A DNA stretch of 64,000 nucleotides from Malacoraja senta (taxonomy: Eukaryota). Shown here piece by piece: positions 1 through 64,000 of this stretch; positions within the stretch are counted from its first letter, which is position 1, and every line of letters starts with the position of its first letter. The stretch spans positions 1 to 64,000 of the forward strand of contig JAXLNO010003607.1 in NCBI GenBank assembly GCA_038087875.1, in the 5' to 3' direction. The notes below the pieces were generated by a model that had not been told where the DNA came from, did not search any database, and saw only the letters and a program-made list of their open reading frames with translations. The translations under genes were made by a program, and so were the position numbers.

Positions 1-160
1 GTAAGGTCATAAGGACTAGGAGTAGAATTAGAATTAGGCCATTCAGCCCATCAAATCTACTCCGCCATTCATTCAATCATGGCTGATCTATCTCTCCCTC
101 CTAACGCCATTCTCCTGCCTTCTCCCCATAACCTCTGACACCCGTACTAATCAAGAATCA
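1..160 (-). mobile_element. CR1 LINE 3' end fragment
   Basis: Reverse complement of the CR1 ORF2 end and 3' UTR seen elsewhere in the window (GYGEKAG..., gatcagccatgattgaat). Confidence 0.75.
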
Positions 161-1374
161 AGATCCTCCAGTACTTTTTTTTGCTCAAGATTTCAGCATC
201 CGCAGCCTCTTGTGTCTCTGAGCAATGTTCTGAAATGCTTAACAATCGATCAATGGAAGAAAGGGTCAAGGCATTGGGTCTGGGGACTGCAGGCTCGCTC
301 AAGCTGTCAAGAAGAGGGCAAGGATTTTAAAATGCAAGCATTGCCTGATTGGGAGTTAACGTGTATGGGTAACAAAATACACGGTTGAGTTGAAGGTCCA
401 TCGCTGCTTACAGAGTATTGCAGTGAATTCCAACTTTGTGCAAAGCCGCAGAGTGTACAGAAATAATATTGGAGTTCACTGCTGTTACTGGCAAAGAAAA
501 GACCACTAGAAAGTTCAGAGATACCTTCTGAGGTCAGCGCTATAAATGCCCAGATTATTATGATAATGACTTCAAGGGCTTGCAATGTGAAATTTGGGGA
601 TGGATATCATTGTAGTGATTGAAAATTAATTAGATGCAGAGTAACAAAAGGGGTGAGTATCATATAACCCCCTGTGGAGAAGGTCACTTATTCTCTCCAG
701 CATATTTGGAAGAACTTGTTTCTCATTAGTGTCTCCAGCCTGCATAAATTGGTGAGACAATATTCACCCTTTTGTTGCCTGAAGCTGAAGCTTCATAGCC
801 ATAAACTGCTGTTGTCAGATCAAACAGAAACTAATTAGATGAATGCAAAAGGCAATGGAATTTTAAGAATCTCCTGGCGTGGGGATTTGTCAAGGCTCTA
901 CCGTGATTGACTCCAGGCTCTGCGTACTCAATGCTTTGCATGCAAGATTTTCAACCTATTGCCTTTTTTTTTTCAACGTCCTCCTCTGATACAAGCCTCC
1001 TTGTACATCAAACAAACATCAGAACTGCTTTCATGCTGAGCGGTAGAGAAACCGAGGAAATTGTTGCAAAGTGGAGTATTCTGAGAGCTCCACCGACAAC
1101 CAGCCTTTCCTGATTCTGATTAGGAGCGTGAGGACATTGATGCAAAAGCTGCAGCCAGGCTGGGGAACCATGTCGGGCAGGTCTGTAAGCAAAACGGGAT
1201 GACTTGTTCACACAACCTCCATCGCTATGCAGCAAAATTATCTCGGCTAAAGCAACAATCTAATTGCCTTTTGATTCAGTGCATTTATTTAAAAATATAT
1301 TTCCATTCCATTGTCTTAAATTTAAAAGAAGAATGTGTTTCGAAACACAAGTTCAAATAACTTGCAAATGTAAA

Positions 1375-1735
1375 ACATAGAACAGCACAGGAACAGGCCC
1401 TTCAGCCCACAATGTCTGTGCTGAACATGATGCCAAACTAAAGTAATCTTTCTGCCTGCACATGATCCATATCCCTCCATGCCCTGCATATCCATGTGTA
1501 TATCTATAAGCCTCTTAAACGTCACAATTGTATATGCTTTCACCATCCTCCCTGGCAGTGCATTCCACAGATTCAGCACCCTCTGTGTGTAAAAAAAAAA
1601 ACTTGCCCTTAACATCTAACTTAAACTTTGCACTTCTCACCTTAAAGCCATGCCCACTAGCCTTAAGGTTCTGACTATCTACCTTATCTATGCCTGTCAT
1701 AATCTTATACTCTATCAGATCTCCTCTCAACCTCC
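1375..1735 (-). mobile_element. CR1 LINE 3' fragment
   Basis: Translates to RGDLIE.YKIM...FFTQRVLNLWNALP, the CR1 ORF2 C-terminus. Confidence 0.85.
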
Positions 1736-2039
1736 CGCAGATTGGGTCATTTACAGTTAGTCATATAAACATATTCTGGAATTAGATATATTTATTTTAA
1801 AATGATCGAGACTATGGATTGCTGTCAATAACCCATTGAATTGACTAATGTGAAGGGATCAATATCTTTATTCCTCACTCAGTCTGGACTGTATTTGACA
1901 CCAGGATTGATCCAGTTAGCCCATCAGGCTCCAGGAAATAATTATTTGGTTAGTTTGCTAGATGTTGTGACTGAATTAAAAAAATAATTGGGCTGGAGAA
2001 ATTAGACATTGGCTTCTTTTTTTCGACATTTTTCAGACT

Positions 2040-2500
2040 CTTCTTCCCGATGGCAGGAGAGAGATGAGAGTGTGGCCAGGGTGGTGTGGGTCTCTGATGA
2101 TGCTGGCTGCCTTTTTGAGGCATCGCCTCCTGCAGATCCCTACGATGGTGGGGAGGTCAGTACCTGTGATGGACCTTCAATGGTGGGGAGGTCAGTACCT
2201 GTGATGGACCTTCAATGGTGGGGAGGTCAGTACCTGTGATGGACCTTCGATAGTGGGGAGGACAGTACCCATGATGGACCTTCGATAGTGGGGAGAACAG
2301 TACCCATGATGGACCTTCGATAGTGGGGAGGTCAGTAGCTGTGATGGACCAGGCAGTGTCCACCACTCTGTATTCTCCCTCATTCCTGGGCGTTCAAGTT
2401 GGTGAACCAGGCCGTGAGGCAACCAGTCAGTATGCTCTACCTTACTCCTGTGGAAGTTGGAGAGACTATTTGTTGACCATTTGTCTATTCTGAATCTCCT
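2040..2500 (-). mobile_element. Rex1/Babar-like LINE ORF2 remnant
   Basis: Minus strand reads VDTAWSITxTDLPTIEG..RRCLKKAASIIRDPHHP. The same family recurs at 33.3-34.5, 37.1-38.0 and 41.1-41.6 kb. Confidence 0.6.
2143..2350. repeat. 35-bp minisatellite, about 6 copies, inside the LINE remnant
   Basis: Unit GATGGACCTTC(A/G)AT(G/A)GTGGGGAGGTCAGTACCTGT; copies start at 2168 and 2203; no spacers. Confidence 0.9.
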
Positions 2501-3654
2501 CGCCAGCCCGCCGCATAACCCAGCAACAGCGTGTTCCAAAGCATAGAGCTGGTTCAGTCCCCGTGTTACGTACGTTCCACCAACGTGGCAGTGTTGGTAG
2601 CAGGGTTGTGTGCAGGACATTGGCAGAGTACCCGTGTGAATGGCTCCATGCATCCCCCGCCCAGTCTGTCTACCAGCCTGGCACTGCGTTACATCGGAGA
2701 AGTGCCACAACTATCCTGCTCCGTTTCACAACCCACTTTAGCTCGTTATGAAGACAATAATAGTGCAAGACATCTTCAGAATGAAGATAATGTGGAATTT
2801 ATTTTACCAGAGGGTGGTGAATCGATGGTATTTATGGCCACAGACAGCTGTGGAGGCCAAATCAATGGGTATTTTTTAACATATTGACTGATAGATTCAT
2901 GATTAGTATGGGTGTCATAGGTTACAGTGAGAGGGAGAGATAGTTCAGTCATAATTGAATGGTGGGGTAGAATAAATGGACTGAATAGCCTAATTCTGTT
3001 CCTTATGGTCTGGCTTTGATAGGAATGGTTTAGAGGGATATGGGTAAATGCAGGCAAATAGGACTACCTTGGTTGGCATGAATGTGTTGAGCTGAAGAAG
3101 GGTCTAGACCCAAAATGTCACCTATTCCTTCTCTCCAGAGATGCTGCTTGTCCCGCTGAGTTACTCCAGCTTTTTGTCCATCTCATTGTTAGTCTGAAGG
3201 ACTTGTTTCCTGGCTGAATGACAGACTCTATTTCCCTCCAAGGATGTTGTCTGACATGCTGAGTTTCAGAGACCAAAGAGGTTTCTAGTTAGAAAAGCTG
3301 CATATGCGCAAGTATATAAACCGTAGGCGTCCTGATATTTCACTCCAGTATCTCTTTGTGGCATCATTTTATTTTCTTGTTTCCCCAGATTAAATTGACC
3401 TAGATAATGTGTGAAGGTTAAGATGAGCTGTTTGTGATTATGTGAAGTTTTCTGACATTTGCTGCACATACATTTCACACTGGTGATGTTATAACTCAGA
3501 TCAGACGTGGCCTAGTTAGATTATACTCCAGCAGTCGGGACACAGCTGGAAACAAGGCAACAGGGCATGGAATAGATGGAATAAGAAATGCCATTCATAA
3601 AGCAGATGCAGAAATCTGAAGCAGACAGCAAATTGCTGGAATAACGCAGCAGGT

Positions 3655-3960
3655 CCAGAACCAGGGGACACTGTTTAAGAATATTTAAGTCATTAAGAAC
3701 GGAGACGAGGAAACACTTTTTCACACAGAGAATTGTGAGTCTGTGGAATTCTCTACATCAGAGGGTGGTGGAGTCCAGTTCTCTGGATACTTTCAAGAGA
3801 GAGCTAGATATGACTTTTAAAGATAGCAGAGTCAGGGGATATGGGGAGATGGCAGGAACAGGGTACTGATTGTGGATGATCAGCCATGATCACATTGAAT
3901 GACGGTGCTGGCTCGATGGGCCAAATGGCCTACTCCTGCACCTATTGTCTATTGTCTATC
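3655..3960 (+). mobile_element. CR1 LINE 3' end with (CTATTGT)n tail
   Basis: RTRGH...FFTQRIVSLWNSL, followed by the 3' UTR and a cctattgtctattgtctat tail. Confidence 0.85.
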
Positions 3961-5829
3961 TGTGGAGTAGAGGGATGGTCAACGTTTCAGATACTGATAT
4001 AGGCAGGATTCCTCACAGGGTGACTCAGTGAGGGGCAACCTTCAACATGAGGGCCACTGGTTGTTTCAGGGTGGTGGGGGGGGGGGGTTGCATTGTGTAT
4101 TAGCCCCTCCCCACCCAAGGACCAGCACAGGAACCATTGGGGTCATGAGTCTCTGTAACTGCCCAGCTCCTTAGCCTGCGACTGATGCAGACCTTCCTGC
4201 TTCCTAAGGCCAGAGCTGGCAGGACACACAACCATGGCAGGGGCAGCATTGCCACGTTTATCTTAATATCTTGTATCAGAGAGGGAGGCCATTCAGCCCA
4301 CTGGGTCTGTGCTCGCCCATCAGACCTGGGTACATGTGACAGTAATAATCCTACAGCAGTAAGCCCGTCTCTCATACGCTGCAACCCTGCCACTCACCCA
4401 TCCCAGGGGAATCAGCGGCATGTTTTGTGTAGGAAAGAACTGCAGATGCTGGTTTAAATCTAAGATAGACACAAAATGCTGGAGTAACTTAGTGGGACAA
4501 GCAGCATCTCTGGAGAGAAGGAATGGGTGACATTTCGGGTCGAGACCCTTCTTCAGACATGTTTTGGCGTGTGGGGGAAAATCAGACTCCCCGCGGAAAC
4601 CCACAGGGACGTGCAAACTTCACACAGGCAGCACCAGAAGTCGGTATTGAAGACGACAGCAGCACTAACCGCTGCATGGCTTTGCCCCGCATTGTTAATG
4701 TTCACCATGTGTATCTTCTTCTTGCGTATGGCGTGCACAGCCTAAAGTTGTAGGACAACTTGTTCTGTTTGATCTTATTTGATTGGGTTGGGTTGATTGC
4801 ATTCGTCGAAACAGGGCGGAACATGTGAAGGTTGCAATCTCCCACCCTACCATGTGTATCTGATGGGGTTTGAGTTCCCTGATTGAGGAACGTAACAACA
4901 GAAGCCAGATATTCTTCAGGAGCATCCATAGTTTTAAGCACTCAACAGAATCTATCAATTACCAACAATCTATGACAGAAGCAATTTATTCCAATAGCAA
5001 CTTTGATTGAATTTTTTTAAATTAATCTTGATCAAGATGACATGACAATCGTATTCTTTACCATTTCTTTCCATGGTCTCCTGCCAGAGTCTCCACAAAC
5101 AGCGCCTCCACCAGTGGCAAATATCCAATCCTCGAGCAACCACAAGTTCTGGATTGCTTGGTGGAGAGGTCTCACAAAGACCAGGTTGTTGACCAGTGTG
5201 AGGATGGGTGTGGAGCAGCAGTGCGCAGTTGGGCTGCAGACCCCGATTTCCCATCCCTTTCAATTAACAGAAGGAAAGTAAAGGGAAATGGGCCATGTGG
5301 TTGATGGGGCCAGCACACGGGAGACCTGTGGGGGCAGCCCTGGTCAACACAGGGAATACATTTAAAACTCAATTAAATGTTGCCAAATACAAAGGATTCT
5401 CATGTAGCTTTAAGGCGATGGAGTCATAACCAACAGGGAGATAATTGACCTCACTCGGAGATGCAACAAACTGCAGATGCTGGAATCTCGAGCAAGTCGT
5501 GCAACATCTGTGGAAGGAATGGACAGACAATGTACCTGGTCGGGACACTTCAGACTGATGGAGTAGGGGGGAGAAAGCTGGATAAGAGGTGGGGATGAGG
5601 TAAAGGCTGGCAAGTGATAAGTGAATACAGGTGAGGGGGAGAGTGATTAGATTGTGAAGATGTTGGTGGGGGGTAAAAACATTGCATGGTGAATTTTTAC
5701 ACACGTTCTTACTGAGGTATTGATGACTTTAGTATTTAACACACTCAACTGATAAGGTATCAAGCAGAATATCTCAGAATATCTCCAGAGTTACAAAGTG
5801 ATTGTGTTACTGATGGCAGTCTGTTGCAT

Positions 5830-6155
5830 CTTTAGATTTAGTTTAGTTTAGAGATACAGCACAGAAACAGGCCCTTCGGCCCACCGAGTCCATGCCAACC
5901 AGCGATCCCTGTACATTAACACTATCCTACACACACTAAGGACAATTTACACATACACCAAGCCAATTAACCTACAAACGTGTACGTCTTTGGAGTGTGG
6001 GAGGAATCCGAAGATCTCCGAGAAAAGCCATGTGGTCACGGGGAGAATGTACAAACTCCGTCCAGACAGCACCCATAGATGGGCTCGGACCCGGCTCTCC
6101 GGTGCTGCAAGCTCCGTAAGGCAGCAACTCTACCACTGTGCCACCGTGTTGCCCT
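5830..6155 (-). mobile_element. tRNA-derived V-SINE (elasmobranch HE1-like)
   Basis: Minus strand has an A-box (TGGCACAGTGG), a B-box-like GGTCCGAGCCC, a V-domain (ggagtttgtacattctccccgtgacc), a CR1-like 3' end and a (CTAAA)n tail. Further copies lie at about 17030-17315 and 21095-21350. Confidence 0.75.
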
Positions 6156-7475
6156 TAGGTGAAAGCAGATTGAATCAGAAGGAAGTTACTGTCAGTGTTC
6201 TATTCTTTATGAGGACAGGAGTGAGGAGCATCTCCTAATGGCAAGGCCTGCTGAAGAATCTCTGCTCAGGGCAGCGTACAAACCCAAAGGCCAGGACCTT
6301 CTGCTCAAGCCCTGTGGCGTTCTGGATCACATCAAGAAATATTTTATTCTGGCAGCGTCTGATTGGGAGGAGCCTTGGGAAGAGAGGGCTAGTAGACTGA
6401 GAGGAAAGACCATCCCTGGCTCCTGACCTGCTGATGAGTGGGGTCATGGATTAGGGTCTGATGGGGGAGGTGACTGCCTTTGGTTGATGTTGTTAAGGTT
6501 GTTGTTTTGGTGGGGCACATCAGGGGATGCTTTATCTAACCGTCTGCCTATCGACCCCCCCCCCCCCTCACATGTGCTTGGCTATTACCTGACTTGCTTT
6601 GTCCGGCCTCTCCTCTCTCCCAGCTTTCTATTCCTCTCCCCTACAATCAGACTTAAGATGGGTCCAGACTAAAAATGTTACCTATCCATGTTCTCCAGAG
6701 ATGCTGCCTGACCCACTGAGTTGCTCCATCACTTTGTTAATTTTGTTTAGCTCCACTAGTCTATTCTACTTCTCTTGCTGTTTGGTAGCACGCTCAGTTC
6801 TATCTTCAGTTAATGGTATTTACTATGGCTGATGTAACAGTGAAGTGTCAAGTAACTAATCTCCTTGACATTGTAGTATTTGTTCTGTAATGGGATGAAT
6901 GAATTGTGGGCTAAACACATATGGATCTACTTTCACCAGTTAAACTGTCAGAAGCGACGGCAGGACATGACCAGAGGAGCGGGCTGGATATATACAGAGC
7001 GGTCAATACTAGAACCAGCAAGTAACCCAACTATTTAGTCAGTAAGGAAAGTCTCCGATCAAAATACGAAATTGATTGATTGAAAGATGCAGCATGTTAA
7101 CAGGCCCCTCGGCCCACCGAGTCCATGCCGACCATCGATCACCAGTTCACACTAGTTCTATGTTATCCCATTTTCTCATCTTTGGATAGAAGGAATGAGT
7201 GAGGTTTCAGGTCGGAAGAAGAGCCTCGCCCCGAAAGGTCACCCATTCCTTCTCTACAGAGATGCTGCCTGTCCCGCTGAGTTACTCCAGGAGGGTCTGT
7301 CTTCGTGAACGGATCCAAGCCTCCCTCGGTGAATTCACAATGACCCACTGCGCGCGGAGGAGTGTGTGACTGCTTACCTGGGGCCATGTTAACATGCACG
7401 CAGTTCCTTGTTCAGAGCGAGTTCCTGACAAACTCCTCCCCTCTTTTGCAGGTGGTGCTACTCGTCAGCTTCATC

Positions 7476-7604
7476 ATGGTGAAGGCCGGGTACAGCTTCT
7501 CCGACAAGCCACTGAAGGAGCAGGGAGCAGACGATGGCTTTGATAACATCCCCCTGATCACTCCGCTGGATGTCAACCAGCTAGAGCAGCCCCTTCCTGA
7601 GAAG
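7476..7604 (+). CDS. CALY: Calcyon coding exon 1 (MVKAGYSFSDKPLKEQGADDGFDNIPLITPLDVNQLEQPLPEK)
   Basis: Acceptor ttttgcag ends at 7451, ATG at 7476 in ATCATGG context, donor AAG|gtatgt after 7604. The motif DGFDxIPLITPLDVNQL is the N-terminus of the NSG1/NSG2/CALY family. Confidence 0.93.
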
Positions 7605-7749
7605 GTATGTAGACATCCAGTCAGTACACAGACCCCATGTACACAGGCCCCATGTACACTGGCCCCTGTGCCCTGGGAGAACTTCGATAGAGCATTCTGT
7701 GACATCCCGAATCTCCTCAATGTGCGTGCGCAGGAAGTGGAGGCGTTGA

Positions 7750-7975
7750 AACATAGAAAATAGGTGCAGTAGGCCATTCGGCCCTTCGAGGCTGCACCGC
7801 CATTCAATATGATCATGGCTGATCATCCAACTCAGTATCCTGTACCTGCCTTCTCTCCATACCCCCTGATCCCTTTAGCCACAAGGGCCACATCTAACTC
7901 CCTCTTAAATATAGCCAATGAACTGGCCTCAACTACCTTCTGTGGCAGAGAATTCCACAGATTCACCACTCTCTT
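7750..7975 (-). mobile_element. Young CR1 3' end fragment in a CALY intron
   Basis: Nearly identical to 51080-51370 and 58060-58300. Confidence 0.85.
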
Positions 7976-8946
7976 TACCAACTCTTTACCACCATTTTAT
8001 CATTCAATAATGAAGTTTGAATGGGGGAGGGATTGGCAGAATGTGAGCGAGACGGCTTGCTGGAGTTTGCTGGAAGCTGACAGGGAGATGATTCTCGGCC
8101 TTCCCTGGGTACCTGGTGCCAGGTGCAGCACAGGAGCAGAGCCGTCAGTGGTTGTTCTCATCCGTGACGGTGGCACCAATGTGGCTTTGCCGTCCCTTTC
8201 ACATCCATCTATTACTTTGCTGTAAAAAAGGACACGGAGTGCTGGAGTAACTCAGCGGGACAGGCAGCATCTGTGGAGAACATGGATAGGTGACGTTTTG
8301 GGCCGGGATCCTTCTTCAGACTGATTGTAGGGAGAGTGGGAAAGACAGCTGTGAGGACAAAGCGTGGTGGGTAACAGGAGGAGGGGACAGTCTTGACAGG
8401 AAGATGGCTGGAACAAACAGATTAAAGCAGCAGGTGTAAATTAAAGGGTTGAAGAGCTGCAAATTGTGAACCCGGAGTCTGTTTGTGTGACAGTTTCACT
8501 CCTGACTCTCGAGAGTTAGGGCGAGGAAACAGAAATATTGTCTAATGGGGCAGACCCATGGGCATTTGATGAGTCATTGTGTCATACAGCATGGAAACAG
8601 GCCCTTCGGCCCAACTTGCCCACACTGATCAACATGCCCATCCACACTAGTCCATTTGTCTGCATTGGGCCCATATCTCTCTCAACCTTTCCCATCCATG
8701 TACCTGTCCAAGTGTCTATTAAATGTTGTCATAGTACCTTCCTCAACTGCATTCTCTGGCAGCTTGTTCCATATACTCAATCAACTCTGTGTGTGAAAAG
8801 GTTATCCCTCGGGTTCCTGTTAAATCTTTCATGTCTCCTTAAACACATGGTTCTTGATTCCCCCACCCTGGGTAAACGAGTGTGTGCATGAATCCTACTG
8901 CACTCTGGTGCTGGCTGGAACTGACCTGTGCACCTGTCCACTGCAG

Positions 8947-9066
8947 GTGGTGGTGAAGACTAGGACCGAGTACCAGATCCAGCAGAAGAAGAAGAGGAAG
9001 CTGCATATCCCTGGCATCAAGAAGCTCAACATCAACTTCTACGCCGAGTTCTCTGAGAAAGTGAAG
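8947..9066 (+). CDS. CALY: Calcyon coding exon 2 (VVVKTRTEYQIQQKKKRKLHIPGIKKLNINFYAEFSEKVK)
   Basis: ctgcag|GTG acceptor and AAG|gtaatc donor, 120 nt, phase 0. VVVKTRTEY family motif. Confidence 0.93.
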
Positions 9067-9222
9067 GTAATCTGCACCACCCGCCGCATGTCCAAACGTT
9101 CTGCCCCTTCAGTCCTCGCTCTGCCGCTGGACCATTAGGTGACCTCCTCACGGGCATTACTGGATATTCCCCCTAGTGGGAGAGTCTAGGACCAGAGGGC
9201 AAAGTCTCAGAATAAAAGGATG

Positions 9223-9673
9223 GCAGAACATGTCCCGAAGGCTGTGTTGCCTACCCGGTGCTAGGGTTAAGGATATCTCTGCGATGCTGGAGAGAAATTT
9301 GCAGAGTGAGGGGGAGGATCCAGTGGTCGTGGTCCATGTGGGGACCAATGACATAGGAAGGACGAGGAAGGAGGATCTGCTGAACGAGTTTGAGCAGTTA
9401 GGGAATAAATTAAAAAGCAGAACCTCGAGGGTACTGATCTCCGGATTGCTACCTGAGCCACGGGCCAAATCGGCGAGGGTACGAAAAATTAAAAAGCTGA
9501 ATGCGTGGCTCAAAGACTGGTGTGGGAAAAATGGGTTTGGTTTCTTGGGCCACTGGCACCAGTACTGGGACAGGGGGGATCTGTTCTGTAAGGACGGACT
9601 TCACCTGAACGGTGCTGGGACTGGGGTCCTGGCAAATCATATAACTAGGGCAGTAGAGAGGTCTTTAAACTAA
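9223..9673 (+). CDS. CR1 ORF1 C-terminal SGNH/GDSL esterase domain (5'-truncated)
   Basis: Motifs CLPGA, VHVGTNDIG and DGLHLN. The first 15 aa of the tracked ORF come from the older host CR1. Confidence 0.85.
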
Positions 9674-9762
9674 GTAGCGGGGGGGAGGTATCAAGGGGGG
9701 TAATAACGGCAGGGGTAGAGGAAATAGAGCAGGGTATCAGTGGGGAAACGGAAAATCAAAAT

Positions 9763-12658
9763 GTGACAGGAGGATCCAGAATGTGTGAAGATAAAGCTCT
9801 AGATGTAAAAGGGGCAAAAACAGAAAGGAAGGGTAGTAAAAATCATCTGAAAGTGCTGTATCTAAATGCACGGAGTATTCGAAATAAGATAAATGAATTA
9901 ACGGTGCAATTAAGTACATATAGTTATGATATCGTGGCCATTACGGAGACATGGCTGCAAGGGGATCAGGATTGGGAGTTAAATATAGAGGGGTACTCGA
10001 CAATTAGAAAAGATAGACAGGAAAGAAAGGGAGGAGGGGTGGCCCTTTTAATAAGGGAGGGAATAACGGCAATAGAGAGGAAGGATATTGCGTTGAAGGA
10101 TCAGGATAGTGAAACAGCTTGGGTACAGATAGAGAATAACAAGGGGAAAAAAACACTAGTGGGTGTAATTTATAGACCTCCAAATAGCTGTGACGCTGTT
10201 AGTCAGAACATAAATCTGCAAATAGTTGACGCATGTAAAAAGGGAACTGCTGTAATCATGGGGGACTTCAATTTTCATATTAATTGGGCAAACCAAACTG
10301 GGCAGGGTAGACTAGAGGAAGAGTTTATAGAATGTATTAGAGACGGGTTCCTAGAACAGTATGTCACAGAACCGACAAGGAGGGAGGCAATCTTGGATCT
10401 GGTCCTGTGTAATGAAGCAGGATTAATTAAAAATGTCATAGTTAGGGACTCGTTGGGAACAAGTGACCACAATATGGTCGAATTCCATATTCAAATAGAA
10501 GGAGAGCAGGTTGAAACTCAGGCTAGGGTACTTAGTCTAAATAAAGGGGATTATGAAGGTATGAGGACTGAGCTGATCAAAGTTGACTGGGATAGCAGAC
10601 TCAAGAATAAGACGGTACATGAGCAGTGGTGTACGTTTAAGGATCTACTGTATAACCTTCAAGAAAAATTTATTCCTATGAAGAAAAAAAGGGGTAAGGG
10701 AAAGAACAGTCAGCCATGGCTCAGTAAAACTATAAAGGATAGTATTCGGCTGAAGGCAAGGGCATATAAGGTAGCTAGAGATAGTGGGAGGGTAGAGGAT
10801 TGGGAAGCATTTAAAGGTCAGCAAAAAATAACTAAGAGATTAATTAAGACGGGGAAAATAGACTATGAAAGGAATTTAGCGAACAACATAAAAACTAATA
10901 GTAAGAGTTTTTATAGCTATATAAAAAGAAAAAGGGTGGCTAAGGTGAACGTTGGTCCATTGGAGGGTGAGACTGGAGAGTTGTTGGTGGGGAACATGGA
11001 AATGGCAAAGGCATTAAACGAGTATTTTGTATCAGTCTTCACCATAGAAGACACAAAAAATATTCCAACGCTGGATAAACAGGGGGCGGTAGGAATGGAG
11101 GAGCTAAATACTATTAAGATCACCAAGGAGGTGGTATTAGGGAAATTAATGAGACTGAAGGAGGATAAATCCCCTGGGCCTGATGGATTACATCCAAGGG
11201 TCTTGAGGGAGATAGCGGTGGGGATTGTGGATGCATTGGTGATAATTTTCCAAAACTCCCTGGAGGCAGGAACGGTCCCAGTGGATTGGAAAATGGCCAA
11301 TGTAACACCTATATTTAAAAAAGGAAGTAAACAGAAGGCGGGTAACTATAGACCGGTTAGTCTAACATCGGTGGTGGGTAAAATGTTAGAGACAATTATT
11401 AAAGAAACACTAACGGGGCACTTGGATAAACATGACTTCATCGGACAGAACCAGCATGGTTTTGTGAAGGGGAAGTCCTGTTTAACGAATCTGCTCGAAT
11501 TCTTTGAGGAAGTAACAACCCGGGTGGATAAAGGGGAACCGGTGGATGTGGTATACTTGGACTTCCAAAAGGCTTTTGACAAGGTGCCACATAAGAGACT
11601 ATTGCTAAAAATAAAAAATTATGGGATTGGGGGTAATATATTAGCATGGGTAGAGGATTGGCTAACAAATAGGAAGCAGAGAGTGGGGATAAATGGTTCA
11701 TACTCGGGATGGCAACCGGTAACTAGCGGGGTTCCGCAAGGGTCGGTGCTGGGACCCCAGTTGTTCACAATTTATATAAATGATTTGGAGGAGGGAACCA
11801 AGTGTAATATATCAAAATTTGCGGACGATACAAAAATGGGAGGAAAAGTAGGGGATGAGGAGGATAGGAAGAGTCTGCAAAAGGATATAGATAAGCTAGG
11901 TGAGTGGGCAACAACTTGGCAGATGAAATTTAATACTAATAAATGTGAAGTCATTCACTTTGGGGAAAAAAAATGATAGGGCAAGTTATTTTCTAAATGA
12001 GGTGGAGCTGCGTTGTAATGCAACGCAAAGGGATCTAGGGGTAGTAGTACATGAATCACTAAAAGTTAGTATGCAGGTGCAGCAAGCAATCAGGAAGGCC
12101 AATGGAGTTTTGGCCTTTATTGCTAGGGGGATTGAGTATAAAAACACGGAGGTCTTGCTGCAGCTGTACACAGTATTAGTGAGACCACATTTGGAATACT
12201 GTGTACAGTTCTGGGGTCCATACTTAAGAAAGGATGTACTGGCCCTGGAGGCAGTGCAGCGAAGGTTTACAAGATTAATTCCTGCAATGAGGGGATTGAC
12301 ATATGAGGAAAGGTTAAGTAGGCTGGAACTCTACTCTTTGGAGTTTAGAAGAATGAGAGGCGATCTCATTGAAACATATAAGATCGTGAGGGGCCTTGAT
12401 CGGGTGGATGCACCGAGGATGTTCCCAATGATCGGGGAAACTAGAACTAGGGGACATAGTTGTAGAATAAGAGGGGGCTCTTTTAAAACTGAGATGAGGA
12501 AGAACTTCTTCACCCAGAGGGTGCTTAATTTATGGAATTCACTGCCCCAGGGAGCAGTGGAAGCAGAAACATTAAATATATTTAAGTCTAAAATAGATGG
12601 TTTTTTAGCTGCCAAGGGGATAAGGGGCTACGGGGAGAGGGCAGGGATATGGACCTAG
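9763..12658 (+). CDS. CR1 ORF2 (AP endonuclease + reverse transcriptase) split by one frameshift
   Basis: Motifs LNARS, ITETWL, GDFN, SDH, PGPDG, QHGF, LDFQKAFD, GVPQGS and FADD. The two ORFs (9763-11976, 11945-12658) join if one base is removed from GGGG-A8 at 11962-11973. Confidence 0.93.
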
Positions 12659-12993
12659 GTATGGTTAGTATAGTAAGACCTGAGTGATCTCCTGGACAAG
12701 TGTCGATCGCCTGGATTGGGGTCGGAGAGGAATTTCCCGGATTTTTTTCCCGAATTGGACCTGGGTTTTTATCCGGTTTTTTGCCTCCCCCAGGAGATCA
12801 CGCGGTTCTTGGGGTGGAGAGGGGTGATAGCGATATAAAGGGGAGGGTAGTGTCTTGTGTTCTGTGTCTTGTGTCTACTGTTTGTGGGTAAGGGTGTCTG
12901 TTTAGTGTTCAGCCATGAGCGAATGGCGGTGCGGGCTCGATGGGCCTGGTGGTCTACTCTCGCACCTACTTTCTATGTTTCTATGTTTCTATG

Positions 12994-13262
12994 ATGCACT
13001 TTAGAAAGGAGATGTGATGGAATTTCTTTAGTCAGAGGGTGGTGAATCTATGGAATTCATTGCCACAGACAGCTGTGGAGGCCAAGTCAGTGGGTATTTT
13101 TAAAGCGGAGATTGATAGATTATTGATTAGCAAGGGTGTCAGGTGTTATGGGGAGAAGGCAGGAGAATGGGGTTGAGAGAGAAAGATGGATCAGTCATGA
13201 TTGAATAGTGGAGCAGACTTGTTGGGCTGAATGGCCTCACTCTGCTCCAATGTCTTATGGTG
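12994..13262 (+). mobile_element. Older CR1 3' fragment; its 5' part is at about 9160-9222
   Basis: Continues the RIKG|C/H.FRKEM..FFSQRVVNLWN sequence across the young insertion. Confidence 0.8.
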
Positions 13263-13275
13263 TTATTTGCTTTGA

Positions 13276-13446
<171 letters not shown>

Positions 13447-14199
13447 TAGAGACATTGATTGATTGAAAGATACAGCATTGAAACAACCTCTTTGGCCCAC
13501 CGAGTCCATGCTGGCCATCGATCACCCCTTCACACTGGTTCACAGGACTTTGGTGTATCCACATCTGCAGTACTGGATACAATTTGTAGATTTTCCCTCC
13601 TGGTTTAAGCATTGATTTATTGCGTTGGGGGGAGTTCAGGGAAGATTCACTAAGTTAATTGCAAAATCAAATAAATATTATTGCAAGCATTTTTGACGTG
13701 CTCGTTGGATGGAATACAGCAGAAAGAGAGGTTTCGTTGAAATGTAAACGGCTCTGAGGGAGATAGGCAGGTGGGTTGGAAGGAACTGCAGATGCTGGTT
13801 TACACTGAAGATGGACACAAAATGCTGGAGTAACTCAGCCGGACAGGCAGTTTAAAGTAGGTGTTGATTTTATCTCCTAGTTGTGAAATGTAGAACAAAG
13901 GGTTTAAGAAGGAACTGCAGATGCTGGAAAATCGAAGGTACACAAAAATGCTGGAGAAACTCAGCGGGTGCAGCAGCAACTATGGAGCGAAGGAAATAGG
14001 CAACGTTTCGGGCCGAAACCCTTCTTCAGACAAAGAGACAAAGGGAACAAAGTAGAATAAAGGGACCTGATTCAGATAAGGAGACCATTTGGGATAGCGG
14101 GGGGTGGAAGCACAGACATGATGGGCCACACAGGGACACACACACAGTGACAGACTTACACACAAATATATGGATAGGATAGGAACTATGGTATTGCCC

Positions 14200-15545
14200 C
14201 CAATACCATATACTCTAATTTTATCCCACTAATCTCCTGCGTGGGACCTTATTAAAGGCTTTCTGAAAGTCCAGGTATATACACTACTTCAACTGGCTCT
14301 CCCTTGTCCATTTTACTTGTTACATCCTCAAAAAATTCCAGAAGATTCGTCAAGCAAGATTTCCCCTTCGTACATCCATGCTGACTTTAGCAATGTTACA
14401 AAATTTTGAGATTTAAAAAATAAAGTCTGCAATTTATCCCATCAGATAAAGCATAAAAAGAAGTTTAATTTGACACTTAATTCACTTTCATATCTTCAGT
14501 ATTAAAAAAGTTATGGCCATTATCATACTCAGAAATTAGCATCTAGTTCCCTATTGCTTTTCCATTGACTTAACACAAAAGCTGTGATCGAGGACAGTTA
14601 AAAGCCCATAACTTTCTTAAAAATTATGGTAACTGAAAGAAATTTTCAGGTATTATAGATTGAAGCATTCTGAAACAAGTATGAAACAATCTTACTTCGA
14701 AGACATGAAAGTAAAGCATATAATTAGTTAGTTACCTAATTGTAGCTAATTACAAAATTCAATTACTAGATCTAAACATCTATCAATTTCTTAAGAATAG
14801 ATTAACATTTTTAAATAGCCTAAGTGTCCAAATAACATTCACACAATAATTCACAATATAACATAATTTTTTAATCTAATTTTCATGAATTTACAGGCCA
14901 AATGGAAGGAATTGAATGTTTAATACCTGTAAATTAATGGGGATTTAATTCATCTTGCGAGTGAGAATTTCTGGAACGCGATCTTTTGGAACGTTCATTT
15001 GCGGTGAATTTAACCCCGTATTGGCATGAAAAATACTGCCGTTAATTCGGGGAATAAAATCACCGTGTCGCATGACAAAATGTGAATTAAAGGCTTCTTA
15101 AGAAGCACTTTTATACATTTAAAGAAAGCACTTTCGTTTACCTGTCCATTGTGTGAAATCCGTCCCCGTTATTGGCGTTGACGCTTCAGGAGCTGATTTT
15201 AAAATGACTGTAGCGCTGACATTGACGATTTAATAAATTAAAAAAAATCACAAAACGCGGGTAGGAACGATTTTGTCAGCGAAGTTTTGTACTCCAACAA
15301 AATATTTCCAGGACAAGGGAGAAGAAACCGCGTTTTAACCCCGCCCCCCCCTTAAAGGCGCCAAAATCGCGCACACCGGCCAGTGGCAGAATTACAGCGC
15401 GACTGAAGGTAAGTTTTGTAACATACCTACTGACTTGGACCGATCCTGTTACTGTTATCCAAATGTGCCGCTATTGCATCTTTAATAATTGACTCCAGCA
15501 TCTTCCCCACCACCGGTCAGGCTAACTGGTCTATAATTCCCTAGT
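14200..15545 (-). mobile_element. CR1 RT fragment interrupted by a DNA transposon
   Basis: Minus strand NYRPVSLT..GKMLESIIK.....HLD...IGP|SQHG...LDFQKAF, continuous across 14388-15429. Confidence 0.8.
14388..15429. mobile_element. Non-autonomous DNA transposon (hAT-like) with a 7-bp TSD
   Basis: TIRs TAGCAATGTTACAAAA and TTTTGTAACATACCTA (14/16 match). Exact direct repeat CTGACTT at 14381-14387 and 15430-15436. AT-rich, no ORF. Confidence 0.85.
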
Positions 15546-15898
15546 TGGCTGAAAATTGGCAACAAAATGGAGGTTTGTGTGCATCGTTCTTGGACAATGT
15601 GGCATGGGTGAGAGCAGCAACGTGCAGTGTCCTGTTGTGATGCGGCTTGAAAATTCATGATTCACCATGGCAACCGTGGTGCGACAGGATGCATTGTCAG
15701 TCTCTACAAGCTCCTGCTCTGTGCTATGGAAATTTATACATCAATTATTCAGGGTAGAAACGCTGTTGGTGTCAATGCAAACACTGTGGTTTCTTGCACA
15801 ACCATTGTGTGACTAATAAGCCGGTGTGCAGTAGGATTTCTTGCACTTGTTTGAAGAGCAGAGCCCACTGATAGCAAAGCAGCATTGAAATCCCTTAT

Positions 15899-16785
15899 AG
15901 ACACAGAGTGCTGGAGTAACTCAGCGGGTCAGGCAGCATCTCTGGAGAACATGGATAGGTGACGTTTCACAGAGTGCTGGAGTAACTCAGCGGGTCAGGC
16001 AGCATATTTGGAGAACATGGATATGTGATGTTTCAGGTCAGAACCTGAAAACACCACCTATTCTGTTTCTCCAGAGATACTGCCTGACCCGCTGAGTTAC
16101 TTCAGCACTTTGTGTCTGTCTTGGTATAAACCAGCATTTTCCTACACATGAAATCCTTGTATATCTACAAAAAGACGCAGAGTGCTGGAGTAACTCAGTG
16201 GGTCAGGCAGCATCTCTGGAGAAAAGGAATAGGTGACGTTTCAGATCGGGTCCCTCCTTCGGACTGATTGTGGGATGGGCGGGCAGGTGGGTGGGGGAGA
16301 GAGAATGCCGGCACAGAGGAGGAACGGGACAAAGTGGTCAGATGTTATACCGTATATTCCATTTGGATCGCTTACAACCCAACAGTATGAGCATTGAATA
16401 CAACCCCCTCCCGTTTCTGCCAGTCCCCCCCGCCCCCTCCCCTGTGCCCCCACCTGGACTCGCACCTTTTCCTCCCCCTCCCCCTACATTCTTGCTCAAG
16501 ATGGACAATTCACAACTCTTCAATCCTTTTGTCTCACACATTCTGTTTTTTTTATCTATGGCCTTTGCCCAACTATCTGCCAACCGCAAGCCCACCTCTC
16601 CTGCCCCACACTCTCCTATCACACTCACTTCTAGCTTTCTTCCCCCTCAACAATCAGTCTGAAGAAGGGTCCCAACCTGAAAGGTCACCTATCCCTGCTC
16701 TCCAGAGATGCTGCCTGACCTTCAGAGTTACGTCTTTGTGAAGACGTGTCTTTGTTGGAAACCAGCAACTGTGGTTCCTTGTTTC
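15899..16785. repeat. Cluster of Penelope-type short repeats in inverted pairs
   Basis: tgctggagtaactcagcgggtcaggcagcatct units face their reverse complements at 15899-16150 and 16170-16785. Confidence 0.7.
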
Positions 16786-17584
16786 TCCCTTTTAATTCTG
16801 TTGCGTTAATATCCTGCCCATCGTTTGCATTATTGCACCATGTGAATGCCCCAGTTGGGCCAGCATAGATTTGATGGGCCAAATGGCCACCTATGAAGTA
16901 AAGAAATAAGGGAGACATATCTCCAATGACATAACTCAGCAGCAATCTACTCCGGACTTTGTGTAGGTAACACCACATACTGTGGTTTGCATTATTAAGG
17001 TGTGCTTTACCTGGAACTGATAATTTGTGTTTAGCAGCATGGAAACACACCCTTTGGCCCACCGAGTCCACTCTGCGCATTAATCACCTGTTCACACTAG
17101 TTCTATGTTATCCCACTTTCTCATCCACTTCATACACTACGGCCAATTAACCTACAAACCTGCACTTCTTTGGAACATGGGAGGAAGTCAGAGCACCTGG
17201 AGTAAACTTACATGGTCACGGGCAAACTCCACACAGACAGCACCTGTAGTCAGGATTGAACCAGGGTTTCTGGTGCTGTGAGGCAGTAGCTCTCCAACTG
17301 CACCACCGTGCCACACTGAATATGTATTTGTTGCATTTTTGCCTGTAAAGCTGAATTGTTCCCCAGCCTGTGTGTGTTTATGATAATTCAACATGTTTGA
17401 CTCTTTATATCTGGTATTTGGCTCAGTTGTACGTGTGTCAATGTAGTGAGCAAGGTTTTCACATCTTCACCTGAGCAGCAGCTTGTGCAAACATCTGCAG
17501 GGCACATCCCTTATCCAGGACGTGGTCCGTTGTGGGGGATCTGTTGGTCGGCGCCCACTCTCACGGGTCTTGTTTCTCCCACAG

Positions 17585-17788
17585 CACAAGCACTGCAGCC
17601 CGGCAGCACTGGAGATGTATTACTCACAACAGGAGACTGGACCAAGGGGAAGCCTCCACACCGTCATTAGCCACTTAAACCAGGCCAAGAGAACCATCCC
17701 CAATCTCTCCTCACCATGGCTACCAGTGCTTCCTGCCTTGAAAGCACCAGCAAGATCAAAGGACCAGCTGGACGCCCCTCATCATTAG
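17585..17788 (+). CDS. CALY: Calcyon last coding exon (HKHCSPAALEMYYSQQ...DAPHH*)
   Basis: tttctcccacag|CAC acceptor, LEMYY motif as in calcyon, TAG stop ending at 17788. The spliced CDS is 43+40+38+67 = 188 aa. Confidence 0.92.
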   Translation, partial: HKHCSPAALEMYYSQQETGPRGSLHTVISHLNQAKRTIPNLSSPWLPVLPALKAPARSKDQLDAPHH

Positions 17789-17887
17789 AGGAGTCGAGAA
17801 GGAGAACACCTTAATCTCCTCTTGTTTATTGAAGTACTCCAGCATTATATCAATCTCCTTGCCAGGAGCCAGGCTTTCTATTGGGGA

Positions 17888-18022
17888 TGTGTGTGAGTGT
17901 TTGTGTGAATGCCTGAGTCTGTGAGTGTGTCTGTGCAATATTGTAGGTGTGTGCACATGCATAGTGTGTGTGGTCATTTGTTTCTGTCTGTGCAATAGTG
18001 TGCATGAGAGAGTGTTCATCTT

Positions 18023-18054
<32 letters not shown>

Positions 18055-18078
18055 TGTGTGTGTTTGTCTGTGTGTAGT
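17888..18078 (+). repeat. (TG)-rich tract in the CALY 3' UTR
   Basis: Degenerate TG repeats including a perfect run at about 18023-18043. Confidence 0.85.
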
Positions 18079-20847
18079 TTTGTTCACCCGAGTCTGGTGT
18101 ATCAGAGAGACACACAGAGATGAGGAGAAAACCACAATCAAATCATACAATATAATTAACTTGGTCGGTTTGCCCAGTTAATGTTGGGGTCAAAGTGAAG
18201 GTTAACGTGGCCAGTCATGTATAATCCAACCTGACTGGGCAGAACTGAACTGTAAATGCATTTTCATGCAAATCAGCTTCAGGGACCAGGTTTAAGGGCC
18301 TGTGGAATAAATTGTGCAATCCTGCAATGTAATTAGGCCACAGTTGGTCCATTCTAACTCCTGCTAGCTACTTCAATGCTCGCCAGTATTTCTGTGATGG
18401 TGTTGTGATTGTTTCCATTGTTGCACCATACTCCAGTTCCCAAATGCGATTGGCTTCCTCCTTCTCCCCGACCCAACGGCAGAGTGCTTGTTCTCTCTTT
18501 AGAGTCCCGCAGTTAGAGCAGGAAGGGGTGCCTGAATTAAAGGGCCTGATCATCAGAGTTACAGCTGAGGAATAATTAGGTGATTCACAGATGCAGGCTC
18601 ACATTAATAGCCAAACATGTAGATTTCTTGCAGCTCTGCACTGGTGATGGAACCAAATGTTGGTCAGAGCCATGGATCAGTCTGGCAACAAGGAGGGGGT
18701 AACTCGCTTGGACAACGGCGTGGATGGCAGATGGATGGAATCCCCACACTGCAGATACTGGGTGACGAGTATGTGAACAATGACGATTTAAATGCATAAT
18801 GTTATTTGCTTATTTATCTCCCCCCCCCCCTCCCCTTCTATTTTCCCACCTACCTGGCCAGCATACTATTGATCTTGTCCTTGTGACATGCACTGTGCTG
18901 GCATTACTCCTGTACCTACACTGTAGCCCAGTGCCAGGATCGCCAAGTGTTACCATCTCCGGCATCGCCATGCCTACCACCGTTAAAACTGTCTTGATTT
19001 ACAGTAATAATGAAATGTGATTTGTTTTCTGTGGTTTACGAACAATTTTGGTCTTCAGTAATTGTAATTAATTTTAAGTCCAGTTTCCTGCAGTCACAAT
19101 GTTTGATTTAAACATCCTTATGACTGGGTTCATATCAGGATGTCAGAGAGGAGGCAAACAGAAGGGCAATCTTTCCACTCTGAGGGCAGTGCTTATCTGG
19201 AACGAGCTGCCAGAGAAAGCTATGGAAGTACATAATAATACAACTTGTAAAAGACATTTGGATAGATGTGTGAATAGGAGGGGTTTATGGGCCAAACGCA
19301 GGCAAATTAGCCCAGTATGCCAGCATGGACAATGTAGGCCGAAGGGCCTGTTTCCGTGCTGTACAACTCTGACTATGTTGACACACCCACCAGTAAATCC
19401 ACATGAGGAGGGACTGGGCAGTGGAGAGACTGAATGGGGCAGTAGGGGAAACTCTGCCAGTAGGGGAAAGTAAACGACACATTCTGTCCGGCTTGTCCAG
19501 CAACATAATCTCATAGTTGTGAGGGAAGAGCAGTATCCAATGCACTTGGCAGTTTTTCACAGCAAAGGGTCCATCAGTCTGAAGAAAGGTCCCATCCCGA
19601 TACATCGTCTATTCCTTCTCTCCAGAGATCATGCCTGTCCCGCTGAGTTACTCCAGCACGTTGTGTGTTTTTTTTCTCAGAGTCCTGAGCAATAGGGCAG
19701 ACAGTTCAGCCCTGCCATTGACCACTGACCACTGCCTTCTCATTGCCAAATGAGTAGTTCTACAGAGCTGGGTAGATGCACAAAGCTCCTTCAAGCTGCC
19801 CAGAACAGTGATACTTGGAGTTCAGCAGCAGACTGGGCCATGCAGATTCCCCCCCCACCATCGATTGGTCTCTGGAAGCTGGCTGTCCGAGGATGCACTC
19901 AGACTAACAAGCAGACCTAAGGAGAAATGTGGCAGGCCGTGTTGACTGGGTACCTTCAGGGGATCACTGTGTTTAAAGGGCACGCAGTTTAATCCAGCTC
20001 TGAGTTGGGGGGGGTGGGGGTGGGTGGGGGGGGTGGGGGGGGGGGGGGCGTATATGAGAACACAGAACACAAATCTGCTCCAAGCTTCCACCTTGCATTG
20101 TAGATTACCAGTTGAGGATTAGGTATCACCTGCTCAGATGTGAGTCAAGATTGACACAAAAAGCTGGAGTAACTCAATGGCCAGGCAGCACATCGGGAAA
20201 AAAGGAATAGGTGATGTTTCGGGTTGAGACCCTTCCTCAGACTTCTCCAGAGATGTTGCTGGGATACTCCAGAATTTTGTATCCATCTTCAGTGTAAACC
20301 TGAATCTGGTTTCTTCCTGCACACAGATGTGAGGAGTCAATCTCACTGGGCAGATGTGTGAATGGGATCACACTGGGCAGATAGGATCACTAGACAGATG
20401 TGTGGATGGGATCATATTGGACAGATGTGAGGATTGTCTCACTGAACAGATGTTGCTGCGGGGTGCCTAAAACGGGATGCAGCTTGCAGCAGATGTGTGG
20501 CGCTGGTCTGCGTGTCGGTATGACCTGCTGTGCCACTAATGCGATCTCCTCTTCCTGTCACATTCACTTGTGAGAAGCAGCACAGGAGCTGACAGGTTTT
20601 TAATTAAGTTGCTGCAGGTCGCCTTTGTTTGTCTAAAAATCTAATGAGACGTTGCTTCTAATAAGTGTAGTGAATGTTGTAATACTGTTGTGATATCTCA
20701 GTCAGCAATCGTCTTAGCACCAGCCAATGTTCACTGTGTGACTCTGTTAATTTAGCTTGTATGTATTTATAGATCTTATGAGTTGGGCATTGCAGCCTGA
20801 CTTTGGAGTGTTTTAAGTGCCAAATGGAGATTACCTGCTTTGAAACC

Positions 20848-20858
20848 AATAAAATAAA
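20848..20858 (+). promoter_or_regulatory. Candidate poly(A) signal for CALY (overlapping AATAAA pair)
   Basis: AATAAAATAAA at the end of a U-rich, UTR-like tract. A proximal AATAAA near 18306 is an alternative. Confidence 0.35.
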
Positions 20859-23800
20859 TGGACTGATTTCTCTTCAGATACGAGTTCCTTGGCCTCTGAA
20901 TATTCATGACCTGCTTCTCCAGAGAGTTTAGTGTCTGTGGTAAGCTGTAGCCAAAGTTACTGCCCCAACATTGCAGTCAATGGACTGAGAATGGCAGGTC
21001 ACCCCTTGCAACTCACCGATAGAGTTGTGGGAAGCTGCACACACAGCTAAAAGACAAAGGAGACTTTACTTTGGGGTGTAAAGTATTTTTTTTAGAGAAA
21101 CAGCGTGGAAATAAGCGCTTTGGCCCACCAAGTCCATGCCGACCAGCAATTAATCTGTTCACACTAGTTCTATCCTACAAACTAGGGACAATTTATAATT
21201 TTACCAAAGTCAATTATCCTATGTACCCGTACATCTTTCAAGGGAACTGGAGCACCCAGAGAAAACGACGCGGGAGAACGTACAAACTCCGTACAGACAG
21301 CACCCATCATCAGGTTCGAACCCGGGTCTCTGGTGCTGTAGCTGTGCCGCCCCAGTGTTTATGCTGAAAGGGGTGGTAATGGATAGGGTGGAGTTCCAAA
21401 ATAACTCCTCATTGTCATGTGATCCATTATTGACGTGTAGGGAAATAAATCAAAATCTTGTTCTGCTTGCTATCCAGTCAACGCATGCTGTACATGTCAG
21501 AGTATTGAATATAGAAGTTGGGAGGTCATGTTACAGTTGTACGAGACGTTGGTGAGGCCACATTTAGTGTAATGTATTCAGTTTTAGTCACCTGTTATAG
21601 GAAATATGTTGTTAGCTGGAAATGGTGGAGAAAAGATTTACAAGGATGTTGCCAGGACTCAAGGCATGAGCTATAGGGAGAGGTTGAGCAGGCTAGGACT
21701 CTATTCCTTGAAGCACAGGAGGATAAGGGGTGATCTTATAGAGGTGTATAAAATTTCTCTCATGATTGGTGGGAATGAAGAATGAGAGGACATTAGGCTT
21801 ACGTGAGGGGTGGGGGACAAAGGGGGGGTATATGGAACCAACTGCCAGAGGAGGTAGTTGAGGCAGATACTTTCACGACATTTAAGAAACATTTAGACAG
21901 GTACATGGATAGGAGAGGTTTAGAGGAAAGAGACACAAATCTGGAGTAACTCAGCGAGTCAGACAGCATCTCTGGAGAAAAGGAATAGATGACGTTTCGG
22001 GAAAAGCATCCGTAGTCAGGATGGAACCTGGGTCTCTGGCGCTGTAAGGCAACAACTCCACCACTGTGTCGGCAACGGTTGACCAAGTGAAAGATATCAG
22101 AGATTGGAATTAATATAGTGCGGCAGGACCCACAGAGAGAGAGGTTGGGAGATGGGGCTACTCCCTTGCATAGAGTATCAGTCACTAGTTTGTCTGATGA
22201 GAGCTGGTCTGCGGTTTGTTGAGCAGTAATGTGTGTGTTTTGAGTTACAGGTGCTACCTTCTCTGAGCAGCTGATTGAGAAGCCGTGACACCACTGCACT
22301 GGTTGTGAGGCAGCAACTAAGTCTGTTCTGGGATTTTAATGAGGTTTCCCTCCCCCCCTCTATCAGCATGCCATCAAAGTAAAGGAAACTGATTTCCTGT
22401 ATAATCAGTAGCTAAAAGGTGTTTTGAAACTTGCAAGGACTTCAAAAGACTTCCTGTGCTGCTGTCTTACGGGAAAATGTGCAATTTTTAAATTGAGATT
22501 TCCTTTCATATTTAGAGTTTTACAAACTATTTCTGACGGGGATGGAGTCGGGAGGTGAAACTGCCCATTAACTTTGATCTGGGGAGTGCTGGAAAGTTCA
22601 GCAAATGCTCTCACTCAACTCCCTGCAAAGTCCAGTCCACAAACTACAGCCACAGGCAAGGACAAGTTCTGCTTTCCCATAAATCAGGTGCTTCTTGTAA
22701 TTATTATGGGCTGACAAGCTGTTTATGGTTTTGCCACTGTGTTAACAGGAATATAGTGGCAATTCTTACAAGATCTGGCTATCTAGTGGTATCAGATCCA
22801 GCGCACCAGCATCGGGAAGCCGCTCAGCGCCTCGGGCTCCACTCAGTGCTGGGCTCTCTTCCCCATTAGGCATTAGGCCATTCGGCCCATCGAGTCTGCT
22901 CCGTGATTCTATCGTGCTGATTTCAAACACTGCTGTGGCAAATAGATGTTCTTCTCAAGAACAAGAATTATCTGATGAAATCGACATTGCTTTTTGTTTG
23001 GAACGTAGCAGGCTGAGGGGTGACCATACTGAGGTTTACAAAATCACTCGGGGCATGGATAAAGTGAACGTTCACAGTTTTTAACTTGTAATATATTAAT
23101 TTAACTCTTAGTCTAAACAAACGTTCTAATTCATTCACGTGATTAATAAACATGTCCACGTTAGAGGTGCCGCTATTACTGTTACAGGAACTGTACACAT
23201 CACATCACACATGTGGTATTATGCACAGTTTTGGTCTCCTAATTTGAGGTAGGACATTCTTGCTATTGAGGGAATGCAGCGTAAGTTCAACAGGTTAATT
23301 CCCGGGATGGCGGGACTGGCATATGATGAAATAATGGGTCAACTGGCCTTGTATTCACTGGAATGTCCAAGTCACCTTGCATCCTCAATGCTATCAGGAT
23401 GCAGGGTGACTTGGACAGGTTGGGTGAGTGGGCAGATGCAGTTTAATGTGGACAAATGTGAGTTTATCCACTTTGGTGGCAAGAACAGGAAGGCAGATTA
23501 TTATCTGAATGGTGTCAAGTTAAGAAAAGGAAGTACAACTAGATCTGGGTGTCCTTGTTCATCTGTCACTGAAAGTAAGTATGCAGGTACAGCAGGCAGT
23601 GAAGAAAGCGAATGGCATGTTGGCCTTCATAACAAATTTAACAAACAGACTGGTCATTCCTTCTTCTCCCTGCTGCTGTGAGGGGAAAGGTACAGAAATC
23701 TGCACCACCAGACGGAGCAACAACTCCTTCTCACTCTGCACTTTTTTGTAGATTGACCGTTTGTGTTACTCCAGTACTTTGTGTCTTGTTTTGTAAACCA

Positions 23801-23939
23801 GCATCTGCAGTTCTTTGGGGATAAACCAATATTGCTAGTGTTATAGGCAGTAGTACCAACATCTCCCTTTTTCCCTGAACTCATGTTGCCCCCTGGGAGA
23901 GTGGACCTTCCCTTGTCCAAGGGGTCACCCTTGGGAGTT

Positions 23940-24260
23940 GGCCCCTCACCCCCTCAATGTTCCTAAATCCCTCAGCATCGTCTGTCCCGCAGTTCCTCGC
24001 TGCCCCTCATCACCTTAGCGTGCCTCATTCCCTCAGTGTCCTCATTCCCTCGGCATCCACCAGACACTCAATGAGCAGCGGTCCCTCATCCCCTGAGTCC
24101 CTCAACATCGGTCAGTGTCCGGTGCTCCCTCAATGACCCTCAGTCTGGCAGTCCCTCAGTGACCAACTGACCCTCAGTGTCCTTCATTCCCTCAGTGACC
24201 AATGGTCCCTCAAAATCTTCCTCAAGTGTCCCTCGTCTCCCTCATTTCCCTCAGTGTCCG
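23940..24260. repeat. Degenerate CCCTCA(GT/TC) pyrimidine-rich repeat
   Basis: Many ccctcagtg/cctcatt-like units directly upstream of the CpG-rich segment. Confidence 0.7.
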
Positions 24261-24339
24261 GCTTGGCGCCAGTGGGGGGGGGCGGTGTCACGCGGGCTCG
24301 TCCTTGGCGCGCTGAAGTTTGACGGGTTTGACGGACAGC

Positions 24340-24475
24340 GGTCTCCGCCAATCGGATGGACTGTCCACCCCATGGACCAACGCCGTGGCCGGAACGAGGT
24401 CCAATGGTCAGCGAGGGGGGCGGGACATGGCGGTGTCTATAAAAGGCGCCGCTGTCCAGGCAGCGTCCGCAGTGG
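24340..24475 (+). promoter_or_regulatory. CpG-rich Pol II promoter of histone-gene type
   Basis: CCAAT 24348-24352, CCAAC 24377-24381, CCAAT 24401-24405, GC box GGGGCGGG 24417-24424, TATAAAA 24438-24444, Inr-like GCAGT with A at 24471. Confidence 0.7.
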
Positions 24476-24630
24476 CCGGAGAAGAACCTCGACGCGCGCC
24501 CCCACCAGGGATCCTTCAAGACACAATCCATCGCTCTGGTCATCCCACTGGTCAGCGAGGCTTCACTGGCCGGACCAGGTCTGCGTTCCGGACACGACCA
24601 ACGGTCAAGGCCAAAGACATCGCCCCTCAC
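24472..24630 (+). pseudogene. Histone H3 pseudogene with a large internal deletion
   Basis: Frameshifted pieces FKTQSIAL..SEASLAG, DQVC and RPTVKAKDI match H3 FQSSAVMAL..SEAYLVG, DTNLC and RVTIMPKDI. Confidence 0.6.
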
Positions 24631-24785
24631 CCCCAATTTAATAAAATATCCTCTCAGGGGTCACTCCTTCCTTCCCACCCGCCCTGTCCACGCACCGACG
24701 GGTCGAGTCCCCTTGAGGAGCGAGCGGTGAGTATGAAGGGGGGTGAGGGCGGGGAGTCTCTTTCCTGTGTCATTCTGCTCCATTG

Positions 24786-24975
24786 ATGGTGTTCGCGGTT
24801 ACACTCACCGGCGCTAAGTCCCCGCAAGTCCAGCTACGCACAAACATCTGCAGGTCATGTTGGCTCCGAGTAGATCCAGCGACCGGCCTTGAAGACGATG
24901 GCGTGGGAGACCGCGACCGAGATGTGCTTCCAGACCGAGATCTTGTCGGAGATCGGTGAGGTTCAGTCTCTTCGG
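24786..24975 (+). pseudogene. Histone H2B-like fragment running into an H3-like fragment
   Basis: KS/RKSSYA, NICR...RVDPATGL and KTM match H2B RSRKESYS, YVYK..QVHPDTGI and KAM. Then WETA-TEMCFQT matches H3 REIA..TDLRFQS. Confidence 0.65.
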
Positions 24976-25084
24976 TAAGAAGAAAAAGAGTTGGAGGAAC
25001 TCAGCGGGTCAGGCAGCATCTGTGGAGGGAATGGACAGACGACGTTTTGGATCGTGACCCTTCAAGACTCCATTCTAGTCTCCA

Positions 25085-25385
25085 TTTAACAGGTCAGTTT
25101 CCGACGACAGCAGGTACCAGAGGTTGATGGTCACCATGGGCTGGAATGACACATCGTTGAAGATCCCAAAGATCAATCTTGCTCCAAGTTCTCTGTGACC
25201 TCCCACACCTGGCGCTGGAGAAGCTGTTGAGGAACAACTTGGTGGGACTTCTTGTCGCCCTGGATCTCCTCCAGATGGTGTGAAGGGGAAAGCATGAAAC
25301 ATCTGCCGACTGATGTGGTTGCCAGCTGTTTGCGAGGAACTTTCCCTCCAAAGACTTGCAGGAAAATGCCACTGGGGCAGATGAT
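25085..25385 (-). pseudogene. Histone H3 pseudogene, left arm of inverted repeat 1
   Basis: Minus strand CKS-GGKVPRKQLATT matches RKSTGGKAPRKQLATK. Further pieces: LEEIQ, TKLFL, LQRQVWEV, SETDL. Confidence 0.8.
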
Positions 25386-25814
25386 GAGTCAGAGCCAGAC
25401 GAGTTTGACAAATTTCATAAACAATCTGTGCAACCCCAAGAGGGATTGGATAGCATGCAACAAAAGCCTTTCACTGTACCTCAGTACACATGACAATATA
25501 AATTAAAGTAAACTAAACTAAATGAATCTAAACTAAATTAATCTAAACTTAACTAAAACATAAAATAAACGTCAGGAACTCGAGCGCCGTTCGTGTAAAA
25601 CCATCGGATTTAAAGCCACATCGGTGGGGACCACACCGGAATTTCTCACTCTGTCCAACAAAGGCCCTAAAAGCGCCACTAGCCACCCCGCCTGCGCTCT
25701 CACCTGTATTTGGGAGTTCTTCGTCAACATTTCCCAATACAACAGGCAGCGATTTGTTGCACATGAGAATCCATGGCGTTTAAGAAATTTGTCAAACTCG
25801 TCTGGCTCTGACTC

Positions 25815-26112
25815 ATCATTTGCCCCAGTGACATTTTCCTGCAGGTCTTCGTAGGGAAAGTTCCTCATAAACAGCTGGCGACCACAACAGTCGGCAGATA
25901 TTTCATGTTTTCCCCTTCACACTGTCTGGAGGAGAACTGGGGCCACAAGAAATCCCACCAACTTGTTCCTCAACAGCTTCTCCAGTGCCAGATGTGGACG
26001 GTCATGCAGAATGTGGAGCAAGATTGGCCTTTGGGATCTTCAACCATGTGTTATTCCAGTCCATGGTGACCATCAACCTCTGCTGTCGTCGTTAACTGAC
26101 CTGGTGAATGGA
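25815..26112 (+). pseudogene. Histone H3 pseudogene, right arm of inverted repeat 1
   Basis: GKVPHKQLATT at about 25855-25890; reverse complement of 25085-25385. Confidence 0.8.
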
Positions 26113-26419
26113 GACTAGAATGGAGTCCTGAAGGGCCATGATTCAAAACATCATCTGTCCATTCCCTCCACATATGTTGCCTGACCCGCTGAGTTCCTCC
26201 AGCTGTTTTTCTTCTGACCGATGAGATTGAGCCTCGATGATCTGTTTCGGAGCCACAAAAAGTTGTTCCTCAACAGCTGCTCCACATGTGGAAGTTTGCT
26301 TCAAACTTGGAGAAAGATTGGCCTTCTTGCAAAGGCTTTTGATTCTGTCCCCAGACGTGGCTCTACCAGGTATTGGAGATGATTGGATGTCCACCACGTC
26401 TTCTAAACCTCACTCAGTC

Positions 26420-26497
26420 CTTCCACAAGAACATGCATCTACAGTGCAATTTGATGGCGCTACTTCGGACAGTTTCCCCATGAGTAGTGGAGTGAAT
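26420..26497 (+). mobile_element. RTE-clade LINE RT fragment; continues at 32050-32190
   Basis: TVQFDGATSDSFPMSSGV|KEGCVPAP...EGAYLHTRSD.NLF.LA.LKAKTKV; the GVKQG motif is split by CR1 insertions. Confidence 0.75.
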
Positions 26498-29400
26498 TGG
26501 GAGTATAAAGATAGAGTTAAAGGGAAAGCAAGTACCGGAAAAGTTACAAAAGACTCCCGACTTAATGGGAAGGAAAGTTTGAGAAGGGATAAGAGAGTAA
26601 GGTCAGAGCCAATAGTGACCGGTGTGAGAGGGGAGATGAATACCGAAGTTAAAGTGTTCTATATTAATGCACGAAATATAAGAAACAAAGTGGACGAGCT
26701 TGAGGCTCAGTTAGAAATTGGCAAGTATGATGTGGGAACAACAGAGACATGGCTGCAAAAGGAGCAGGGCTGGGAACTGAATATTCAAGGGTATAGGTCC
26801 TATCAAAAAGACAGGCAGAGGGGTTGGGGTAGCTCTGTTGCTGAGGAATGAAATTCAGTCCCTTGCGAGGGGTGACATAGAATCAGGAGATGTAGTCAGT
26901 ATGGATAGAACTGAAGAATTGTAAGGGTAAAAATACCCTAATGGGACTTATCTGCAGGCCCCCTTGGATATAGGGTGCAAATTGAATCAAGAGTTAAAAT
27001 TGCCATGTCATAAAGGTAATACTATGTTATGGGAGATTTCAACATGCAGGTAGACTGGGAAAATCAGGTTGGTACTGGACCCCAAGAAAGGGAGTTTGTG
27101 GAGTGCCTCCGTGATGGATTCTTAGAGCAGCTTGTATTGGAGCCTACCAGGGAGAAGGCAATTCTGGATTTAGTGTTGTATAATGAACCGGATTTGATAA
27201 GGGAACTCAAGGTAAAGGAGCCATTAGGAGGTAGTGACAATAATATGATCAGTTTTAATCTACAAGTTGAGAGGGAGAAGGGTAAATCGGAGGTGTCAGT
27301 ATTACAGTTGAATAAAGGGGACTATGGAGCCATGAGGGAGGAGCTGGCCAAAGTTGACTGGAAAGATACCCAAGCAGGGATGACAGTGGAACAACAATGG
27401 CAGGTATTTCTGCGAATAATATAGGTGCAGGAGCAGTTCATTCCAAATATGAAGAAAGATTCCAAAGGGAGTAAGGGGCGACCGTGGCTGACAAGGGAAG
27501 TCAGGAACATTATAAAAATAAAATAGGTATAACATAGCAAAGATGAGTGGGAAGCCATAGGATTGGTTAACGTTTAAAGAGCAACAGAAGATAACTAAAA
27601 AGGCAATACGGGGAGAAAAGATGAGGTATGAAAGTAAGCTAGCCAAGAATAGAAAGGATGATAGTAAAAGCTTCTTTAGGAATGTGAAGAGGAAGAAAAT
27701 AGTTAAGACCAAAGTTGGACCCTTGAAGACTGAAAAGGGTGAATTTATTATGGGCAACAAGGAAATGGCAGATGAGTTGAACAGGTACTTTGGATCCGTC
27801 TTCACTAAGGAAGACACAAACAATCTTCCTGAAGTACTAGTGGCCAGAGGATCTAGGGCGACTGTGGAACTGAAGGAAATCCACATTAGGCAGGAAATGG
27901 TGTTGGATAGACTGATGGGAATGAAGGCTGATAAATCCCCAGGCCTGATGGTCTGTATCCCAGGGTACTTAAGGAAGTGGCTCTAGAAATTGTGGATGCA
28001 TCGGTGATAATTTTCCAATGTTCTATAGATTCAGGATCAGCTCCTGTGGATTGGAGGGTAGCTAATGTTATCCCAATTTTTAAGAAAGACGGGAGAAAGA
28101 AAACGGAATTATAGACCAGTTAGCCTGACATCGGTGGTGGGGAAGATGCTGGAGTCAATTATAAAAAGATGAAATAGCGGCACATTTGGATAGCAGTACA
28201 GGGCCTGTCCCACTTTGCGATTTTTTTTGGCGACTGCGAGCGTCAATGACTGACGCCCGTAAAACCGTCAAGTTGTACAACATACACACTGACGTATGCT
28301 GTCCTGTGGGTGATGCCCGGTTAGGGTTAGGGACCACAGATGGGCTATAAAATATTCTTCCTTCAATGCATGATTTTAAACATTAATATATTAAAATTAA
28401 TGCAATATAATCAATTGTGCAAATGAAAAGATGCCTGAGTCGTTCAGTTTTATTTACAGATGTATTGGTCCGCTTACAGAGCCAATCACCTTCTCTAACT
28501 ATTCATAGGGATGGATTCAGTGAGTGTAGACTGAACTCCCCTCTCCATTCCACCCCCATCTTCCCCCTCCCGCTCTCTCCCTCCTTGTCTACTACCCCCC
28601 CTACCCTTCTCCCCTCTCCCCCCTTCTTTCCTTCCCCCCTCTTCCTCCCTTCTCCCCGCTCCACTCTCTCCCCTTCTTCCCTCCCCCCCTCTTCCTCCCT
28701 TCTCCCCACTCCACTCTCTCCCCCTTCTCCCCTCACATCCCCATCTCCCTCCCTTCTCCCATTCTCCAACCCCCCTCCCCCCCAGGTTCCCCGATGCCCC
28801 CCATTTGTGGACCCAGCCTGCGACCAGCGAATACCCGCATACTATCCCACACATGCTAGGGACAATTTATACAAACCGTAACCCTAGCCATAACTCTTAA
28901 CTCTAACTCTAACCATAACCCTAACCCCAGCCCTAACGCTAACCCTAACTCTAGGTTAATAGGCTTGGTATACATATAAATTGTCCCAAGCATGTGTGGG
29001 ATAGTATGCGGGGGATCGCTGGTCGGTGCGGACTTGATGGTCCGAAAGGCACTGTATCTCTGAACTAAATGTGATACAGGGGCCCCAGGGATTGGACTCA
29101 AACCCCCAATGTTCTGCCTGCTCATGGGAACTAAACTGTTGACCACGAGTTGTCCCAGAGGCAGATCTCTCTTCCAATGGTCTCTCCAAACCTCCAGAGG
29201 CAGTGGGCTTTTCAACTGGGTACAGGCAATGTTGTCAATGTACCAGTGCCACCCACCTGCTCCCGCCACTGGGTCTAAATACCCACCACCCATTTTGAAG
29301 CAAGGTGAGGGGGCGGGGAGGTGGGGGGTTGTTACCAAAGTCTGCATTTATCCCATAGTCAATGTCACTAAAACAGATGATGTGGCCTTTGCTGGGGGGG

Positions 29401-30757
29401 GGGGGGGGCGGTTGGAGAATGGGAGAAGGGAGGGAGAGGGGAGAAGGGTAGGGGGGTGGTTAGTGAAGAAGGAGGGATGGTGCAGGAGGGGGGAGAGGAT
29501 AGTTCAGTCTTCACTCACTGAATCCATCCTTGTGAAAAGTTAGAGATGGTGATTGGATCTGGAAGCCGACCAATACATCTGTAAATAAAACTGAACGACT
29601 CAGGCATCTTTTCATTTGCACAATTGATTTCATTGTATCAATTTTAATATATTAATATTTAAAACCCATGCATTGATGGAAGAATATTATACAGCCCATC
29701 TGTGGTCCCTAACCCTAACCAGCGTCACCCGCAGGACAGCAAACGTCAGCGTGTGACAGGGCGCACGATGTGATGAGACACCCAGAGACATTCCAAAATC
29801 CAGGGGCGACAGTGAGACACCGCGTCACTACATGCATCACACCAAGTCACGACCCAACCACGAAGCGACAACTTCTTTTCAGGCTGTCGCCCAAGTGGGA
29901 CTGGCCCTAAACAGGATCGGTCCGAGTACGGCATGGATTTACAAAGGGGAAATCATGCTTAACTAATCTTCGGGAATTGTTGAGGATGTAACTAAGAAAA
30001 TGGACAAGGGAGAGCCAGTGGATGTAGTGTACCTGGACTTTCACAAAGAATTCAATAAGGTCCCACATAGGAGATTAGTGGGCAAAATTAGGGCACATGG
30101 TTTTGGGGTAGAGTGCTGACATGGATACAAAATTGGTTGGCGGGCAGGAAACAAGGAGTAGGGATTAACGGGTCCCTTTCAGAATGGCAGGCAGTGACTA
30201 GTGGGGTACCGCAAGGCTTGGTGCTGGGACCGCAGCTATTTACAATATATTTATTAATGATTTAGGTGAAGGGATTACGTAACATTAGCAAATTTGCAGA
30301 TGACACAAAGCTGGGTGGCAGTGTGAACTGTGAGGAGGATACTATGAGACTGCAGGGTGACTTGGATAGGGGTGAATGGGCAGATGCATGGCAGATGCAG
30401 TTTAATGTGGATAAATGTGAGGTTATCCACTTTGGTAGCATAAACAGGAAGGCAGATTATTATCTGATTGGTGTCAGGTTGGGAAAAGGGGAAGTACAAC
30501 GGGATCTGGGGGTTCTTGTTCATCAGTCAATGAAACTAAGCGTGCAGGTACAGCCGGCAGTGAAGAAAGCGAATGGCATGTTGGCCTTTATAACAAGAGG
30601 AATCGAGTATAAGGAGCAAAGAGGTCCTTCTGCAGTTGTACAGAGCCCTAGTGTGACCACATCTGGAGTATTGTGTGCAGATTTGATCTCCAAATTGGAG
30701 GAAGGACATTCTTGCTATTGTGGGAGTGCAGCATAGGTTCACAAGGTTAATTCCCGG
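26498..30757 (+). mobile_element. Decayed CR1 LINE ORF2 (endonuclease through RT), interrupted at 28200-29908
   Basis: [31 protein letters not shown], with multiple stops and frameshifts. Confidence 0.9.
28200..29908. mobile_element. PIF/Harbinger-like non-autonomous element with long internal inverted repeats
   Basis: TIRs AGGGCCTGTCCCACTT and AAGTGGGACTGGCCCT (15/16 match). Flanks TAC and AAA fit a decayed TAA target in CR1 GATAGCAG-TAA-CAGGATC. Confidence 0.75.
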
Positions 30758-32050
30758 TTGCAGGGTGACCTGGACAGGTTGAGTGAGTGGGCAGATGCAG
30801 TATAATATAGATAAATGTGAGGATATCCACTTTGGCGGCAAAAACAAGGGGGCAGACTATTATCTCAATGGGGTTAGGTTAGGTAAGGGGGAGGTACAGC
30901 GAGACCTGGGTGTCCTTGTACACCAGTCACTGAAAGTTGGTGTGCAGGTACAGCAGGCAGTGAAGAAAGCTAATGGAATGTTGGCCTTCATAACAAGAGG
31001 ATTTCAGTATAGGAGTAAAGAGGTTCTTCTGCAGTTGTATAGGGCTCTGGTGAGACCACATCTGGAGTATTGTGTACAGTTTTGGTCTCCTAATTTGAGG
31101 AAGAACATCCTTGTGATTGAGGCAGTGGAGCGTAGGTTCGCGAGATTGATCCCTGGGATGGCGGGACTGTCATATGAGGAAAGATTGAAAAGACTAGGCT
31201 TGTATTCACTGGAGTTTAGGATGAGGGGGGATCTTATAGAAACATATAAAATTATAAAAGGACTGGACAAGCTAGATGCAGGAAAAATGTTCCCAATGTT
31301 GGGCGAGTCCAGAACCAGGGGCCACAGTCTTAGAATAAAGGGGAGGTCATTTAAGACTGAGGTGAGAAAAAACGTTTTCACCCAGAGAGTTGTGAATTTA
31401 TGGAATTCCCTGCCACAGAGGGCAATGGAGGCCAAATCACTGGACGGATTTAAGAGAGAGTTAGATAGAGCTCTAGGGGCTAGTGGTATCAAGGGATATG
31501 GGGAGAAGGCAGGCACGGGTTATTGATAGGGGACGATCAGCCATGATCACAATGAATGGCGGTGCTGGCTCGAAGGGCCGAATGGCCTCCTCCTGCACCT
31601 ATTTTCTATGACGGGACCGTCATATGCTGAGAGAATGGAGTAACTGGGCTTGTATACTCTGGAATTTAGAAAGATGAGAGGGGATCATTGAAACATAAGA
31701 TTATTAAGGGTTTGGACACTCTAGAGACAGGAAACATATTCCCGATGTTGGGGGAGTCCAGAACCAGGGGCCACAGTTTAAGAATAAGGGGTAAGCCATT
31801 TAGAACAGAGATGGGGAAACACTTTTTCACACAGAGCGTTGTGAGTCTGTGGAATTCTCTGCCTCGGAGGGCGGTTCTCTGGATACATTCAAGAGAGAGC
31901 TAGATAAGGCTCTTAAAGATAGCGGAGTCAAGGCATATGGGGAGAAGGCAGGAACGGGGTACTGATTATGGATGATCAGCCATGATCACATTGAATGGCG
32001 GTGCTGGCTCAAAGGGCCGAATGGCCTACTCCTGCACCTATTGTCTATTG
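30758..32050 (+). mobile_element. Two stacked CR1 3' fragments (30758-31610 and 31611-32050)
   Basis: The ORF2 C-terminus (ORF 30783-31526) and the 3' UTR each occur twice. Confidence 0.85.
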
Positions 32051-32404
32051 AAGGAAGGTTGTGTCCCAGCTCCCATGCTTTGTCTTCACGACTGACACAG
32101 AAGGAGCGTATCTTCACACTAGAAGCGACAGGAACCTCTTCATTCTAGCAACGCTTAAAGCCAAGACCAAGGTAAGAACTGTGCTTATAAATGTCCAATG
32201 GTTCTTTATTAGACATATTTACCGAGCTAAAGTGAAATTCATTTCTGTATAAACTTAAATACATGTATCACCATACATAATCACTTTGACAAAACTTATA
32301 TAAGCATCTCGGATACGGTACAAGTGTGTAACAGTAGTAGGTTGAGATAGTAGACAGAGAGGCCAGGTTTGGTGCCATTTCTCAAGTCTCAGTTTGTAAG
32401 TGCA

Positions 32405-33140
32405 GGGTTCTTGTGTTGTTGTGTTGGCTGGGTGTGTGTGGGGGGGAGGGGGAGCGGGTGGGGGGGAGGGGGAGCGGAAGGGGGGAGGGAGTGCAGTGAG
32501 CATTGTTGAGCTGGAGAGGGGGAGGGAGGATGTGGGAGGGGGAGAAGGGGGTGCGGGGGTTGTGTAGGGGAGGGGGTTGTGTAGGGGAGGGGTGTGGGGG
32601 AGGGAGGTGTGTGTTGGCCAGATGTGTGTAGAGAGGGGGAGGGAGGGGGGCAGTGAGTGTTGTGGAGCTGGAGAGGGGTTGTGGTGGGTGAGGGTGAGGT
32701 GTGTGTGGGGGAGGGGGTGCAGTGGGAAAGAGGAGGGGGAGTGGGGGAGTGGGAGGGGGTGTGGGGGAGAGAGGATGTGGGAGGGGGAGAAGGGGGTGTG
32801 GGCAAGCGGTGTGTGTTGGGTGGTGGGTGGGTGGTGTGTGGGCGGGGGATAGGTGTGTGTGTTGGGGGGGAGGAGGGGTGTGTGGGCGGGTGTGTGTGGA
32901 GGGGATGGAGGGGGGCAGTGAGTGTTGTGGAGCCGGAGGGGGATTGTGGGTGAGGGTGAGGTGTGTGGGAGGGGGAGAAGGGGGTGTGGGCAAGGGGTGT
33001 GTGTGGACAGGGGAGGGGGTGCAGGGGGAGGGGGTGTGTGTGGGGGGTGGGCGGGAAGGGTGTTGTGTGGGTGGGCAGTGTGTTGGGGGAGGGGGTGCAG
33101 GGGGAGGGAGGGGTGTGTGTGGGGGAGGGGGAGGGGTGTA
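32405..33140. repeat. G/T-rich degenerate satellite
   Basis: Almost only G, T and A on the + strand (gggggagggg, gtgtgtgg), with internal near-duplicated blocks. Confidence 0.9.
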
Positions 33141-33269
33141 TTTCTTGCTGTAGATTAACAAGCTTGTAACTGCAACAACACAAAAAATCATTAATTTACA
33201 TTTCAGTAAATTGATACTCACGATACTACTGTAAACACGTCTAATGCAACCAAAGACTCAGTCCATAGT

Positions 33270-34500
33270 TCTCAGTTCATAGATGTGGTTTGTGTCGGGC
33301 AGTGTTCAAGAGCCTGATGATTGCTGGGATCAAGCTGTTCCTGAACCTGGAGGTCACGTTTTTTGGGCTTCTGAACAAAATAATGGGAGCTTAGTGCAAT
33401 AACACACAGATAACTAATAAAATAAAAATACAGGAAATTAATAATTGAATGCTAGTGTAAAAAATATCTGTCGGGCAGCAAAAGACGCAGTCCATAATAT
33501 CTCATCGTTGTGGTTCATGTTGTGCAGCGTTCGAGAGGCTTGTAATTGCTGGGAAGAAGCTGCTCTTAAACATGGAGGTCAAGTTCTCTGCTTCTGTGGG
33601 GTTTTCTGTGGTAGGGTGGTGTGGGTCTTTGATATTAGCTGCCTTCTGCAGGTAGCATCTCCTGCAGAGCCCTTTGATGGTGAAGAGATCATCACCTGTG
33701 ACGGACTGAGCCGTTTCTGCGTAACACACGCGTAACACCAACATCGTCACACTGTACAAGAACAAGGGAATGCACCAACTACTGTTCTATTTAATTATTT
33801 AATTGTCATATGTACAGGCAACAGAACCGTTAAATTATTTCTTGCTGTAGATTAACAAACCTGTAATTGCAACAACACAAAAATGCATTAATCAAAATGT
33901 CAGTAAATTAATCGTCTTGATACCAGTGTAAATATTGTCTGTAAAGCAACTTAAGCCTCAGTCTGTAGTTCTTCATTGTTCATAGTTGTGGTTAGTGTTG
34001 GGCAATGCTTACGAGCCTGATGGTTGCTGGGAAGAAGCTGCTCCTGAACCAGGAGGTTATGTTTTTTAAGGTACAGAACCTTGTTGCAAATGGTAGGACT
34101 GAAATATCGAGAGTGTGGTCAGGATGGTGTGGGTCTTTGACATTAGCTACCTTTTGGATGCAGCATCTCCTGTAGATCGCTTTGATGGTGGGGAGATCAT
34201 TACCTGTGATGCACTGAGCAGTTTCTACCACTCTGTATTCTTCTTCATTCCTGGGAGTTTGAATTGCTGAACCAGGCTGCAGTGCAACCAGTCAGTGTGC
34301 TCTCTCCCATACAACTGTCCAAGTTCAACAGAGTATTCATCAACATGCCGAATCTCCTCAATCTTCTGAACAAGTAGAGGTGATGATGAGTCTTGTATGT
34401 GATTGCATTGATGTGCTGGACCCAGGACAGATCTTCAGAGACATGGACAACCAGGAACTTGCAACATAACATTCTCCACCACTGCCCCATGAATGAAGAC
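33270..34500 (-). mobile_element. Rex1/Babar-like LINE remnants; duplicated at about 37110-37980
   Basis: KFLVVHVSEDLSW..HINAI..K.H..LY.FRRLRRFG, ESTLTGC..AWF and RSSFFPATIRL. Confidence 0.7.
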
Positions 34501-34560
34501 AAGTTTGTGGATCATCGGTTTTCCCCTCCTGAGGTGATCGACCTCTGCCATGTTTCCTGT

Positions 34561-34750
34561 GATTGACCAGATGACAATATCTGATGAGATGGCCATGGAC
34601 CAGGGCTGGCACGCAGAAGCTTTATCACACCTGACCCTGCTGTGTTCCTGAGGAAGATCTGGTGTCACTGGGAATATGGAGCTGATCCTCTATAAACTGC
34701 CCTCAATGGAAGACCATGATGAAGGTGCATCTATAGAGCTCGGCTGTCAG
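34561..34750 (+). pseudogene. Histone H3 fragment (module B); copies at 36127, 38037, 39600 and 41630
   Basis: GTQK.HHT*P, VFLRKIWCH, ELILYKLP and *SSAV match GVKKPHRYRP, VALREIRRY, ELLIRKLP and QSSAV. R to W/C changes fit CpG decay. Confidence 0.75.
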
Positions 34751-34864
34751 CGAAGTTGGAACAGAAATCTGCTGGAGCAACTCAGTGGGTCAGGCAACAT
34801 CTGTGGAGGGAATGGACAGACGATGTTTGAATCCGGACCCACCAAGACTCCATTCTTGTCTCCA

Positions 34865-35520
34865 TTTACCAGGTTGGATTATGATGGCATGAAATGGCCA
34901 AGATTGATGATCACTGTGGACTGGAGTGACAGATGACTGAAGATCCTGAAGACCCAATCTTGCTCCACGGTCTGCGACCTTCCACACCTGGAACTGGAGA
35001 AGTTGTTGAGGAACAACTTGGTGGGATTTCTTGTGGCCCTGGATCTACTCCAGATTGTTTGAAGGGACAAATGTGACAGATGTCTGAGTGCCAGCGATTG
35101 GCCGAGGACGGGCCCTCGGTGGGTGCCGGAGGTCGGTCGAGTATGTGGCGCCGAGAGAACATGGCATCTGGGGAGGGAATGGGCAGATGACGTTTGGATC
35201 AGGATCCTTCAAGACTCCATTCTTGTCTCCATTTACCAGGTCACTTTCTGACGACATGAAATGGGCAAGTTTAATGATCACAGTGGACTTGAATGACTGA
35301 ACCTTGAAGATCCCAAAGGCCAATCTTACTCAACGTTCTACGCGACCTTCCACACCTGGCATTGTTGAGGAACAACTTGGTGGGACATCTTGTCGCCCCG
35401 GATATCCTCCAGACAGTGTGAAGGGGAACATCTGCTGACTGATGAGGTCGTCAGCTGTTTGCGAGGAACTTTCTCGCCGAAGACTTGCATGAAAATGCCA
35501 CTGGGGCAGATGATGAGTCA
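34865..35520 (-). pseudogene. Two antisense H3 pseudogene fragments (34865-35055, 35230-35520); duplicated at +3476
   Basis: Same module as 25085-25385; minus strand EKVPRKQLTT near 35480-35450. Confidence 0.75.
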
Positions 35521-35609
35521 GAGCTGGACGAGTTAGACATATTTCTTAAACGGCGTGGATTCTCCCGTGCAACCTCAACAGGGATTGGATAGCACGCAAC
35601 AGAAGCGAT

Positions 35610-35732
35610 GTCAGGAACCCGAGTGCCGTTCGTGGAAAACCATCGGATATGAAGCCACATCGGTGAGGACCGCACCGGAATTTCTCACTCCGTCCAACAA
35701 AGGCCCTTTTAAGAGCCACTAGAAAAAGAGCT
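35610..35732 (+). promoter_or_regulatory. H3 C-terminal remnant followed by a histone mRNA 3' stem-loop and U7 downstream element
   Basis: NPSAVRGK/PSDM resembles NLCAIHAK/PKDI. Then AAA-GGCCCT-TTTA-AGAGCC-ACT (35702-35717, one C-A mismatch) and AAAAAGAGCT (35723-35732). Confidence 0.85.
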
Positions 35733-35869
35733 ACAACCTCTTCCCCACCTGCGCTCTCATCTGCATTTGAGATTTCATCGTCAACATTTCCCAGTACAAC
35801 TGGCAGCGATCAGTTGCACGGAGGAATCCACGCCTTTTAAGAAATTTGTCAAACACATCTGGCTCTGAC

Positions 35870-36120
35870 TCATCATCTGCCCCAGTAGCATTTTCCTGCA
35901 CGTCTTCAGAGGGAAAGGTCCTCACAAATAGCTGGCGACCACATCAGACGGCAGAAGTTTAATGTTTTCCACTTCATACCTTCTGGAGGAGATCCAGGCC
36001 CACAAGAGGTCCCACCAAGTTGTTCCTCAAAAGCTTCTCAAGCGCCAGGTGTGGAAGGTCATGGAGAACTTGGAGTAAGATGCCATTCAAGTCCACGGTG
36101 ATCATCGACCTCCGCCACGT
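35870..36120 (+). pseudogene. Histone H3 pseudogene, right arm of inverted repeat 2; duplicated at 39346-39596
   Basis: GKGPHK*LATT, LEEIQ, TKLFLK, KRQVWKV and FKSTVIIDL. Confidence 0.75.
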
Positions 36121-36399
36121 TCCTGAGATTGACCAGATGACAATATCTGATGAGATGGCCATGGACCAGGGCTGGCACGCAGAAGCTTTATCACACCTGA
36201 CCCTGCTGTGTTCCTGAGGAAGATCTGGTGTCACTGGGAATATGGAGCTGATCCTCTATAAACTGCCCTCAATGGAAGACCATGATGAAGGTGCATCTAT
36301 AGAGCTCGGCTGTCAGCGAAGTTGGAACAGAAATCTGCTGGAGCAACTCAGTGGGTCAGGCAACATCTGTGGAGGGAATGGACAGACGATGTTTGCAAT

Positions 36400-36540
36400 C
36401 GGCACGGAGCCGGTCAAGACCAGACTCGGCCGGCGGTGACCGCAAACAAGGAAGAGCCCGGCAGCCAAAGTGTCTGCGGAGAACGAGGGTCAAAGACGGG
36501 CCCGCGGTGGGTGCCGGAGGTCGGTCGAGGACGTGCTGCC
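36400..36540 (+). pseudogene. Possible histone H2A fragment; copies at 39745-39890 and 42330-42435
   Basis: VKTRLGR and QGRAR...LRR....PAVGAGG resemble AKTRSSR and VGRVH..LRK....ERVGAGA. CpG-rich; weak match by eye. Confidence 0.4.
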
Positions 36541-36689
36541 GAGAAGGAAGAGGGACCATCAGGGACCACATTGGTCACTCATCACCCCAACAGAAGAAGG
36601 ACTTCAGGGGCTGATGGACAGACTGTCTCAAGCTCGCAACAAAGACCGACTGACAATCATCAGAGAGACGGTGGTGTCCCTCAACACAT

Positions 36690-37109
36690 GTGTAACACCA
36701 ACATCGTCACACTGCACAAGGACAAGGGAGATCACAGCAAGTGCACCAACTACAAGGGACATCTCACTTCTGAGTGTTACAGGAAAGGCCTTTGCCAGAG
36801 TGATCCTACAAAGACTGCACAGACTCGCTGACCTGAGGCACAATGCGGTTTCCATGGAGATAGATCCACAATGGACATGATCTTCTCCCTGCGTCAAATC
36901 CAAGAAAAATGTCAAGAGCAGCAAACCCCATTGTTCATCGCCTTTGTGGATGTTACGAAAGCTTTTGATTCTGTCAGCAGACATGGCCTCTACCACCTAC
37001 TGGAGAAGATTAGATGTCCACCACGTCTTCTAAACCTCTCTTGGTCCTTCCATGAGAACATGCATCTACAGTAGTGGAAATTGATGAAGCTACATCGGAT
37101 AGTTTCCAC
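36690..37109 (+). mobile_element. RTE-clade LINE RT remnant; longer copy at 40035-40985 and a piece at 42505-42800
   Basis: IVTLHKDKGD....NY, ISLLSVTGKAFARV, DMIFSLRQIQEKC.EQ..PLFIAFVDVTKAFD and ADDAAL. Confidence 0.85.
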
Positions 37110-39177
37110 ATTAGCTGCCTTCTGCAGGTAGCATCTCCTGCAGAGCCCTTTGATGGTGAAGAGATCATCACCTGTGACGGACTGAGCCGTTTCTGCGTAA
37201 CACACGCGTAACACCAACATCGTCACACTGTACAAGAACAAGGGAATGCACCAACTACTGTTCTATTTAATTATTTAATTGTCATATGTACAGGCAACAG
37301 AACCGTTAAATTATTTCTTGCTGTAGATTAACAAACCTGTAATTGCAACAACACAAAAATGCATTAATCAAAATGTCAGTAAATTAATCGTCTTGATACC
37401 AGTGTAAATATTGTCTGTAAAGCAACTTAAGCCTCAGTCTGTAGTTCTTCATGGTTCATAGTTGTGGTTAGTGTTGGGCAATGCTTACGAGCCTGATGGT
37501 TGCTGGGAAGAAGCTGCTCCTGAACCAGGAGGTTATGTTTTTTAAGGTACAGAACCTTGTTGCAAATGGTAGGACTGAAATATCGAGAGTGTGGTCAGGA
37601 TGGTGTGGGTCTTTGACATTAGCTACCTTTTGGATGCAGCATCTCCTGTAGATCGCTTTGATGGTGGGGAGATCATTACCTGTGATGCACTGAGCAGTTT
37701 CTACCACTCTGTATTCTTCTTCATTCCTGGGAGTTTGAATTGCTGAACCAGGCTGCAGTGCAACCAGTCAGTGTGCTCTCTCCCATACAACTGTCCAAGT
37801 TCAACAGAGTATTCATCAACATGCCGAATCTCCTCAATCTTCTGAACAAGTAGAGGTGATGATGAGTCTTGTATGTGATTGCATTGATGTGCTGGACCCA
37901 GGACAGATCTTCAGAGACATGGACAACCAGGAACTTGCAACATAACATTCTCCACCACTGCCCCATGAATGAAGACAAGTTTGTGGATCATCGGTTTTCC
38001 CCTCCTGAGGTGATCGACCTCTGCCATGTTTCCTGTGATTGACCAGATGACAATATCTGATGAGATGGCCATGGACCAGGGCTGGCACGCAGAAGCTTTA
38101 TCACACCTGACCCTGCTGTGTTCCTGAGGAAGATCTGGTGTCACTGGGAATATGGAGCTGATCCTCTATAAACTGCCCTCAATGGAAGACCATGATGAAG
38201 GTGCATCTATAGAGCTCGGCTGTCAGCGAAGTTGGAACAGAAATCTGCTGGAGCAACTCAGTGGGTCAGGCAACATCTGTGGAGGGAATGGACAGACGAT
38301 GTTTGAATCCGGACCCACCAAGACTCCATTCTTGTCTCCATTTACCAGGTTGGATTATGATGGCAGGAAATGGCCAAGATTGATGATCACTGTGGACTGG
38401 AGTGACAGATGACTGAAGATCCTGAAGACCCAATCTTGCTCCACGGTCTGCGACCTTCCACACCTGGAACTGGAGAAGTTGTTGATGAACAACTTGGTGG
38501 GATTTCTTGTGGCCCTGGATCTACTCCAGATTGTTTGAAGGGACAAATGTGACAGATGTCTGAGTGCCAGCGATTGGCCGAGGACGGGCCCTCGGTGGGT
38601 GCCGGAGGTCGGTCGAGTATGTGGCGCCGAGAGAACATGGCATCTGGGGAGGGAATGGGCAGATGACGTTTGGATCAGGATCCTTCAAGACTCCATTCTT
38701 GTCTCCATTTACCAGGTCACTTTCTGACGACATGAAATGGGCAAGTTTAATGATCACAGTGGACTTGAATGACTGAACCTTGAAGATCCCAAAGGCCAAT
38801 CTTACTCAACGTTCTACGCGACCTTCCACACCTGGCATTGTTGAGGAACAACTTGGTGGGACATCTTGTCGCCCCGGATATCCTCCAGACAGTGTGAAGG
38901 GGAACATCTGCTGACTGATGAGGTCGTCAGCTGTTTGCGAGGAACTTTCTCGCCGAAGACTTGCATGAAAATGCCACTGGGGCAGATGATGAGTCAGAGC
39001 TGGACGAGTTAGACATATTTCTTAAAGGGCGTGGATTCTCCCGTGCAACCTCAACAGGGATTGGATAGCACGCAACAGAAGCTATGTCAGGAACCCGAGT
39101 GCCGTTCGTGGAAAACCATCGGATATGAAGCCACATCGGTGAGGACCGCACCGGAATTTCTCACTCCGTCCAACAAA

Positions 39178-39208
39178 GGCCCTTTTAAGAGCCACTAGAA
39201 AAAGAGCT
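39178..39208 (+). promoter_or_regulatory. Second copy of the histone stem-loop + U7 element
   Basis: Identical to 35702-35732 at offset 3476. Confidence 0.85.
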
Positions 39209-41934
39209 ACAACCTCTTCCCCACCTGCGCTCTCATCTGCATTTGAGATTTCATCGTCAACATTTCCCAGTACAACTGGCAGCGATCAGTTGCACGGAGG
39301 AATCCACGCCTTTTAAGAAATTTGTCAAACACATCTGGCTCTGACTCATCATCTGCCCCAGTAGCAGTTTCCTGCAAGTCTTCAGAGGGAAAGGTCCTCA
39401 CAAATAGCTGGCGACCACATCAGACAGCAGAAGTTTAATGTTTTCCACTTCATACCTTCTGGGGGAGATCCAGGCCCACAAGAGGTCCCACCAAGTTGTT
39501 CCTCAAAAGCTTCTCAAGCGCCAGGTGTGGAAGGTCATGGAGAACTTGGAGTAAGATGCCATTCAAGTCCACGGTGATCATCGACCTCCGCCACGTTCCT
39601 GAGATTGACCAGAGGACAAGATCTGAAGGGACGGCCACGGACCAGGGGTGGCACGCAGAAGCTTCATCACACCTGACCCTGCTGTGTTGCTGAGGGAACC
39701 TCCCGGTGAGCGCCGCACAGCCGTGCTGGAGCCGACCCAGCAATCGGCACGGAGCCGGTCAAGACCAGACTCGGCCGGCGGTGACCGCAAACAAGGAAGA
39801 GCCCGGCAGCCAAAGTGTCTGTGGAGAACGAGGGTCAAAGACGGGCCCGCGTTGGGTGCCGGAGGTCGGTCGAGGACGTGCTGCCGAGAAGGAAGAGGGA
39901 CCATCGGGACCACATTGGTCACTCATCACCCCAACAGAAGAAGGACTTCAGGGGCTGATGGACAGACTGTCTCAAGCTCGCAACAAAGACCGACTGACAA
40001 TCATCAGAGAGACGGTGGTGTCCCTCAACACATGTGTAACACCAACATCGTCACACTGCACAAGGACAAGGGAGATCACAGCAAGTGCACCAACTACAAG
40101 GGACATCTCACTTCTGAGTGTTACAGGAAAGGCCTTTGCCAGAGTGATCCTACAAAGACTGCACAGACTCGCTGACCTGAGGCACAATGCGGTTTCCATG
40201 GAGATAGATCCACAATGGACATGATCTTCTCCCTGCGTCAAATCCAAGAAAAATGTCAAGAGCAGCAAACCCCATTGTTCATCGCCTTTGTGGATGTTAC
40301 GAAAGCTTTTGATTCTGTCAGCAGACATGGCCTCTACCACCTACTGGAGAAGATTAGATGTCCACCACGTCTTCTAAACCTCTCTTGGTCCTTCCATGAG
40401 AACATGCATCTACAGTGGAAATTGATGAAGCTACATCGGATAGTTTCCACATGAGAAGTGGAGTGAAGCAAGGCTGTGACCCAACTCCCATGGTGTTTGG
40501 CATCTTCCTATCTGCCCTTTGCCTTCCCAACATACACGGGAGACGTGTATCTTCAAACCAGAAGTGACGGGATGCTCTTCAATGTGGCAATGTTGAAAGC
40601 CAAGACGAAGGTGAGAACTGTGCTTATAAGGGAACTCCAGCCCGCTGATGATGCTGCACTCAGTTCCTCAACAGAAGAAGGACTTCAGGGGCTGATGGAC
40701 AGACTGTCTCATGCTTGCACCAAAGACCGACTGGCAATCAGCATTAAGATGACTGTTGTCATGGATCAGGGCACTCCACTCCCCTCTGAAATCACCCTAA
40801 ACACCACTACGCTGGAAAATGTCTTAAATTCACCAACCTAGGATCTACGGTGACTGACAGCCACTCTCTGGATGAGGAAACCAATTCACGTACAGTAACC
40901 CACCTTCGAGAGACTAAGCAAGTGGACATGGAAGAACAGGAAACTCACAATGAAGACCAAGGTAACTGTCTACAACGGAGACAGTTTTTATTTTTTTATT
41001 CTGCTTATATGTTTTGTAATCTGCTTATCTGCAAGGCATCCTTGAGAGTCTTTGAAAGGTGCCCATAAGTGTAATGATAAATAAAAAATAAAAAAATAAA
41101 AATCAATGAAGTCAAGTTTGTGGATCTGCGGCTTTCTCCTGAGGTCAACAAATAGCTCTGTGGTTCTGCAGACATTGAGAACAAAACGTCTGCACTGGCA
41201 GCATTTCCTCTCAATCTCTCTCCTGTACTCTGACTCGTCATTACCCATTATTTGTCCAACAACGGTGGTATCGTCGGTGAAATTTAAAGATGGCTTTGGA
41301 ATGGTCTGGCTGTGCAGTCCTGGTCATAGAGCAGGGGAGTGAACACACAGCCTTGAGCTGGTCATGTGTTGGTTATAGAGGAGGAGGTGTTGCCCGTTTG
41401 TGCTGATTGTGGTCTGCTGATGAGGAAATTGAAGATCCTTTTGTACAGGATTGAGCAGAGACAAGGTTAAGGAGATGTGTGAGGACATCCAGGACAGATT
41501 TTCAGAGACATGGACACGCAGGAACTTGCAACATAATGTTCTCCACCACTGCCCCATGAATGAAAACAAGTTTGTGGATCATCGACTTTCCCCTCCTGAG
41601 GTCATCGACCTCTGCTGTGTTTCTTGTGATTGACCAGAGGACAATATCTGAAGAGACGGCCATGGACCAGGGCTGGCACGCAGAAGCATCATCACACCTG
41701 ACCCTGCTGTGTTGCTGAGGAAGATCTGGTGTCACTGGGAATGTGGAGCTGATCCTCTGTAAACTGCCCTCAGTGGAAGACCATGATAGAGATGTGTTTT
41801 TAGAGCTCGGCTGTCAGCGAAGGAGGAGCAGAAAACTGCTGGAGGAACTCAGCGGGTCAGGCAGCATCTGCGGAGGAAATGGACATATGACATTTGGATC
41901 GAGACCCTTCAAGAATCCATTCTTGTCTCCATTT

Positions 41935-42125
41935 ACCAGGTCAGTTTCTGATGACAGGAAATGGCCAAGATTGACCATCATCATGGACTTGCATGTCAGA
42001 TGCTTGAAGATACTGAAGACCCAATCTTGCTCCACGTGCTCTGCGAACTTCCACACCTGGCGCTGGAGAAGCTGTTGAGGAACAACTTGGTGGGATTTCT
42101 TAGGGTGCTGGATCTCCTCCAGATT
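41935..42125 (-). pseudogene. Antisense H3 pseudogene fragment
   Basis: ORF 41814-42182(-) contains LEEIQHPKKS...LQRQVWKFAE...SETDLVN. Confidence 0.7.
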
Positions 42126-43434
42126 GATTGAAGGTGGGTGCCAGAGGTCGGTCGAAGACACGACTCCGAGAGGACTTTTCATCTGTGGAGGGATTGGACA
42201 GACAACGGTTTGGATCAGGAACCTTCAAGATTCCATTCTTGTCTCCATTTACCAGGTCGGTTTCTGATGACAGGAAATGGCCAAGATTAATGATCACCGT
42301 GGACTTGAATGACAGAAAATTGAAGCCGCTCAAGACCGGACTCGGCCCGCAATGGCCACGAACAAGGACAAACCCGGCAGCCGAAGTGACCGCCGAGACA
42401 AGTGTCCAGTACGGGCCCTCGGTAGGTGCCCGAGGCCAGACTGCTCATGGAATGACGCGCCGCTGAGAAGGAAGAGGAACCATCGGGACCATATTGGTCA
42501 CTCATCACCCCAACAGAAGAAGGACTTCAGGGGTTGATGGACAAACTGTCTCCTGCTTGCAATGATTACCGATTGGCAATCAGTATTAAGACGACTGTTG
42601 TCATGGACCAAGACACTCCACTCCTCTCTAAAATCATCCTAAACACCAGTCAGGTGGAAACTGTCATCAAATTCACCTACCTAGGATCAACGTTGACTGA
42701 CTGCCACTCTGTGGACGAGGAAATCAATTCACCTACAGCAAACCACCTTCCTATACAGTAACCACATTCTGGAGTATATCCAAGCAGACATGGAAGAACA
42801 GGAGTAACAATGTCCTATTGGCAGCATTCCCTCAGATTATCAATCTCTCTCCTGTACTCTGTCTGACTCGTCATTACCCATTATTTGTCCAACAATGGTG
42901 GTACCGTCGATGAAATTTAAAGACGGCATTGGAATGGTCTGGCTGTGCAGTCCTGGTCATAGAGCAGGGGACTGAACACACAGCCTTGAGCTGGTCCTGT
43001 GTTGGTTATAGAGGAGGGGGTGTTGCCAGTTTGTGCTGAGCTGGAGGCCTTGCTCGAGACTGACATTGAGCCCCACCGCAGGGTCGTGGACTTACCATCG
43101 GAGCCTGCGATCCCTTGCCTGTGATCGACACTCCAACTGTGGGTTTCAACATCAAGGAGCTCGCAATCTCAGGTAGAAACTGATGTCAGGAAGGTCCAAA
43201 GTCGCAGGAGGTTCGACCAGCCCCAACCCGGGGTCTGATCGCCTGACGCGGGGGAGCTGAGATCCCCCCGATGCAGGAGCTTGATCGCCCCAACGCGGAG
43301 GGCCAGACCGCTGGCTACGGGAGCCAAGATCGCCCCGTCAACTGAAGTCTCGAGGACCCCGATTGCAGGAGAACAAAGAAGGGAAGAGATTGAACTTTTT
43401 CTAGGGTGATCATCAGCCTCTGATTGACCTGAGA

Positions 43435-43750
43435 TTGACCATAGGACAAGATCTGAAGAGATGGCCATGTACCAAGGGAAACATGTAGAAGCATCATCGC
43501 TCCTGACTCATCTGTGTTCCTGAGGACAATGTGGTGCTGCTAGGAATAGACTGAGCTGCTTCTCCGCTGAACTGCCTTCCAGTCCCTGGTATGGGACATC
43601 GCTCGGGACTTCAGGTAAGACCTTTACTTGGGTATCCTTCCTCTGCAATTCCCTACGAGATAGACCTTACAAACAGTTGTAGAACACTCACTGGCAGCAT
43701 ATTCATGGCTCCCGATCTCTCACTGTCTGAAGCAGCTCCTGTGCCACCAA
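43435..43750 (+). pseudogene. Most complete histone H3 pseudogene in the window
   Basis: 43511-43630 translates without gaps to SVFLRTMWCC*E*TELLLR*TAFQSLVWDIARDFR*DLYL versus H3 [40 protein letters not shown] (18/40 identical). Downstream *NTHWQHIHGSR resembles EDTNLCAIHAKR. Confidence 0.88.
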
Positions 43751-43809
43751 CAATGTAGACAGCTGTCGGTCTTCAAACTGCTCTGCCAGTGCCACTTGTC
43801 ATAAGTTCA

Positions 43810-45140
43810 TTAGTCATAGGACCAAAATTAGGCCATTCAGCCCATCAAGTCTACTCCACCATTCAACCATGGCTGATCTATCTTTCCCTCTCAACCCCAT
43901 TCTCCTGCCTTCACCCCATAACCCGATACCCGTACTAATAAAAAATCTGTCAATCTCTGCCTCAAAAATATCCATTGCCTTGGCCTCCATCTCCATCTGT
44001 GGCAAATAATTCCACAGTTTCACCACCCTCTGACTAAAGAAATTCCTTCTCATCTTTCTAAAGGTACATTGTTTTATTCTGAGGCTATGGCTTCTGGTCC
44101 AAGACTCTCCGACTGGTGGAAACATCCTCTCCACATCCACTTTCACTATTTGGTAAGTTTCAATGAGTACCCCCTCATCCTTCTAAACTCCAGCAAGTAC
44201 AGGCTCAGTGCCGCCAAATGCCATCATATCTTAACCCAATCATTCCTGAGATCATTCTCGTAAATGTTCTCTGGACCAACACACCCTTCCTGAGATTTGG
44301 TGCCCAAAACTGCTCACAATATTCCAAATGTGGTCTGACCAGTGCCTTATGAACTCCTCAGCATTGCATCCCTGTTTTTGTATTCTAGCCCTCTCAAAAT
44401 AACTGCCGGCTTTGCATTTGCCTTCCTTACCACCGATTCAACTTGCAAATTAACTTTTTAGGAATCCTGCAGCAGCACTCCCGAGTCCCTTTGCACCTCC
44501 AAATCCTGAATTCTCTTCCCATTTAGAAAATAGTCTACGCCTTTATTCCAACTACCAAAATGCATGACTACACATTTTGCTATGCTGTATTCCAACTGCT
44601 AATTCTCAGCCCATTCTCTCAACCTTCTGTTACCTTCTGTTGTTTTTTTAAAAGCTTCCCAATTCTCCAGCTACCCCACTAACCTTTGCAATGTTATATG
44701 CCTTCTCTTTAATTTTATTCCTCCTTGTCTCCTTTCTAAAGATACATCCGTTAATTCTGAAGCTGTGCCCTCTTGTTCTAGACTCTCTCCCACTAGTGGA
44801 AACATCCTCTCACATCTACCCTTTCCAGCCTTTCATTATTCAATGAGGTTCCCCCCCTCATCCTTCTAAACTCCAGCGAGTACAGGTCCAGAGCCGCCAA
44901 ACATTCATCATATATGAATCCAATCATTCTCATAAACCTCCTCTGCACCCTCTCTAATACCAGCATATCCCTCTTCAGATATGGGTCCCAAAACTGCTCA
45001 CAATATTCCAAATGTGGTCTGATCAGTGCCTTATTAAGCCTCAGCATTACATCTCTTTTTTATATATTTTAGAGTTACTCCAGCTTTTTGAGTTTATATT
45101 CCAGTTGTCTTGAAATGAATGCTAACATTGCATTTGCCTT
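43810..45140 (-). mobile_element. Two decayed CR1 fragments
   Basis: FFSQRVVKLWN and LIRPHLEYC.QFW on the minus strand. Confidence 0.85.
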
Positions 45141-45179
45141 GTTATTTGTATGTGCAGGATTGCTCAGTATTTGGAGAAA

Positions 45180-45365
45180 CAATGGGCTTTGGGATCTTCA
45201 GCATTGCCCTGCCCTTCAAGTCCATGGCTGATGATCTACCTCCAACATTTTGCTGCACAGTGCCAGAGGGAAAAATCGAGTAGAAGCCCATTGAAGCCTC
45301 GTCACTACGGACTGCAACCTGTTCCAAAGAGAGAGATCAGATGTCACCAGAAACCCACTGTAACC
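45180..45365 (+). pseudogene. Distal H3 fragment
   Basis: KPRHYGLQPVPKREIRCHQKPT matches [22 protein letters not shown]. It is preceded by the same gggatcttca...ttcaagtcca module as the other copies. Confidence 0.7.
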
Positions 45366-47759
45366 ACTCTGGACACTGCTCTTCCAGGGTGCAGGACGTA
45401 CTCAGTATGTACCCTTCCAAAGGTTGTCTATGTAGACAGCAAGACTTAACCTGTTGGGGTCATGACTATGTATTGTCCAACCACGGAGTTGTTCTGAAGT
45501 CCTGACCTCCCTTTCTTTTGCAGCAGGTGACTCAAATCCCACCCACCCTTTTGAAGGTCATTGTAAAAGCCACTAATAAAGAGCCGTGATCTTGTATATT
45601 GGTCTTTTTTTATTTTGTGTCTCTGGAATTCTGGACTCTCAATACATCTCACCAAAGCTAAGAAATCTGGTTATGGTAAAGAGTTCTCAAATACAAATGT
45701 AATGACTTTATGCTGATGGAATTCTACAAGATGCCGTTGTTATCAAGAAGGAGGAGGTGTTGGGCTCTGCGAAGCAGTGAAGTGGAGAGGTGCCAGGGGC
45801 TGACCGGATCGATGGAATTGTGACAGGCCATTGGACACAGATGCATCCCACAGAACACAGAACAGTACAGCATTTTCGATGATCAGCCATAATCATATTG
45901 AATGGTGGTGCTGGCTCGAAGGGCCAAATGGCCTGCTCCTGCACCTATGTTTCTATCTATCAGTCTATCTGTGACTCTATCTATGACTCTATCTCTGCCT
46001 TCCCCACATCCATGTTCACCCACACACTGTGCTACTAAGTTGCCACTCCACTTTGACTTTTAATTCTGAAGCATACTGGTACAGTCTGCTTCAAAATTAC
46101 AGTTAAAGACTGTCTGGCCACTTCTGAGAATGATTTCTCCTCTGTTTATTCAAATTCCATTCACGCCATATTAACCCATTTAAATAAACGGGGCAAAGCC
46201 TTTAAAATGGCAGAGCGCAACCTGATACGATGCCCTTAAGCCTCCTGTGATAACATCTCCCATCATTTACAGCTTCATACTTTGCCTTCTGACACTCTGT
46301 AATGGGCGCACAAGTGATATGTGAAGTCTTGATATTACCACAGGGTATCTAAATATAGCACACGTTAGATGTAGGCTGTCTACTAAAGCTATTAACTCTG
46401 GCCATAAATGAAATGAAAGCAGCATATTAACCGCGCTCCGTGCTTGCATTCTGTCAGCTTTCTCTGCAGTTGTCACATTGCAGTGTCAGCTACAGCTGCA
46501 GCCCCGACTGATGTCTGCTCACACCTCTGTCTTGTAGTCTGCAACATCCCCAGGAGTCTGGGACCCCTCCTTTTCCACCTCTCACCAGTCTGCTGCTCCC
46601 CCCCCCCTCCACCTCTCTCCCTGCCCCCCTCCCCCATCCACCTCTCCCTGCCCCACCCCCCTCCTCCACCTCTAAAAACACTTGGACGGGGTTACATGGA
46701 TATGAAAGGTTTAGAGGGATGTGGATCAAATGCAGGCAAACAGGACTAGTTTAGATGGGCATCTAGGCTGCCATGTTGGGCTGAAGGGCCTGTTTCCATG
46801 CTCTGCAAATCGATGACATTCACTTCCCTCTTCAAAACACATTTGATTTCATTCAAAATAATCTTATTGCCAGCGTCAGCAATTTGCCAAAGTATCTCAA
46901 TACATGCCCAATGCATCATCTAAAATAGACTTTTAATTGTTTACATTTAGACGAACCCTTCTGTGGTCAATAGCTTCCTTGGATTAACTAGTCACCTTGT
47001 AAACCTTCATGGATCACGGTAAACTCTTTGCTGAAGAATATTCATCCAGCTTCCATAATGTTTCCTTGTGTGATGTTCAACATCTTCACGTAACCACAGG
47101 TTGTCTTGTTTCCCTTGAGGACATTCTTCTCCAAATACCAATGCCCAGGATTTACTGGAATATTCAATTCTAGTACAAATGCTCTTTGCATTCTTATTTC
47201 ATAGTCTTTGGAAATTATTATTGGCACTGTTATAGAGTCATATAATCGTTGTATAGTACAGCACAGGAACAGACCCTTTGGCCCACTTGTACATGCTGAC
47301 CAAATTGACATATTGGGCCAGTCCTATTTGCCTAGGTGCCCAGGTGCAGAAGAATGTCATTAAATTGGAAAGAGTGAAGAGGACGTTCACCAGGATGTTT
47401 CCTGGGCTTGTGGGCTTGAGTTATATTGGCCCATATCCCTCTAAACTTGTCCCATCCATATATCTGTTCAAATACGTTTAAAAATCATAATTGTATCTGC
47501 TTCTTTTGCTTTCCCTGGCAGCCCGTTCCTGATATAGATTAACCTGCATGAAAAAGTTGCCCCTGAGGTCCCTCTTAAATCTCCCACCTCTTGCTTTAAG
47601 CCTGTGTCCTCAAGTATTTGAATCCTCTAACCTGGGAAAAAGACTGTGAGCGTTCACTTTATCCATGCCCCTCATGATTTTGCACACCTCAAACAAAATC
47701 ACCACTCAGCCTGCTACACTTCAAAGAAAAAATGTGTAGCCTAACCGACTTTCCTCTAT

Positions 47760-47992
47760 ACAGAGAGTGTTGAGTCTGGAATTCTCTGCCTCAGAGGGCG
47801 GTGGAGGCAGGTTCTCTGGATGCTTTCAAGAGAGAGCTAGATAGGGCTCTTAAAAATAGCGGAGTCAGGGGATATGGGGAGAAGGCAGGAACGGGGTACT
47901 GATTGGGGATGATCAGCCATAATCACATTGAATGGCGGTGCTAGCTCGAAGGGCCGAATGGCCTACTCCTGCACTTATTGTCTATTGTCTAT
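47760..47992 (+). mobile_element. Young CR1 3' end inserted in an older minus-strand CR1
   Basis: WNSLPQRAVEA..GYGEKAGTGY with a ttattgtctattgtctat tail; ctata occurs on both sides. Confidence 0.75.
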
Positions 47993-49524
47993 AACTCAAG
48001 CCCAGGTAACATCCTGGTGAACGTCTTCTTCTCTCTTTTCAATTTAATGACATTCTTCTGCACCTGGGCACCTAGAACTGCAAACTCCCCAAGTGTGGTC
48101 TCACGAAAGACTTGTACAACTGCAACATGATGTCCCAACTTTGGTACTCAATACTATTTCCAATGAAGGACAGCCTGCTGCAGATCTTAAATGCTTTGCA
48201 TCTAATCTAAATTCATTTCCTTTTCTTTTTTAATCATTTTAATCTGGATTGAGAAGCTTAACTAAAATGTTGGCTCAATTTCTTGCATTTAAGTCCAGTG
48301 AATAAAAGTAAAACTGGGTAACATGAGATTCTAGAATAAGTACTCACTGGAGACCACAGTGCAAGGAATGTGAAATTACCAAAGTGATATATCTACACCT
48401 TCCATTGGAATTAGGAGAATACTTTCCTCCCTAGTTCATTCATTTTATTTAAGTATTTCCTCAATTTTCTCTCCATTAAATTCTTACTTCCTCCCCAAGG
48501 ATAGAGGCAAGCTCACATTGGGAAATCTCTTTAGTGTCAGCCAATAACTTAAGCGGCCGGCCCTTGTGCTCGCTTTGTGACTGATGTTTGGATAGGTCTG
48601 GGCAAACACAAGGGATAATGTAAACCTAATTTGTAACATTGGATCTTGGCCAGAAACAGGCCTATCTCCATTCTGTTGACCGTTTGATCTTCAAGTCCCA
48701 GTTTTGGATTCTTTCCCCTCCCTCACCATCTCTCTGTTCCTCCATTTGTTAACTCATCTTTACAATTTCTTTGTCCGTGACAGTTAAGGGAAGGAGGCAG
48801 TGTGAGTGTTCGGACGTGCCGGCATGTGTCGATGTTTCTGGCCGTATAGTCTGCTGGAGTTCTACATCGAGATGGAAAAATGGAGGCGGGGGTTTGGGGA
48901 AGGTAATCCAATAAAATCAACCAAGTAGTAAACCCCTCCGGATCATGCCTTGCACATAAATTCCACGTTCAACAGACAACAGGAATCTGGCTTCATGTGC
49001 ACTTGTAGCATGAAATTGACTTGAGATTTGTCAAGATTAGCTGAGAGTAATTGTGTTCTTGAGGTAAACCATAGTAAGAGGATGAAGTCATGCGAATATG
49101 GTTCCAACTGGAAGTGGAGAGAGTGAGGCCACACAGAGGTTAACAGCAATTTATTCATCACAGGTAGGACAGATAAAATGAACCGCAGAGACCGCAGTAA
49201 AATAACAGTGTGGTCAGAGAAGAAAAAGAAAAGGAATTAGTCTTGCCATGACGATGTGGGATGAATGACGGACTGGCAGAGTGGGACATGGAGAGGTAAC
49301 GTTGCCCTGAACAAAGCTCTGGGGAATTCACAGTTGCCATGGAAACGGAAGAGAGAGTCAACTGACGGAGAGCAGCCAAAGCCCCACAGGGAATGATAAT
49401 GGTGCAGAATGCTGTTAACGTCAGCAACACCATTCTGGGTCATAACACAAGGTGCACAGCGTCTGCAGTGAATAACGGGGAGGGCAACTTTGTCACAAGG
49501 GGGAAGCACCAAAAGTGAGAGTTT

Positions 49525-49645
49525 TTTAGTGTAGTCTAGTTTAGTTTAGTTTAGTTTTTTAGTTTAGTTACATTTATAGTTTAGTTTAGAAGTTTAATTT
49601 AGTATAGTAGTTTAGTTTATTTAGTAGTTTAGTTTTGTTTAGTTG
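49525..49645. repeat. (TTTAG)n degenerate microsatellite
   Basis: Direct reading; same motif as the SINE tails. Confidence 0.85.
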
Positions 49646-51078
49646 AGAGATAATGTTGAAACTATTGAGCTCAAAGATAACTGTCCTTCACCTTTCATGT
49701 GAAACACAACAGAATGATTTCTGTCCAGAGTAAGGGGGTAAAAGCCACAATGGCTGATGTTATACTCTGTGTCGGTATCTTTAGGGCATCAGGAGGTGCC
49801 CTTTAGTCATGGCCTGTGTCTGGTCTGGTCAGTGCAGGTTGGTTCATTCCCGAGCTGGTCTTGTTTCTGTGTCGTTATATCAGCCTGTGTTCTCAGAGAG
49901 ACAGTGGAGTCTGATTAGTGTGGGAGCTATGTCCAGTGTAACCGTAATCCGTTATAAAGAGGAGCGTAATAACACGGATGGACTGTAATTATGTATAATG
50001 TTATCTGAATTGATTAGACCGCATGCAAAACAAAATGTTTCATTGTACCTCGGTAGACATGAAAATAATAAACCTAAACCTAAATGTACCGTGTGATGTA
50101 CAAAAGATGCCAGCTTCACTTTGGCACCTCTGTACACATACACATAGTTCCAGGCCACATTCACAATCTACTGACTTCCCTATTTCTCAAAGTGTTCTTC
50201 TGCTTTTATTAGTTATCCAATATTATCTGGGACCTTTGAAATGTTACATAACCAACTGAGGCACAACCATTGCAACTTATTAACGCCCAAATAATCCCAC
50301 TGATATTGTTTGTTGAAGTGGTTTTATATTTAATGTGCAATTCTGATTTTTTAAGGCAGGCAAGTGGTTACTTCCATTCAATTAATGGTAATCACTCAAA
50401 TGGAACCAACTGCTCTTTTTACAGCCTGTACTTATTGTTTATAATAGGCTAAGGTTCTACAGAAGTCTGCATTTATGGAGCAATTGGTTTGAAAGGACAT
50501 CTGGAAGCTTTATAATAATTTGAAGTTGGCAGGCGATTCAGAGGTTGTTATTTTGAATATTTCTCATCAGCATTAGAAACTCCGAGCTGTGGTCGCGAGC
50601 GGATTTTTTTTTCCCACGTCACCTGTAAAGCCTTGGAACAATTACAGTCCTCAGTAGAGTTTGATGAACAGCCAGGCAAAAACCCTTGGCTCAATAAATG
50701 CGTTCCGATTTTATGTACATTTTGAAGATTGTTTTCCTAAATATTCTCATTTAATAAAACTTGCGAAAAGCGGTAAAAAAGAACGGAAAATGGTGCAAAC
50801 TCTCAGCAGGTCAGATAGAACCTGTGGAGAGATAAACTGAGTCAATGTTTCAGGTTAAAGGTGAAAATTGGTGAAATGATCTGCCATCTAAAATGGTAAC
50901 TGTTTTTTTTCTCTACAGTCGCTGCCTGTCCTGAGTATTTTGAACATTTTCTATTTGTATTTTAGATTACAAGCATCTGTAGATTTTTGAATTTCATTTA
51001 CCAAAGAAATGATAATTCTGGTTATGATTTAGCAACAATGTTAAATTGTTTCATGGTTTGAAACAATACACTGAACTT

Positions 51079-51370
51079 AGAAACATAGAAAATAGGTGCA
51101 GGAGTAGGCCATTCGGCCCTTCGAGCCTGCACCGCCATTCAATATGATCATGGCTGATCATCCAACTCAGTATCCTGTACCTGCCTTCTTTCCATACCCC
51201 CTGATCCCTTTAGCCACAAGGGCCACATCTAACTCCCTCTTAAATATAGCCAATGAACTGGCCTCAACTACCTTCTGTGGCAGAGAATTCCACAGATTCA
51301 CCACTCTCTGTGTAAAAAATGATTTTCTCATCTCGGTCCTAAAAGGCTTCCCCTTTATCCTTAAACTTGT
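51079..51370 (-). mobile_element. Young CR1 3' end
   Basis: ORF 51167-51403: RIKGKPFRTEMRK.FFTQRVVNLWN. Confidence 0.88.
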
Positions 51371-54300
51371 GCCGTACATTCTAATCCCCCTCACTTTGAT
51401 CATAAGACTGACTAAATTGTGACTAACCTCAAATTGTGATCACTTATTTCTGATCAGTCGAGATTTTAAAGAGATTTGTTAACTTAAACACGTTCACTTT
51501 CACGGCACAATAACATAGAACAACACAGCACAGAAATAGTTCCTTTGGCCCACAGTGTCAGTGCCAAACATAATGCCAGGTTAAAATAATCTCTTAGTTT
51601 GGTTTAGTTTAGTTTATTATGGTCACTTGTACAAAGCACAGTGAAAAGCTTTTGATAGGTGCTTAAGGAAGGAAGAAACTATACATGTTTACAAGCAAGC
51701 CGTCAACAGTGCACAGATAAATGACAAAGGGTACAACGTTTCGTGCAAGATAAAGTTCGATAAAGTCCGATTAGAGATAGTTCAAACGTCTCCAATTATG
51801 TAGATAGGTCAGGAGGTCAGGCCTGATGACAACTGGGAAGAAACTGTCTCTGAATCTGGAGGTGTGCTTTTTCAAACTTCTGTACCTCTTGCCTGATGGC
51901 AGAGGGGAGAAGAGGGAGTGACTCACCGTTGATTATACTGGTGGCCTTGCTGAAGCAGTGTGGTGTAGATGGAGTCAATGGGAGGGATGATAGTTTGTGT
52001 GATGGTCTGGGCTAGATTCAGAACTCTCTACAATTTCATGCGGTCTTGAATGGAGCTGTTCCCAAACCATGTTGTGATGCATCCCGATAAAATGCTTTCT
52101 GTGGCACAGGATCCATATCCCTCCCTCCCTTACATAGCCATATGCCTCTTAAACGTCACTCTCGTACCTGCTTCCACCATCACCCTTGGTTCTCAACTCT
52201 CACCAAACTCTGTGTAAAAACTTGCCCTGCACATCTTTAAACTTTGTCCCTCGCACCTCAAAGCTATGCCCTCTAGTCTTGCACAGTCCACCCTGGGAGA
52301 AACAAGTTCTGACTGTCTACTCTATCTATATGTATCATAACGTGAATGTGGTGCAGGGAGTTACAGGTATGTGATATAACATGGTGTGATCATGGAAGCA
52401 GTGGTCATTTGGCTTGCTGGCAGATACATTGGCATACTCACGATGGCAGTGTTTCCCCAACAAATCACAAGCTGAGCCAAACCTGTCAGCGGTTCATGTG
52501 GGATCACTGACATAATCCCTGTTTTATTTTCAAAACAGCTGCCTTAAGAACGATGTAATTGCAATAACAATCACAGTCAGCAAAGTCTTAAAGTCCATAT
52601 TAGTCAAATGGATGGTTGTGATCAGACTAGTTGATAGAAGCAATACTATCCCATTGATTAATACCAGAAACAGGCCCTTCAGCCCAACTTGTCCATTCTG
52701 ACCAAGATGCCCCATCTAAGCCTGTCCCATTAGCCTGCGTTTGGCCAATATCTCTCTAAACCTTTCTTATCTATGTACCTGTCCAAATGTGTTTTAAATG
52801 TTGTTTTATGCCTGCCTCAACTACCTCTTCTGGCAGCTCATTCCATATACCCACCACTCTGTGTGTGAAAAAGTTGTCCCTCAGGCTACTATTAAATCTT
52901 TCCCCTCTCACCGTAAACCTATTTTCTCTGGTTCTTGATATGTGCATTCACCTATCTTCCACTCATGACTTTATACACCTCTATAAGATCATCCCTCAGC
53001 CTCATGTGTTCCAAGAAATAAAGTCCGAGTCTCTCTCAACAGCTGAAGCCATCACACTGATATACAGAATCTATGTAAATCTTCTCTGCATTCTTCTCAC
53101 TTACGCCATCTTTCCCATAGTGAGGTGACTAAAACGGAACACAATACTCCAAATGTGGACTCACCTTCACATGAACCTCTGGCTCACCTAGAAGGACTGC
53201 TGGGGTCCTTGGATGGAGGTGAGGGAGGAGGTATATGGACAGGTGTTGCATCTCCTGCGGTTGCAGGGGAAAGTATCTAAGGAGTGCATGGTTTGTACGG
53301 GAAGGCATGAGTGAACTAAAGAGTTGTCTCTGCAGAAGGTGGGAAGGATGGAGGTGGGAAGATGTGATTTGTTGGAGGTGATGGAAATGTCAGAGGATGA
53401 TGTGCAGTGGATGATACTTGGGGAGACTTACTTCATCTGGTGCCAAATGCTGAAGGGGAATGGATGGGAGAGCGTCTGTTCTGAAGTAAGGCAGCACATC
53501 AGGAAAATGTTAAAATGTGAATAATGAGAAAGATGGAAATGATGTGTCCCACAACTCAGATCAGGCCGTGATATCCCATCAAATGGACCAGTCAGTCCAC
53601 TGGTTCATGTGGGATTGCAGCCCCATCTCCATCATTCCCCATCAGCCTATGCCTCTCTCTCTCCCTCTCCTTTCCAATTTTTGCACCTATTCCTCAGACA
53701 CATCGACTTTCTGCCGCGATCGCTCCTCACTGTGAGCTTCATCTCGGTGAAGCCCTTTCTCCTGACGTTGGAAGTAAGAGTGAGAGACTCATAGAGCTGT
53801 ACAGCATGGAAACAGGCCCTTTGGCCCATCATGTCTATGCCAAACAAGTTGGCATACTGGGCTAGTCCCATTTGCCGACATTTGGGCCGTTGTCCTCTGA
53901 ACCATCCTGTACATCTATCTATCCCAATGTTCCTACATAGTTGAGAGGATTGTTTTACTGGTCATGTGCCAAACACCAAAGTGTGGATACAAGTCAGGGA
54001 TTGGGCAGAACAAGTGACTGTCCTTTATACAATTCTTCTAACTCATTTCTGGGACTTCTGTGATATCCTCCATATCTCACAGGGCCAGCATCTGTTCATG
54101 CTAGGTTATCCCCTCATTATTCATACATCAGTTACTGTGGGTCTATGACTAGGTGAAACATTGTCCACCAGACTAGGTGAAACATTGTCCACCAGGCTTC
54201 AGCATTAGAGTGGCATCGAACCCTGGCAACCTACCTGTCCAGGTGATGGAGAAGAAGGCACAACCTAGCAAACTACCTGCATGAGCGAGGAATACAATTT

Positions 54301-54834
54301 GTAGATGAAAGGTCACCATTACTAAATCTATTTACTCCACAGATGCTGCCTGACCTCTTGGGTATTTTCTGTCAATTTCCTGTTGCTATTTATGTTTGTG
54401 GATTAAATTGTCTATAATTGATGTCTGTGAACACACACGCACACACACGCGCGTGTTCTGAGCAAGATGGTGAGGTGGACCATGAAAGGTATCCATTCAG
54501 GCTTTGAAATCTTGTGACATTTGTTTTTTATGATCTCATACTGCTGTTGGCATAAATTCTGAATGGTATCCATTTAAGATTCAAAAACAGCCTGTAATGA
54601 TATTTCACAGCACATGTGTAACTTGCTGGCCAGATGATGCAAGTCACAGCAAATACATCGGATATTTTCAGTAAACAGGATTTGTGCTAGAAATCAATTG
54701 TCCCCATTTGTTCTGCAGTAGATGCGGCATTCTACCAGTGGTCAGCTTGCACTGATGCCTGCCACTGAGCTCCTGGTAATGTTGATGGAGACAAAGTACA
54801 TTCATTAAAGTGAACTAGGACAACTGGGAATTAA

Positions 54835-55050
54835 GATGTGTAGGAAGGAACTGCAGTTGCTGGTTTAAACCAAAGATAGACACAAAAAGCTGGAGGAACT
54901 CAGCGGGTCAGGCAGCACCTCTGGAGAAAAGGAATAGGTGACGTTTCAGGTCGAGACCCTTCTTCTGAAGAAGACCCAAAACGTCACCTATTCCGTTCCT
55001 CCAGAGATGTTGTCTGACTCACTGAGTTACTCTAGCTTTTTGTGTCTACC
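54835..55050. repeat. Palindromic Penelope-type repeat
   Basis: The two halves are reverse complements around cttcttctgaagaag. Confidence 0.75.
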
Positions 55051-56334
55051 AACTGGCAATGAAAGTTTTGATGAGCTCTCCTGAGGAGGTGACTCAGGAA
55101 CCAAGGTCTCACGCACACAGGGATCAAACCCCTCACCAGACACTTCAGTTCTACACTCTAGGGGGGGGGGGGGGTCCAGTCTGCACTGACAGAGCGCATG
55201 CGGCATGATCACAAGAGCTGCCTTTCACCTCTTGCTTTCTCTCTCAGGTGGATGTAAATCGTCCCGTGGTTTTAAATTGAAGAAGAGCAGAGAGGTTTAC
55301 CCAATGGCCAATAATTTAATTTACAGCATTGTGTCAGCATCTTGAAAAGCAGCACTAACACTTAAAGTGAAAACCAAATTTCCAAAGTACTCCAGAACTT
55401 CCTATGTGCTCTAATAGGCCTCTAAAATATGAGAAAGGTATTTCTTTTTTGTAGTGCGCTATTGTATTTTCTTTCGTGTCCTTATAATTTACAAACAAAA
55501 TTCAAATTACCCAAGTTAGTGGCACATGGAACGAGCTGACAGAGGAAGTGGCTGAGGCACTTGAGCAGGTACATGGATAGGGCAGGAATAGAAGGATATG
55601 GGCCAAACGCAGGCTAATTAGGTCTAATTAGCCGAGAGTGTCCTGTTCGGCATGGATGAGTTGGGCTGAAAGCCTGGATGAGTTGGGCTGAAAGCCTGTT
55701 TCCGTGCAGTGTTCAGTATACTGAGAGACATTGGTATTGTAGATGCAGAGAACAACCTTTCCCCAAACTGGAGACTTGGAGACATGGGCCAAAGTCCAGG
55801 GTAGGAGGGGTGCCACTTAGAGTAGAGATGAGGAGAGATCACTTTGAAGGGGCTCTATCCAATGGCTAGGTCCAGCATTAACTCTGTTGCCCTACTGAAG
55901 CCCATTATCTAATATGCCCCGTAAACCATTTTGAATGGTGGTGTCCTGCCACTCTCGATGCTCGGGCATTGTTCCACCACAGTCACTGTGCTGTACAATG
56001 ACACCACTCTATTTCACACATGAACATGCAGATGCTCAAATTGGCAACAAGATGATGGTCGACCCACTAGAACCTCAGCTTGCCATTCCCGTCCACTTCT
56101 GGTCACACCTTGCTTACCCAGTCTGAAGAAGGGTCCCAACCCGAAACGTCACCTATCCATGCTCACCACAGATGCTGCCTGACCCGCTGAGTTACTCCGG
56201 CACTTTGTGTATTTTTTTGCTTATTCAGGATCTCTTAAACTATTCAAAGGCTCTGCTTCTGCCGCGTTTTGGGGACCAAAACGCTATCCAGACCCAGAGC
56301 GCAGTCTGCAGTACTGACTCGGCTCACCCTCCCT

Positions 56335-56462
56335 ACACACATCCCCACACACACACCCACACACATCCCCACCCCACACACATCCCCACACACATCCCCA
56401 CCCCACACACATCCCCACACACACACCCACACACATCCCCACACACATCCCCACACACATCA
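56335..56462. repeat. (CACACATCCC)-type minisatellite
   Basis: Direct reading. Confidence 0.85.
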
Positions 56463-57962
56463 CCCCTCGCTGTCTTTCAAAGGCATGGGCTTGTCCACAG
56501 CTGAAAGATACTGACCCCCCCCCCCAACCCCTAAACATCCCAGCATGTTGGTCAGCATTTCCATGCTGCAGACTGGGTCTTGATGAAAAGATAAAATAAA
56601 TTAAATTAAGCAATAACTAAACAGCCAGCGATCTGGATCATATTAAATGTTTGTAATGTACCCAAAGACAATTGACGTGAGTTAATTGGCTGGAACAGAT
56701 GTAAGAGTTGAGTAGCCCATGGCATCTGTACTGACTCTGTTCAGTTTTAGCATCATTCACAACTTAAACATATTAAAAATGGTTTAATTCTGGTAGTAAA
56801 GTTGCAGACACAATTCTCGTCCCTTCTCTGTGTGGCAGTGATCTCACTTGGCAATCAGAAAGTGCAGTCCCTGTCCCGGGGCATTGTACAGGCCGAGACT
56901 CATCAGCCTGCCTCTGTGTGAAAGGCTAGTCCTTCCTCGCACTTGCTCTCTCCCCACACAGCCTTGCCTTTCCCCACCGCTAACAAGCTACTCAACCATC
57001 CCATAGACACAATATGCTGGAGTAACTCAGTGGGTCAGGCAGCAGACAAGGAATGGGTGACGTTTCAGTTTGAGACCCTTCTTCAGACTGACATTGTGGG
57101 TAGAGGGAAACAAGATATAGCAGTTTAGAGCTACTATCTACCTGACCCTACAACTATCTTTAATCGAACTTCACTGGACTTTATCTTGCACTGAACATTA
57201 TTCCCTTTATCCTGTATCTGTACACTGTGGATGGCTTGATTGTAATCATGTATAGTCTTTCCGCTGACTGGATAGCACGCAACAAAAGCTTTTCACTGTA
57301 CCTCGGTACCTGTGACAATAAACTAAACTAAACTACACTGAATTAACAATAATCTCCTTATCCAGACTCCTTAATTCAAATATCATTGATAGCCTTGGAA
57401 GGATTCCACCAGAGTTCTGTTTCTATTTACCGATGTTCTAGCTGTTTCTTTCAGAGTGGAGTGTTTAATTGTTGTGTTCTCGGCAACGGAACAATGAAAT
57501 TCTTACTTGCTGCAGCTTTACAAGCCATTTAACACGATAAAAGGGAATCATTTTACTCCAGGGTGGCTGGAATCTGGAACAATGCTACTGTAACGTCACC
57601 ACACTATTGCAACAATCCCTGCACCATTGCAACATACTTTATACCATTGCAACAATCCCAGCACCATTGCAACAGGCTCAACTTTGATGCAACAGGGTTT
57701 ACACCATTGTAACAGTGTCTGCACCACTGCAGCAGTGTCTACACATTGCCACGGTTTCTATCACCCACACCACTGCCTATGTTACCTGCAATACTGCAGC
57801 AGCATTATCGGGCTACAACTGTGCTTACACCATGACAATACTGCAACAGTCCCTGGACTTACTATACCGCCCACACCGCTCTGCGACGCACAGTGGAAAT
57901 GTGTCCTTCCCTGGGATTTGTGTGTTTCCAGAGGAGTTTGTACATGGATGTGTGTGTCAGTT

Positions 57963-58020
57963 AGTGAGTGAGTGAGTGAGTGAGTGAGTGAGTGAGTGAG
58001 TGAGTGAGTGAGTGAGTGTG
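57963..58020. repeat. (GAGT)n microsatellite
   Basis: About 14 perfect units. Confidence 0.95.
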
Positions 58021-58059
58021 ATTGCTCCTTCTGTCAGTGAACAAATGAACAACAAGGAA

Positions 58060-59218
58060 TAGAAACATAGAAAATAGGTACAGGAGTAGGCCATTCGGCC
58101 CTTCGAGCCTGAACCGCCATTCAATATGATCATGGCTGATCATCCAACTCAGTATCCTGTAGCTGCCTTCTCTCCATACCCCCTGATCCCTTTGGCCACA
58201 AGGGCCACATCTAACTCCCTCTTAAATATAGTCAATGAACTGGCCTCAACTACTTTCTGTGGCAGAGAATTCCAGAGATTCACCACTCTCTGTGTGAAAA
58301 AATATTTTCTCATCTCGGTCCTAAAAGACTTCCCCCTTATCCTTAAACTGTGACCCCTTGTTCTGGACTTCCCCAACATCGGGAACAATCTTCTTGCATC
58401 TAGCCTGTCCAACCCCTTAAGAATTGTGTACGTTTCTATAAGGTCCCCCCTCAATCTTCTAAATTCTAGCGAGTACAAGCCGAGTCTATCCAGTCTTTCT
58501 TCATATGAAAGTCCTGCCATCCCAGGAATCAGTCTGGTGAACCTTCTCTGTACTCCCTCTATGGCAAGAATGTCTTTCCTCAGATTAGGAGACCAAAACT
58601 GTACGCAATACTCCAGGTGTGTTCTCACCAAGGCCCTGTACAACTGCAGTAGAACCTCCCTGCTCCTATACTCAAATCCTTTTGCTATGAATGCTAACAT
58701 ACCATTCGCTTTCTTCACTGCCTGCTGCACCTGCATGCCTACTTTCAATGACTGGTGTACCATGACACCCAGGTCTCGTTGCATCTCCCCTTTTCCTAAT
58801 CGGCCACCATTCAGATAATAGTCTACTTTCCTGTTCTTGCCACCAAAGTGGATAACCTCACATTTATCCACATTATACGGCATCTGCCATGCATTTGCCC
58901 ACACCCAATCTATCCAAGTCACCTTGCAGCCTCCTAGCATCCCCCTCACAGCTAACACTGCCCCCCAGCTTCGTGTCATCCGCAAACTTGGAGATGTTGC
59001 ATTCAATTCTCTCGTCCAAATCATTAATATATATTGTAAATAGCTGGGGTCCCAGCACTGAGCCTTGCGGTACCCCACTAGTCACTGCCTGCCATTGTGA
59101 AAAGGACCCGTTTACTCCTACTCTTTGCTTCCTGTCTGCCAGCCAGTTCTCTATCCACATCAATACTGAACCCCCAATACCGTGTGCTTTAAGTTTGCAT
59201 ACTAATCTCTTATGTGGA
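58060..59218 (-). mobile_element. Young 5'-truncated CR1 (RT C-terminal half + 3' UTR)
   Basis: [10 protein letters not shown] and FADDTK through GYGEKAATGY; one frameshift near 58905; (CTATGTTT) tail. Confidence 0.92.
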
Positions 59219-62200
59219 ATGTTTTGCCATCAAATTAACTTTGACAAATATTCTGTTTATATCTGCCCCTGTAGGCAAGTTGGGTCAGAGATTCAGAGGC
59301 AGAAAGGCCATGGTCTTCTGTGCATTCATTGCTGATCTGCTGAAGGGGATAGTCGGCTGGCAACACTGGGCTGATGTGGAAAACACCAACGAGTTTAATG
59401 TAGGAACAGCAGGTCTTTGTATGGCTACGATAGGTTGTTTATCTAAAACTGTTACCCGTGACATTTGCTACATCAGTTAATTGCTATCATGGGATATTAT
59501 CACATTAGCTCTTTATTTTCATAATCCAGAGAAGAATAACAGCGCCTTGGTGGCAAAGAACTCAAGATGTGTTTAGCACAACTCTCAGTACATGGCCAAG
59601 ATTCCTCATCGAAACTTCTACTCATGAACTAAAATCCTCTCTCAGAAGAAATCCCGCATTTATTGGCATGGGAAGCCACAGAGAAGGCCGTTCCTCACAT
59701 TTGTTCTGACCTGAAATGTCCTCCATGGATGCTGCATGATGCACTGAGTTACTCCAGCACTTTGTGTTTCACTCAAGATTCCAACATCCAACATTCCAGC
59801 ATCTGCAGTTCCTCGTATCTGCACGTTCTATTCCTTCTGGGAATTACGTTCCATTCCTTTTCCATCTCCATGTCATAATCAATAAGTATTGGTATTGGTT
59901 CTTGTCATGTGTACTGAGACACAGTGAAAAGCCTCCTTTGTGCTGTCTGGTCAAATCATACTACATGGGTATGTACTACATACTACATGGGTTCTACATA
60001 CTACATGGGTATGATTATGCCGTACCCCAGTACAACAATTAGTGCAGGTAAGATCTCTCAGGACCATCTTCTGTAGTTTGCAGGTATCTCCTTACCTTGT
60101 GTTGAGTCCCTCTCCCACCTCTCCCCCACCGTGGCTGCTCAGTGCAATAACAACTATTGTTCCTCGCTTAAATAACATTTTGACAGATAGGTAGGCAGGA
60201 AAAGTTTAGAGGGATATGAGTCAGATGCAGGCAAATGGGACGAGCGTAGATGGTCGGCATGGACGAGTTGGGCCGAAGGGCCTGATTGTGTGCTGTATAA
60301 GTCTATGACTCCATGACATTAATTTGAGACAAAGCAGCAGCAAAGCTCCAGCCCAGTGAGCTGTTTGTCTGCTGCAGATTCTACAGTTTGCTGAATCTTC
60401 ACTCTTCAAAGACAGCCGCTCTGGTTCCTTATCCCCGCCGAGCAGCTATCTGTGTCTGCGCTTCAGACTCCAAACCCGGCAGCTTTCTTGTGGTTTTAAC
60501 TGACTCCCTTTGAAACAGAGACATAAGGTCACTCTCATGATTGAGAATTGGAAAAATGTAGTCCGGCTCCAAAGTAATTTTAATAATAATGAAAGAGCAG
60601 TAAAAGGAATTACCTTTTTAGTTCTGCTTCTTAGGTCTGGTTTTATTTAAAAACTGATACATAAATCGGCAAGAAGCATTGGAAGAGACTGATGGATGAT
60701 GTACAATTGGGACTGCGGATTAGTGCTCTGAAACCCCCTTTGACTTTTAACTTATGTTTCTCATTGGTGACTTTGGCAGTTCCTTTGAATGCACCTGGGC
60801 TTTGCAACAGGGAAATAACACAAACTGCTTGATGAGAAGCTAAGAGTTTTGGGTGGTGCCTTTACAGTCACAAGAGAATGAAAAGTGAAAGCCTCTGGAA
60901 TATGGCAGTCTTGTCTGTAGGTGAGAGAGTATGGACATGTGTAATGGGAACATTCTGTAACTGGGAATCTACAAAGTCCAAAGGCACTTAGACTCAATCC
61001 TTCTCTTTTCCTTTTCAAAGTGTTGCTGCATTTACATTGAGAACCAAGCTGCGATTGCCTATGACTCACTAGGTCAACATGTCAGCTAAATGCCTCTGAG
61101 AGACATGGTCTGGTCAGGTAGGAGCTGCTTGCCTTTAGGATCATGGCAGTCCTTGAGGGTGGTGAACATTGAAACCGCTTTGAAACATGAAGCTGTGGGG
61201 TGACCCTGCGGAGTTGTACAAGACCGTGTGATAACCCAGAGTAGAGGATTCCAAAACCAGAGGATGCAGGCTTAACGTGAGAGGGGAAAGATTTAAGAGA
61301 GACCCCAGAGACAATTTCTTCATTCAGAGGGTAGTCCACACCTGAAATGAGCTGCCATTGGAAGCTGTAGAGGCAGATCCAATTACAATGTTCAGAAGGC
61401 ATTTGGACAGACAGATGAATAGGGAGGGTTTAGAGGGATGTGGGCCAAATGCAGGCACAGGCTAAACGTGCTTGTGCTTGACGGTTGGTACAAACTCGTT
61501 GGGCCAAAGGGACTATTTGCAAGCAGCATCCTTCTATTCACCATGACTTGCAGAAGAAAAGTTTCCAAACATTAAGTTGCTTCACCCTTTGACAGATGAC
61601 AGGCATCCATTGGTAGGCAGGTGTGGATTATATATGAGGGTTCCACTGATGTTTAGTTTACTTTACTTTACTTTAGTTTATTATTGTCACATGTACCTAG
61701 GTACGGTGAAAAGCTTTTTTGTTACATGCTACATGCTGGGACACAGTGCATCATGGGATGCAGCACCCAGTGAGAATGGAGTGCAGTCCTCTTTGTAGAA
61801 CAACGTAAGACCTGGAATATACTCCCTGTGCATTCAGTAGCAGCTTTCAAAAAGGGAATTGGATACATCACAAAGGGAGAATGTTTGCAGTCATGCTGGG
61901 GAATGAGCAGGGTACAGGCATTGATGGGAGAGAATGAATGGTAGACGTGCTGGTTCCCTGGCTGTGCTGTAAGATACCATTCCCCACCCCATCACTGTTC
62001 TATTCCCCTCCATTCCCCATCCTGTCACTGTTCCACTGTGCGTATGTGTTCAGTGCAGGATTGCTTGTCTTTTTAATTACAAAAGACAACTTTGAATCAT
62101 CAAGATAATTAGCCACACAATCTTCCCATTCCAACATCAAACCTTTAATCTTTTCTGCTCCCAGACTCAAGGCAGCATCTCCTCCCAGCAAACAGTCACA

Positions 62201-63045
62201 AGGTTCCAGCTGCAGGGTGACGTGGAGGTAGATAGAGAGAAGGAGGGGGAGGTTTCCCAGTTCGCAGCTGTGTGACTGAGATCTCCCAGCCAGGGTGTGA
62301 CATGTTCGCAGATGAACATTAACATCACAGCAGTAAACCGTGCAAGAGTCAGTAACCGGTGGTGGCACTGACTATTGGAACTTCATTCAACCCTTCAAAC
62401 CCCAGAGCTGAATAAACCTCTGTACAATAATTGCAATTTGCTATTGTGATCTGATTTGCTACTTGCCAACAATTGAATGGAATGTAGAAGTCGAGACATT
62501 ATGTACAAGATGCAGGTGGGGCCGCACATGGAGTATTGTGTTCAGTTTTGTTCACCCTGCTATAGGAAAGAAGCCACTAAGCTGGAAAGAGTGCAGAGAA
62601 GATTTACAAGGATGGTGCCAGGTCTCAAGGGCCTGAGCTATAGGGAGAAGTCGGGCAGGCTAGGACTGCACGGCATGGAGTGCAGGAGGCTTAGGGATGA
62701 TCTTACAGAGATATATAAAGTTGGGAGGGGAATAGGTAGGGTGTCTTTTATCCAGTCTAAAGAATCAAGAACCAGAGGGCTTCTCTCCAGAGATGCTGCC
62801 TATTCCTGTTGAGTTACACCAACATTTTGTGTCTATCTTCGGTTTAAACCAGCATTTGCAGTTCCTTCCTACACAAGAACCAGAGGGCACAAGTTTAAGA
62901 AGAGAGAGAGCAATGATTTAATAGGAACCTGAGGGACACGTTTTTTACACAGAGGTTGGTGGGTGTATGGAACGAGCTGCCAGAGGAAGTAGTTGAGGCA
63001 GGTATAATAACATTTAATAGACACTTGGACAGGAACATGTAGAGG

Positions 63046-63227
63046 GAAGGTACACAAAAATGCTGGAGAAACTCAGCGGGTGCAGCAGCATCTATGGAGC
63101 GAAGGAAATAGGCAACGTTTCGGGCCGAAACCCTTCTTCAGACTTCGGCCCGAAACGTTGCCTATTTCTTTCGCTCCATAGATGCTGCTGCACCCGCTGA
63201 GTTTCTCCAGCATTTTTGTGTACCTTC
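63046..63227. repeat. Near-perfect palindrome (84-bp arms, 14-nt spacer) of a Penelope-type repeat
   Basis: 63046-63129 is the reverse complement of 63144-63227 with one mismatch seen. It sits inside a CR1 fragment. Confidence 0.9.
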
Positions 63228-63647
63228 GATTTTCCAGCATCTGCAGTTCCTTCTTTAACACAAGGTTTAGAGGGATATGGGCCATGCGCGGCAGGTGAGA
63301 CTAGCATAGATGGGGCATCTTGGTTGGCTTTTTGGTGGGCCGAAGGGCCTGTTTCCTGAATGACCTGCAGGATATTTCTTTGTAACGCTGCAGTACTGAT
63401 GTCAGAAATAGCCCCCCATCTATCACCCCCCGTGCTGTAGCAAACCAAACTAAAGGGGGTCCACTGTTCACAAGATTACCCACCACTCAACCCAACCCCA
63501 GCCTCAACCATTCCTTTCATATATTGATATTGTAACAAAAAATGAGCTCCGATCCAGCATTTGTTTACCAGAACTCCAACAGGGTGTTTACAAAGAATTT
63601 TACCATCACATATTATCACTGGTGAAGTCTGGAATAACTTCCAAGAA

Positions 63648-63830
63648 TAGACACAAAAAGCTGGAGTAACTCAGCGGGTCAGGCAGCATCTCTGGAGAAA
63701 GGGAACTGGTGATGTATCGAGTCAAGACCCTTCTTCAGACTGAAGAAGGATCTCGACCCGAAACTTCACCTATTCCTTTTCTTCAGAGATGCTGCCTGAC
63801 CCGCTGAGTTATTCCAGCATTTTGTGTGTA
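63648..63830. repeat. Palindromic Penelope-type repeat
   Basis: Arms meet at cttcttcagactgaagaag. Confidence 0.8.
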
Positions 63831-64000
63831 TAACTTCCATAAACATTATTCACACTTTCTCACAGAGGCACAAAACTGACTGACACGTAATGTTTAATAC
63901 TTTCCCACTAAATGAGAGCTTTGTTGTCCGTCGTGTGACACACAAAACTCCCAGCTGTGGAAAGAGAGTCAGAGGCAGCACTGAGTTTGTGGAGCCACCA

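What the first reader, a model, noticed from the sequence alone, without database searches (positions are those of the whole stretch)
24340..45365. Hidden array of about 20 shattered histone-gene fragments (mainly H3) in both orientations
Seen in the sequence: when frameshifts are allowed, the non-TE repeated modules here translate to histone motifs. Examples are GGKVPRKQLAT (~25345-25315, minus), TELLLR..FQSLVWDIARDF (43550-43612), REIRCHQKPT (~45330-45360), *SSAV (~34734), H2B-like RKSSY/VDPATG (~24823-24890) and the histone stem-loop/U7 element. No copy is intact. Copies are riddled with small deletions, are fused to one another, and are interleaved with RTE, Rex1 and Penelope-type pieces that were copied along with them. 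Known: replication-dependent histone genes evolve by birth and death, so pseudogenes are expected. Unusual: fragments this diverged have kept being re-amplified locally, in sense and antisense, behind an intact-looking promoter. Inference: this may be a histone-derived non-coding locus (hairpin RNA or piRNA-cluster-like) rather than passive debris.
Basis: partly seen in the sequence, partly recalled or inferred. Interest (0 to 1): 0.85.

Follow-up and report, generated by a model that had tools for sequence, protein, structure and literature searches.

The report
Decayed, locally duplicated histone H3 pseudogenes
Downstream of a CALY-like gene lie about 14 badly decayed pieces of histone H3 genes, copied again and again on the spot together with neighbouring transposon scraps; this looks like an ordinary gene graveyard, and nothing found so far shows that it works as an RNA-producing locus.

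Summary
The observation largely holds. The interval 24.9-45.6 kb carries about 14 histone H3-derived fragments in both orientations. Ten are strong copies of one ~320-bp H3 relic and four are weaker pieces. There are also three remnants of the histone 3' stem-loop plus U7-binding element. H3 identity has four supports: DNA matches to unrelated real H3 genes (E 5e-8), tblastn (E 0.001-0.003), my frameshift-aware alignment (scores 61-74 against a null maximum of 41-49), and a sub-threshold Rfam stem-loop hit. No H4, H2A or H2B is detectable, and the "H2B-like" item is not supported. Six module copies share the same junction with an antisense SINE piece. They therefore descend from one relic that was already dead and were multiplied by segmental duplication in tiers of about 75%, 82-86% and 99% identity. 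Two other fragments (43.5 kb and 45.3 kb) are much closer to real H3, so several H3 genes died here at different times. Read depth shows the H3 part is low-copy, not a dispersed transposon. The functional reading (hairpin or piRNA-like locus) gets no support. The CpG-island promoter has no polyA RNA-seq reads. Inverted arms are no more alike than unpaired copies. Divergence from a sister species matches the flanks. The relics are too decayed to target real H3. Small RNAs could not be tested. The same stretches were already noted by first-stage readers of this window.

The parts
24200..25000 (+). Strongest CpG island of the window. It carries histone-type promoter boxes: CCAAT at 24348 and 24401, a GC box at 24415-24426 and TATAAAAG at 24439-24446. 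No recognisable gene follows it.
   Evidence: GC 0.62, CpG o/e 0.90, 62 CpGs. Sequence read. H3, H4, H2A and H2B scores downstream are at the null level. No polyA reads.
24778..24887 (+). Possible H3 N-terminal scrap (ATG ... TGAKSPQVQLRT ... PATG).
   Evidence: Frameshift-aware score 42 against a null maximum of 41, and 47-50 against 49 with relaxed settings.
24985..25110 (+). High-copy SINE fragment fused to the 3' side of H3 relic A. The same junction is present in copies B, C, D, F and G.
   Evidence: Word depth about 3.7e5 against a baseline of 20-37. Shared junction in the alignment.
25114..25437 (-). H3 relic A: TATA-like box, decayed start codon and residues 13-90 with in-frame deletions.
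   Evidence: nhmmer E 3e-112. H3 score 63-71. tblastn E 0.003. The top PDB hits are almost all H3, each individually weak.
25440..25570 (+). Tail of a high-copy SINE/LINE with a (TAAAC)n run, inserted into the A/B loop.
   Evidence: Depth about 7.7e4. Tandem repeat.
25655..25690 (+). Degraded copy of the histone stem-loop, in the A/B loop.
   Evidence: Aligns to 35692-35741 but has lost the loop and the HDE.
25764..26083 (+). H3 relic B, the inverted partner of A. Arms 24950-25422 and 25778-26243 are 86.9% identical over 473 bp, with a 356-nt loop.
   Evidence: nhmmer E 7e-110. Self-blast. In the predicted fold 430 of 473 arm bases pair.
26252..26326 (+). Short extra H3 relic piece (H).
   Evidence: nhmmer E 4e-11.
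33634..40455 (.). Recent tandem duplication of a unit of about 3.5 kb (33634-37110 and 37110-40455) that carries relics C, D and E plus LINE pieces.
   Evidence: 99.0-99.3% identity. Not checked against reads.
34892..35122 (-). H3 relic C, of the subfamily that lacks the N-terminus. Its duplicate C' is at 38368-38598.
   Evidence: nhmmer E 1e-67 and 2e-66.
35259..35566 (-). H3 relic D. Its duplicate D' is at 38735-39042.
   Evidence: nhmmer E 2e-100. H3 score 49-59.
35697..35741 (+). Histone 3' stem-loop with one stem mismatch, followed by an HDE-like AAAAAGAGCT, in the D/E loop. Its duplicate is at 39173-39217.
   Evidence: Rfam RF00032, 21.2 bits, E 0.096, below the gathering score of 34.
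35820..36119 (+). H3 relic E, the inverted partner of D. Its duplicate E' is at 39296-39595.
   Evidence: nhmmer E 8e-98. D/E arms 79-82% identical.
41959..42162 (-). H3 relic F, an older copy of C (85% identical).
   Evidence: nhmmer E 1e-57. Identity matrix.
42275..42399 (-). H3 relic G, a strongly diverged partial copy.
   Evidence: nhmmer E 8e-24.
43550..43728 (+). Separate H3 pseudogene fragment covering residues 59-128. It is much closer to real H3 than the module copies.
   Evidence: blastn with real H3 CDS, E 5e-8. tblastn E 0.001. Score 61-70.
45151..45249 (+). Module-like H3 piece (Y45a).
   Evidence: nhmmer E 1.4e-10.
45294..45590 (+). Separate H3 pseudogene (Y45b). Residues 38-71 are recognisable. 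A deletion follows, and then a stem-loop/HDE remnant at 45554-45590.
   Evidence: Alignment. The stem-loop region is 81% identical to 35700-35731.

Best explanation
This is the relic of a small histone H3 gene cluster that died long ago 3' of a CALY-like gene. One H3 gene was already badly decayed: only about 30% protein identity to H3 was left, it had in-frame deletions, and a SINE had landed in its 3' half. That relic, with its promoter remnant, was then copied repeatedly within about 20 kb by DNA-level segmental duplication, both tandem and inverted. Adjacent SINE and LINE scraps were carried along. This produced about 12 module copies in identity tiers of roughly 75%, 82-86% and 99%. The inverted events created two kinds of head-to-head pair, A/B and D/E. 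At least two further H3 genes (43.5 kb and 45.3 kb) died later and decayed where they stood. The DNA is most likely non-functional, and duplication by non-allelic recombination or template switching in a repeat-rich interval is enough to explain it. Shown: H3 identity, common descent from a composite relic, low copy number, the identity tiers, and presence in a related species. Inferred: the duplication mechanism, the lack of function, and the idea that the CpG island is the promoter of the last H3 gene to die or of an unannotated transcript.
For: H3 identity. Real H3 CDS from unrelated organisms matches 43549-43624 (E 5e-8, 1e-6, 1e-4) and modules A and F (E 0.014, 0.049). tblastn gives E 0.001-0.003. 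Frameshift-aware scores are 63, 61 and 49 against a null maximum of 41, and 71, 70 and 59 against 49 with relaxed settings. The module consensus scores 72-74. Stem-loop/HDE remnants occur at three independent sites. Common descent after death: six copies share the same H3/SINE junction and the same deletions. nhmmer finds ten strong copies and two partial ones, all between 24.9 and 45.3 kb and none elsewhere in the 64 kb. Low copy number: word depth over the H3 parts is 36-126 against a single-copy baseline of 20-37, while the SINE and LINE parts reach 1e4-1e5. Identity tiers: the pairwise matrix and the 99.3% tandem duplication. No sign of function: zero polyA reads on the promoter and on copy B. 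Arms are no more alike than unpaired copies. Divergence from organism D is 4-10% everywhere. CpG o/e in the relics is 0.22-0.59, like methylated neutral DNA. A protein language-model search does not recognise the translated relic as a protein.
Against: The CpG island at 24.2-25.0 kb keeps a CpG o/e of 0.90 and a textbook CCAAT/CCAAT/GC/TATA arrangement, which hints at a promoter that is unmethylated and still in use. The stem-loop plus HDE at 35697-35741 is much better preserved than the neighbouring coding relics. If transcribed, the A/B pair would fold into a long imperfect hairpin (430 of 473 arm bases paired, longest perfect run 36 bp). A few strand-specific polyA reads lie over copy A. 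Only one true RNA-seq run of unknown tissue was usable. Small RNAs and non-polyadenylated RNA were not examined. In organism D one module position is covered by 30 contigs at about 15 times baseline depth, so the copy number may be higher there or elsewhere in the genome.
Confidence: 0.8

Rival explanations
1. This is a functional histone-derived non-coding locus. Transcription from the CpG-island promoter, or read-through from elsewhere, crosses the head-to-head H3 relics. The RNA folds into long hairpins that are diced into endo-siRNAs, or the whole TE-rich interval acts as a piRNA cluster.
For: There are inverted pairs with arms of 250-470 bp. The predicted A/B hairpin pairs 430 of 473 arm bases. 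The A/B pair lies about 0.5 kb downstream of a CpG island with TATA and CCAAT boxes. Pseudogene inverted repeats that yield endo-siRNAs are a known phenomenon (PMC3616710, PMC2708354, PMC5398296). A few one-strand polyA reads lie over copy A.
Against: There are no polyA reads on the island, the expected first exon, the loop or copy B. The arms are only 82-86% identical and no more alike than unpaired copies. No extra conservation is seen against organism D. The relics are too diverged from H3 to target it. The two hairpins differ in arm length and content, so the architecture is not a conserved unit.
Confidence: 0.08
2. The H3 relic is cargo of a low-copy mobile element, such as a foldback or TIR DNA transposon or a LINE/SINE transduction. 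The copies would then be insertions rather than segmental duplications.
For: The relic is fused to a SINE piece. Two pairs look like long terminal inverted repeats. Unchecked first-stage notes report TIR elements carrying head-to-head histone H1 fragments elsewhere in this genome. Depth at one module position is about 15 times baseline in organism D.
Against: All copies lie within 21 kb and there are none in the other 43 kb. Depth over the H3 parts is near single-copy, against 1e4-1e5 for true repeats. Copies have different ends and share flanking LINE pieces as parts of larger duplicated blocks (34422-35309 = 41489-42325, and the 3.5-kb tandem unit). The arms of the two pairs differ in extent, so there are no defined termini. 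No target-site duplications were seen at 24950 or 26243.
Confidence: 0.08
3. The histone resemblance is chance similarity in transposon-rich DNA.
For: Pfam's Histone model, a PDB profile search and a protein-atlas search do not recognise the translated relics. Individual PDB hits have E values of only 0.4-1.3.
Against: There is an independent DNA-level match to real H3 genes in the correct codon register (E 5e-8). H3 12-22 is matched 10 of 11. The order TATA, start, N-tail, fold region is collinear. Stem-loop/HDE remnants sit in the right place after the 45.3-kb copy. Nearly all of the best 60 PDB hits are H3.
Confidence: 0.02

Closest known systems
Replication-dependent histone pseudogenes and 'orphons' (solitary or decayed copies derived from histone gene clusters; birth-and-death evolution of histone families). 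The orphon concept is cited from my own knowledge (Childs et al. 1981); only confirms that the term is in use.
   Same: They are intronless H3-derived sequences with promoter-box and 3' stem-loop/HDE remnants. There are several deaths of different age at one locus. The copies arose by DNA-level duplication, not retroposition, because promoter remnants were copied too.
   Different: Most copies descend from one relic that was already dead and SINE-disrupted, and that was re-duplicated at least three more times, in both orientations. No other histone class and no intact gene lies within 64 kb.
Pseudogene inverted-repeat hairpin loci that give endo-siRNAs (mouse oocyte, rice and human examples; PMC3616710, PMC2708354, PMC5398296)
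   Same: It has head-to-head pseudogene copies with a short spacer that could fold into a long dsRNA hairpin.
   Different: No transcript across both arms was seen. The arms are only 82-86% identical. The relic is too diverged from the parent gene to act on it in trans. Small RNAs were not tested.
Segmental-duplication hotspots (nested tandem and inverted duplications in repeat-rich intergenic DNA)
   Same: It shows nested blocks of different age (about 75%, 82-86%, 99%), mosaic units that carry unrelated TE scraps, and both orientations.
   Different: The scale is small (0.3-3.5 kb units within about 20 kb), and the seed sequence happens to be a histone gene.

Membership tests
Replication-dependent histone H3 gene or pseudogene | Sequence homology to the H3 coding region | tested here: met
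   blastn with real H3 CDS gives E 5e-8 at 43549-43624 and E 0.014 at copy A. tblastn gives E 0.001-0.003. Frameshift-aware scores are 61-74 against a null of 41-49.
Replication-dependent histone H3 gene or pseudogene | 3' stem-loop followed by a purine-rich U7-binding element (HDE) | tested here: inconclusive
   RF00032 scores 21.2 bits, E 0.096, below the gathering score of 34, at 35697-35741 and 39173-39217. Degraded copies lie at 25655-25690 and 45554-45590. The fold alone is not better than shuffles.
Replication-dependent histone H3 gene or pseudogene | Intact open reading frame (functional gene) | tested here: not met
   Every copy has stops, frameshifts or deletions. Pfam's Histone model does not match.
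Full histone cluster (H1/H2A/H2B/H3/H4 repeat) | Other core histone genes or relics alongside H3 | tested here: not met
   H4, H2A and H2B frameshift-aware scores do not exceed the reversed-sequence null anywhere in the window. H1 was not tested for lack of a reference sequence.
Pseudogene-derived hairpin / endo-siRNA locus | Inverted repeat able to form a long dsRNA | tested here: met
   A/B arms are 473 bp at 86.9% identity, and 430 of 473 bases pair. D/E arms are about 260 bp at 79-82%.
Pseudogene-derived hairpin / endo-siRNA locus | One transcript spanning both arms | tested here: inconclusive
   No reads lie on the promoter, loop or copy B in one polyA run of unknown tissue. Other 'RNA' runs look like DNA.
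Pseudogene-derived hairpin / endo-siRNA locus | Small RNAs of 21-30 nt mapping to the arms | not testable with these tools
   The run index works on 31-letter words of contigs, so small-RNA libraries cannot be found or laid.
Pseudogene-derived hairpin / endo-siRNA locus | Enough identity to the parent gene to act on it in trans | tested here: not met
   The module consensus is only about 30% identical to H3 protein over residues 13-90. The species' own H3 genes were not available.
Transposon carrying captured gene fragments | Dispersed copies with defined termini and target-site duplications | tested here: not met
   Copies lie only at 24.9-45.3 kb. Depth is near single-copy. Copy ends vary and belong to larger duplicated blocks. 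The whole genome was not searched.

The most novel reading that the evidence does not exclude
In a cartilaginous fish, a CpG-island promoter of histone type drives germline transcription through head-to-head dead H3 copies. The transcript ends at a retained histone stem-loop/U7 site and yields hairpin-derived small RNAs. This would be a histone-derived hpRNA or piRNA-like locus kept alive by repeated local re-duplication.
Probability: 0.06. Interest if true: 0.6.

Novelty: new member of a known kind. Interest (0 to 1): 0.22.

Why it matters
As it stands this is a tidy example of birth-and-death decay of histone genes combined with nested segmental duplication. It is useful for annotation: these stretches should be masked as H3 pseudogene plus SINE/LINE mosaic, not called as genes. 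It also marks where an ancestral H3 cluster once sat next to CALY in elasmobranchs. It would matter more only if germline small-RNA or total-RNA data showed that the hairpins are expressed and processed.

Tried and rejected
(1) PDB phmmer on the 105-aa ORF 25094-25411 (-) gave no H3 hit, so my eye-alignment of that frame was wrong.
(2) PDB phmmer on the H3-frame piece of copy A returned almost only H3, but each hit had E 0.4-1.3.
(3) A profile of six translated copies against the PDB gave nothing.
(4) Pfam on ten relic and island ORFs gave no Histone hit.
(5) A protein-atlas search did not recognise the relic.
(6) Rfam at gathering thresholds found nothing in the window.
(7) H4, H2A and H2B references taken from giant-virus and protist contigs gave only null-level scores. 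An H2A pattern scan found no locus, so H2A was tested only with the H2B-H2A fusion protein of L020.
(8) I considered the sequence upstream of the 35697 stem-loop as an H3 C-terminus, as an H3 'KKPHRYRPG' piece, or as an H4 C-terminus. It is too short to decide.
(9) I tested whether the island's downstream 500 bp encodes any core histone. It does not recognisably do so.
(10) The 'RNA?' runs X18, X19, X25 and X26 cover everything evenly and were flagged as probably DNA, so I did not count them as expression.
(11) A possible extra H3 scrap at 8003-8158 (-) scores 47-53, at the edge of the null, so I did not count it.

Full report
**What was checked first**

The window has no N runs. GGKVPRKQLAT is at 25317-25349 on the minus strand, with sister copies at 25854-25883 (+), 35422-35478 (-) and 38898-38954 (-). 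TELLLR*TAFQSLVWDIARDFR*DL is at 43550-43624 (+). KPRHY...REIRCHQKPT is at 45294-45359 (+). A motif scan for H4, H2A and H2B found only isolated chance hits.

**Getting histone references without typing them**

Degenerate DNA patterns for conserved H3, H4 and H2B peptides were scanned against IMG/VR. This returned near-canonical H3 genes (L014, L003, L001, L007 and others), H4 genes (L002, L019) and an H2B-H2A fusion (L020). All were read out.

**Is it histone H3?**

- tblastn gives E 0.001-0.003 for H3 at 43550-43624 and at 25152-25349.
- I wrote a protein-versus-DNA Smith-Waterman that allows frameshifts. Its null is the reversed sequence. H3 scores 63 (copy A), 61 (43.5 kb) and 49 (copy D and its duplicate), against a null maximum of 41.
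- With relaxed penalties the scores are 71, 70, 59, 53-56 and 50, against a null maximum of 49 over 212 segments.
- Real H3 coding DNA from three unrelated organisms matches 43549-43624 at 72.7-77.3% over 66-77 nt. The E values are 5e-8, 1e-6 and 1e-4, in the correct codon register. The same queries touch copies A and F at E 0.014 and 0.049. This is the strongest single test.
- PDB phmmer with the H3-frame piece of copy A returns almost only H3 chains, each weak.
- Rfam finds the histone 3' stem-loop at 35697-35741 and 39173-39217 (21.2 bits, E 0.096, below the gathering score of 34), followed by an HDE-like AAAAAGAGCT.
- Degraded versions of that stem-loop lie at 25655-25690 and at 45554-45590. 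The latter sits at about the right distance downstream of the 45.3-kb H3 fragment.
- Pfam, a PDB profile search and the protein atlas do not recognise the relics. That fits deep decay.
- H4, H2A and H2B never exceed their nulls, so this is an H3-only assemblage. The 'H2B-like' item is at best a borderline H3 N-tail.

**Anatomy**

Self-comparison, a multiple alignment and an nhmmer profile of the H3 part define a module of about 320 bp. It reads: TATA-like box, decayed start codon, H3 residues 13-90 with two in-frame deletions, then a further deletion.

The ten strong module copies are:

| Copy | Coordinates | Strand |
|---|---|---|
| A | 25114-25437 | - |
| B | 25764-26083 | + |
| C | 34892-35122 | - |
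| D | 35259-35566 | - |
| E | 35820-36119 | + |
| C' | 38368-38598 | - |
| D' | 38735-39042 | - |
| E' | 39296-39595 | + |
| F | 41959-42162 | - |
| G | 42275-42399 | - |

- There are two short pieces as well: H (26252-26326, +) and Y45a (45151-45249, +).
- In A, B, C, D, F and G the H3 relic runs without a break into the same antisense SINE fragment. They therefore all descend from one composite ancestor that was already dead.
- The module consensus is only about 30% identical to H3 protein (score 72-74).
- Two other fragments are much closer to real H3: 43550-43728 (residues 59-128) and 45294-45590 (residues 38-71, a deletion, then a stem-loop remnant). Under a neutral clock they must have died later, so several H3 genes once lived here.
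- In all there are about 14 fragments.

**History**

- Pairwise identities give two subfamilies. {A, B, D, E} are 82-86% identical to one another. {C, F} are 85% identical. Between the two subfamilies identity is 73-77%.
- On top of this sits a 3.5-kb tandem duplication at 99.0-99.3% (33634-37110 and 37110-40455).
- Larger blocks carrying LINE pieces were copied as well, for example 34422-35309 = 41489-42325 at 82%.
- Two head-to-head pairs exist. A/B has 473-bp arms at 86.9% and a 356-nt loop. D/E has arms of about 260 bp at 79-82%. In both, the stem-loop remnant lies in the loop.
- The arms of a pair are no more alike than unpaired copies (A/E 84%, B/D 83%). The two pairs also differ in arm extent, so neither is a conserved unit or a transposon with fixed ends.

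**Copy number and species**

- Laying contigs of DNA runs gives word depths of 36-126 over the H3 parts, against 20-37 for unique flanks. The SINE and LINE parts reach 1e4-4e5. The H3 module is therefore low-copy.
- Organism A matches the window exactly in unique pieces.
- Organism D differs by 2-10% and has copy A, the loop and the start of copy B. The A/B pair therefore predates that split.
- Divergence in the relics (4-6%), the loop (8-10%) and the promoter core (8 differences and 2 indels in 113 bp) is like that of the flanks.
- One module position has 30 contigs at about 15 times baseline in organism D. This is unexplained.

**Promoter and expression**

- 24200-25000 is the strongest CpG island in the window (GC 0.62, o/e 0.90). 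The relics have o/e 0.22-0.59.
- The island carries CCAAT at 24348 and 24401, a GC box at 24415-24426 and TATAAAAG at 24439-24446. Nothing recognisable follows it.
- In the one true polyA RNA-seq run (X30; 1.1 Gb read) there are zero reads from 24000 to 24923 and zero on copy B. There is only a depth of 1-3.6, all on one strand, over 25092-25427. The heavy coverage is confined to the SINE pieces.
- The other 'RNA' runs behave like DNA.
- If transcribed, A/B would fold into a long imperfect hairpin (430 of 473 arm bases paired, longest perfect run 36 bp). That is true of any inverted duplication.

**Context**

CALY/NSG-like coding exons lie on the plus strand at about 7.5, 13.4 and 17.6 kb.

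**Verdict**

The best explanation is a decayed H3 cluster whose oldest relic was repeatedly re-duplicated on the spot. The hairpin or piRNA idea is physically possible and of a known kind. It has no support from expression, conservation, arm homogeneity or targeting potential, and it needs germline small-RNA data to settle. The preserved CpG island and the well-kept stem-loop/HDE are the only features that neutral decay does not explain well.

Noticed in passing
window 7530-7650, 13300-13400, 17590-17720 (+): These are coding exons of a CALY/NSG-family gene: MVKAGYSFSDKP...DGFDNIPLITPLDVNQLEQPLPEKV, a transmembrane segment plus CPEGFVFK, and HKHCSPAALEMYYSQQE. The H3 array lies downstream of it.
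   Followed up: partly
window 9649-11973 (+): A 775-aa uninterrupted endonuclease plus reverse-transcriptase LINE ORF sits inside the CALY-like gene, continued by a 243-aa piece at 11927-12655. It looks like a young element.
   Followed up: no
window 28284-29754: An inverted repeat (28284-28627 against 29754-29424, 84%) surrounds an interstitial telomere-like (AACCCT)13 run at 28874-28953. Rfam MIR7533 hits both strands at 28811-29038 far below threshold (54 bits against 230).
   Followed up: no
window 24200-25000: A CpG island (o/e 0.90) has two CCAAT boxes, a GC box and TATAAAAG, but no recognisable gene and no polyA reads. A GT donor-like site (CGG|GTGAGT) lies at 24728 and an AATAAA at 24641.
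   Followed up: partly
window 33634-40455: A tandem duplication of about 3.5 kb is 99.0-99.3% identical between copies, with a 131-bp length difference between them. It could be very recent or an assembly artefact.
   Followed up: no
window 34537-34833 vs 36104-36400: A 297-bp stretch (LINE piece plus the start of relic C) is repeated at 98.3% inside one duplication unit. This suggests a recent small duplication or gene conversion.
   Followed up: no
window 32400-33200: This is a G-rich low-complexity block (GGGGGAGGGG-type units, several overlapping periods) that creates long spurious proline-rich ORFs on the minus strand.
   Followed up: no
window 8003-8158 (-): A borderline H3-like alignment (score 47-53, at the edge of the null) lies near the first CALY-like exon. 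It is probably chance.
   Followed up: partly
window 25202, runs X1 and X5: Every contig covering this position has T where the window has C: 9 contigs in organism A and 30 contigs at about 15 times baseline depth in organism D. This suggests more module copies than the window shows, at least in organism D.
   Followed up: no

What the first reader, a model, noticed from the sequence alone, without database searches (positions are those of the whole stretch)
24950..26243. ~470-bp inverted repeat of head-to-head H3 pseudogenes ~0.5 kb downstream of a promoter (candidate long hairpin RNA)
Seen: 24950-25422 is the reverse complement of 25778-26243, colinear with mostly transition differences, around a ~355-nt loop. 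Each arm is a decayed H3 gene plus a Penelope-type fragment. A + strand transcript from the promoter at ~24471 would fold into a long imperfect duplex. Known: pseudogene-derived inverted repeats yield endo-siRNAs in mouse oocytes, and hpRNAs do so in Drosophila; long duplexes are also ADAR substrates. Inference: candidate source of H3-related small RNAs. The large divergence from canonical H3 limits targeting of real histone mRNA, so targets may be sister copies or a variant gene.
Basis: partly seen in the sequence, partly recalled or inferred. Interest (0 to 1): 0.75.

Follow-up and report, generated by a model that had tools for sequence, protein, structure and literature searches.

The report
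Decaying hairpin of histone H3 pseudogenes
Two broken copies of a histone H3 gene lie head-to-head next to a promoter-like CpG island and could fold into a long RNA hairpin, but the two arms have decayed independently, so this is most likely a genomic fossil and not a small-RNA gene.

Summary
24950-25422 is the reverse complement of 25778-26243: 411 of 473 columns pair, there is one 7-bp indel, and 37 of the 55 mismatches are transitions. The spacer is 355 nt.

Each arm has an inner, truncated, frame-broken H3 copy (aa ~12-90) and an outer piece of a very high-copy Penelope-type repeat with a dead hammerhead core. H3 support: BLASTP E 3e-07, hhalign 86%, tblastn E 0.002 in the window.

The same arm-spacer-arm unit recurs at 35164-36081 and 38640-39557. 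There the spacer keeps a sub-threshold histone 3' stem-loop plus a U7 site.

Either strand would fold (-871 and -865 kcal/mol). No selection on the duplex is visible:
- The four arms of hairpins A and B are equidistant (82-86%).
- There is no excess of arm-arm co-variation (4 of 14 informative sites).
- The G:U excess on the + strand (25 vs 12, p 0.047) follows a C>T/A>G mutation asymmetry and is absent from the sister hairpins.

No public RNA run covers the locus, so transcription, small RNAs and editing are untested. No intact relative exists to serve as a target.

Verdict: a real but ordinary, neutrally decaying inverted duplication inside a shattered H3 array.

The parts
24260..24975 (+). 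Unique CpG island with a promoter-like set on the + strand: CCAAT at 24348 and 24402, GC box at 24415-24424, TATAAAA at 24438-24444. It ends at the left edge of the hairpin.
   Evidence: GC 0.62, CpG o/e 0.90 against a window mean of 0.38. Motifs read. No other copy in the window. Low read depth, so single copy.
24640..24645 (+). AATAAA between the promoter and the hairpin. GT donor-like sites at 24729 and 24958.
   Evidence: Use of these signals is untested.
24950..25075 (-). Left arm, outer part: fragment of a very high-copy Penelope-type repeat. Its hammerhead sense is on the - strand and the core is mutated (CTTGAAGG...AAAAC).
   Evidence: 37 family hits in the window, 5 with the CTGAAGA...GAAAC-GTC core. 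Word depth about 2-7 x 10^5 in four runs. No Rfam hammerhead hit.
25076..25388 (-). Left arm, inner part: H3 pseudogene, sense on the - strand. H3 aa 13-90 map to 25349-25152. It carries stops, a frameshift and an 11-12 codon deletion.
   Evidence: tblastn E 0.002, H3 HMM i-E 0.053, BLASTP E 3e-07, profile against PDB with all top hits H3 and best E 0.029.
25389..25434 (-). Left arm, innermost part: 5' flank of the H3 copy. It has a 10-bp deletion relative to the right arm.
   Evidence: Alignments.
25435..25755 (+). Spacer (asymmetric part). It includes an A-specific ~100-nt tail of a high-copy retroposon (25468-25569). It also holds a decayed histone stem-loop (25663-25677); the U7-binding element after it has been deleted.
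   Evidence: Alignment with spacers B and C. Depth 3 x 10^4 to 1.4 x 10^5 at 25405-25511. No Rfam hit in A. CpG o/e 0.83.
25756..25811 (+). Right arm, innermost part: 5' flank of the H3 copy.
25812..26117 (+). Right arm, inner part: H3 pseudogene, sense on the + strand (aa 14-23 at 25854-25883). 87-89% identical to the reverse complement of the left arm.
26118..26243 (+). Right arm, outer part: the same Penelope-type repeat fragment, hammerhead sense on the + strand, core mutated (CTGAAGG...AAAAC).
   Evidence: Depth 6-35 x 10^3.
26251..26325 (+). A third, 75-nt fragment of the same H3-like family, fused to a CR1-like reverse-transcriptase fragment (26326-26480).
   Evidence: Repeats I3, I4 and D7, blastn, alignment row A_3.
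35164..36081 (+). Sister hairpin B: left arm 35164-35572, spacer 35573-35805, right arm 35806-36081. The spacer holds a histone stem-loop plus a U7-binding site at 35697-35741 (+).
   Evidence: blastn about 80% to A including the spacer. RF00032 21.2 bits (gathering score 34), E 0.0026 in 601 nt.
38640..39557 (+). Sister hairpin C, a 99.3% copy of B made by a recent 3476-bp tandem duplication.

Best explanation
This is a fossil inverted duplication inside a shattered histone H3 array, not a maintained RNA gene.

Origin. An H3 gene copy was truncated at about codon 90-115 against the hammerhead end of a Penelope-type repeat. That junction is shared by all copies, so it came first (shown). The block [H3 5' flank - H3 5' two-thirds - repeat] was then copied in inverted orientation across a ~230-nt turn-around spacer that carries the 3' stem-loop and U7 site of a histone gene (shown). 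The copying was most likely a fold-back or template-switch event (inferred). The orientation, with the hammerhead ends of the repeat facing the apex, matches the small inverted pairs of this repeat elsewhere in the window. Almost at once the unit was duplicated locally to give hairpins A and B. C arose recently from B.

History since. All arms have since decayed independently, by CpG loss, stops, frameshifts and indels, at an apparently neutral pace.

Present state. Hairpin A happens to abut an unmethylated-looking CpG island with a canonical TATA promoter on the + strand. If that promoter reads through (about 40%, inferred), the RNA would fold into a ~470-bp, 87%-paired duplex. In a vertebrate such a duplex is more likely a substrate for A-to-I editing than for efficient dicing. 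That outcome would be a by-product and not a selected function.
For: The inverted repeat and its H3 and repeat content.

The same H3-repeat junction in all six copies that reach it, and the recurrence of arm-spacer-arm with a homologous spacer.

Star-like relationship of the four arms: 81.6-86.2% over 283 shared columns. Informative sites split 7 (by side), 4 (by hairpin) and 3, and the test for an excess of the by-hairpin class gives p 0.74. So there is no gene conversion or compensatory change that keeps the arms paired.

Arms have background CpG o/e (0.37-0.47) and no open frame. Both strands fold equally well, -871.2 and -865.2 kcal/mol.

The wobble excess in A (25 vs 12) equals the polarised + strand spectrum: C>T 16, G>A 6, A>G 8, T>C 4. 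Hairpins B and C show 12-13 vs 13.

Where related runs differ from the window inside the arms, five of the six listed changes show them with the better-paired state. Three of those sites are only G:U against Watson-Crick, one change breaks a pair, and orthology is unconfirmed. So decay in this lineage is suggested, not shown.

The H3-like part is low-copy by depth, so it is not a mobile family. No protein in 5.8 billion shares three 5-residue words with the family.

Small inverted pairs of the repeat with hammerhead ends at the apex: 54884-55041 and 63056-63217.
Against: No RNA data could be examined, so absence of function is inferred from sequence evolution alone, with only 14 informative sites.

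The hairpin directly abuts a CpG island that looks like an active promoter. The mutation asymmetry in A (24 vs 10, p 0.024) is in the direction expected if the + strand is the non-template strand of a germline transcript, so the locus may well be transcribed.

Five perfectly paired runs of 21-36 bp remain, enough for Dicer products. Several 21-mers are shared with sister copies.

The spacer keeps twice the CpG density of the arms (p 0.005), which neutral decay does not explain.

A young hairpin-RNA gene need not yet show covariation.
Confidence: 0.7

Rival explanations
1. Functional hairpin-RNA locus. The CpG-island promoter drives a + strand transcript through both arms. Dicer cuts the duplex into endo-siRNAs that silence sister H3-derived copies or an H3-like gene.
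For: Promoter-like CpG island 0.5 kb upstream. Stable hairpin. Perfect duplex runs of 36, 24, 23, 22 and 21 bp, and 21-mers shared with sister copies. G:U over A:C bias on the + strand, 25 vs 12, p 0.047.
Against: No arm-arm covariation. The bias is absent in B and C and is explained by the mutation spectrum. The - strand folds equally well. AATAAA at 24640 and two donor-like sites lie before the hairpin. No intact relative as a target. The arms are about 31% identical to H3 protein, so real H3 mRNA cannot be targeted. In mammals, full-length Dicer processes long dsRNA poorly outside mouse oocytes (PMC11239679). No RNA run holds the locus.
Confidence: 0.07
2. Incidental long dsRNA. The hairpin lies in a primary transcript or intron started at the CpG island. 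There it forms dsRNA that is hyper-edited by ADAR or sensed as dsRNA, with no sequence-specific role. Inverted Alu pairs in human transcripts behave this way.
For: The CpG island abuts the hairpin. A possible first coding exon has an ATG at 24898 in good context and a GT donor at 24958, which would put the hairpin in an intron. The + strand C>T/A>G excess of 24 vs 10 (p 0.024) is the direction of transcription-associated asymmetry.
Against: Transcription is not shown. The asymmetry is one marginal test among several, and A against B is not significant (Fisher p 0.19). The putative exon has no recognisable homologue.
Confidence: 0.2
3. The arms are not H3-derived but come from something else, for example the N-terminal part of a LINE reverse transcriptase, and the H3 resemblance is chance.
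For: Pfam finds no histone domain in any frame. phmmer of the right arm finds no H3. A 75-nt arm-like piece is fused to a CR1-like RT fragment at 26326.
Against: Colinear match of the left arm to H3 aa 13-90: tblastn E 0.002, BLASTP E 3e-07, hhalign 86%. All 60 listed matches of two profiles against 177,635 PDB sequences are H3. In an H3-HMM scan of the window, six of the seven best hits lie in this repeat family and the best is a separate H3 fragment in the same 24.8-45.4 kb cluster. There is a histone stem-loop plus U7 site in the sister spacers. No RT domain appears in any frame.
Confidence: 0.04
4. Assembly artefact: a false fold-back join.
For: Palindromes are a known failure mode of long-read assembly. 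The inner arm-spacer junctions are not bridged by 31 nt or more on both sides in the contig pieces listed.
Against: The arms differ at 13% of positions and by indels. The same architecture is present three times. Independent contigs bridge both outer boundaries: record 18 at 24881-25038 and record 22 at 26082-26557.
Confidence: 0.01

Closest known systems
Pseudogene-derived endo-siRNA sources in mouse oocytes (Tam et al. 2008 and Watanabe et al. 2008, as cited in PMC11239679) and natural inverted repeats such as the Optn 3' IR (PMC11239679)
   Same: An inverted duplication of a dead gene copy that, if transcribed, gives a long intramolecular duplex.
   Different: Those loci have sequenced 21-23-nt RNAs, a Dicer isoform able to cut long dsRNA, and parental mRNAs with near-perfect complementarity. 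Here no RNA has been seen, no intact parental-like gene matches, and the arms are about 31% identical to H3 protein.
Drosophila hpRNA genes (Okamura et al. 2008; Czech et al. 2008; from my own knowledge, not re-read here)
   Same: A long hairpin with arms of several hundred nt derived from a gene fragment, lying next to a promoter.
   Different: hpRNA arms co-evolve with each other and with their target genes. Here covariation was tested and not found.
Minimal type I hammerhead repeats of Penelope-like elements, dispersed in thousands of copies in metazoan genomes (Cervera and de la Pena 2014, as summarised in PMC7761336)
   Same: The outer 90-120 nt of each arm belongs to a very high-copy repeat whose better copies carry CUGANGA - short helix - GAAAC - GUC. 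Copies often sit as inverted pairs.
   Different: Both cores in the arms are mutated and no Rfam hammerhead hit is obtained. The apex of this pair holds 1.1 kb of histone-derived DNA instead of a few nucleotides.
Inverted duplications inside vertebrate histone gene clusters (chicken; D'Andrea et al. 1985; from my own knowledge)
   Same: Histone genes duplicated in inverted orientation within a cluster.
   Different: Those are intact, expressed genes. Here the duplicated unit was already truncated and fused to a retroelement fragment when it was copied.
Inverted Alu pairs in human transcripts as ADAR substrates (from my own knowledge)
   Same: The most likely fate of the RNA if it is made: an imperfect long duplex in a primary transcript.
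   Different: No editing data exist for this locus.

Membership tests
hpRNA / endo-siRNA-producing inverted-repeat locus | Long inverted repeat that folds into an extended intramolecular duplex | tested here: met
   MFE -871.2 kcal/mol on the + strand and -865.2 on the - strand. 87% paired over ~470 bp. Perfect runs of 36, 24, 23, 22 and 21 bp.
hpRNA / endo-siRNA-producing inverted-repeat locus | A single transcript spanning both arms | not testable with these tools
   Runs labelled 'RNA?' behaved as low-coverage DNA contigs. No RNA run holds the locus.
hpRNA / endo-siRNA-producing inverted-repeat locus | 21-23-nt small RNAs from both arms with a Dicer signature | not testable with these tools
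   No small-RNA data were reachable.
hpRNA / endo-siRNA-producing inverted-repeat locus | A target gene with extended complementarity | tested here: not met
   No protein shares three 5-residue words with the family. No intact ORF in any copy. Only decayed sister copies share 21-mers. Only this window and a protein database were searched, not the whole genome.
hpRNA / endo-siRNA-producing inverted-repeat locus | Arms evolve together (compensatory change or homogenisation) | tested here: not met
   Informative sites: 4 by hairpin against 7 and 3 for the other splits. A_L-A_R identity is 85.5%, no higher than the cross-hairpin pairs at 81.6-86.2%.
Replication-dependent histone H3 gene (here as a pseudogene) | Sequence homologous to H3 along its length | tested here: met
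   aa 13-90 colinear. tblastn E 0.002 in the window, BLASTP E 3e-07, hhalign 86%, and all listed PDB profile matches are H3. Nothing is detectable beyond about aa 95.
Replication-dependent histone H3 gene (here as a pseudogene) | 3' stem-loop followed by a U7-binding (HDE) element | tested here: inconclusive
   In sister spacers B and C: RF00032 21.2 bits against a gathering score of 34, E 0.0026 locally and 0.28 window-wide, followed by AAAAAGAGCT. In hairpin A the loop is mutated and the HDE deleted. The element sits in the spacer and not after either arm, and the coding sequence it once served is not recognisable.
Replication-dependent histone H3 gene (here as a pseudogene) | Intact 136-codon reading frame | tested here: not met
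   Stops, frameshifts, an 11-12 codon deletion and truncation in every copy.
Penelope-like element hammerhead repeat | Minimal type I hammerhead core (CUGANGA ... GAAA ... cleavage triplet) | tested here: inconclusive
   The pattern is present in 5 of 37 family copies in the window and mutated in both arms. No Rfam hammerhead hit at the gathering score or at E up to 2. Rfam models may not cover helix-III-less variants (PMC7761336).
Penelope-like element hammerhead repeat | Association with a PLE reverse transcriptase / GIY-YIG gene | not tested
   Not looked for.

The most novel reading that the evidence does not exclude
Penelope-type hammerhead hairpin repeats in this skate-like genome capture host gene pieces at their apex and copy them as mirror images, creating long gene-derived hairpins. 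This one landed beside a live germline promoter and is transcribed. It yields small RNAs or edited dsRNA directed at the H3-derived repeat family. That would be a vertebrate counterpart of the birth of hpRNA genes.
Probability: 0.06. Interest if true: 0.65.

Novelty: new member of a known kind. Interest (0 to 1): 0.3.

Why it matters
If the hairpin were expressed and diced, it would be a rare vertebrate hpRNA outside rodent oocytes and a view of how such genes arise from retroelement-mediated fold-back copying. As the evidence stands it matters less. It is a well-resolved example of how a histone cluster is shattered, and of how a Penelope-type repeat sits at the ends of a large palindrome. 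It also shows that a G:U-over-A:C bias in a genomic hairpin can come from strand-asymmetric mutation and so cannot by itself show selection on an RNA. The adjoining CpG island and the CpG-rich spacer are the two features still worth an experiment.

Tried and rejected
1. I first read the arms as a LINE reverse-transcriptase N-terminus. No Pfam domain appears in any frame and H3 is the only family recovered, so I rejected this.

2. By eye, the left part of the spacer and the segment after the right arm of hairpin B (36080-36330) looked like H3 3' ends. Smith-Waterman against shuffles gave z 0.6. PDB phmmer found no histone. The H3 HMM gives nothing beyond aa ~95 near the hairpins. Rejected.

3. 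A 'dead H3' directly behind the promoter: no H3 by phmmer for 24472-24783 or 24874-24960. The only hit is a weak tblastn match at 24807-24887 (E 0.45). Left open.

4. RNA evidence: both run searches returned only runs that behave as DNA contigs.

5. Rfam: no hammerhead, and the stem-loop scores below the gathering score.

6. ESM Atlas on the left-arm frame and on the flanking ORF: nothing.

7. Protein database search with the longest in-frame copy: no relative.

8. Exact-product look-ups of two local ORFs: none on record.

9. MITE or DNA-transposon reading: no shared termini among copies, no TA duplication, and low copy number by depth.

10. I did not translate a majority consensus of the arms for a database search, because a typed consensus has no reference.

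Full report
**Observation**

The repeat finder returns two colinear inverted blocks: 25118-25422 / 25778-26082 (305 nt, 89%) and 24950-25113 / 26080-26243 (164 nt, 87%). They are offset by one 7-nt indel. A global alignment has 411 matches, 55 mismatches (37 transitions, 18 transversions) and 7 gap columns. The spacer is 355 nt. Comparison with paralogous copies shows that the repeat originally ran inward to GTGCAAC (25428-25434 / 25756-25762). The left arm later lost 10 bp there, and the spacer of this copy gained about 100 nt of a high-copy retroposon tail at 25468-25569.

**What the arms are**

My first impression was a LINE reverse-transcriptase fragment. Pfam found nothing in any frame. 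H3 emerged in four steps.
- phmmer of the left-arm frame against PDB sequences listed almost only H3 chains, at E 0.4-1.3.
- Profiles built from in-frame pieces of several copies gave H3 as all 60 listed matches, best E 0.11 and then 0.029, colinear over aa 13-93.
- To test this against real genes I fetched H3 loci from metagenome contigs with a degenerate pattern for KAPRKQLATKAARK. This gave 66 intact 136-codon ORFs, 20 of them with one identical 136-residue H3 sequence.
- With one of these, tblastn against the window gives E 0.002 for the left arm (aa 13-90 at 25349-25152, 31% identity). BLASTP of the left-arm frame gives E 3e-07, and hhalign of the profile gives 86% probability.

In an H3-HMM scan of the six-frame window, six of the seven best hits fall in this repeat family. 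The best hit is a separate H3 fragment at 43511-43627 in the same 24.8-45.4 kb cluster.

The right arm reads H3 in sense on the + strand and the left arm on the - strand, so the copies are head-to-head. All copies carry stops, frameshifts and an 11-12 codon deletion. Nothing beyond about aa 95 is recognisable.

The outer 90-120 nt of each arm belongs to a dispersed repeat. It has 37 hits in the window and word depths of 10^5 in four public runs. Five window copies keep CTGAAGA-(short helix)-GAAAC-GTC. This is the minimal type I hammerhead described for Penelope-like elements (PMC7761336). Both arm copies have it mutated, and Rfam reports no hammerhead.

**Context**

The arm-spacer-arm unit is not unique. 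It recurs at 35164-36081 (hairpin B) and 38640-39557 (hairpin C), at about 80% identity to A and with a homologous spacer. C is a 99.3% copy of B produced by a 3476-bp tandem duplication. Single arms lie at 34773-35066, 38249-38542, 41832-42134 and 42180-42325, and a 75-nt piece at 26251-26325.

In B and C the spacer holds GGCCCTTTTAAGAGCC followed by AAAAAGAGCT on the + strand. Rfam scores this as a histone 3' stem-loop at 21.2 bits, below the gathering score of 34, with E 0.0026 in a 601-nt search and 0.28 window-wide. In hairpin A the loop is mutated and the U7 site deleted. I could not identify the coding sequence this signal once served.

The H3-like part has low read depth, so the family is local and low-copy, not a mobile element. 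The junction between H3 and the hammerhead end of the repeat is identical in all six copies that reach it. The unit was therefore already a truncated pseudogene when it was copied in mirror image.

Small inverted pairs of the same repeat lie at 54884-55041 and 63056-63217, with their hammerhead ends at the apex. That is the same orientation as the big hairpin. Earlier notes of this scan describe fold-back copying of host DNA at such apices elsewhere in this genome. I use that as a lead for the origin, not as evidence.

**Does it behave like an RNA gene?**

- *Folding.* Both strands fold into one long hairpin, at -871.2 kcal/mol (+) and -865.2 kcal/mol (-). Energy gives no strand preference.
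- *Wobble pairs.* On a + strand RNA, 25 mismatches are G:U and 12 are A:C (p 0.047). Polarising the differences with the other copies shows why. The + strand changes are C>T 16, G>A 6, A>G 8 and T>C 4, that is 24 against 10 (p 0.024). A strand-asymmetric mutation spectrum of this direction is what germline transcription of the + strand would produce, and it creates G:U pairs automatically. It needs no selection on structure. Hairpins B and C show 12-13 against 13.
- *Co-evolution.* Over 283 columns shared by the four arms of A and B, all six pairs are 81.6-86.2% identical. Informative sites split 7 (by side), 4 (by hairpin) and 3. There is no excess of sites where the two arms of one hairpin changed together (p 0.74). 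This is the pattern of a near-simultaneous origin followed by independent decay.
- *Direction of change.* Six differences between related public runs and the window are listed inside the arms. In five of them the relatives carry the better-paired state, and in three of those five the window still has a G:U pair. One change breaks a pair. Orthology of those contigs is not confirmed, so decay in the window's lineage is a hint only.
- *Targets.* No intact relative of the family is found. No protein among 5.8 billion shares three 5-residue words with it. Real H3 mRNA is far too different. Only sister pseudogene copies share 21-mers.

**Promoter**

24260-24975 is a genuine CpG island: GC 0.62 and CpG o/e 0.90, against 0.38 for the window and 0.37-0.47 for the arms. 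It carries two CCAAT boxes, a GC box and TATAAAA on the + strand, and it ends at the hairpin's edge. Between the TATA box and the hairpin lie AATAAA (24640) and two donor-like GT sites (24729, 24958). An ATG at 24898 in good context could start a short exon, which would put the hairpin in an intron. None of this could be tested. The runs offered as 'RNA?' behave as low-coverage DNA contigs, and no RNA run holds the locus.

**Verdict**

The functional reading has no support from the tests that could be run, and the evolutionary tests point to neutral decay. I put:
- 0.70 on a fossil inverted duplication;
- 0.20 on incidental transcription into an edited or otherwise inert dsRNA;
- 0.07 on a working small-RNA locus.

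In mammals, full-length Dicer handles long dsRNA poorly outside mouse oocytes (PMC11239679), which lowers the prior for the last option.

One observation is left unexplained: the spacers keep about twice the CpG density of the arms (30 of 510 against 33 of 1132 positions, p 0.005).

The organism was not identified here. Another note of the scan calls the genome skate-like.

Noticed in passing
window 43511-43627 (+) and 45291-45362 (+): Further H3 fragments outside the hairpin family. The first is the best preserved in the window: H3 aa 46-84, 60% identity, hmmsearch i-E 8.6e-05. The second is weaker (tblastn E 0.6, hmmsearch i-E 5.7). The first supports a shattered H3 array between about 24.8 and 45.4 kb.
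   Followed up: partly
window 33634-36219 and 37110-39695: A 99.3% identical tandem duplication with a period of 3476 bp, carrying hairpin B into hairpin C. It is much younger than the hairpins themselves.
   Followed up: partly
window 54884-55041 and 63056-63217: Small inverted pairs of the Penelope-type hammerhead repeat with 10-13 nt between the arms. The second gives sub-threshold miRNA-like Rfam hits (mir-722, MIR1507).
   Followed up: partly
window 25435-25755 and 35573-35805: The hairpin spacers keep about twice the CpG density of the arms (Fisher p 0.005), and 9 of 21 CpG sites are shared between A and B. This could be a remnant of an unmethylated promoter region. It is unexplained.
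   Followed up: partly
window 23944-24274: An 18-nt minisatellite (TCCCTCAGTGACCAACTG-like, about 10 or more units) inside the CpG island upstream of the promoter motifs.
   Followed up: no
window 24807-24887 (+): A weak H3 N-tail-like stretch (TGAKSPQVQLRT...PATG against H3 aa 12-34, tblastn E 0.45) between the promoter and the hairpin. phmmer of an overlapping frame found nothing. It may be the 'dead H3' of another note.
   Followed up: partly
window 26326-26480, 36690-37110, 40302-40451; about 26480 onward: CR1-like reverse-transcriptase fragments (…LAKAFDSV…) flank the hairpin units. A younger high-copy LINE with an endonuclease domain begins at about 26480.
   Followed up: no
window 28284-28627 / 29424-29754: Another inverted repeat, about 345 nt and 84% identical, around a proline/serine-rich low-complexity stretch. 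It gives a sub-threshold MIR7533 Rfam hit at 28817-29032.
   Followed up: no

What the first reader, a model, noticed from the sequence alone, without database searches (positions are those of the whole stretch)
35275..39581. The same hairpin architecture recurs twice more, with a histone stem-loop + U7 site in the loop
Seen: arms 35275-35573 and 35813-36105 (repeated at 38751-39049 and 39289-39581) are inverted H3 pseudogenes. The ~240-nt loop holds an H3 C-terminal remnant, GGCCCT-TTTA-AGAGCC and AAAAAGAGCT. The 25-kb hairpin has the same loop order with a more decayed stem-loop (25663). The arm-loop-arm cassette is therefore an amplifying unit. Long inverted repeats are usually unstable, yet three are retained.
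Basis: partly seen in the sequence, partly recalled or inferred. Interest (0 to 1): 0.7.

Follow-up and report, generated by a model that had tools for sequence, protein, structure and literature searches.

The report
Decayed histone H3 pseudogene inverted repeats
Two broken, head-to-head copies of a dead histone H3 gene separated by a 239-base spacer really are there and recur, but one "extra" copy is only part of a recent 3.5-kb tandem duplication and all arms are decaying independently, so this looks like an ordinary genomic fossil and not a working or self-amplifying hairpin.

Summary
The inverted repeat is real at the stated coordinates: arms 35275-35573 and 35813-36105, with a 239-nt spacer. 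It recurs at 38751-39581 and, in an older form, at 24950-26243.

The arms derive from histone H3 (CDS nt ~24-280, head-to-head). Only a DNA profile of H3 genes shows this (E 5e-13 to 0.004); Pfam and PDB protein searches find nothing. The spacer holds a histone 3' stem-loop with one broken pair (Rfam 21.2 bits, gathering 34). An AAAGAGCT box lies 7 nt downstream. The claimed H3 C-terminal remnant is not better than chance.

The 38.7-kb copy is not an independent hairpin. It rides in a two-copy tandem duplication (33634-37109 / 37110-40452) that is 99.3% identical with a 2-nt microhomology junction.

The four older arms are 83.5-88.7% alike in every pairing, a near-star tree. They group neither by hairpin nor by side, so there is no arm-to-arm conversion or upkeep of pairing. 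The stem-loop and box are lost in the 25-kb paralogue.

The arms were already badly decayed H3 before they were copied. In the 25-kb cassette each arm ends in half of an abundant TA-flanked palindromic MITE. The repeat runs about 30 nt beyond the MITE ends and there are no target-site duplications, which argues against transposition.

Most likely this is a fold-back inverted duplication of a dead H3 gene, later copied by local segmental duplication. The scan had already noted the 25-kb hairpin.

The parts
35275..35573 (-). Left arm: histone H3 pseudogene fragment, antisense. It covers the 5' flank from about -90 and CDS nt ~24-280, with the H3 5' end facing the spacer. Two private 9-nt deletions.
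   Evidence: nhmmer H3 DNA profile: 35490-35379 = nt 24-121 (E 0.004) and 35407-35295 = nt 150-267. tblastn H3 residues 13-32 at 35478-35419. Arm alignment.
35574..35812 (+). 239-nt single-copy spacer ('loop') between the arms. It is homologous to the 25-kb spacer.
   Evidence: 177/214 ungapped identity to the 25-kb spacer.
35702..35717 (+). Histone 3' stem-loop remnant GGCCCT-TTTA-AGAGCC. Five of six pairs remain; stem position 4 is C where the consensus has T.
   Evidence: Rfam RF00032, 21.2 bits (gathering 34), E 0.07. Pattern search: 0.3 matches expected by chance in the window.
35723..35732 (+). AAAAAGAGCT, a U7/HDE-like purine box starting 7 nt after the stem.
   Evidence: AAAGAGCT occurs 3 times in 128 kb of both strands (2.6 expected), and 2 of the 3 sit directly behind the stem-loops. 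Chance of one falling in a 20-nt slot on the right strand is about 4e-4 (my arithmetic).
35813..36105 (+). Right arm: H3 pseudogene fragment, sense. It covers the 5' flank and CDS nt ~27-280. It has in-frame stops and a private 25-nt deletion.
   Evidence: nhmmer 35899-35946 = nt 27-75 and 35989-36113 = nt 151-280. tblastn 35911-36081. Arm alignment.
38751..39049 (-). Left arm, copy 2 (tandem-duplicate of 35275-35573).
   Evidence: 99.7-99.8% identical to the copy-1 arm.
39050..39288 (+). Spacer, copy 2, with stem-loop at 39178-39193 and AAAAAGAGCT at 39199-39208.
   Evidence: 270/271 identical.
39289..39581 (+). Right arm, copy 2.
   Evidence: 98.6-98.8% identical to 35813-36105.
33634..37109 (+). 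Tandem-duplication unit, copy 1 (3476 bp). It carries the cassette, four more H3 fragments and LINE-derived debris.
   Evidence: megablast: 33634-36219 = 37110-39695 at 99.3% (18 mismatches, no gap) and 36395-37111 = 39740-40452 at 99.2%.
37110..40452 (+). Tandem-duplication unit, copy 2 (3343 bp, 131 bp shorter than copy 1 at 39696-39739). The junction shows 2-nt microhomology AT.
24950..25422 (-). Left arm of the older paralogous cassette: 30 nt of flank, half a MITE (24985-25063), unassigned ~60 nt, then H3 antisense.
   Evidence: (I1, I5).
25423..25777 (+). Spacer of the 25-kb cassette. Order is the same as at 35 kb, the stem-loop is damaged (~25660-25682) and the AAAGAGCT box is absent. 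An unrelated interspersed repeat of ~127 nt is inserted at 25444-25570.
25778..26243 (+). Right arm of the 25-kb cassette: H3 sense, then the other MITE half (26146-26208, inverted), then 30 nt of flank.
36104..36400 (+). Second-type H3 fragment (CDS nt ~103-271, sense) abutting the outer terminus of a MITE half. Paralogues lie at 34537-34833, 38013-38309, 41602-41896 and 43405-43626.

Best explanation
This is a non-functional relic. A replication-dependent histone H3 gene died and decayed. It lies in a 21-kb H3-only graveyard spanning about 24.3-45.4 kb of the window. The dead gene underwent a fold-back type inverted duplication. That left two head-to-head copies of its 5' flank plus CDS nt ~24-280 around a single-copy spacer. 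The spacer still carries the 3' stem-loop and U7-box remnant of a histone gene, presumably an upstream H3. The whole arm-spacer-arm block was duplicated locally soon afterwards, giving the 25-kb and 35-kb copies. Much later it was duplicated again as a passenger of a microhomology-mediated 3.5-kb tandem duplication, giving the 35-kb and 38.7-kb copies. Since then each arm has accumulated its own substitutions and indels. Shown here: the architecture, the H3 ancestry, the tandem duplication and its junction, and the independent decay of the arms. Inferred: the fold-back mechanism, the order of the two early events, and the lack of function.
For: H3 ancestry: the nhmmer H3 DNA profile gives colinear, mirror-ordered hits in both arms and stronger hits in the paralogues (43478-43626 at E 1.5e-12; 25269-25139 at E 1.7e-6). 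No H4, H2A or H2B remnant occurs anywhere in the window. The arms share the same large departures from H3: about 25-31% amino-acid identity, the same ~33-nt loss and stop codons. They are nevertheless 83.5-88.7% alike to each other, so the template was already dead when it was copied. Cassette copied as a unit: the spacer and both junctions are shared between 25 kb and 35 kb. Passenger duplication: 3476-bp unit, 99.3% identity, AT microhomology at the junction. No homogenisation: quartet sites 3/1/4, private changes of 6-14 per arm, terminal branches 0.05-0.09 against 0.003-0.01 for the recent duplicates. No constraint on the 3' signals: the stem-loop is broken and the HDE box is missing in the 25-kb paralogue. 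Inverted duplications with a single-copy spacer are the signature of fold-back repair (PMC3907307, title and abstract; the spacer signature itself is my knowledge of that work).
Against: The fold-back junction cannot be checked for microhomology after about 15% divergence. The tree does not cleanly recover left-with-left and right-with-right as a simple unit duplication predicts: left arms held together give p-AU 0.03. So either the two early events were nearly simultaneous, or there was some early exchange between arms. The half-MITEs at both outer ends of the 25-kb cassette are an odd coincidence under a purely segmental model.
Confidence: 0.72

Rival explanations
1. The cassette is the cargo of a mobile element. 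A TA-targeting MITE or foldback-type DNA transposon captured an H3 fragment (Pack-MITE-like transduplication), acquired long inverted arms, and spread by transposition. In that case it would be a true 'amplifying unit'.
For: In the 25-kb cassette each arm ends in one half of an abundant ~170-nt TA-flanked palindromic MITE, in inverted orientation: 24985-25063 (+) and 26146-26208 (-), 81% to a full copy, E 8e-17 and 2e-12. A TA precedes the left terminus. TE-mediated amplification of H3 is known in fungi (PMC6710886).
Against: The inverted repeat continues about 30 nt beyond the MITE termini (arms 24950-25113 / 26080-26243), and the right flank has GA, not TA. The flanks therefore belong to the palindrome and are not a target site. 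The 35-kb cassette has only an inner piece of one MITE half on the left and none on the right. All H3-like copies lie within 21 kb and none in the other 43 kb, whereas the MITE itself is everywhere. The ~60 nt between the MITE half and H3 is not the other MITE half. No related ORFs were found in the 5.8-billion-protein collection.
Confidence: 0.1
2. The hairpins are kept because they are transcribed into long hairpin RNA and yield endo-siRNAs or piRNAs, like pseudogene inverted repeats in mouse oocytes or Drosophila hpRNA loci. The small RNAs would act on H3 or on the local repeat array.
For: The 831-nt cassette folds into one long imperfect hairpin: -446 kcal/mol against -247 +/- 8 for shuffles, z -23.9. 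There are three copies.
Against: Any inverted repeat gives such a z-score. The arms decay independently with no sign of maintained pairing. The template was already far from H3 when duplicated, so siRNAs would hardly have matched live H3 mRNA. One of the three copies is a recent passenger duplicate. There are no expression data.
Confidence: 0.06
3. Part of the pattern is an assembly artefact. The 35-kb and 38.7-kb copies would be two haplotypes, or a mis-joined long-read overlap, written in tandem, so the genome holds only two cassettes.
For: 99.3% identity plus one 131-bp indel is in the range of allelic difference. The mismatches are clustered: 12 of 18 lie in 35891-36213.
Against: There are no Ns or gaps in the window. 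The junction is clean with 2-nt microhomology, as in real tandem duplications. A third, 88%-identical partial unit at 41489-42582 shows that the locus does duplicate in tandem. The inversions themselves cannot be fold-back read artefacts because their arms differ by 11-20% with indels.
Confidence: 0.1

Closest known systems
Fold-back inverted duplications with a single-copy spacer (human germline/somatic inverted duplications, PMC3907307; ODIRA/template-switch models, PMC4689423, PMC10766183)
   Same: Two inverted arms flank a short unduplicated spacer. The setting is local and repeat-rich. Further duplication of the product occurs nearby.
   Different: The scale is tiny (0.3-0.47-kb arms against kb-Mb). 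The event is ancient and heavily decayed, so the junction microhomology that defines the mechanism can no longer be read.
Pseudogene-derived inverted repeats that give endo-siRNAs (mouse oocytes; reviewed or used in PMC2708354, PMC3616710, PMC11239679) and Drosophila hpRNA loci
   Same: Inverted copies of a gene-derived sequence are able to fold into a long hairpin.
   Different: There is no evidence of transcription. The arms were copied from an already dead, strongly diverged H3, and complementarity is decaying rather than being kept.
Transposon-mediated amplification of histone H3 in Dothideomycete fungi (hAT transduplication, PMC6710886)
   Same: H3 coding sequence multiplied as dead copies next to DNA-transposon sequence.
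   Different: In the fungi there are hundreds of dispersed copies inside a complete hAT element. Here a handful of fragments are confined to 21 kb, with only half-MITEs and no TSD.
Replication-dependent histone gene 3' end (Rfam RF00032 stem-loop plus U7 HDE)
   Same: The 16-nt stem-loop has the right flanks (CAAA...ACT) and a purine AAAGAGCT box downstream on the same strand.
   Different: One stem pair is broken and the score is 21.2 bits against a gathering score of 34. The box starts 7 nt after the stem, closer than the ~13-17 nt I recall for working genes. It follows no recognisable coding end.

Membership tests
Histone H3 gene / pseudogene | Sequence homology to the H3 coding region | tested here: met
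   nhmmer with a profile of 53 H3 CDS gives hits in both arms, colinear with H3 nt 24-280: E 0.004 to 0.07 in the 64-kb search, and 1.7e-6 / 1.5e-12 in paralogues. Protein-level Pfam and PDB searches are blank.
Histone H3 gene / pseudogene | Intact reading frame (live gene) | tested here: not met
   There are stops, frame breaks, a shared ~33-nt loss and private 9- and 25-nt deletions. CDS beyond nt ~280 is not detectable.
Histone 3' UTR stem-loop (RF00032) | Score at or above Rfam's gathering threshold | tested here: not met
   21.2 bits against 34. There is no hit at gathering level in the whole window. It is a remnant, not a member.
Histone 3' UTR stem-loop (RF00032) | U7-binding purine box downstream at working distance | tested here: inconclusive
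   AAAGAGCT is present 7 nt after the stem. The spacing is shorter than in working genes (from knowledge). The box is absent in the 25-kb paralogue.
Fold-back inverted duplication | Inverted arms around a single-copy spacer | tested here: met
Fold-back inverted duplication | Short inverted microhomology at the novel junction | not testable with these tools
   The arms are 11-20% diverged, so the junction sequence is no longer informative.
MITE / Pack-MITE / foldback transposon | Element bounded by the family's terminal inverted repeats | tested here: inconclusive
   This holds for the 25-kb cassette only. The 35-kb and 38.7-kb cassettes lack them.
MITE / Pack-MITE / foldback transposon | Target-site duplication (TA) directly outside the termini, with unrelated flanks | tested here: not met
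   The left has TA and the right has GA. The flanks themselves are inverted repeats for about 30 nt.
MITE / Pack-MITE / foldback transposon | Dispersed copies | tested here: inconclusive
   There are none outside 24.9-45.4 kb in this window. Genome-wide copies could not be searched with the tools on hand.
hpRNA / endo-siRNA hairpin locus | Transcription and small RNAs from both arms | not testable with these tools
hpRNA / endo-siRNA hairpin locus | Arm complementarity maintained over time | tested here: not met
   Partner arms (83.5% at 35 kb, 87.4% at 25 kb in the 230-column core) are no more alike than non-partner arms (84.8-88.7%). The tree is unresolved.

The most novel reading that the evidence does not exclude
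Head-to-head histone-gene fragments tied to TA-flanked palindromic MITEs may be a recurrent product in this skate-like genome: H3 here, with MITE halves capping the 25-kb palindrome, and H1 inside MITEs elsewhere according to an earlier scan note. That would point to a specific process that repeatedly turns histone-gene DNA into hairpin cassettes. Candidates are breakage or template switching at MITE palindromes inside histone clusters, or MITE-mediated transduplication. Some of these cassettes might be, or once have been, small-RNA sources.
Probability: 0.1. Interest if true: 0.55.

Novelty: new member of a known kind. Interest (0 to 1): 0.22.

Why it matters
As it stands it matters little. 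It is a well-documented small example of how a dead gene is shuffled by fold-back and tandem duplication, and of how an inverted repeat becomes harmless through divergence. It corrects the count of independent hairpins from three to two. It also shows that the good-looking histone 3' signals are leftovers and are not conserved. It would gain interest only if a genome-wide survey showed that histone-fragment hairpins next to palindromic MITEs are a systematic feature of skate genomes, or that they are expressed.

Tried and rejected
- Protein-level recognition of H3 in the arm ORFs failed: Pfam and PDB phmmer gave no hit at E<=10.
- To get a tool-derived H3 reference I fetched H3 genes from metagenome contigs with a degenerate IMPKDIQLA pattern. 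I used only their histone coding sequences as generic references. I took none of these contigs for human.
- The H3 C-terminal remnant in the loop was rejected as unsupported: nhmmer found nothing and local alignment was no better than shuffles.
- H3 beyond nt ~280 in the arm tails is not significant.
- My idea that the ~60 nt between the MITE half and H3 is the decayed second MITE half was rejected.
- My first reading of the 36099-36241 block as an antisense MITE/SINE was rejected. Its 3' part is H3 nt 103-271.
- H4, H2A and H2B remnants as owners of the 3' end: none in the window.
- A search for related ORFs in the 5.8-billion-protein collection found nothing.
- Exact-ORF look-ups of two junction ORFs in public assemblies found nothing.
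- Findings look-up by MITE sequence was blank.
I therefore have no read support, depth, expression or species identification, and read laying was not used.
- A literature search for a described skate/shark MITE of this kind turned up nothing specific.


Full report
**What is in the sequence**

The window is repeat-rich vertebrate DNA without Ns. Earlier scan notes call the genome skate-like; I could not verify the species. The core arms 35427-35573 and 35813-35959 are 84% complementary with 239 nt between them. With gaps the match runs 35323-35573 against 35813-36081 at 79% over 269 columns. The outermost ~22 nt at 35275 and 36105 also pair. The same block recurs at 38751-39581. An older version lies at 24950-26243, with arms 24950-25422 / 25778-26243 at 87% over 473 columns.

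**Are the arms H3?**

At protein level they are not recognisable as H3. Eight ORF pieces gave no Pfam Histone hit, and a 122-aa paralogous ORF gave no PDB hit at E<=10.

I obtained real H3 genes through a tool: a degenerate pattern on metagenome contigs gave 53 intact H3 CDS, including the canonical animal H3.2. tblastn with H3.2 gives weak hits, all in the same register. The hit at 25349-25152 covers H3 residues 13-90 at E 0.002. The hit at 35478-35419 covers residues 13-32 at E 0.1. The hit at 35911-36081 covers residues 14-82 at E 3.4.

A DNA profile of the 53 CDS (nhmmer) is decisive for the family:
- 43478-43626 = CDS nt 101-251, E 1.5e-12
- 25269-25139(-) = nt 150-276, E 1.7e-6
- 25361-25308(-) = nt 24-78, E 9e-5
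- 35490-35379(-) = nt 24-121, E 0.004
- 39459-39589(+) = nt 145-280, E 0.019
- 35989-36113(+) = nt 151-280, E 0.067

The hits are colinear with H3 and mirror-ordered in the two arms. The arms are therefore head-to-head H3 fragments, covering about -90 of the 5' flank to CDS nt ~280. Beyond nt ~280 nothing is detectable. No H4, H2A or H2B remnant exists in the window. H3 fragments of two types fill 24.9-45.4 kb in both orientations, which agrees with the scan's note s1-140243.

**The spacer**

Rfam finds the histone stem-loop at 35697-35741 and 39173-39217. The score is 21.2 bits against a gathering score of 34, with E 0.07 for 16 kb times 4227 families. For this one family that would be roughly 2e-5 (my arithmetic).

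The stem GGCCCT/AGAGCC has one broken pair. AAAGAGCT follows 7 nt later. The 8-mer occurs only three times in the window, against 2.6 expected, and two of the three are these sites. The pairing of the two signals is therefore not chance, and they are the remnant of a histone 3' end.

The 'H3 C-terminal remnant' upstream of the stem-loop is not supported. nhmmer finds nothing. Best local alignments to H3 nt 291-411 are matched by 115/200 (35 kb) and 22/200 (25 kb) dinucleotide shuffles. The only hint is a 16-nt match to the RRIRGE codons at a sensible distance from the stem-loop in the 25-kb copy.

The 25-kb spacer is colinear with the 35-kb spacer (177/214 ungapped identity). Its stem-loop is destroyed and the AAAGAGCT box is gone. 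It has also received a ~127-nt insertion of an unrelated interspersed repeat at 25444-25570. The 3' signals are therefore not under constraint.

**How many independent hairpins?**

There are two, not three. Region 33634-36219 equals 37110-39695 at 99.3% (18 mismatches, no gap). Region 36395-37111 equals 39740-40452 at 99.2%. This is a two-copy tandem duplication of a 3476-bp unit. The junction shares the dinucleotide AT.

The unit holds the cassette, four other H3 fragments and LINE-like debris. The 38.7-kb hairpin is a passenger. Twelve of the 18 mismatches cluster at 35891-36213, next to a 131-bp length difference. In that region copy 1 (36104-36400) is 98.3% identical to 34537-34833 of the same unit. 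Copy 2 keeps states shared with older paralogues. This points to a conversion or patch event between direct repeats.

I aligned the arms in H3 sense. In a 230-column core all six pairings of L25, R25, L35 and R35 are 83.5-88.7% identical. Partner arms (L35/R35 83.5%, L25/R25 87.4%) are no closer than non-partners (L25/R35 88.7%).

Quartet-informative sites split as follows: 3 for left/right grouping, 1 for grouping by hairpin and 4 for the crossed topology. Private changes number 6-14 per arm.

An ML tree that also includes three partial copies has long terminal branches (0.05-0.09) and short, weakly supported inner ones. Forcing the left arms together is marginally rejected (p-AU 0.03). Forcing the 35-kb arms together is not rejected but is not supported (p 0.155). 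L25+R25 has 62/48 support.

So the inverted duplication and the cassette duplication happened close together in time. No later arm-to-arm homogenisation is visible, and each arm decays on its own. This agrees with the earlier follow-up on the 25-kb hairpin (s1-140586).

All arms share the same gross departures from H3, yet they are about 85% alike to each other. The template was therefore already a badly decayed pseudogene when it was copied.

**The MITE connection**

The outer ~80 nt of each 25-kb arm is one half of a ~170-nt TA-flanked, almost perfectly palindromic MITE. This MITE is scattered through the window in at least 25 whole or half copies, for example 54879-55050, 63052-63222 and 63648-63826.

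Several observations speak against it:
- The inverted repeat runs about 30 nt past the MITE termini.
- There is no TA/TA duplication.
- The 35-kb cassette lacks the termini.
- The H3-like sequence is confined to one 21-kb stretch.
- No related ORFs exist in the large protein collection.

I keep this reading as a 10% rival.

**Mechanism and function**

An inverted pair around a single-copy spacer is what fold-back repair or template switching leaves (PMC3907307, PMC4689423, PMC10766183). I infer that mechanism; the junction is too decayed to show it.

The RNA of 35275-36105 would fold into one long imperfect hairpin (-446 kcal/mol, z -23.9). That follows from any inverted repeat. Without expression data (look-up of sequencing runs closed) and with independently decaying arms, I put a hairpin-RNA function at about 6%.

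The supposed paradox of three 'retained' long inverted repeats dissolves. From general knowledge, instability falls steeply with spacer length and arm divergence. Here spacers are 239-355 nt and arms are 79-89% alike. One of the three copies is a very recent passenger.

**Verdict**

The evidence points to an ordinary, decaying pseudogene palindrome in a locally duplicating H3 graveyard. The scan had already found the paralogous 25-kb hairpin and the fragment array on this same window.

Noticed in passing
window 54879-55050, 63052-63222, 63648-63826, 15970-16112 and >=20 further half copies: An abundant ~170-nt TA-flanked, nearly perfect palindromic MITE with termini like (TA)GACACAAAAAGCTGGAGGAACTCAGCGGGTCAGGCAGCATC. 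Each copy could fold into an ~85-bp hairpin. Halves of it cap the 25-kb H3 palindrome.
   Followed up: partly
window 36104-36400 vs 34537-34833 vs 39580-39740: Inside tandem unit 1 two direct H3 fragments 1.57 kb apart are 98.3% identical. The counterpart in unit 2 differs, is 131 bp shorter and keeps older states. This looks like a gene-conversion or patch event around the time of the tandem duplication. 12 of the 18 unit1/unit2 mismatches cluster at 35891-36213.
   Followed up: partly
window 43478-43626 (+): This is the best-preserved H3 piece of the window (CDS nt 101-251, nhmmer E 1.5e-12; 60% amino-acid identity over residues 59-83). It ends at a GTAAG. Another piece lies at 45293-45390.
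   Followed up: partly
window 28811-29038 (arms 28374-28546 / 29492-29664): Another palindromic element matches Rfam MIR7533 on both strands, far below gathering (54 vs 230 bits). The match is probably just hairpin shape.
   Followed up: no
window 9763-11976 and 11945-12658 (+): A long open non-LTR retrotransposon ORF with endonuclease and reverse-transcriptase domains (Pfam E 1e-11 and 9e-33). It may be a young LINE copy.
   Followed up: partly
window 32380-33220: About 0.8 kb of G-rich, imperfect (GGGGGAGGGGGTGTG-like) low-complexity repeat lies directly upstream of the tandem-duplicated unit.
   Followed up: no
window 25444-25570: An unrelated interspersed repeat with an (AAACT)n-like tail is inserted in the 25-kb spacer. 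Copies lie at 57266-57346, 61657-61731 and 49524-49601.
   Followed up: no
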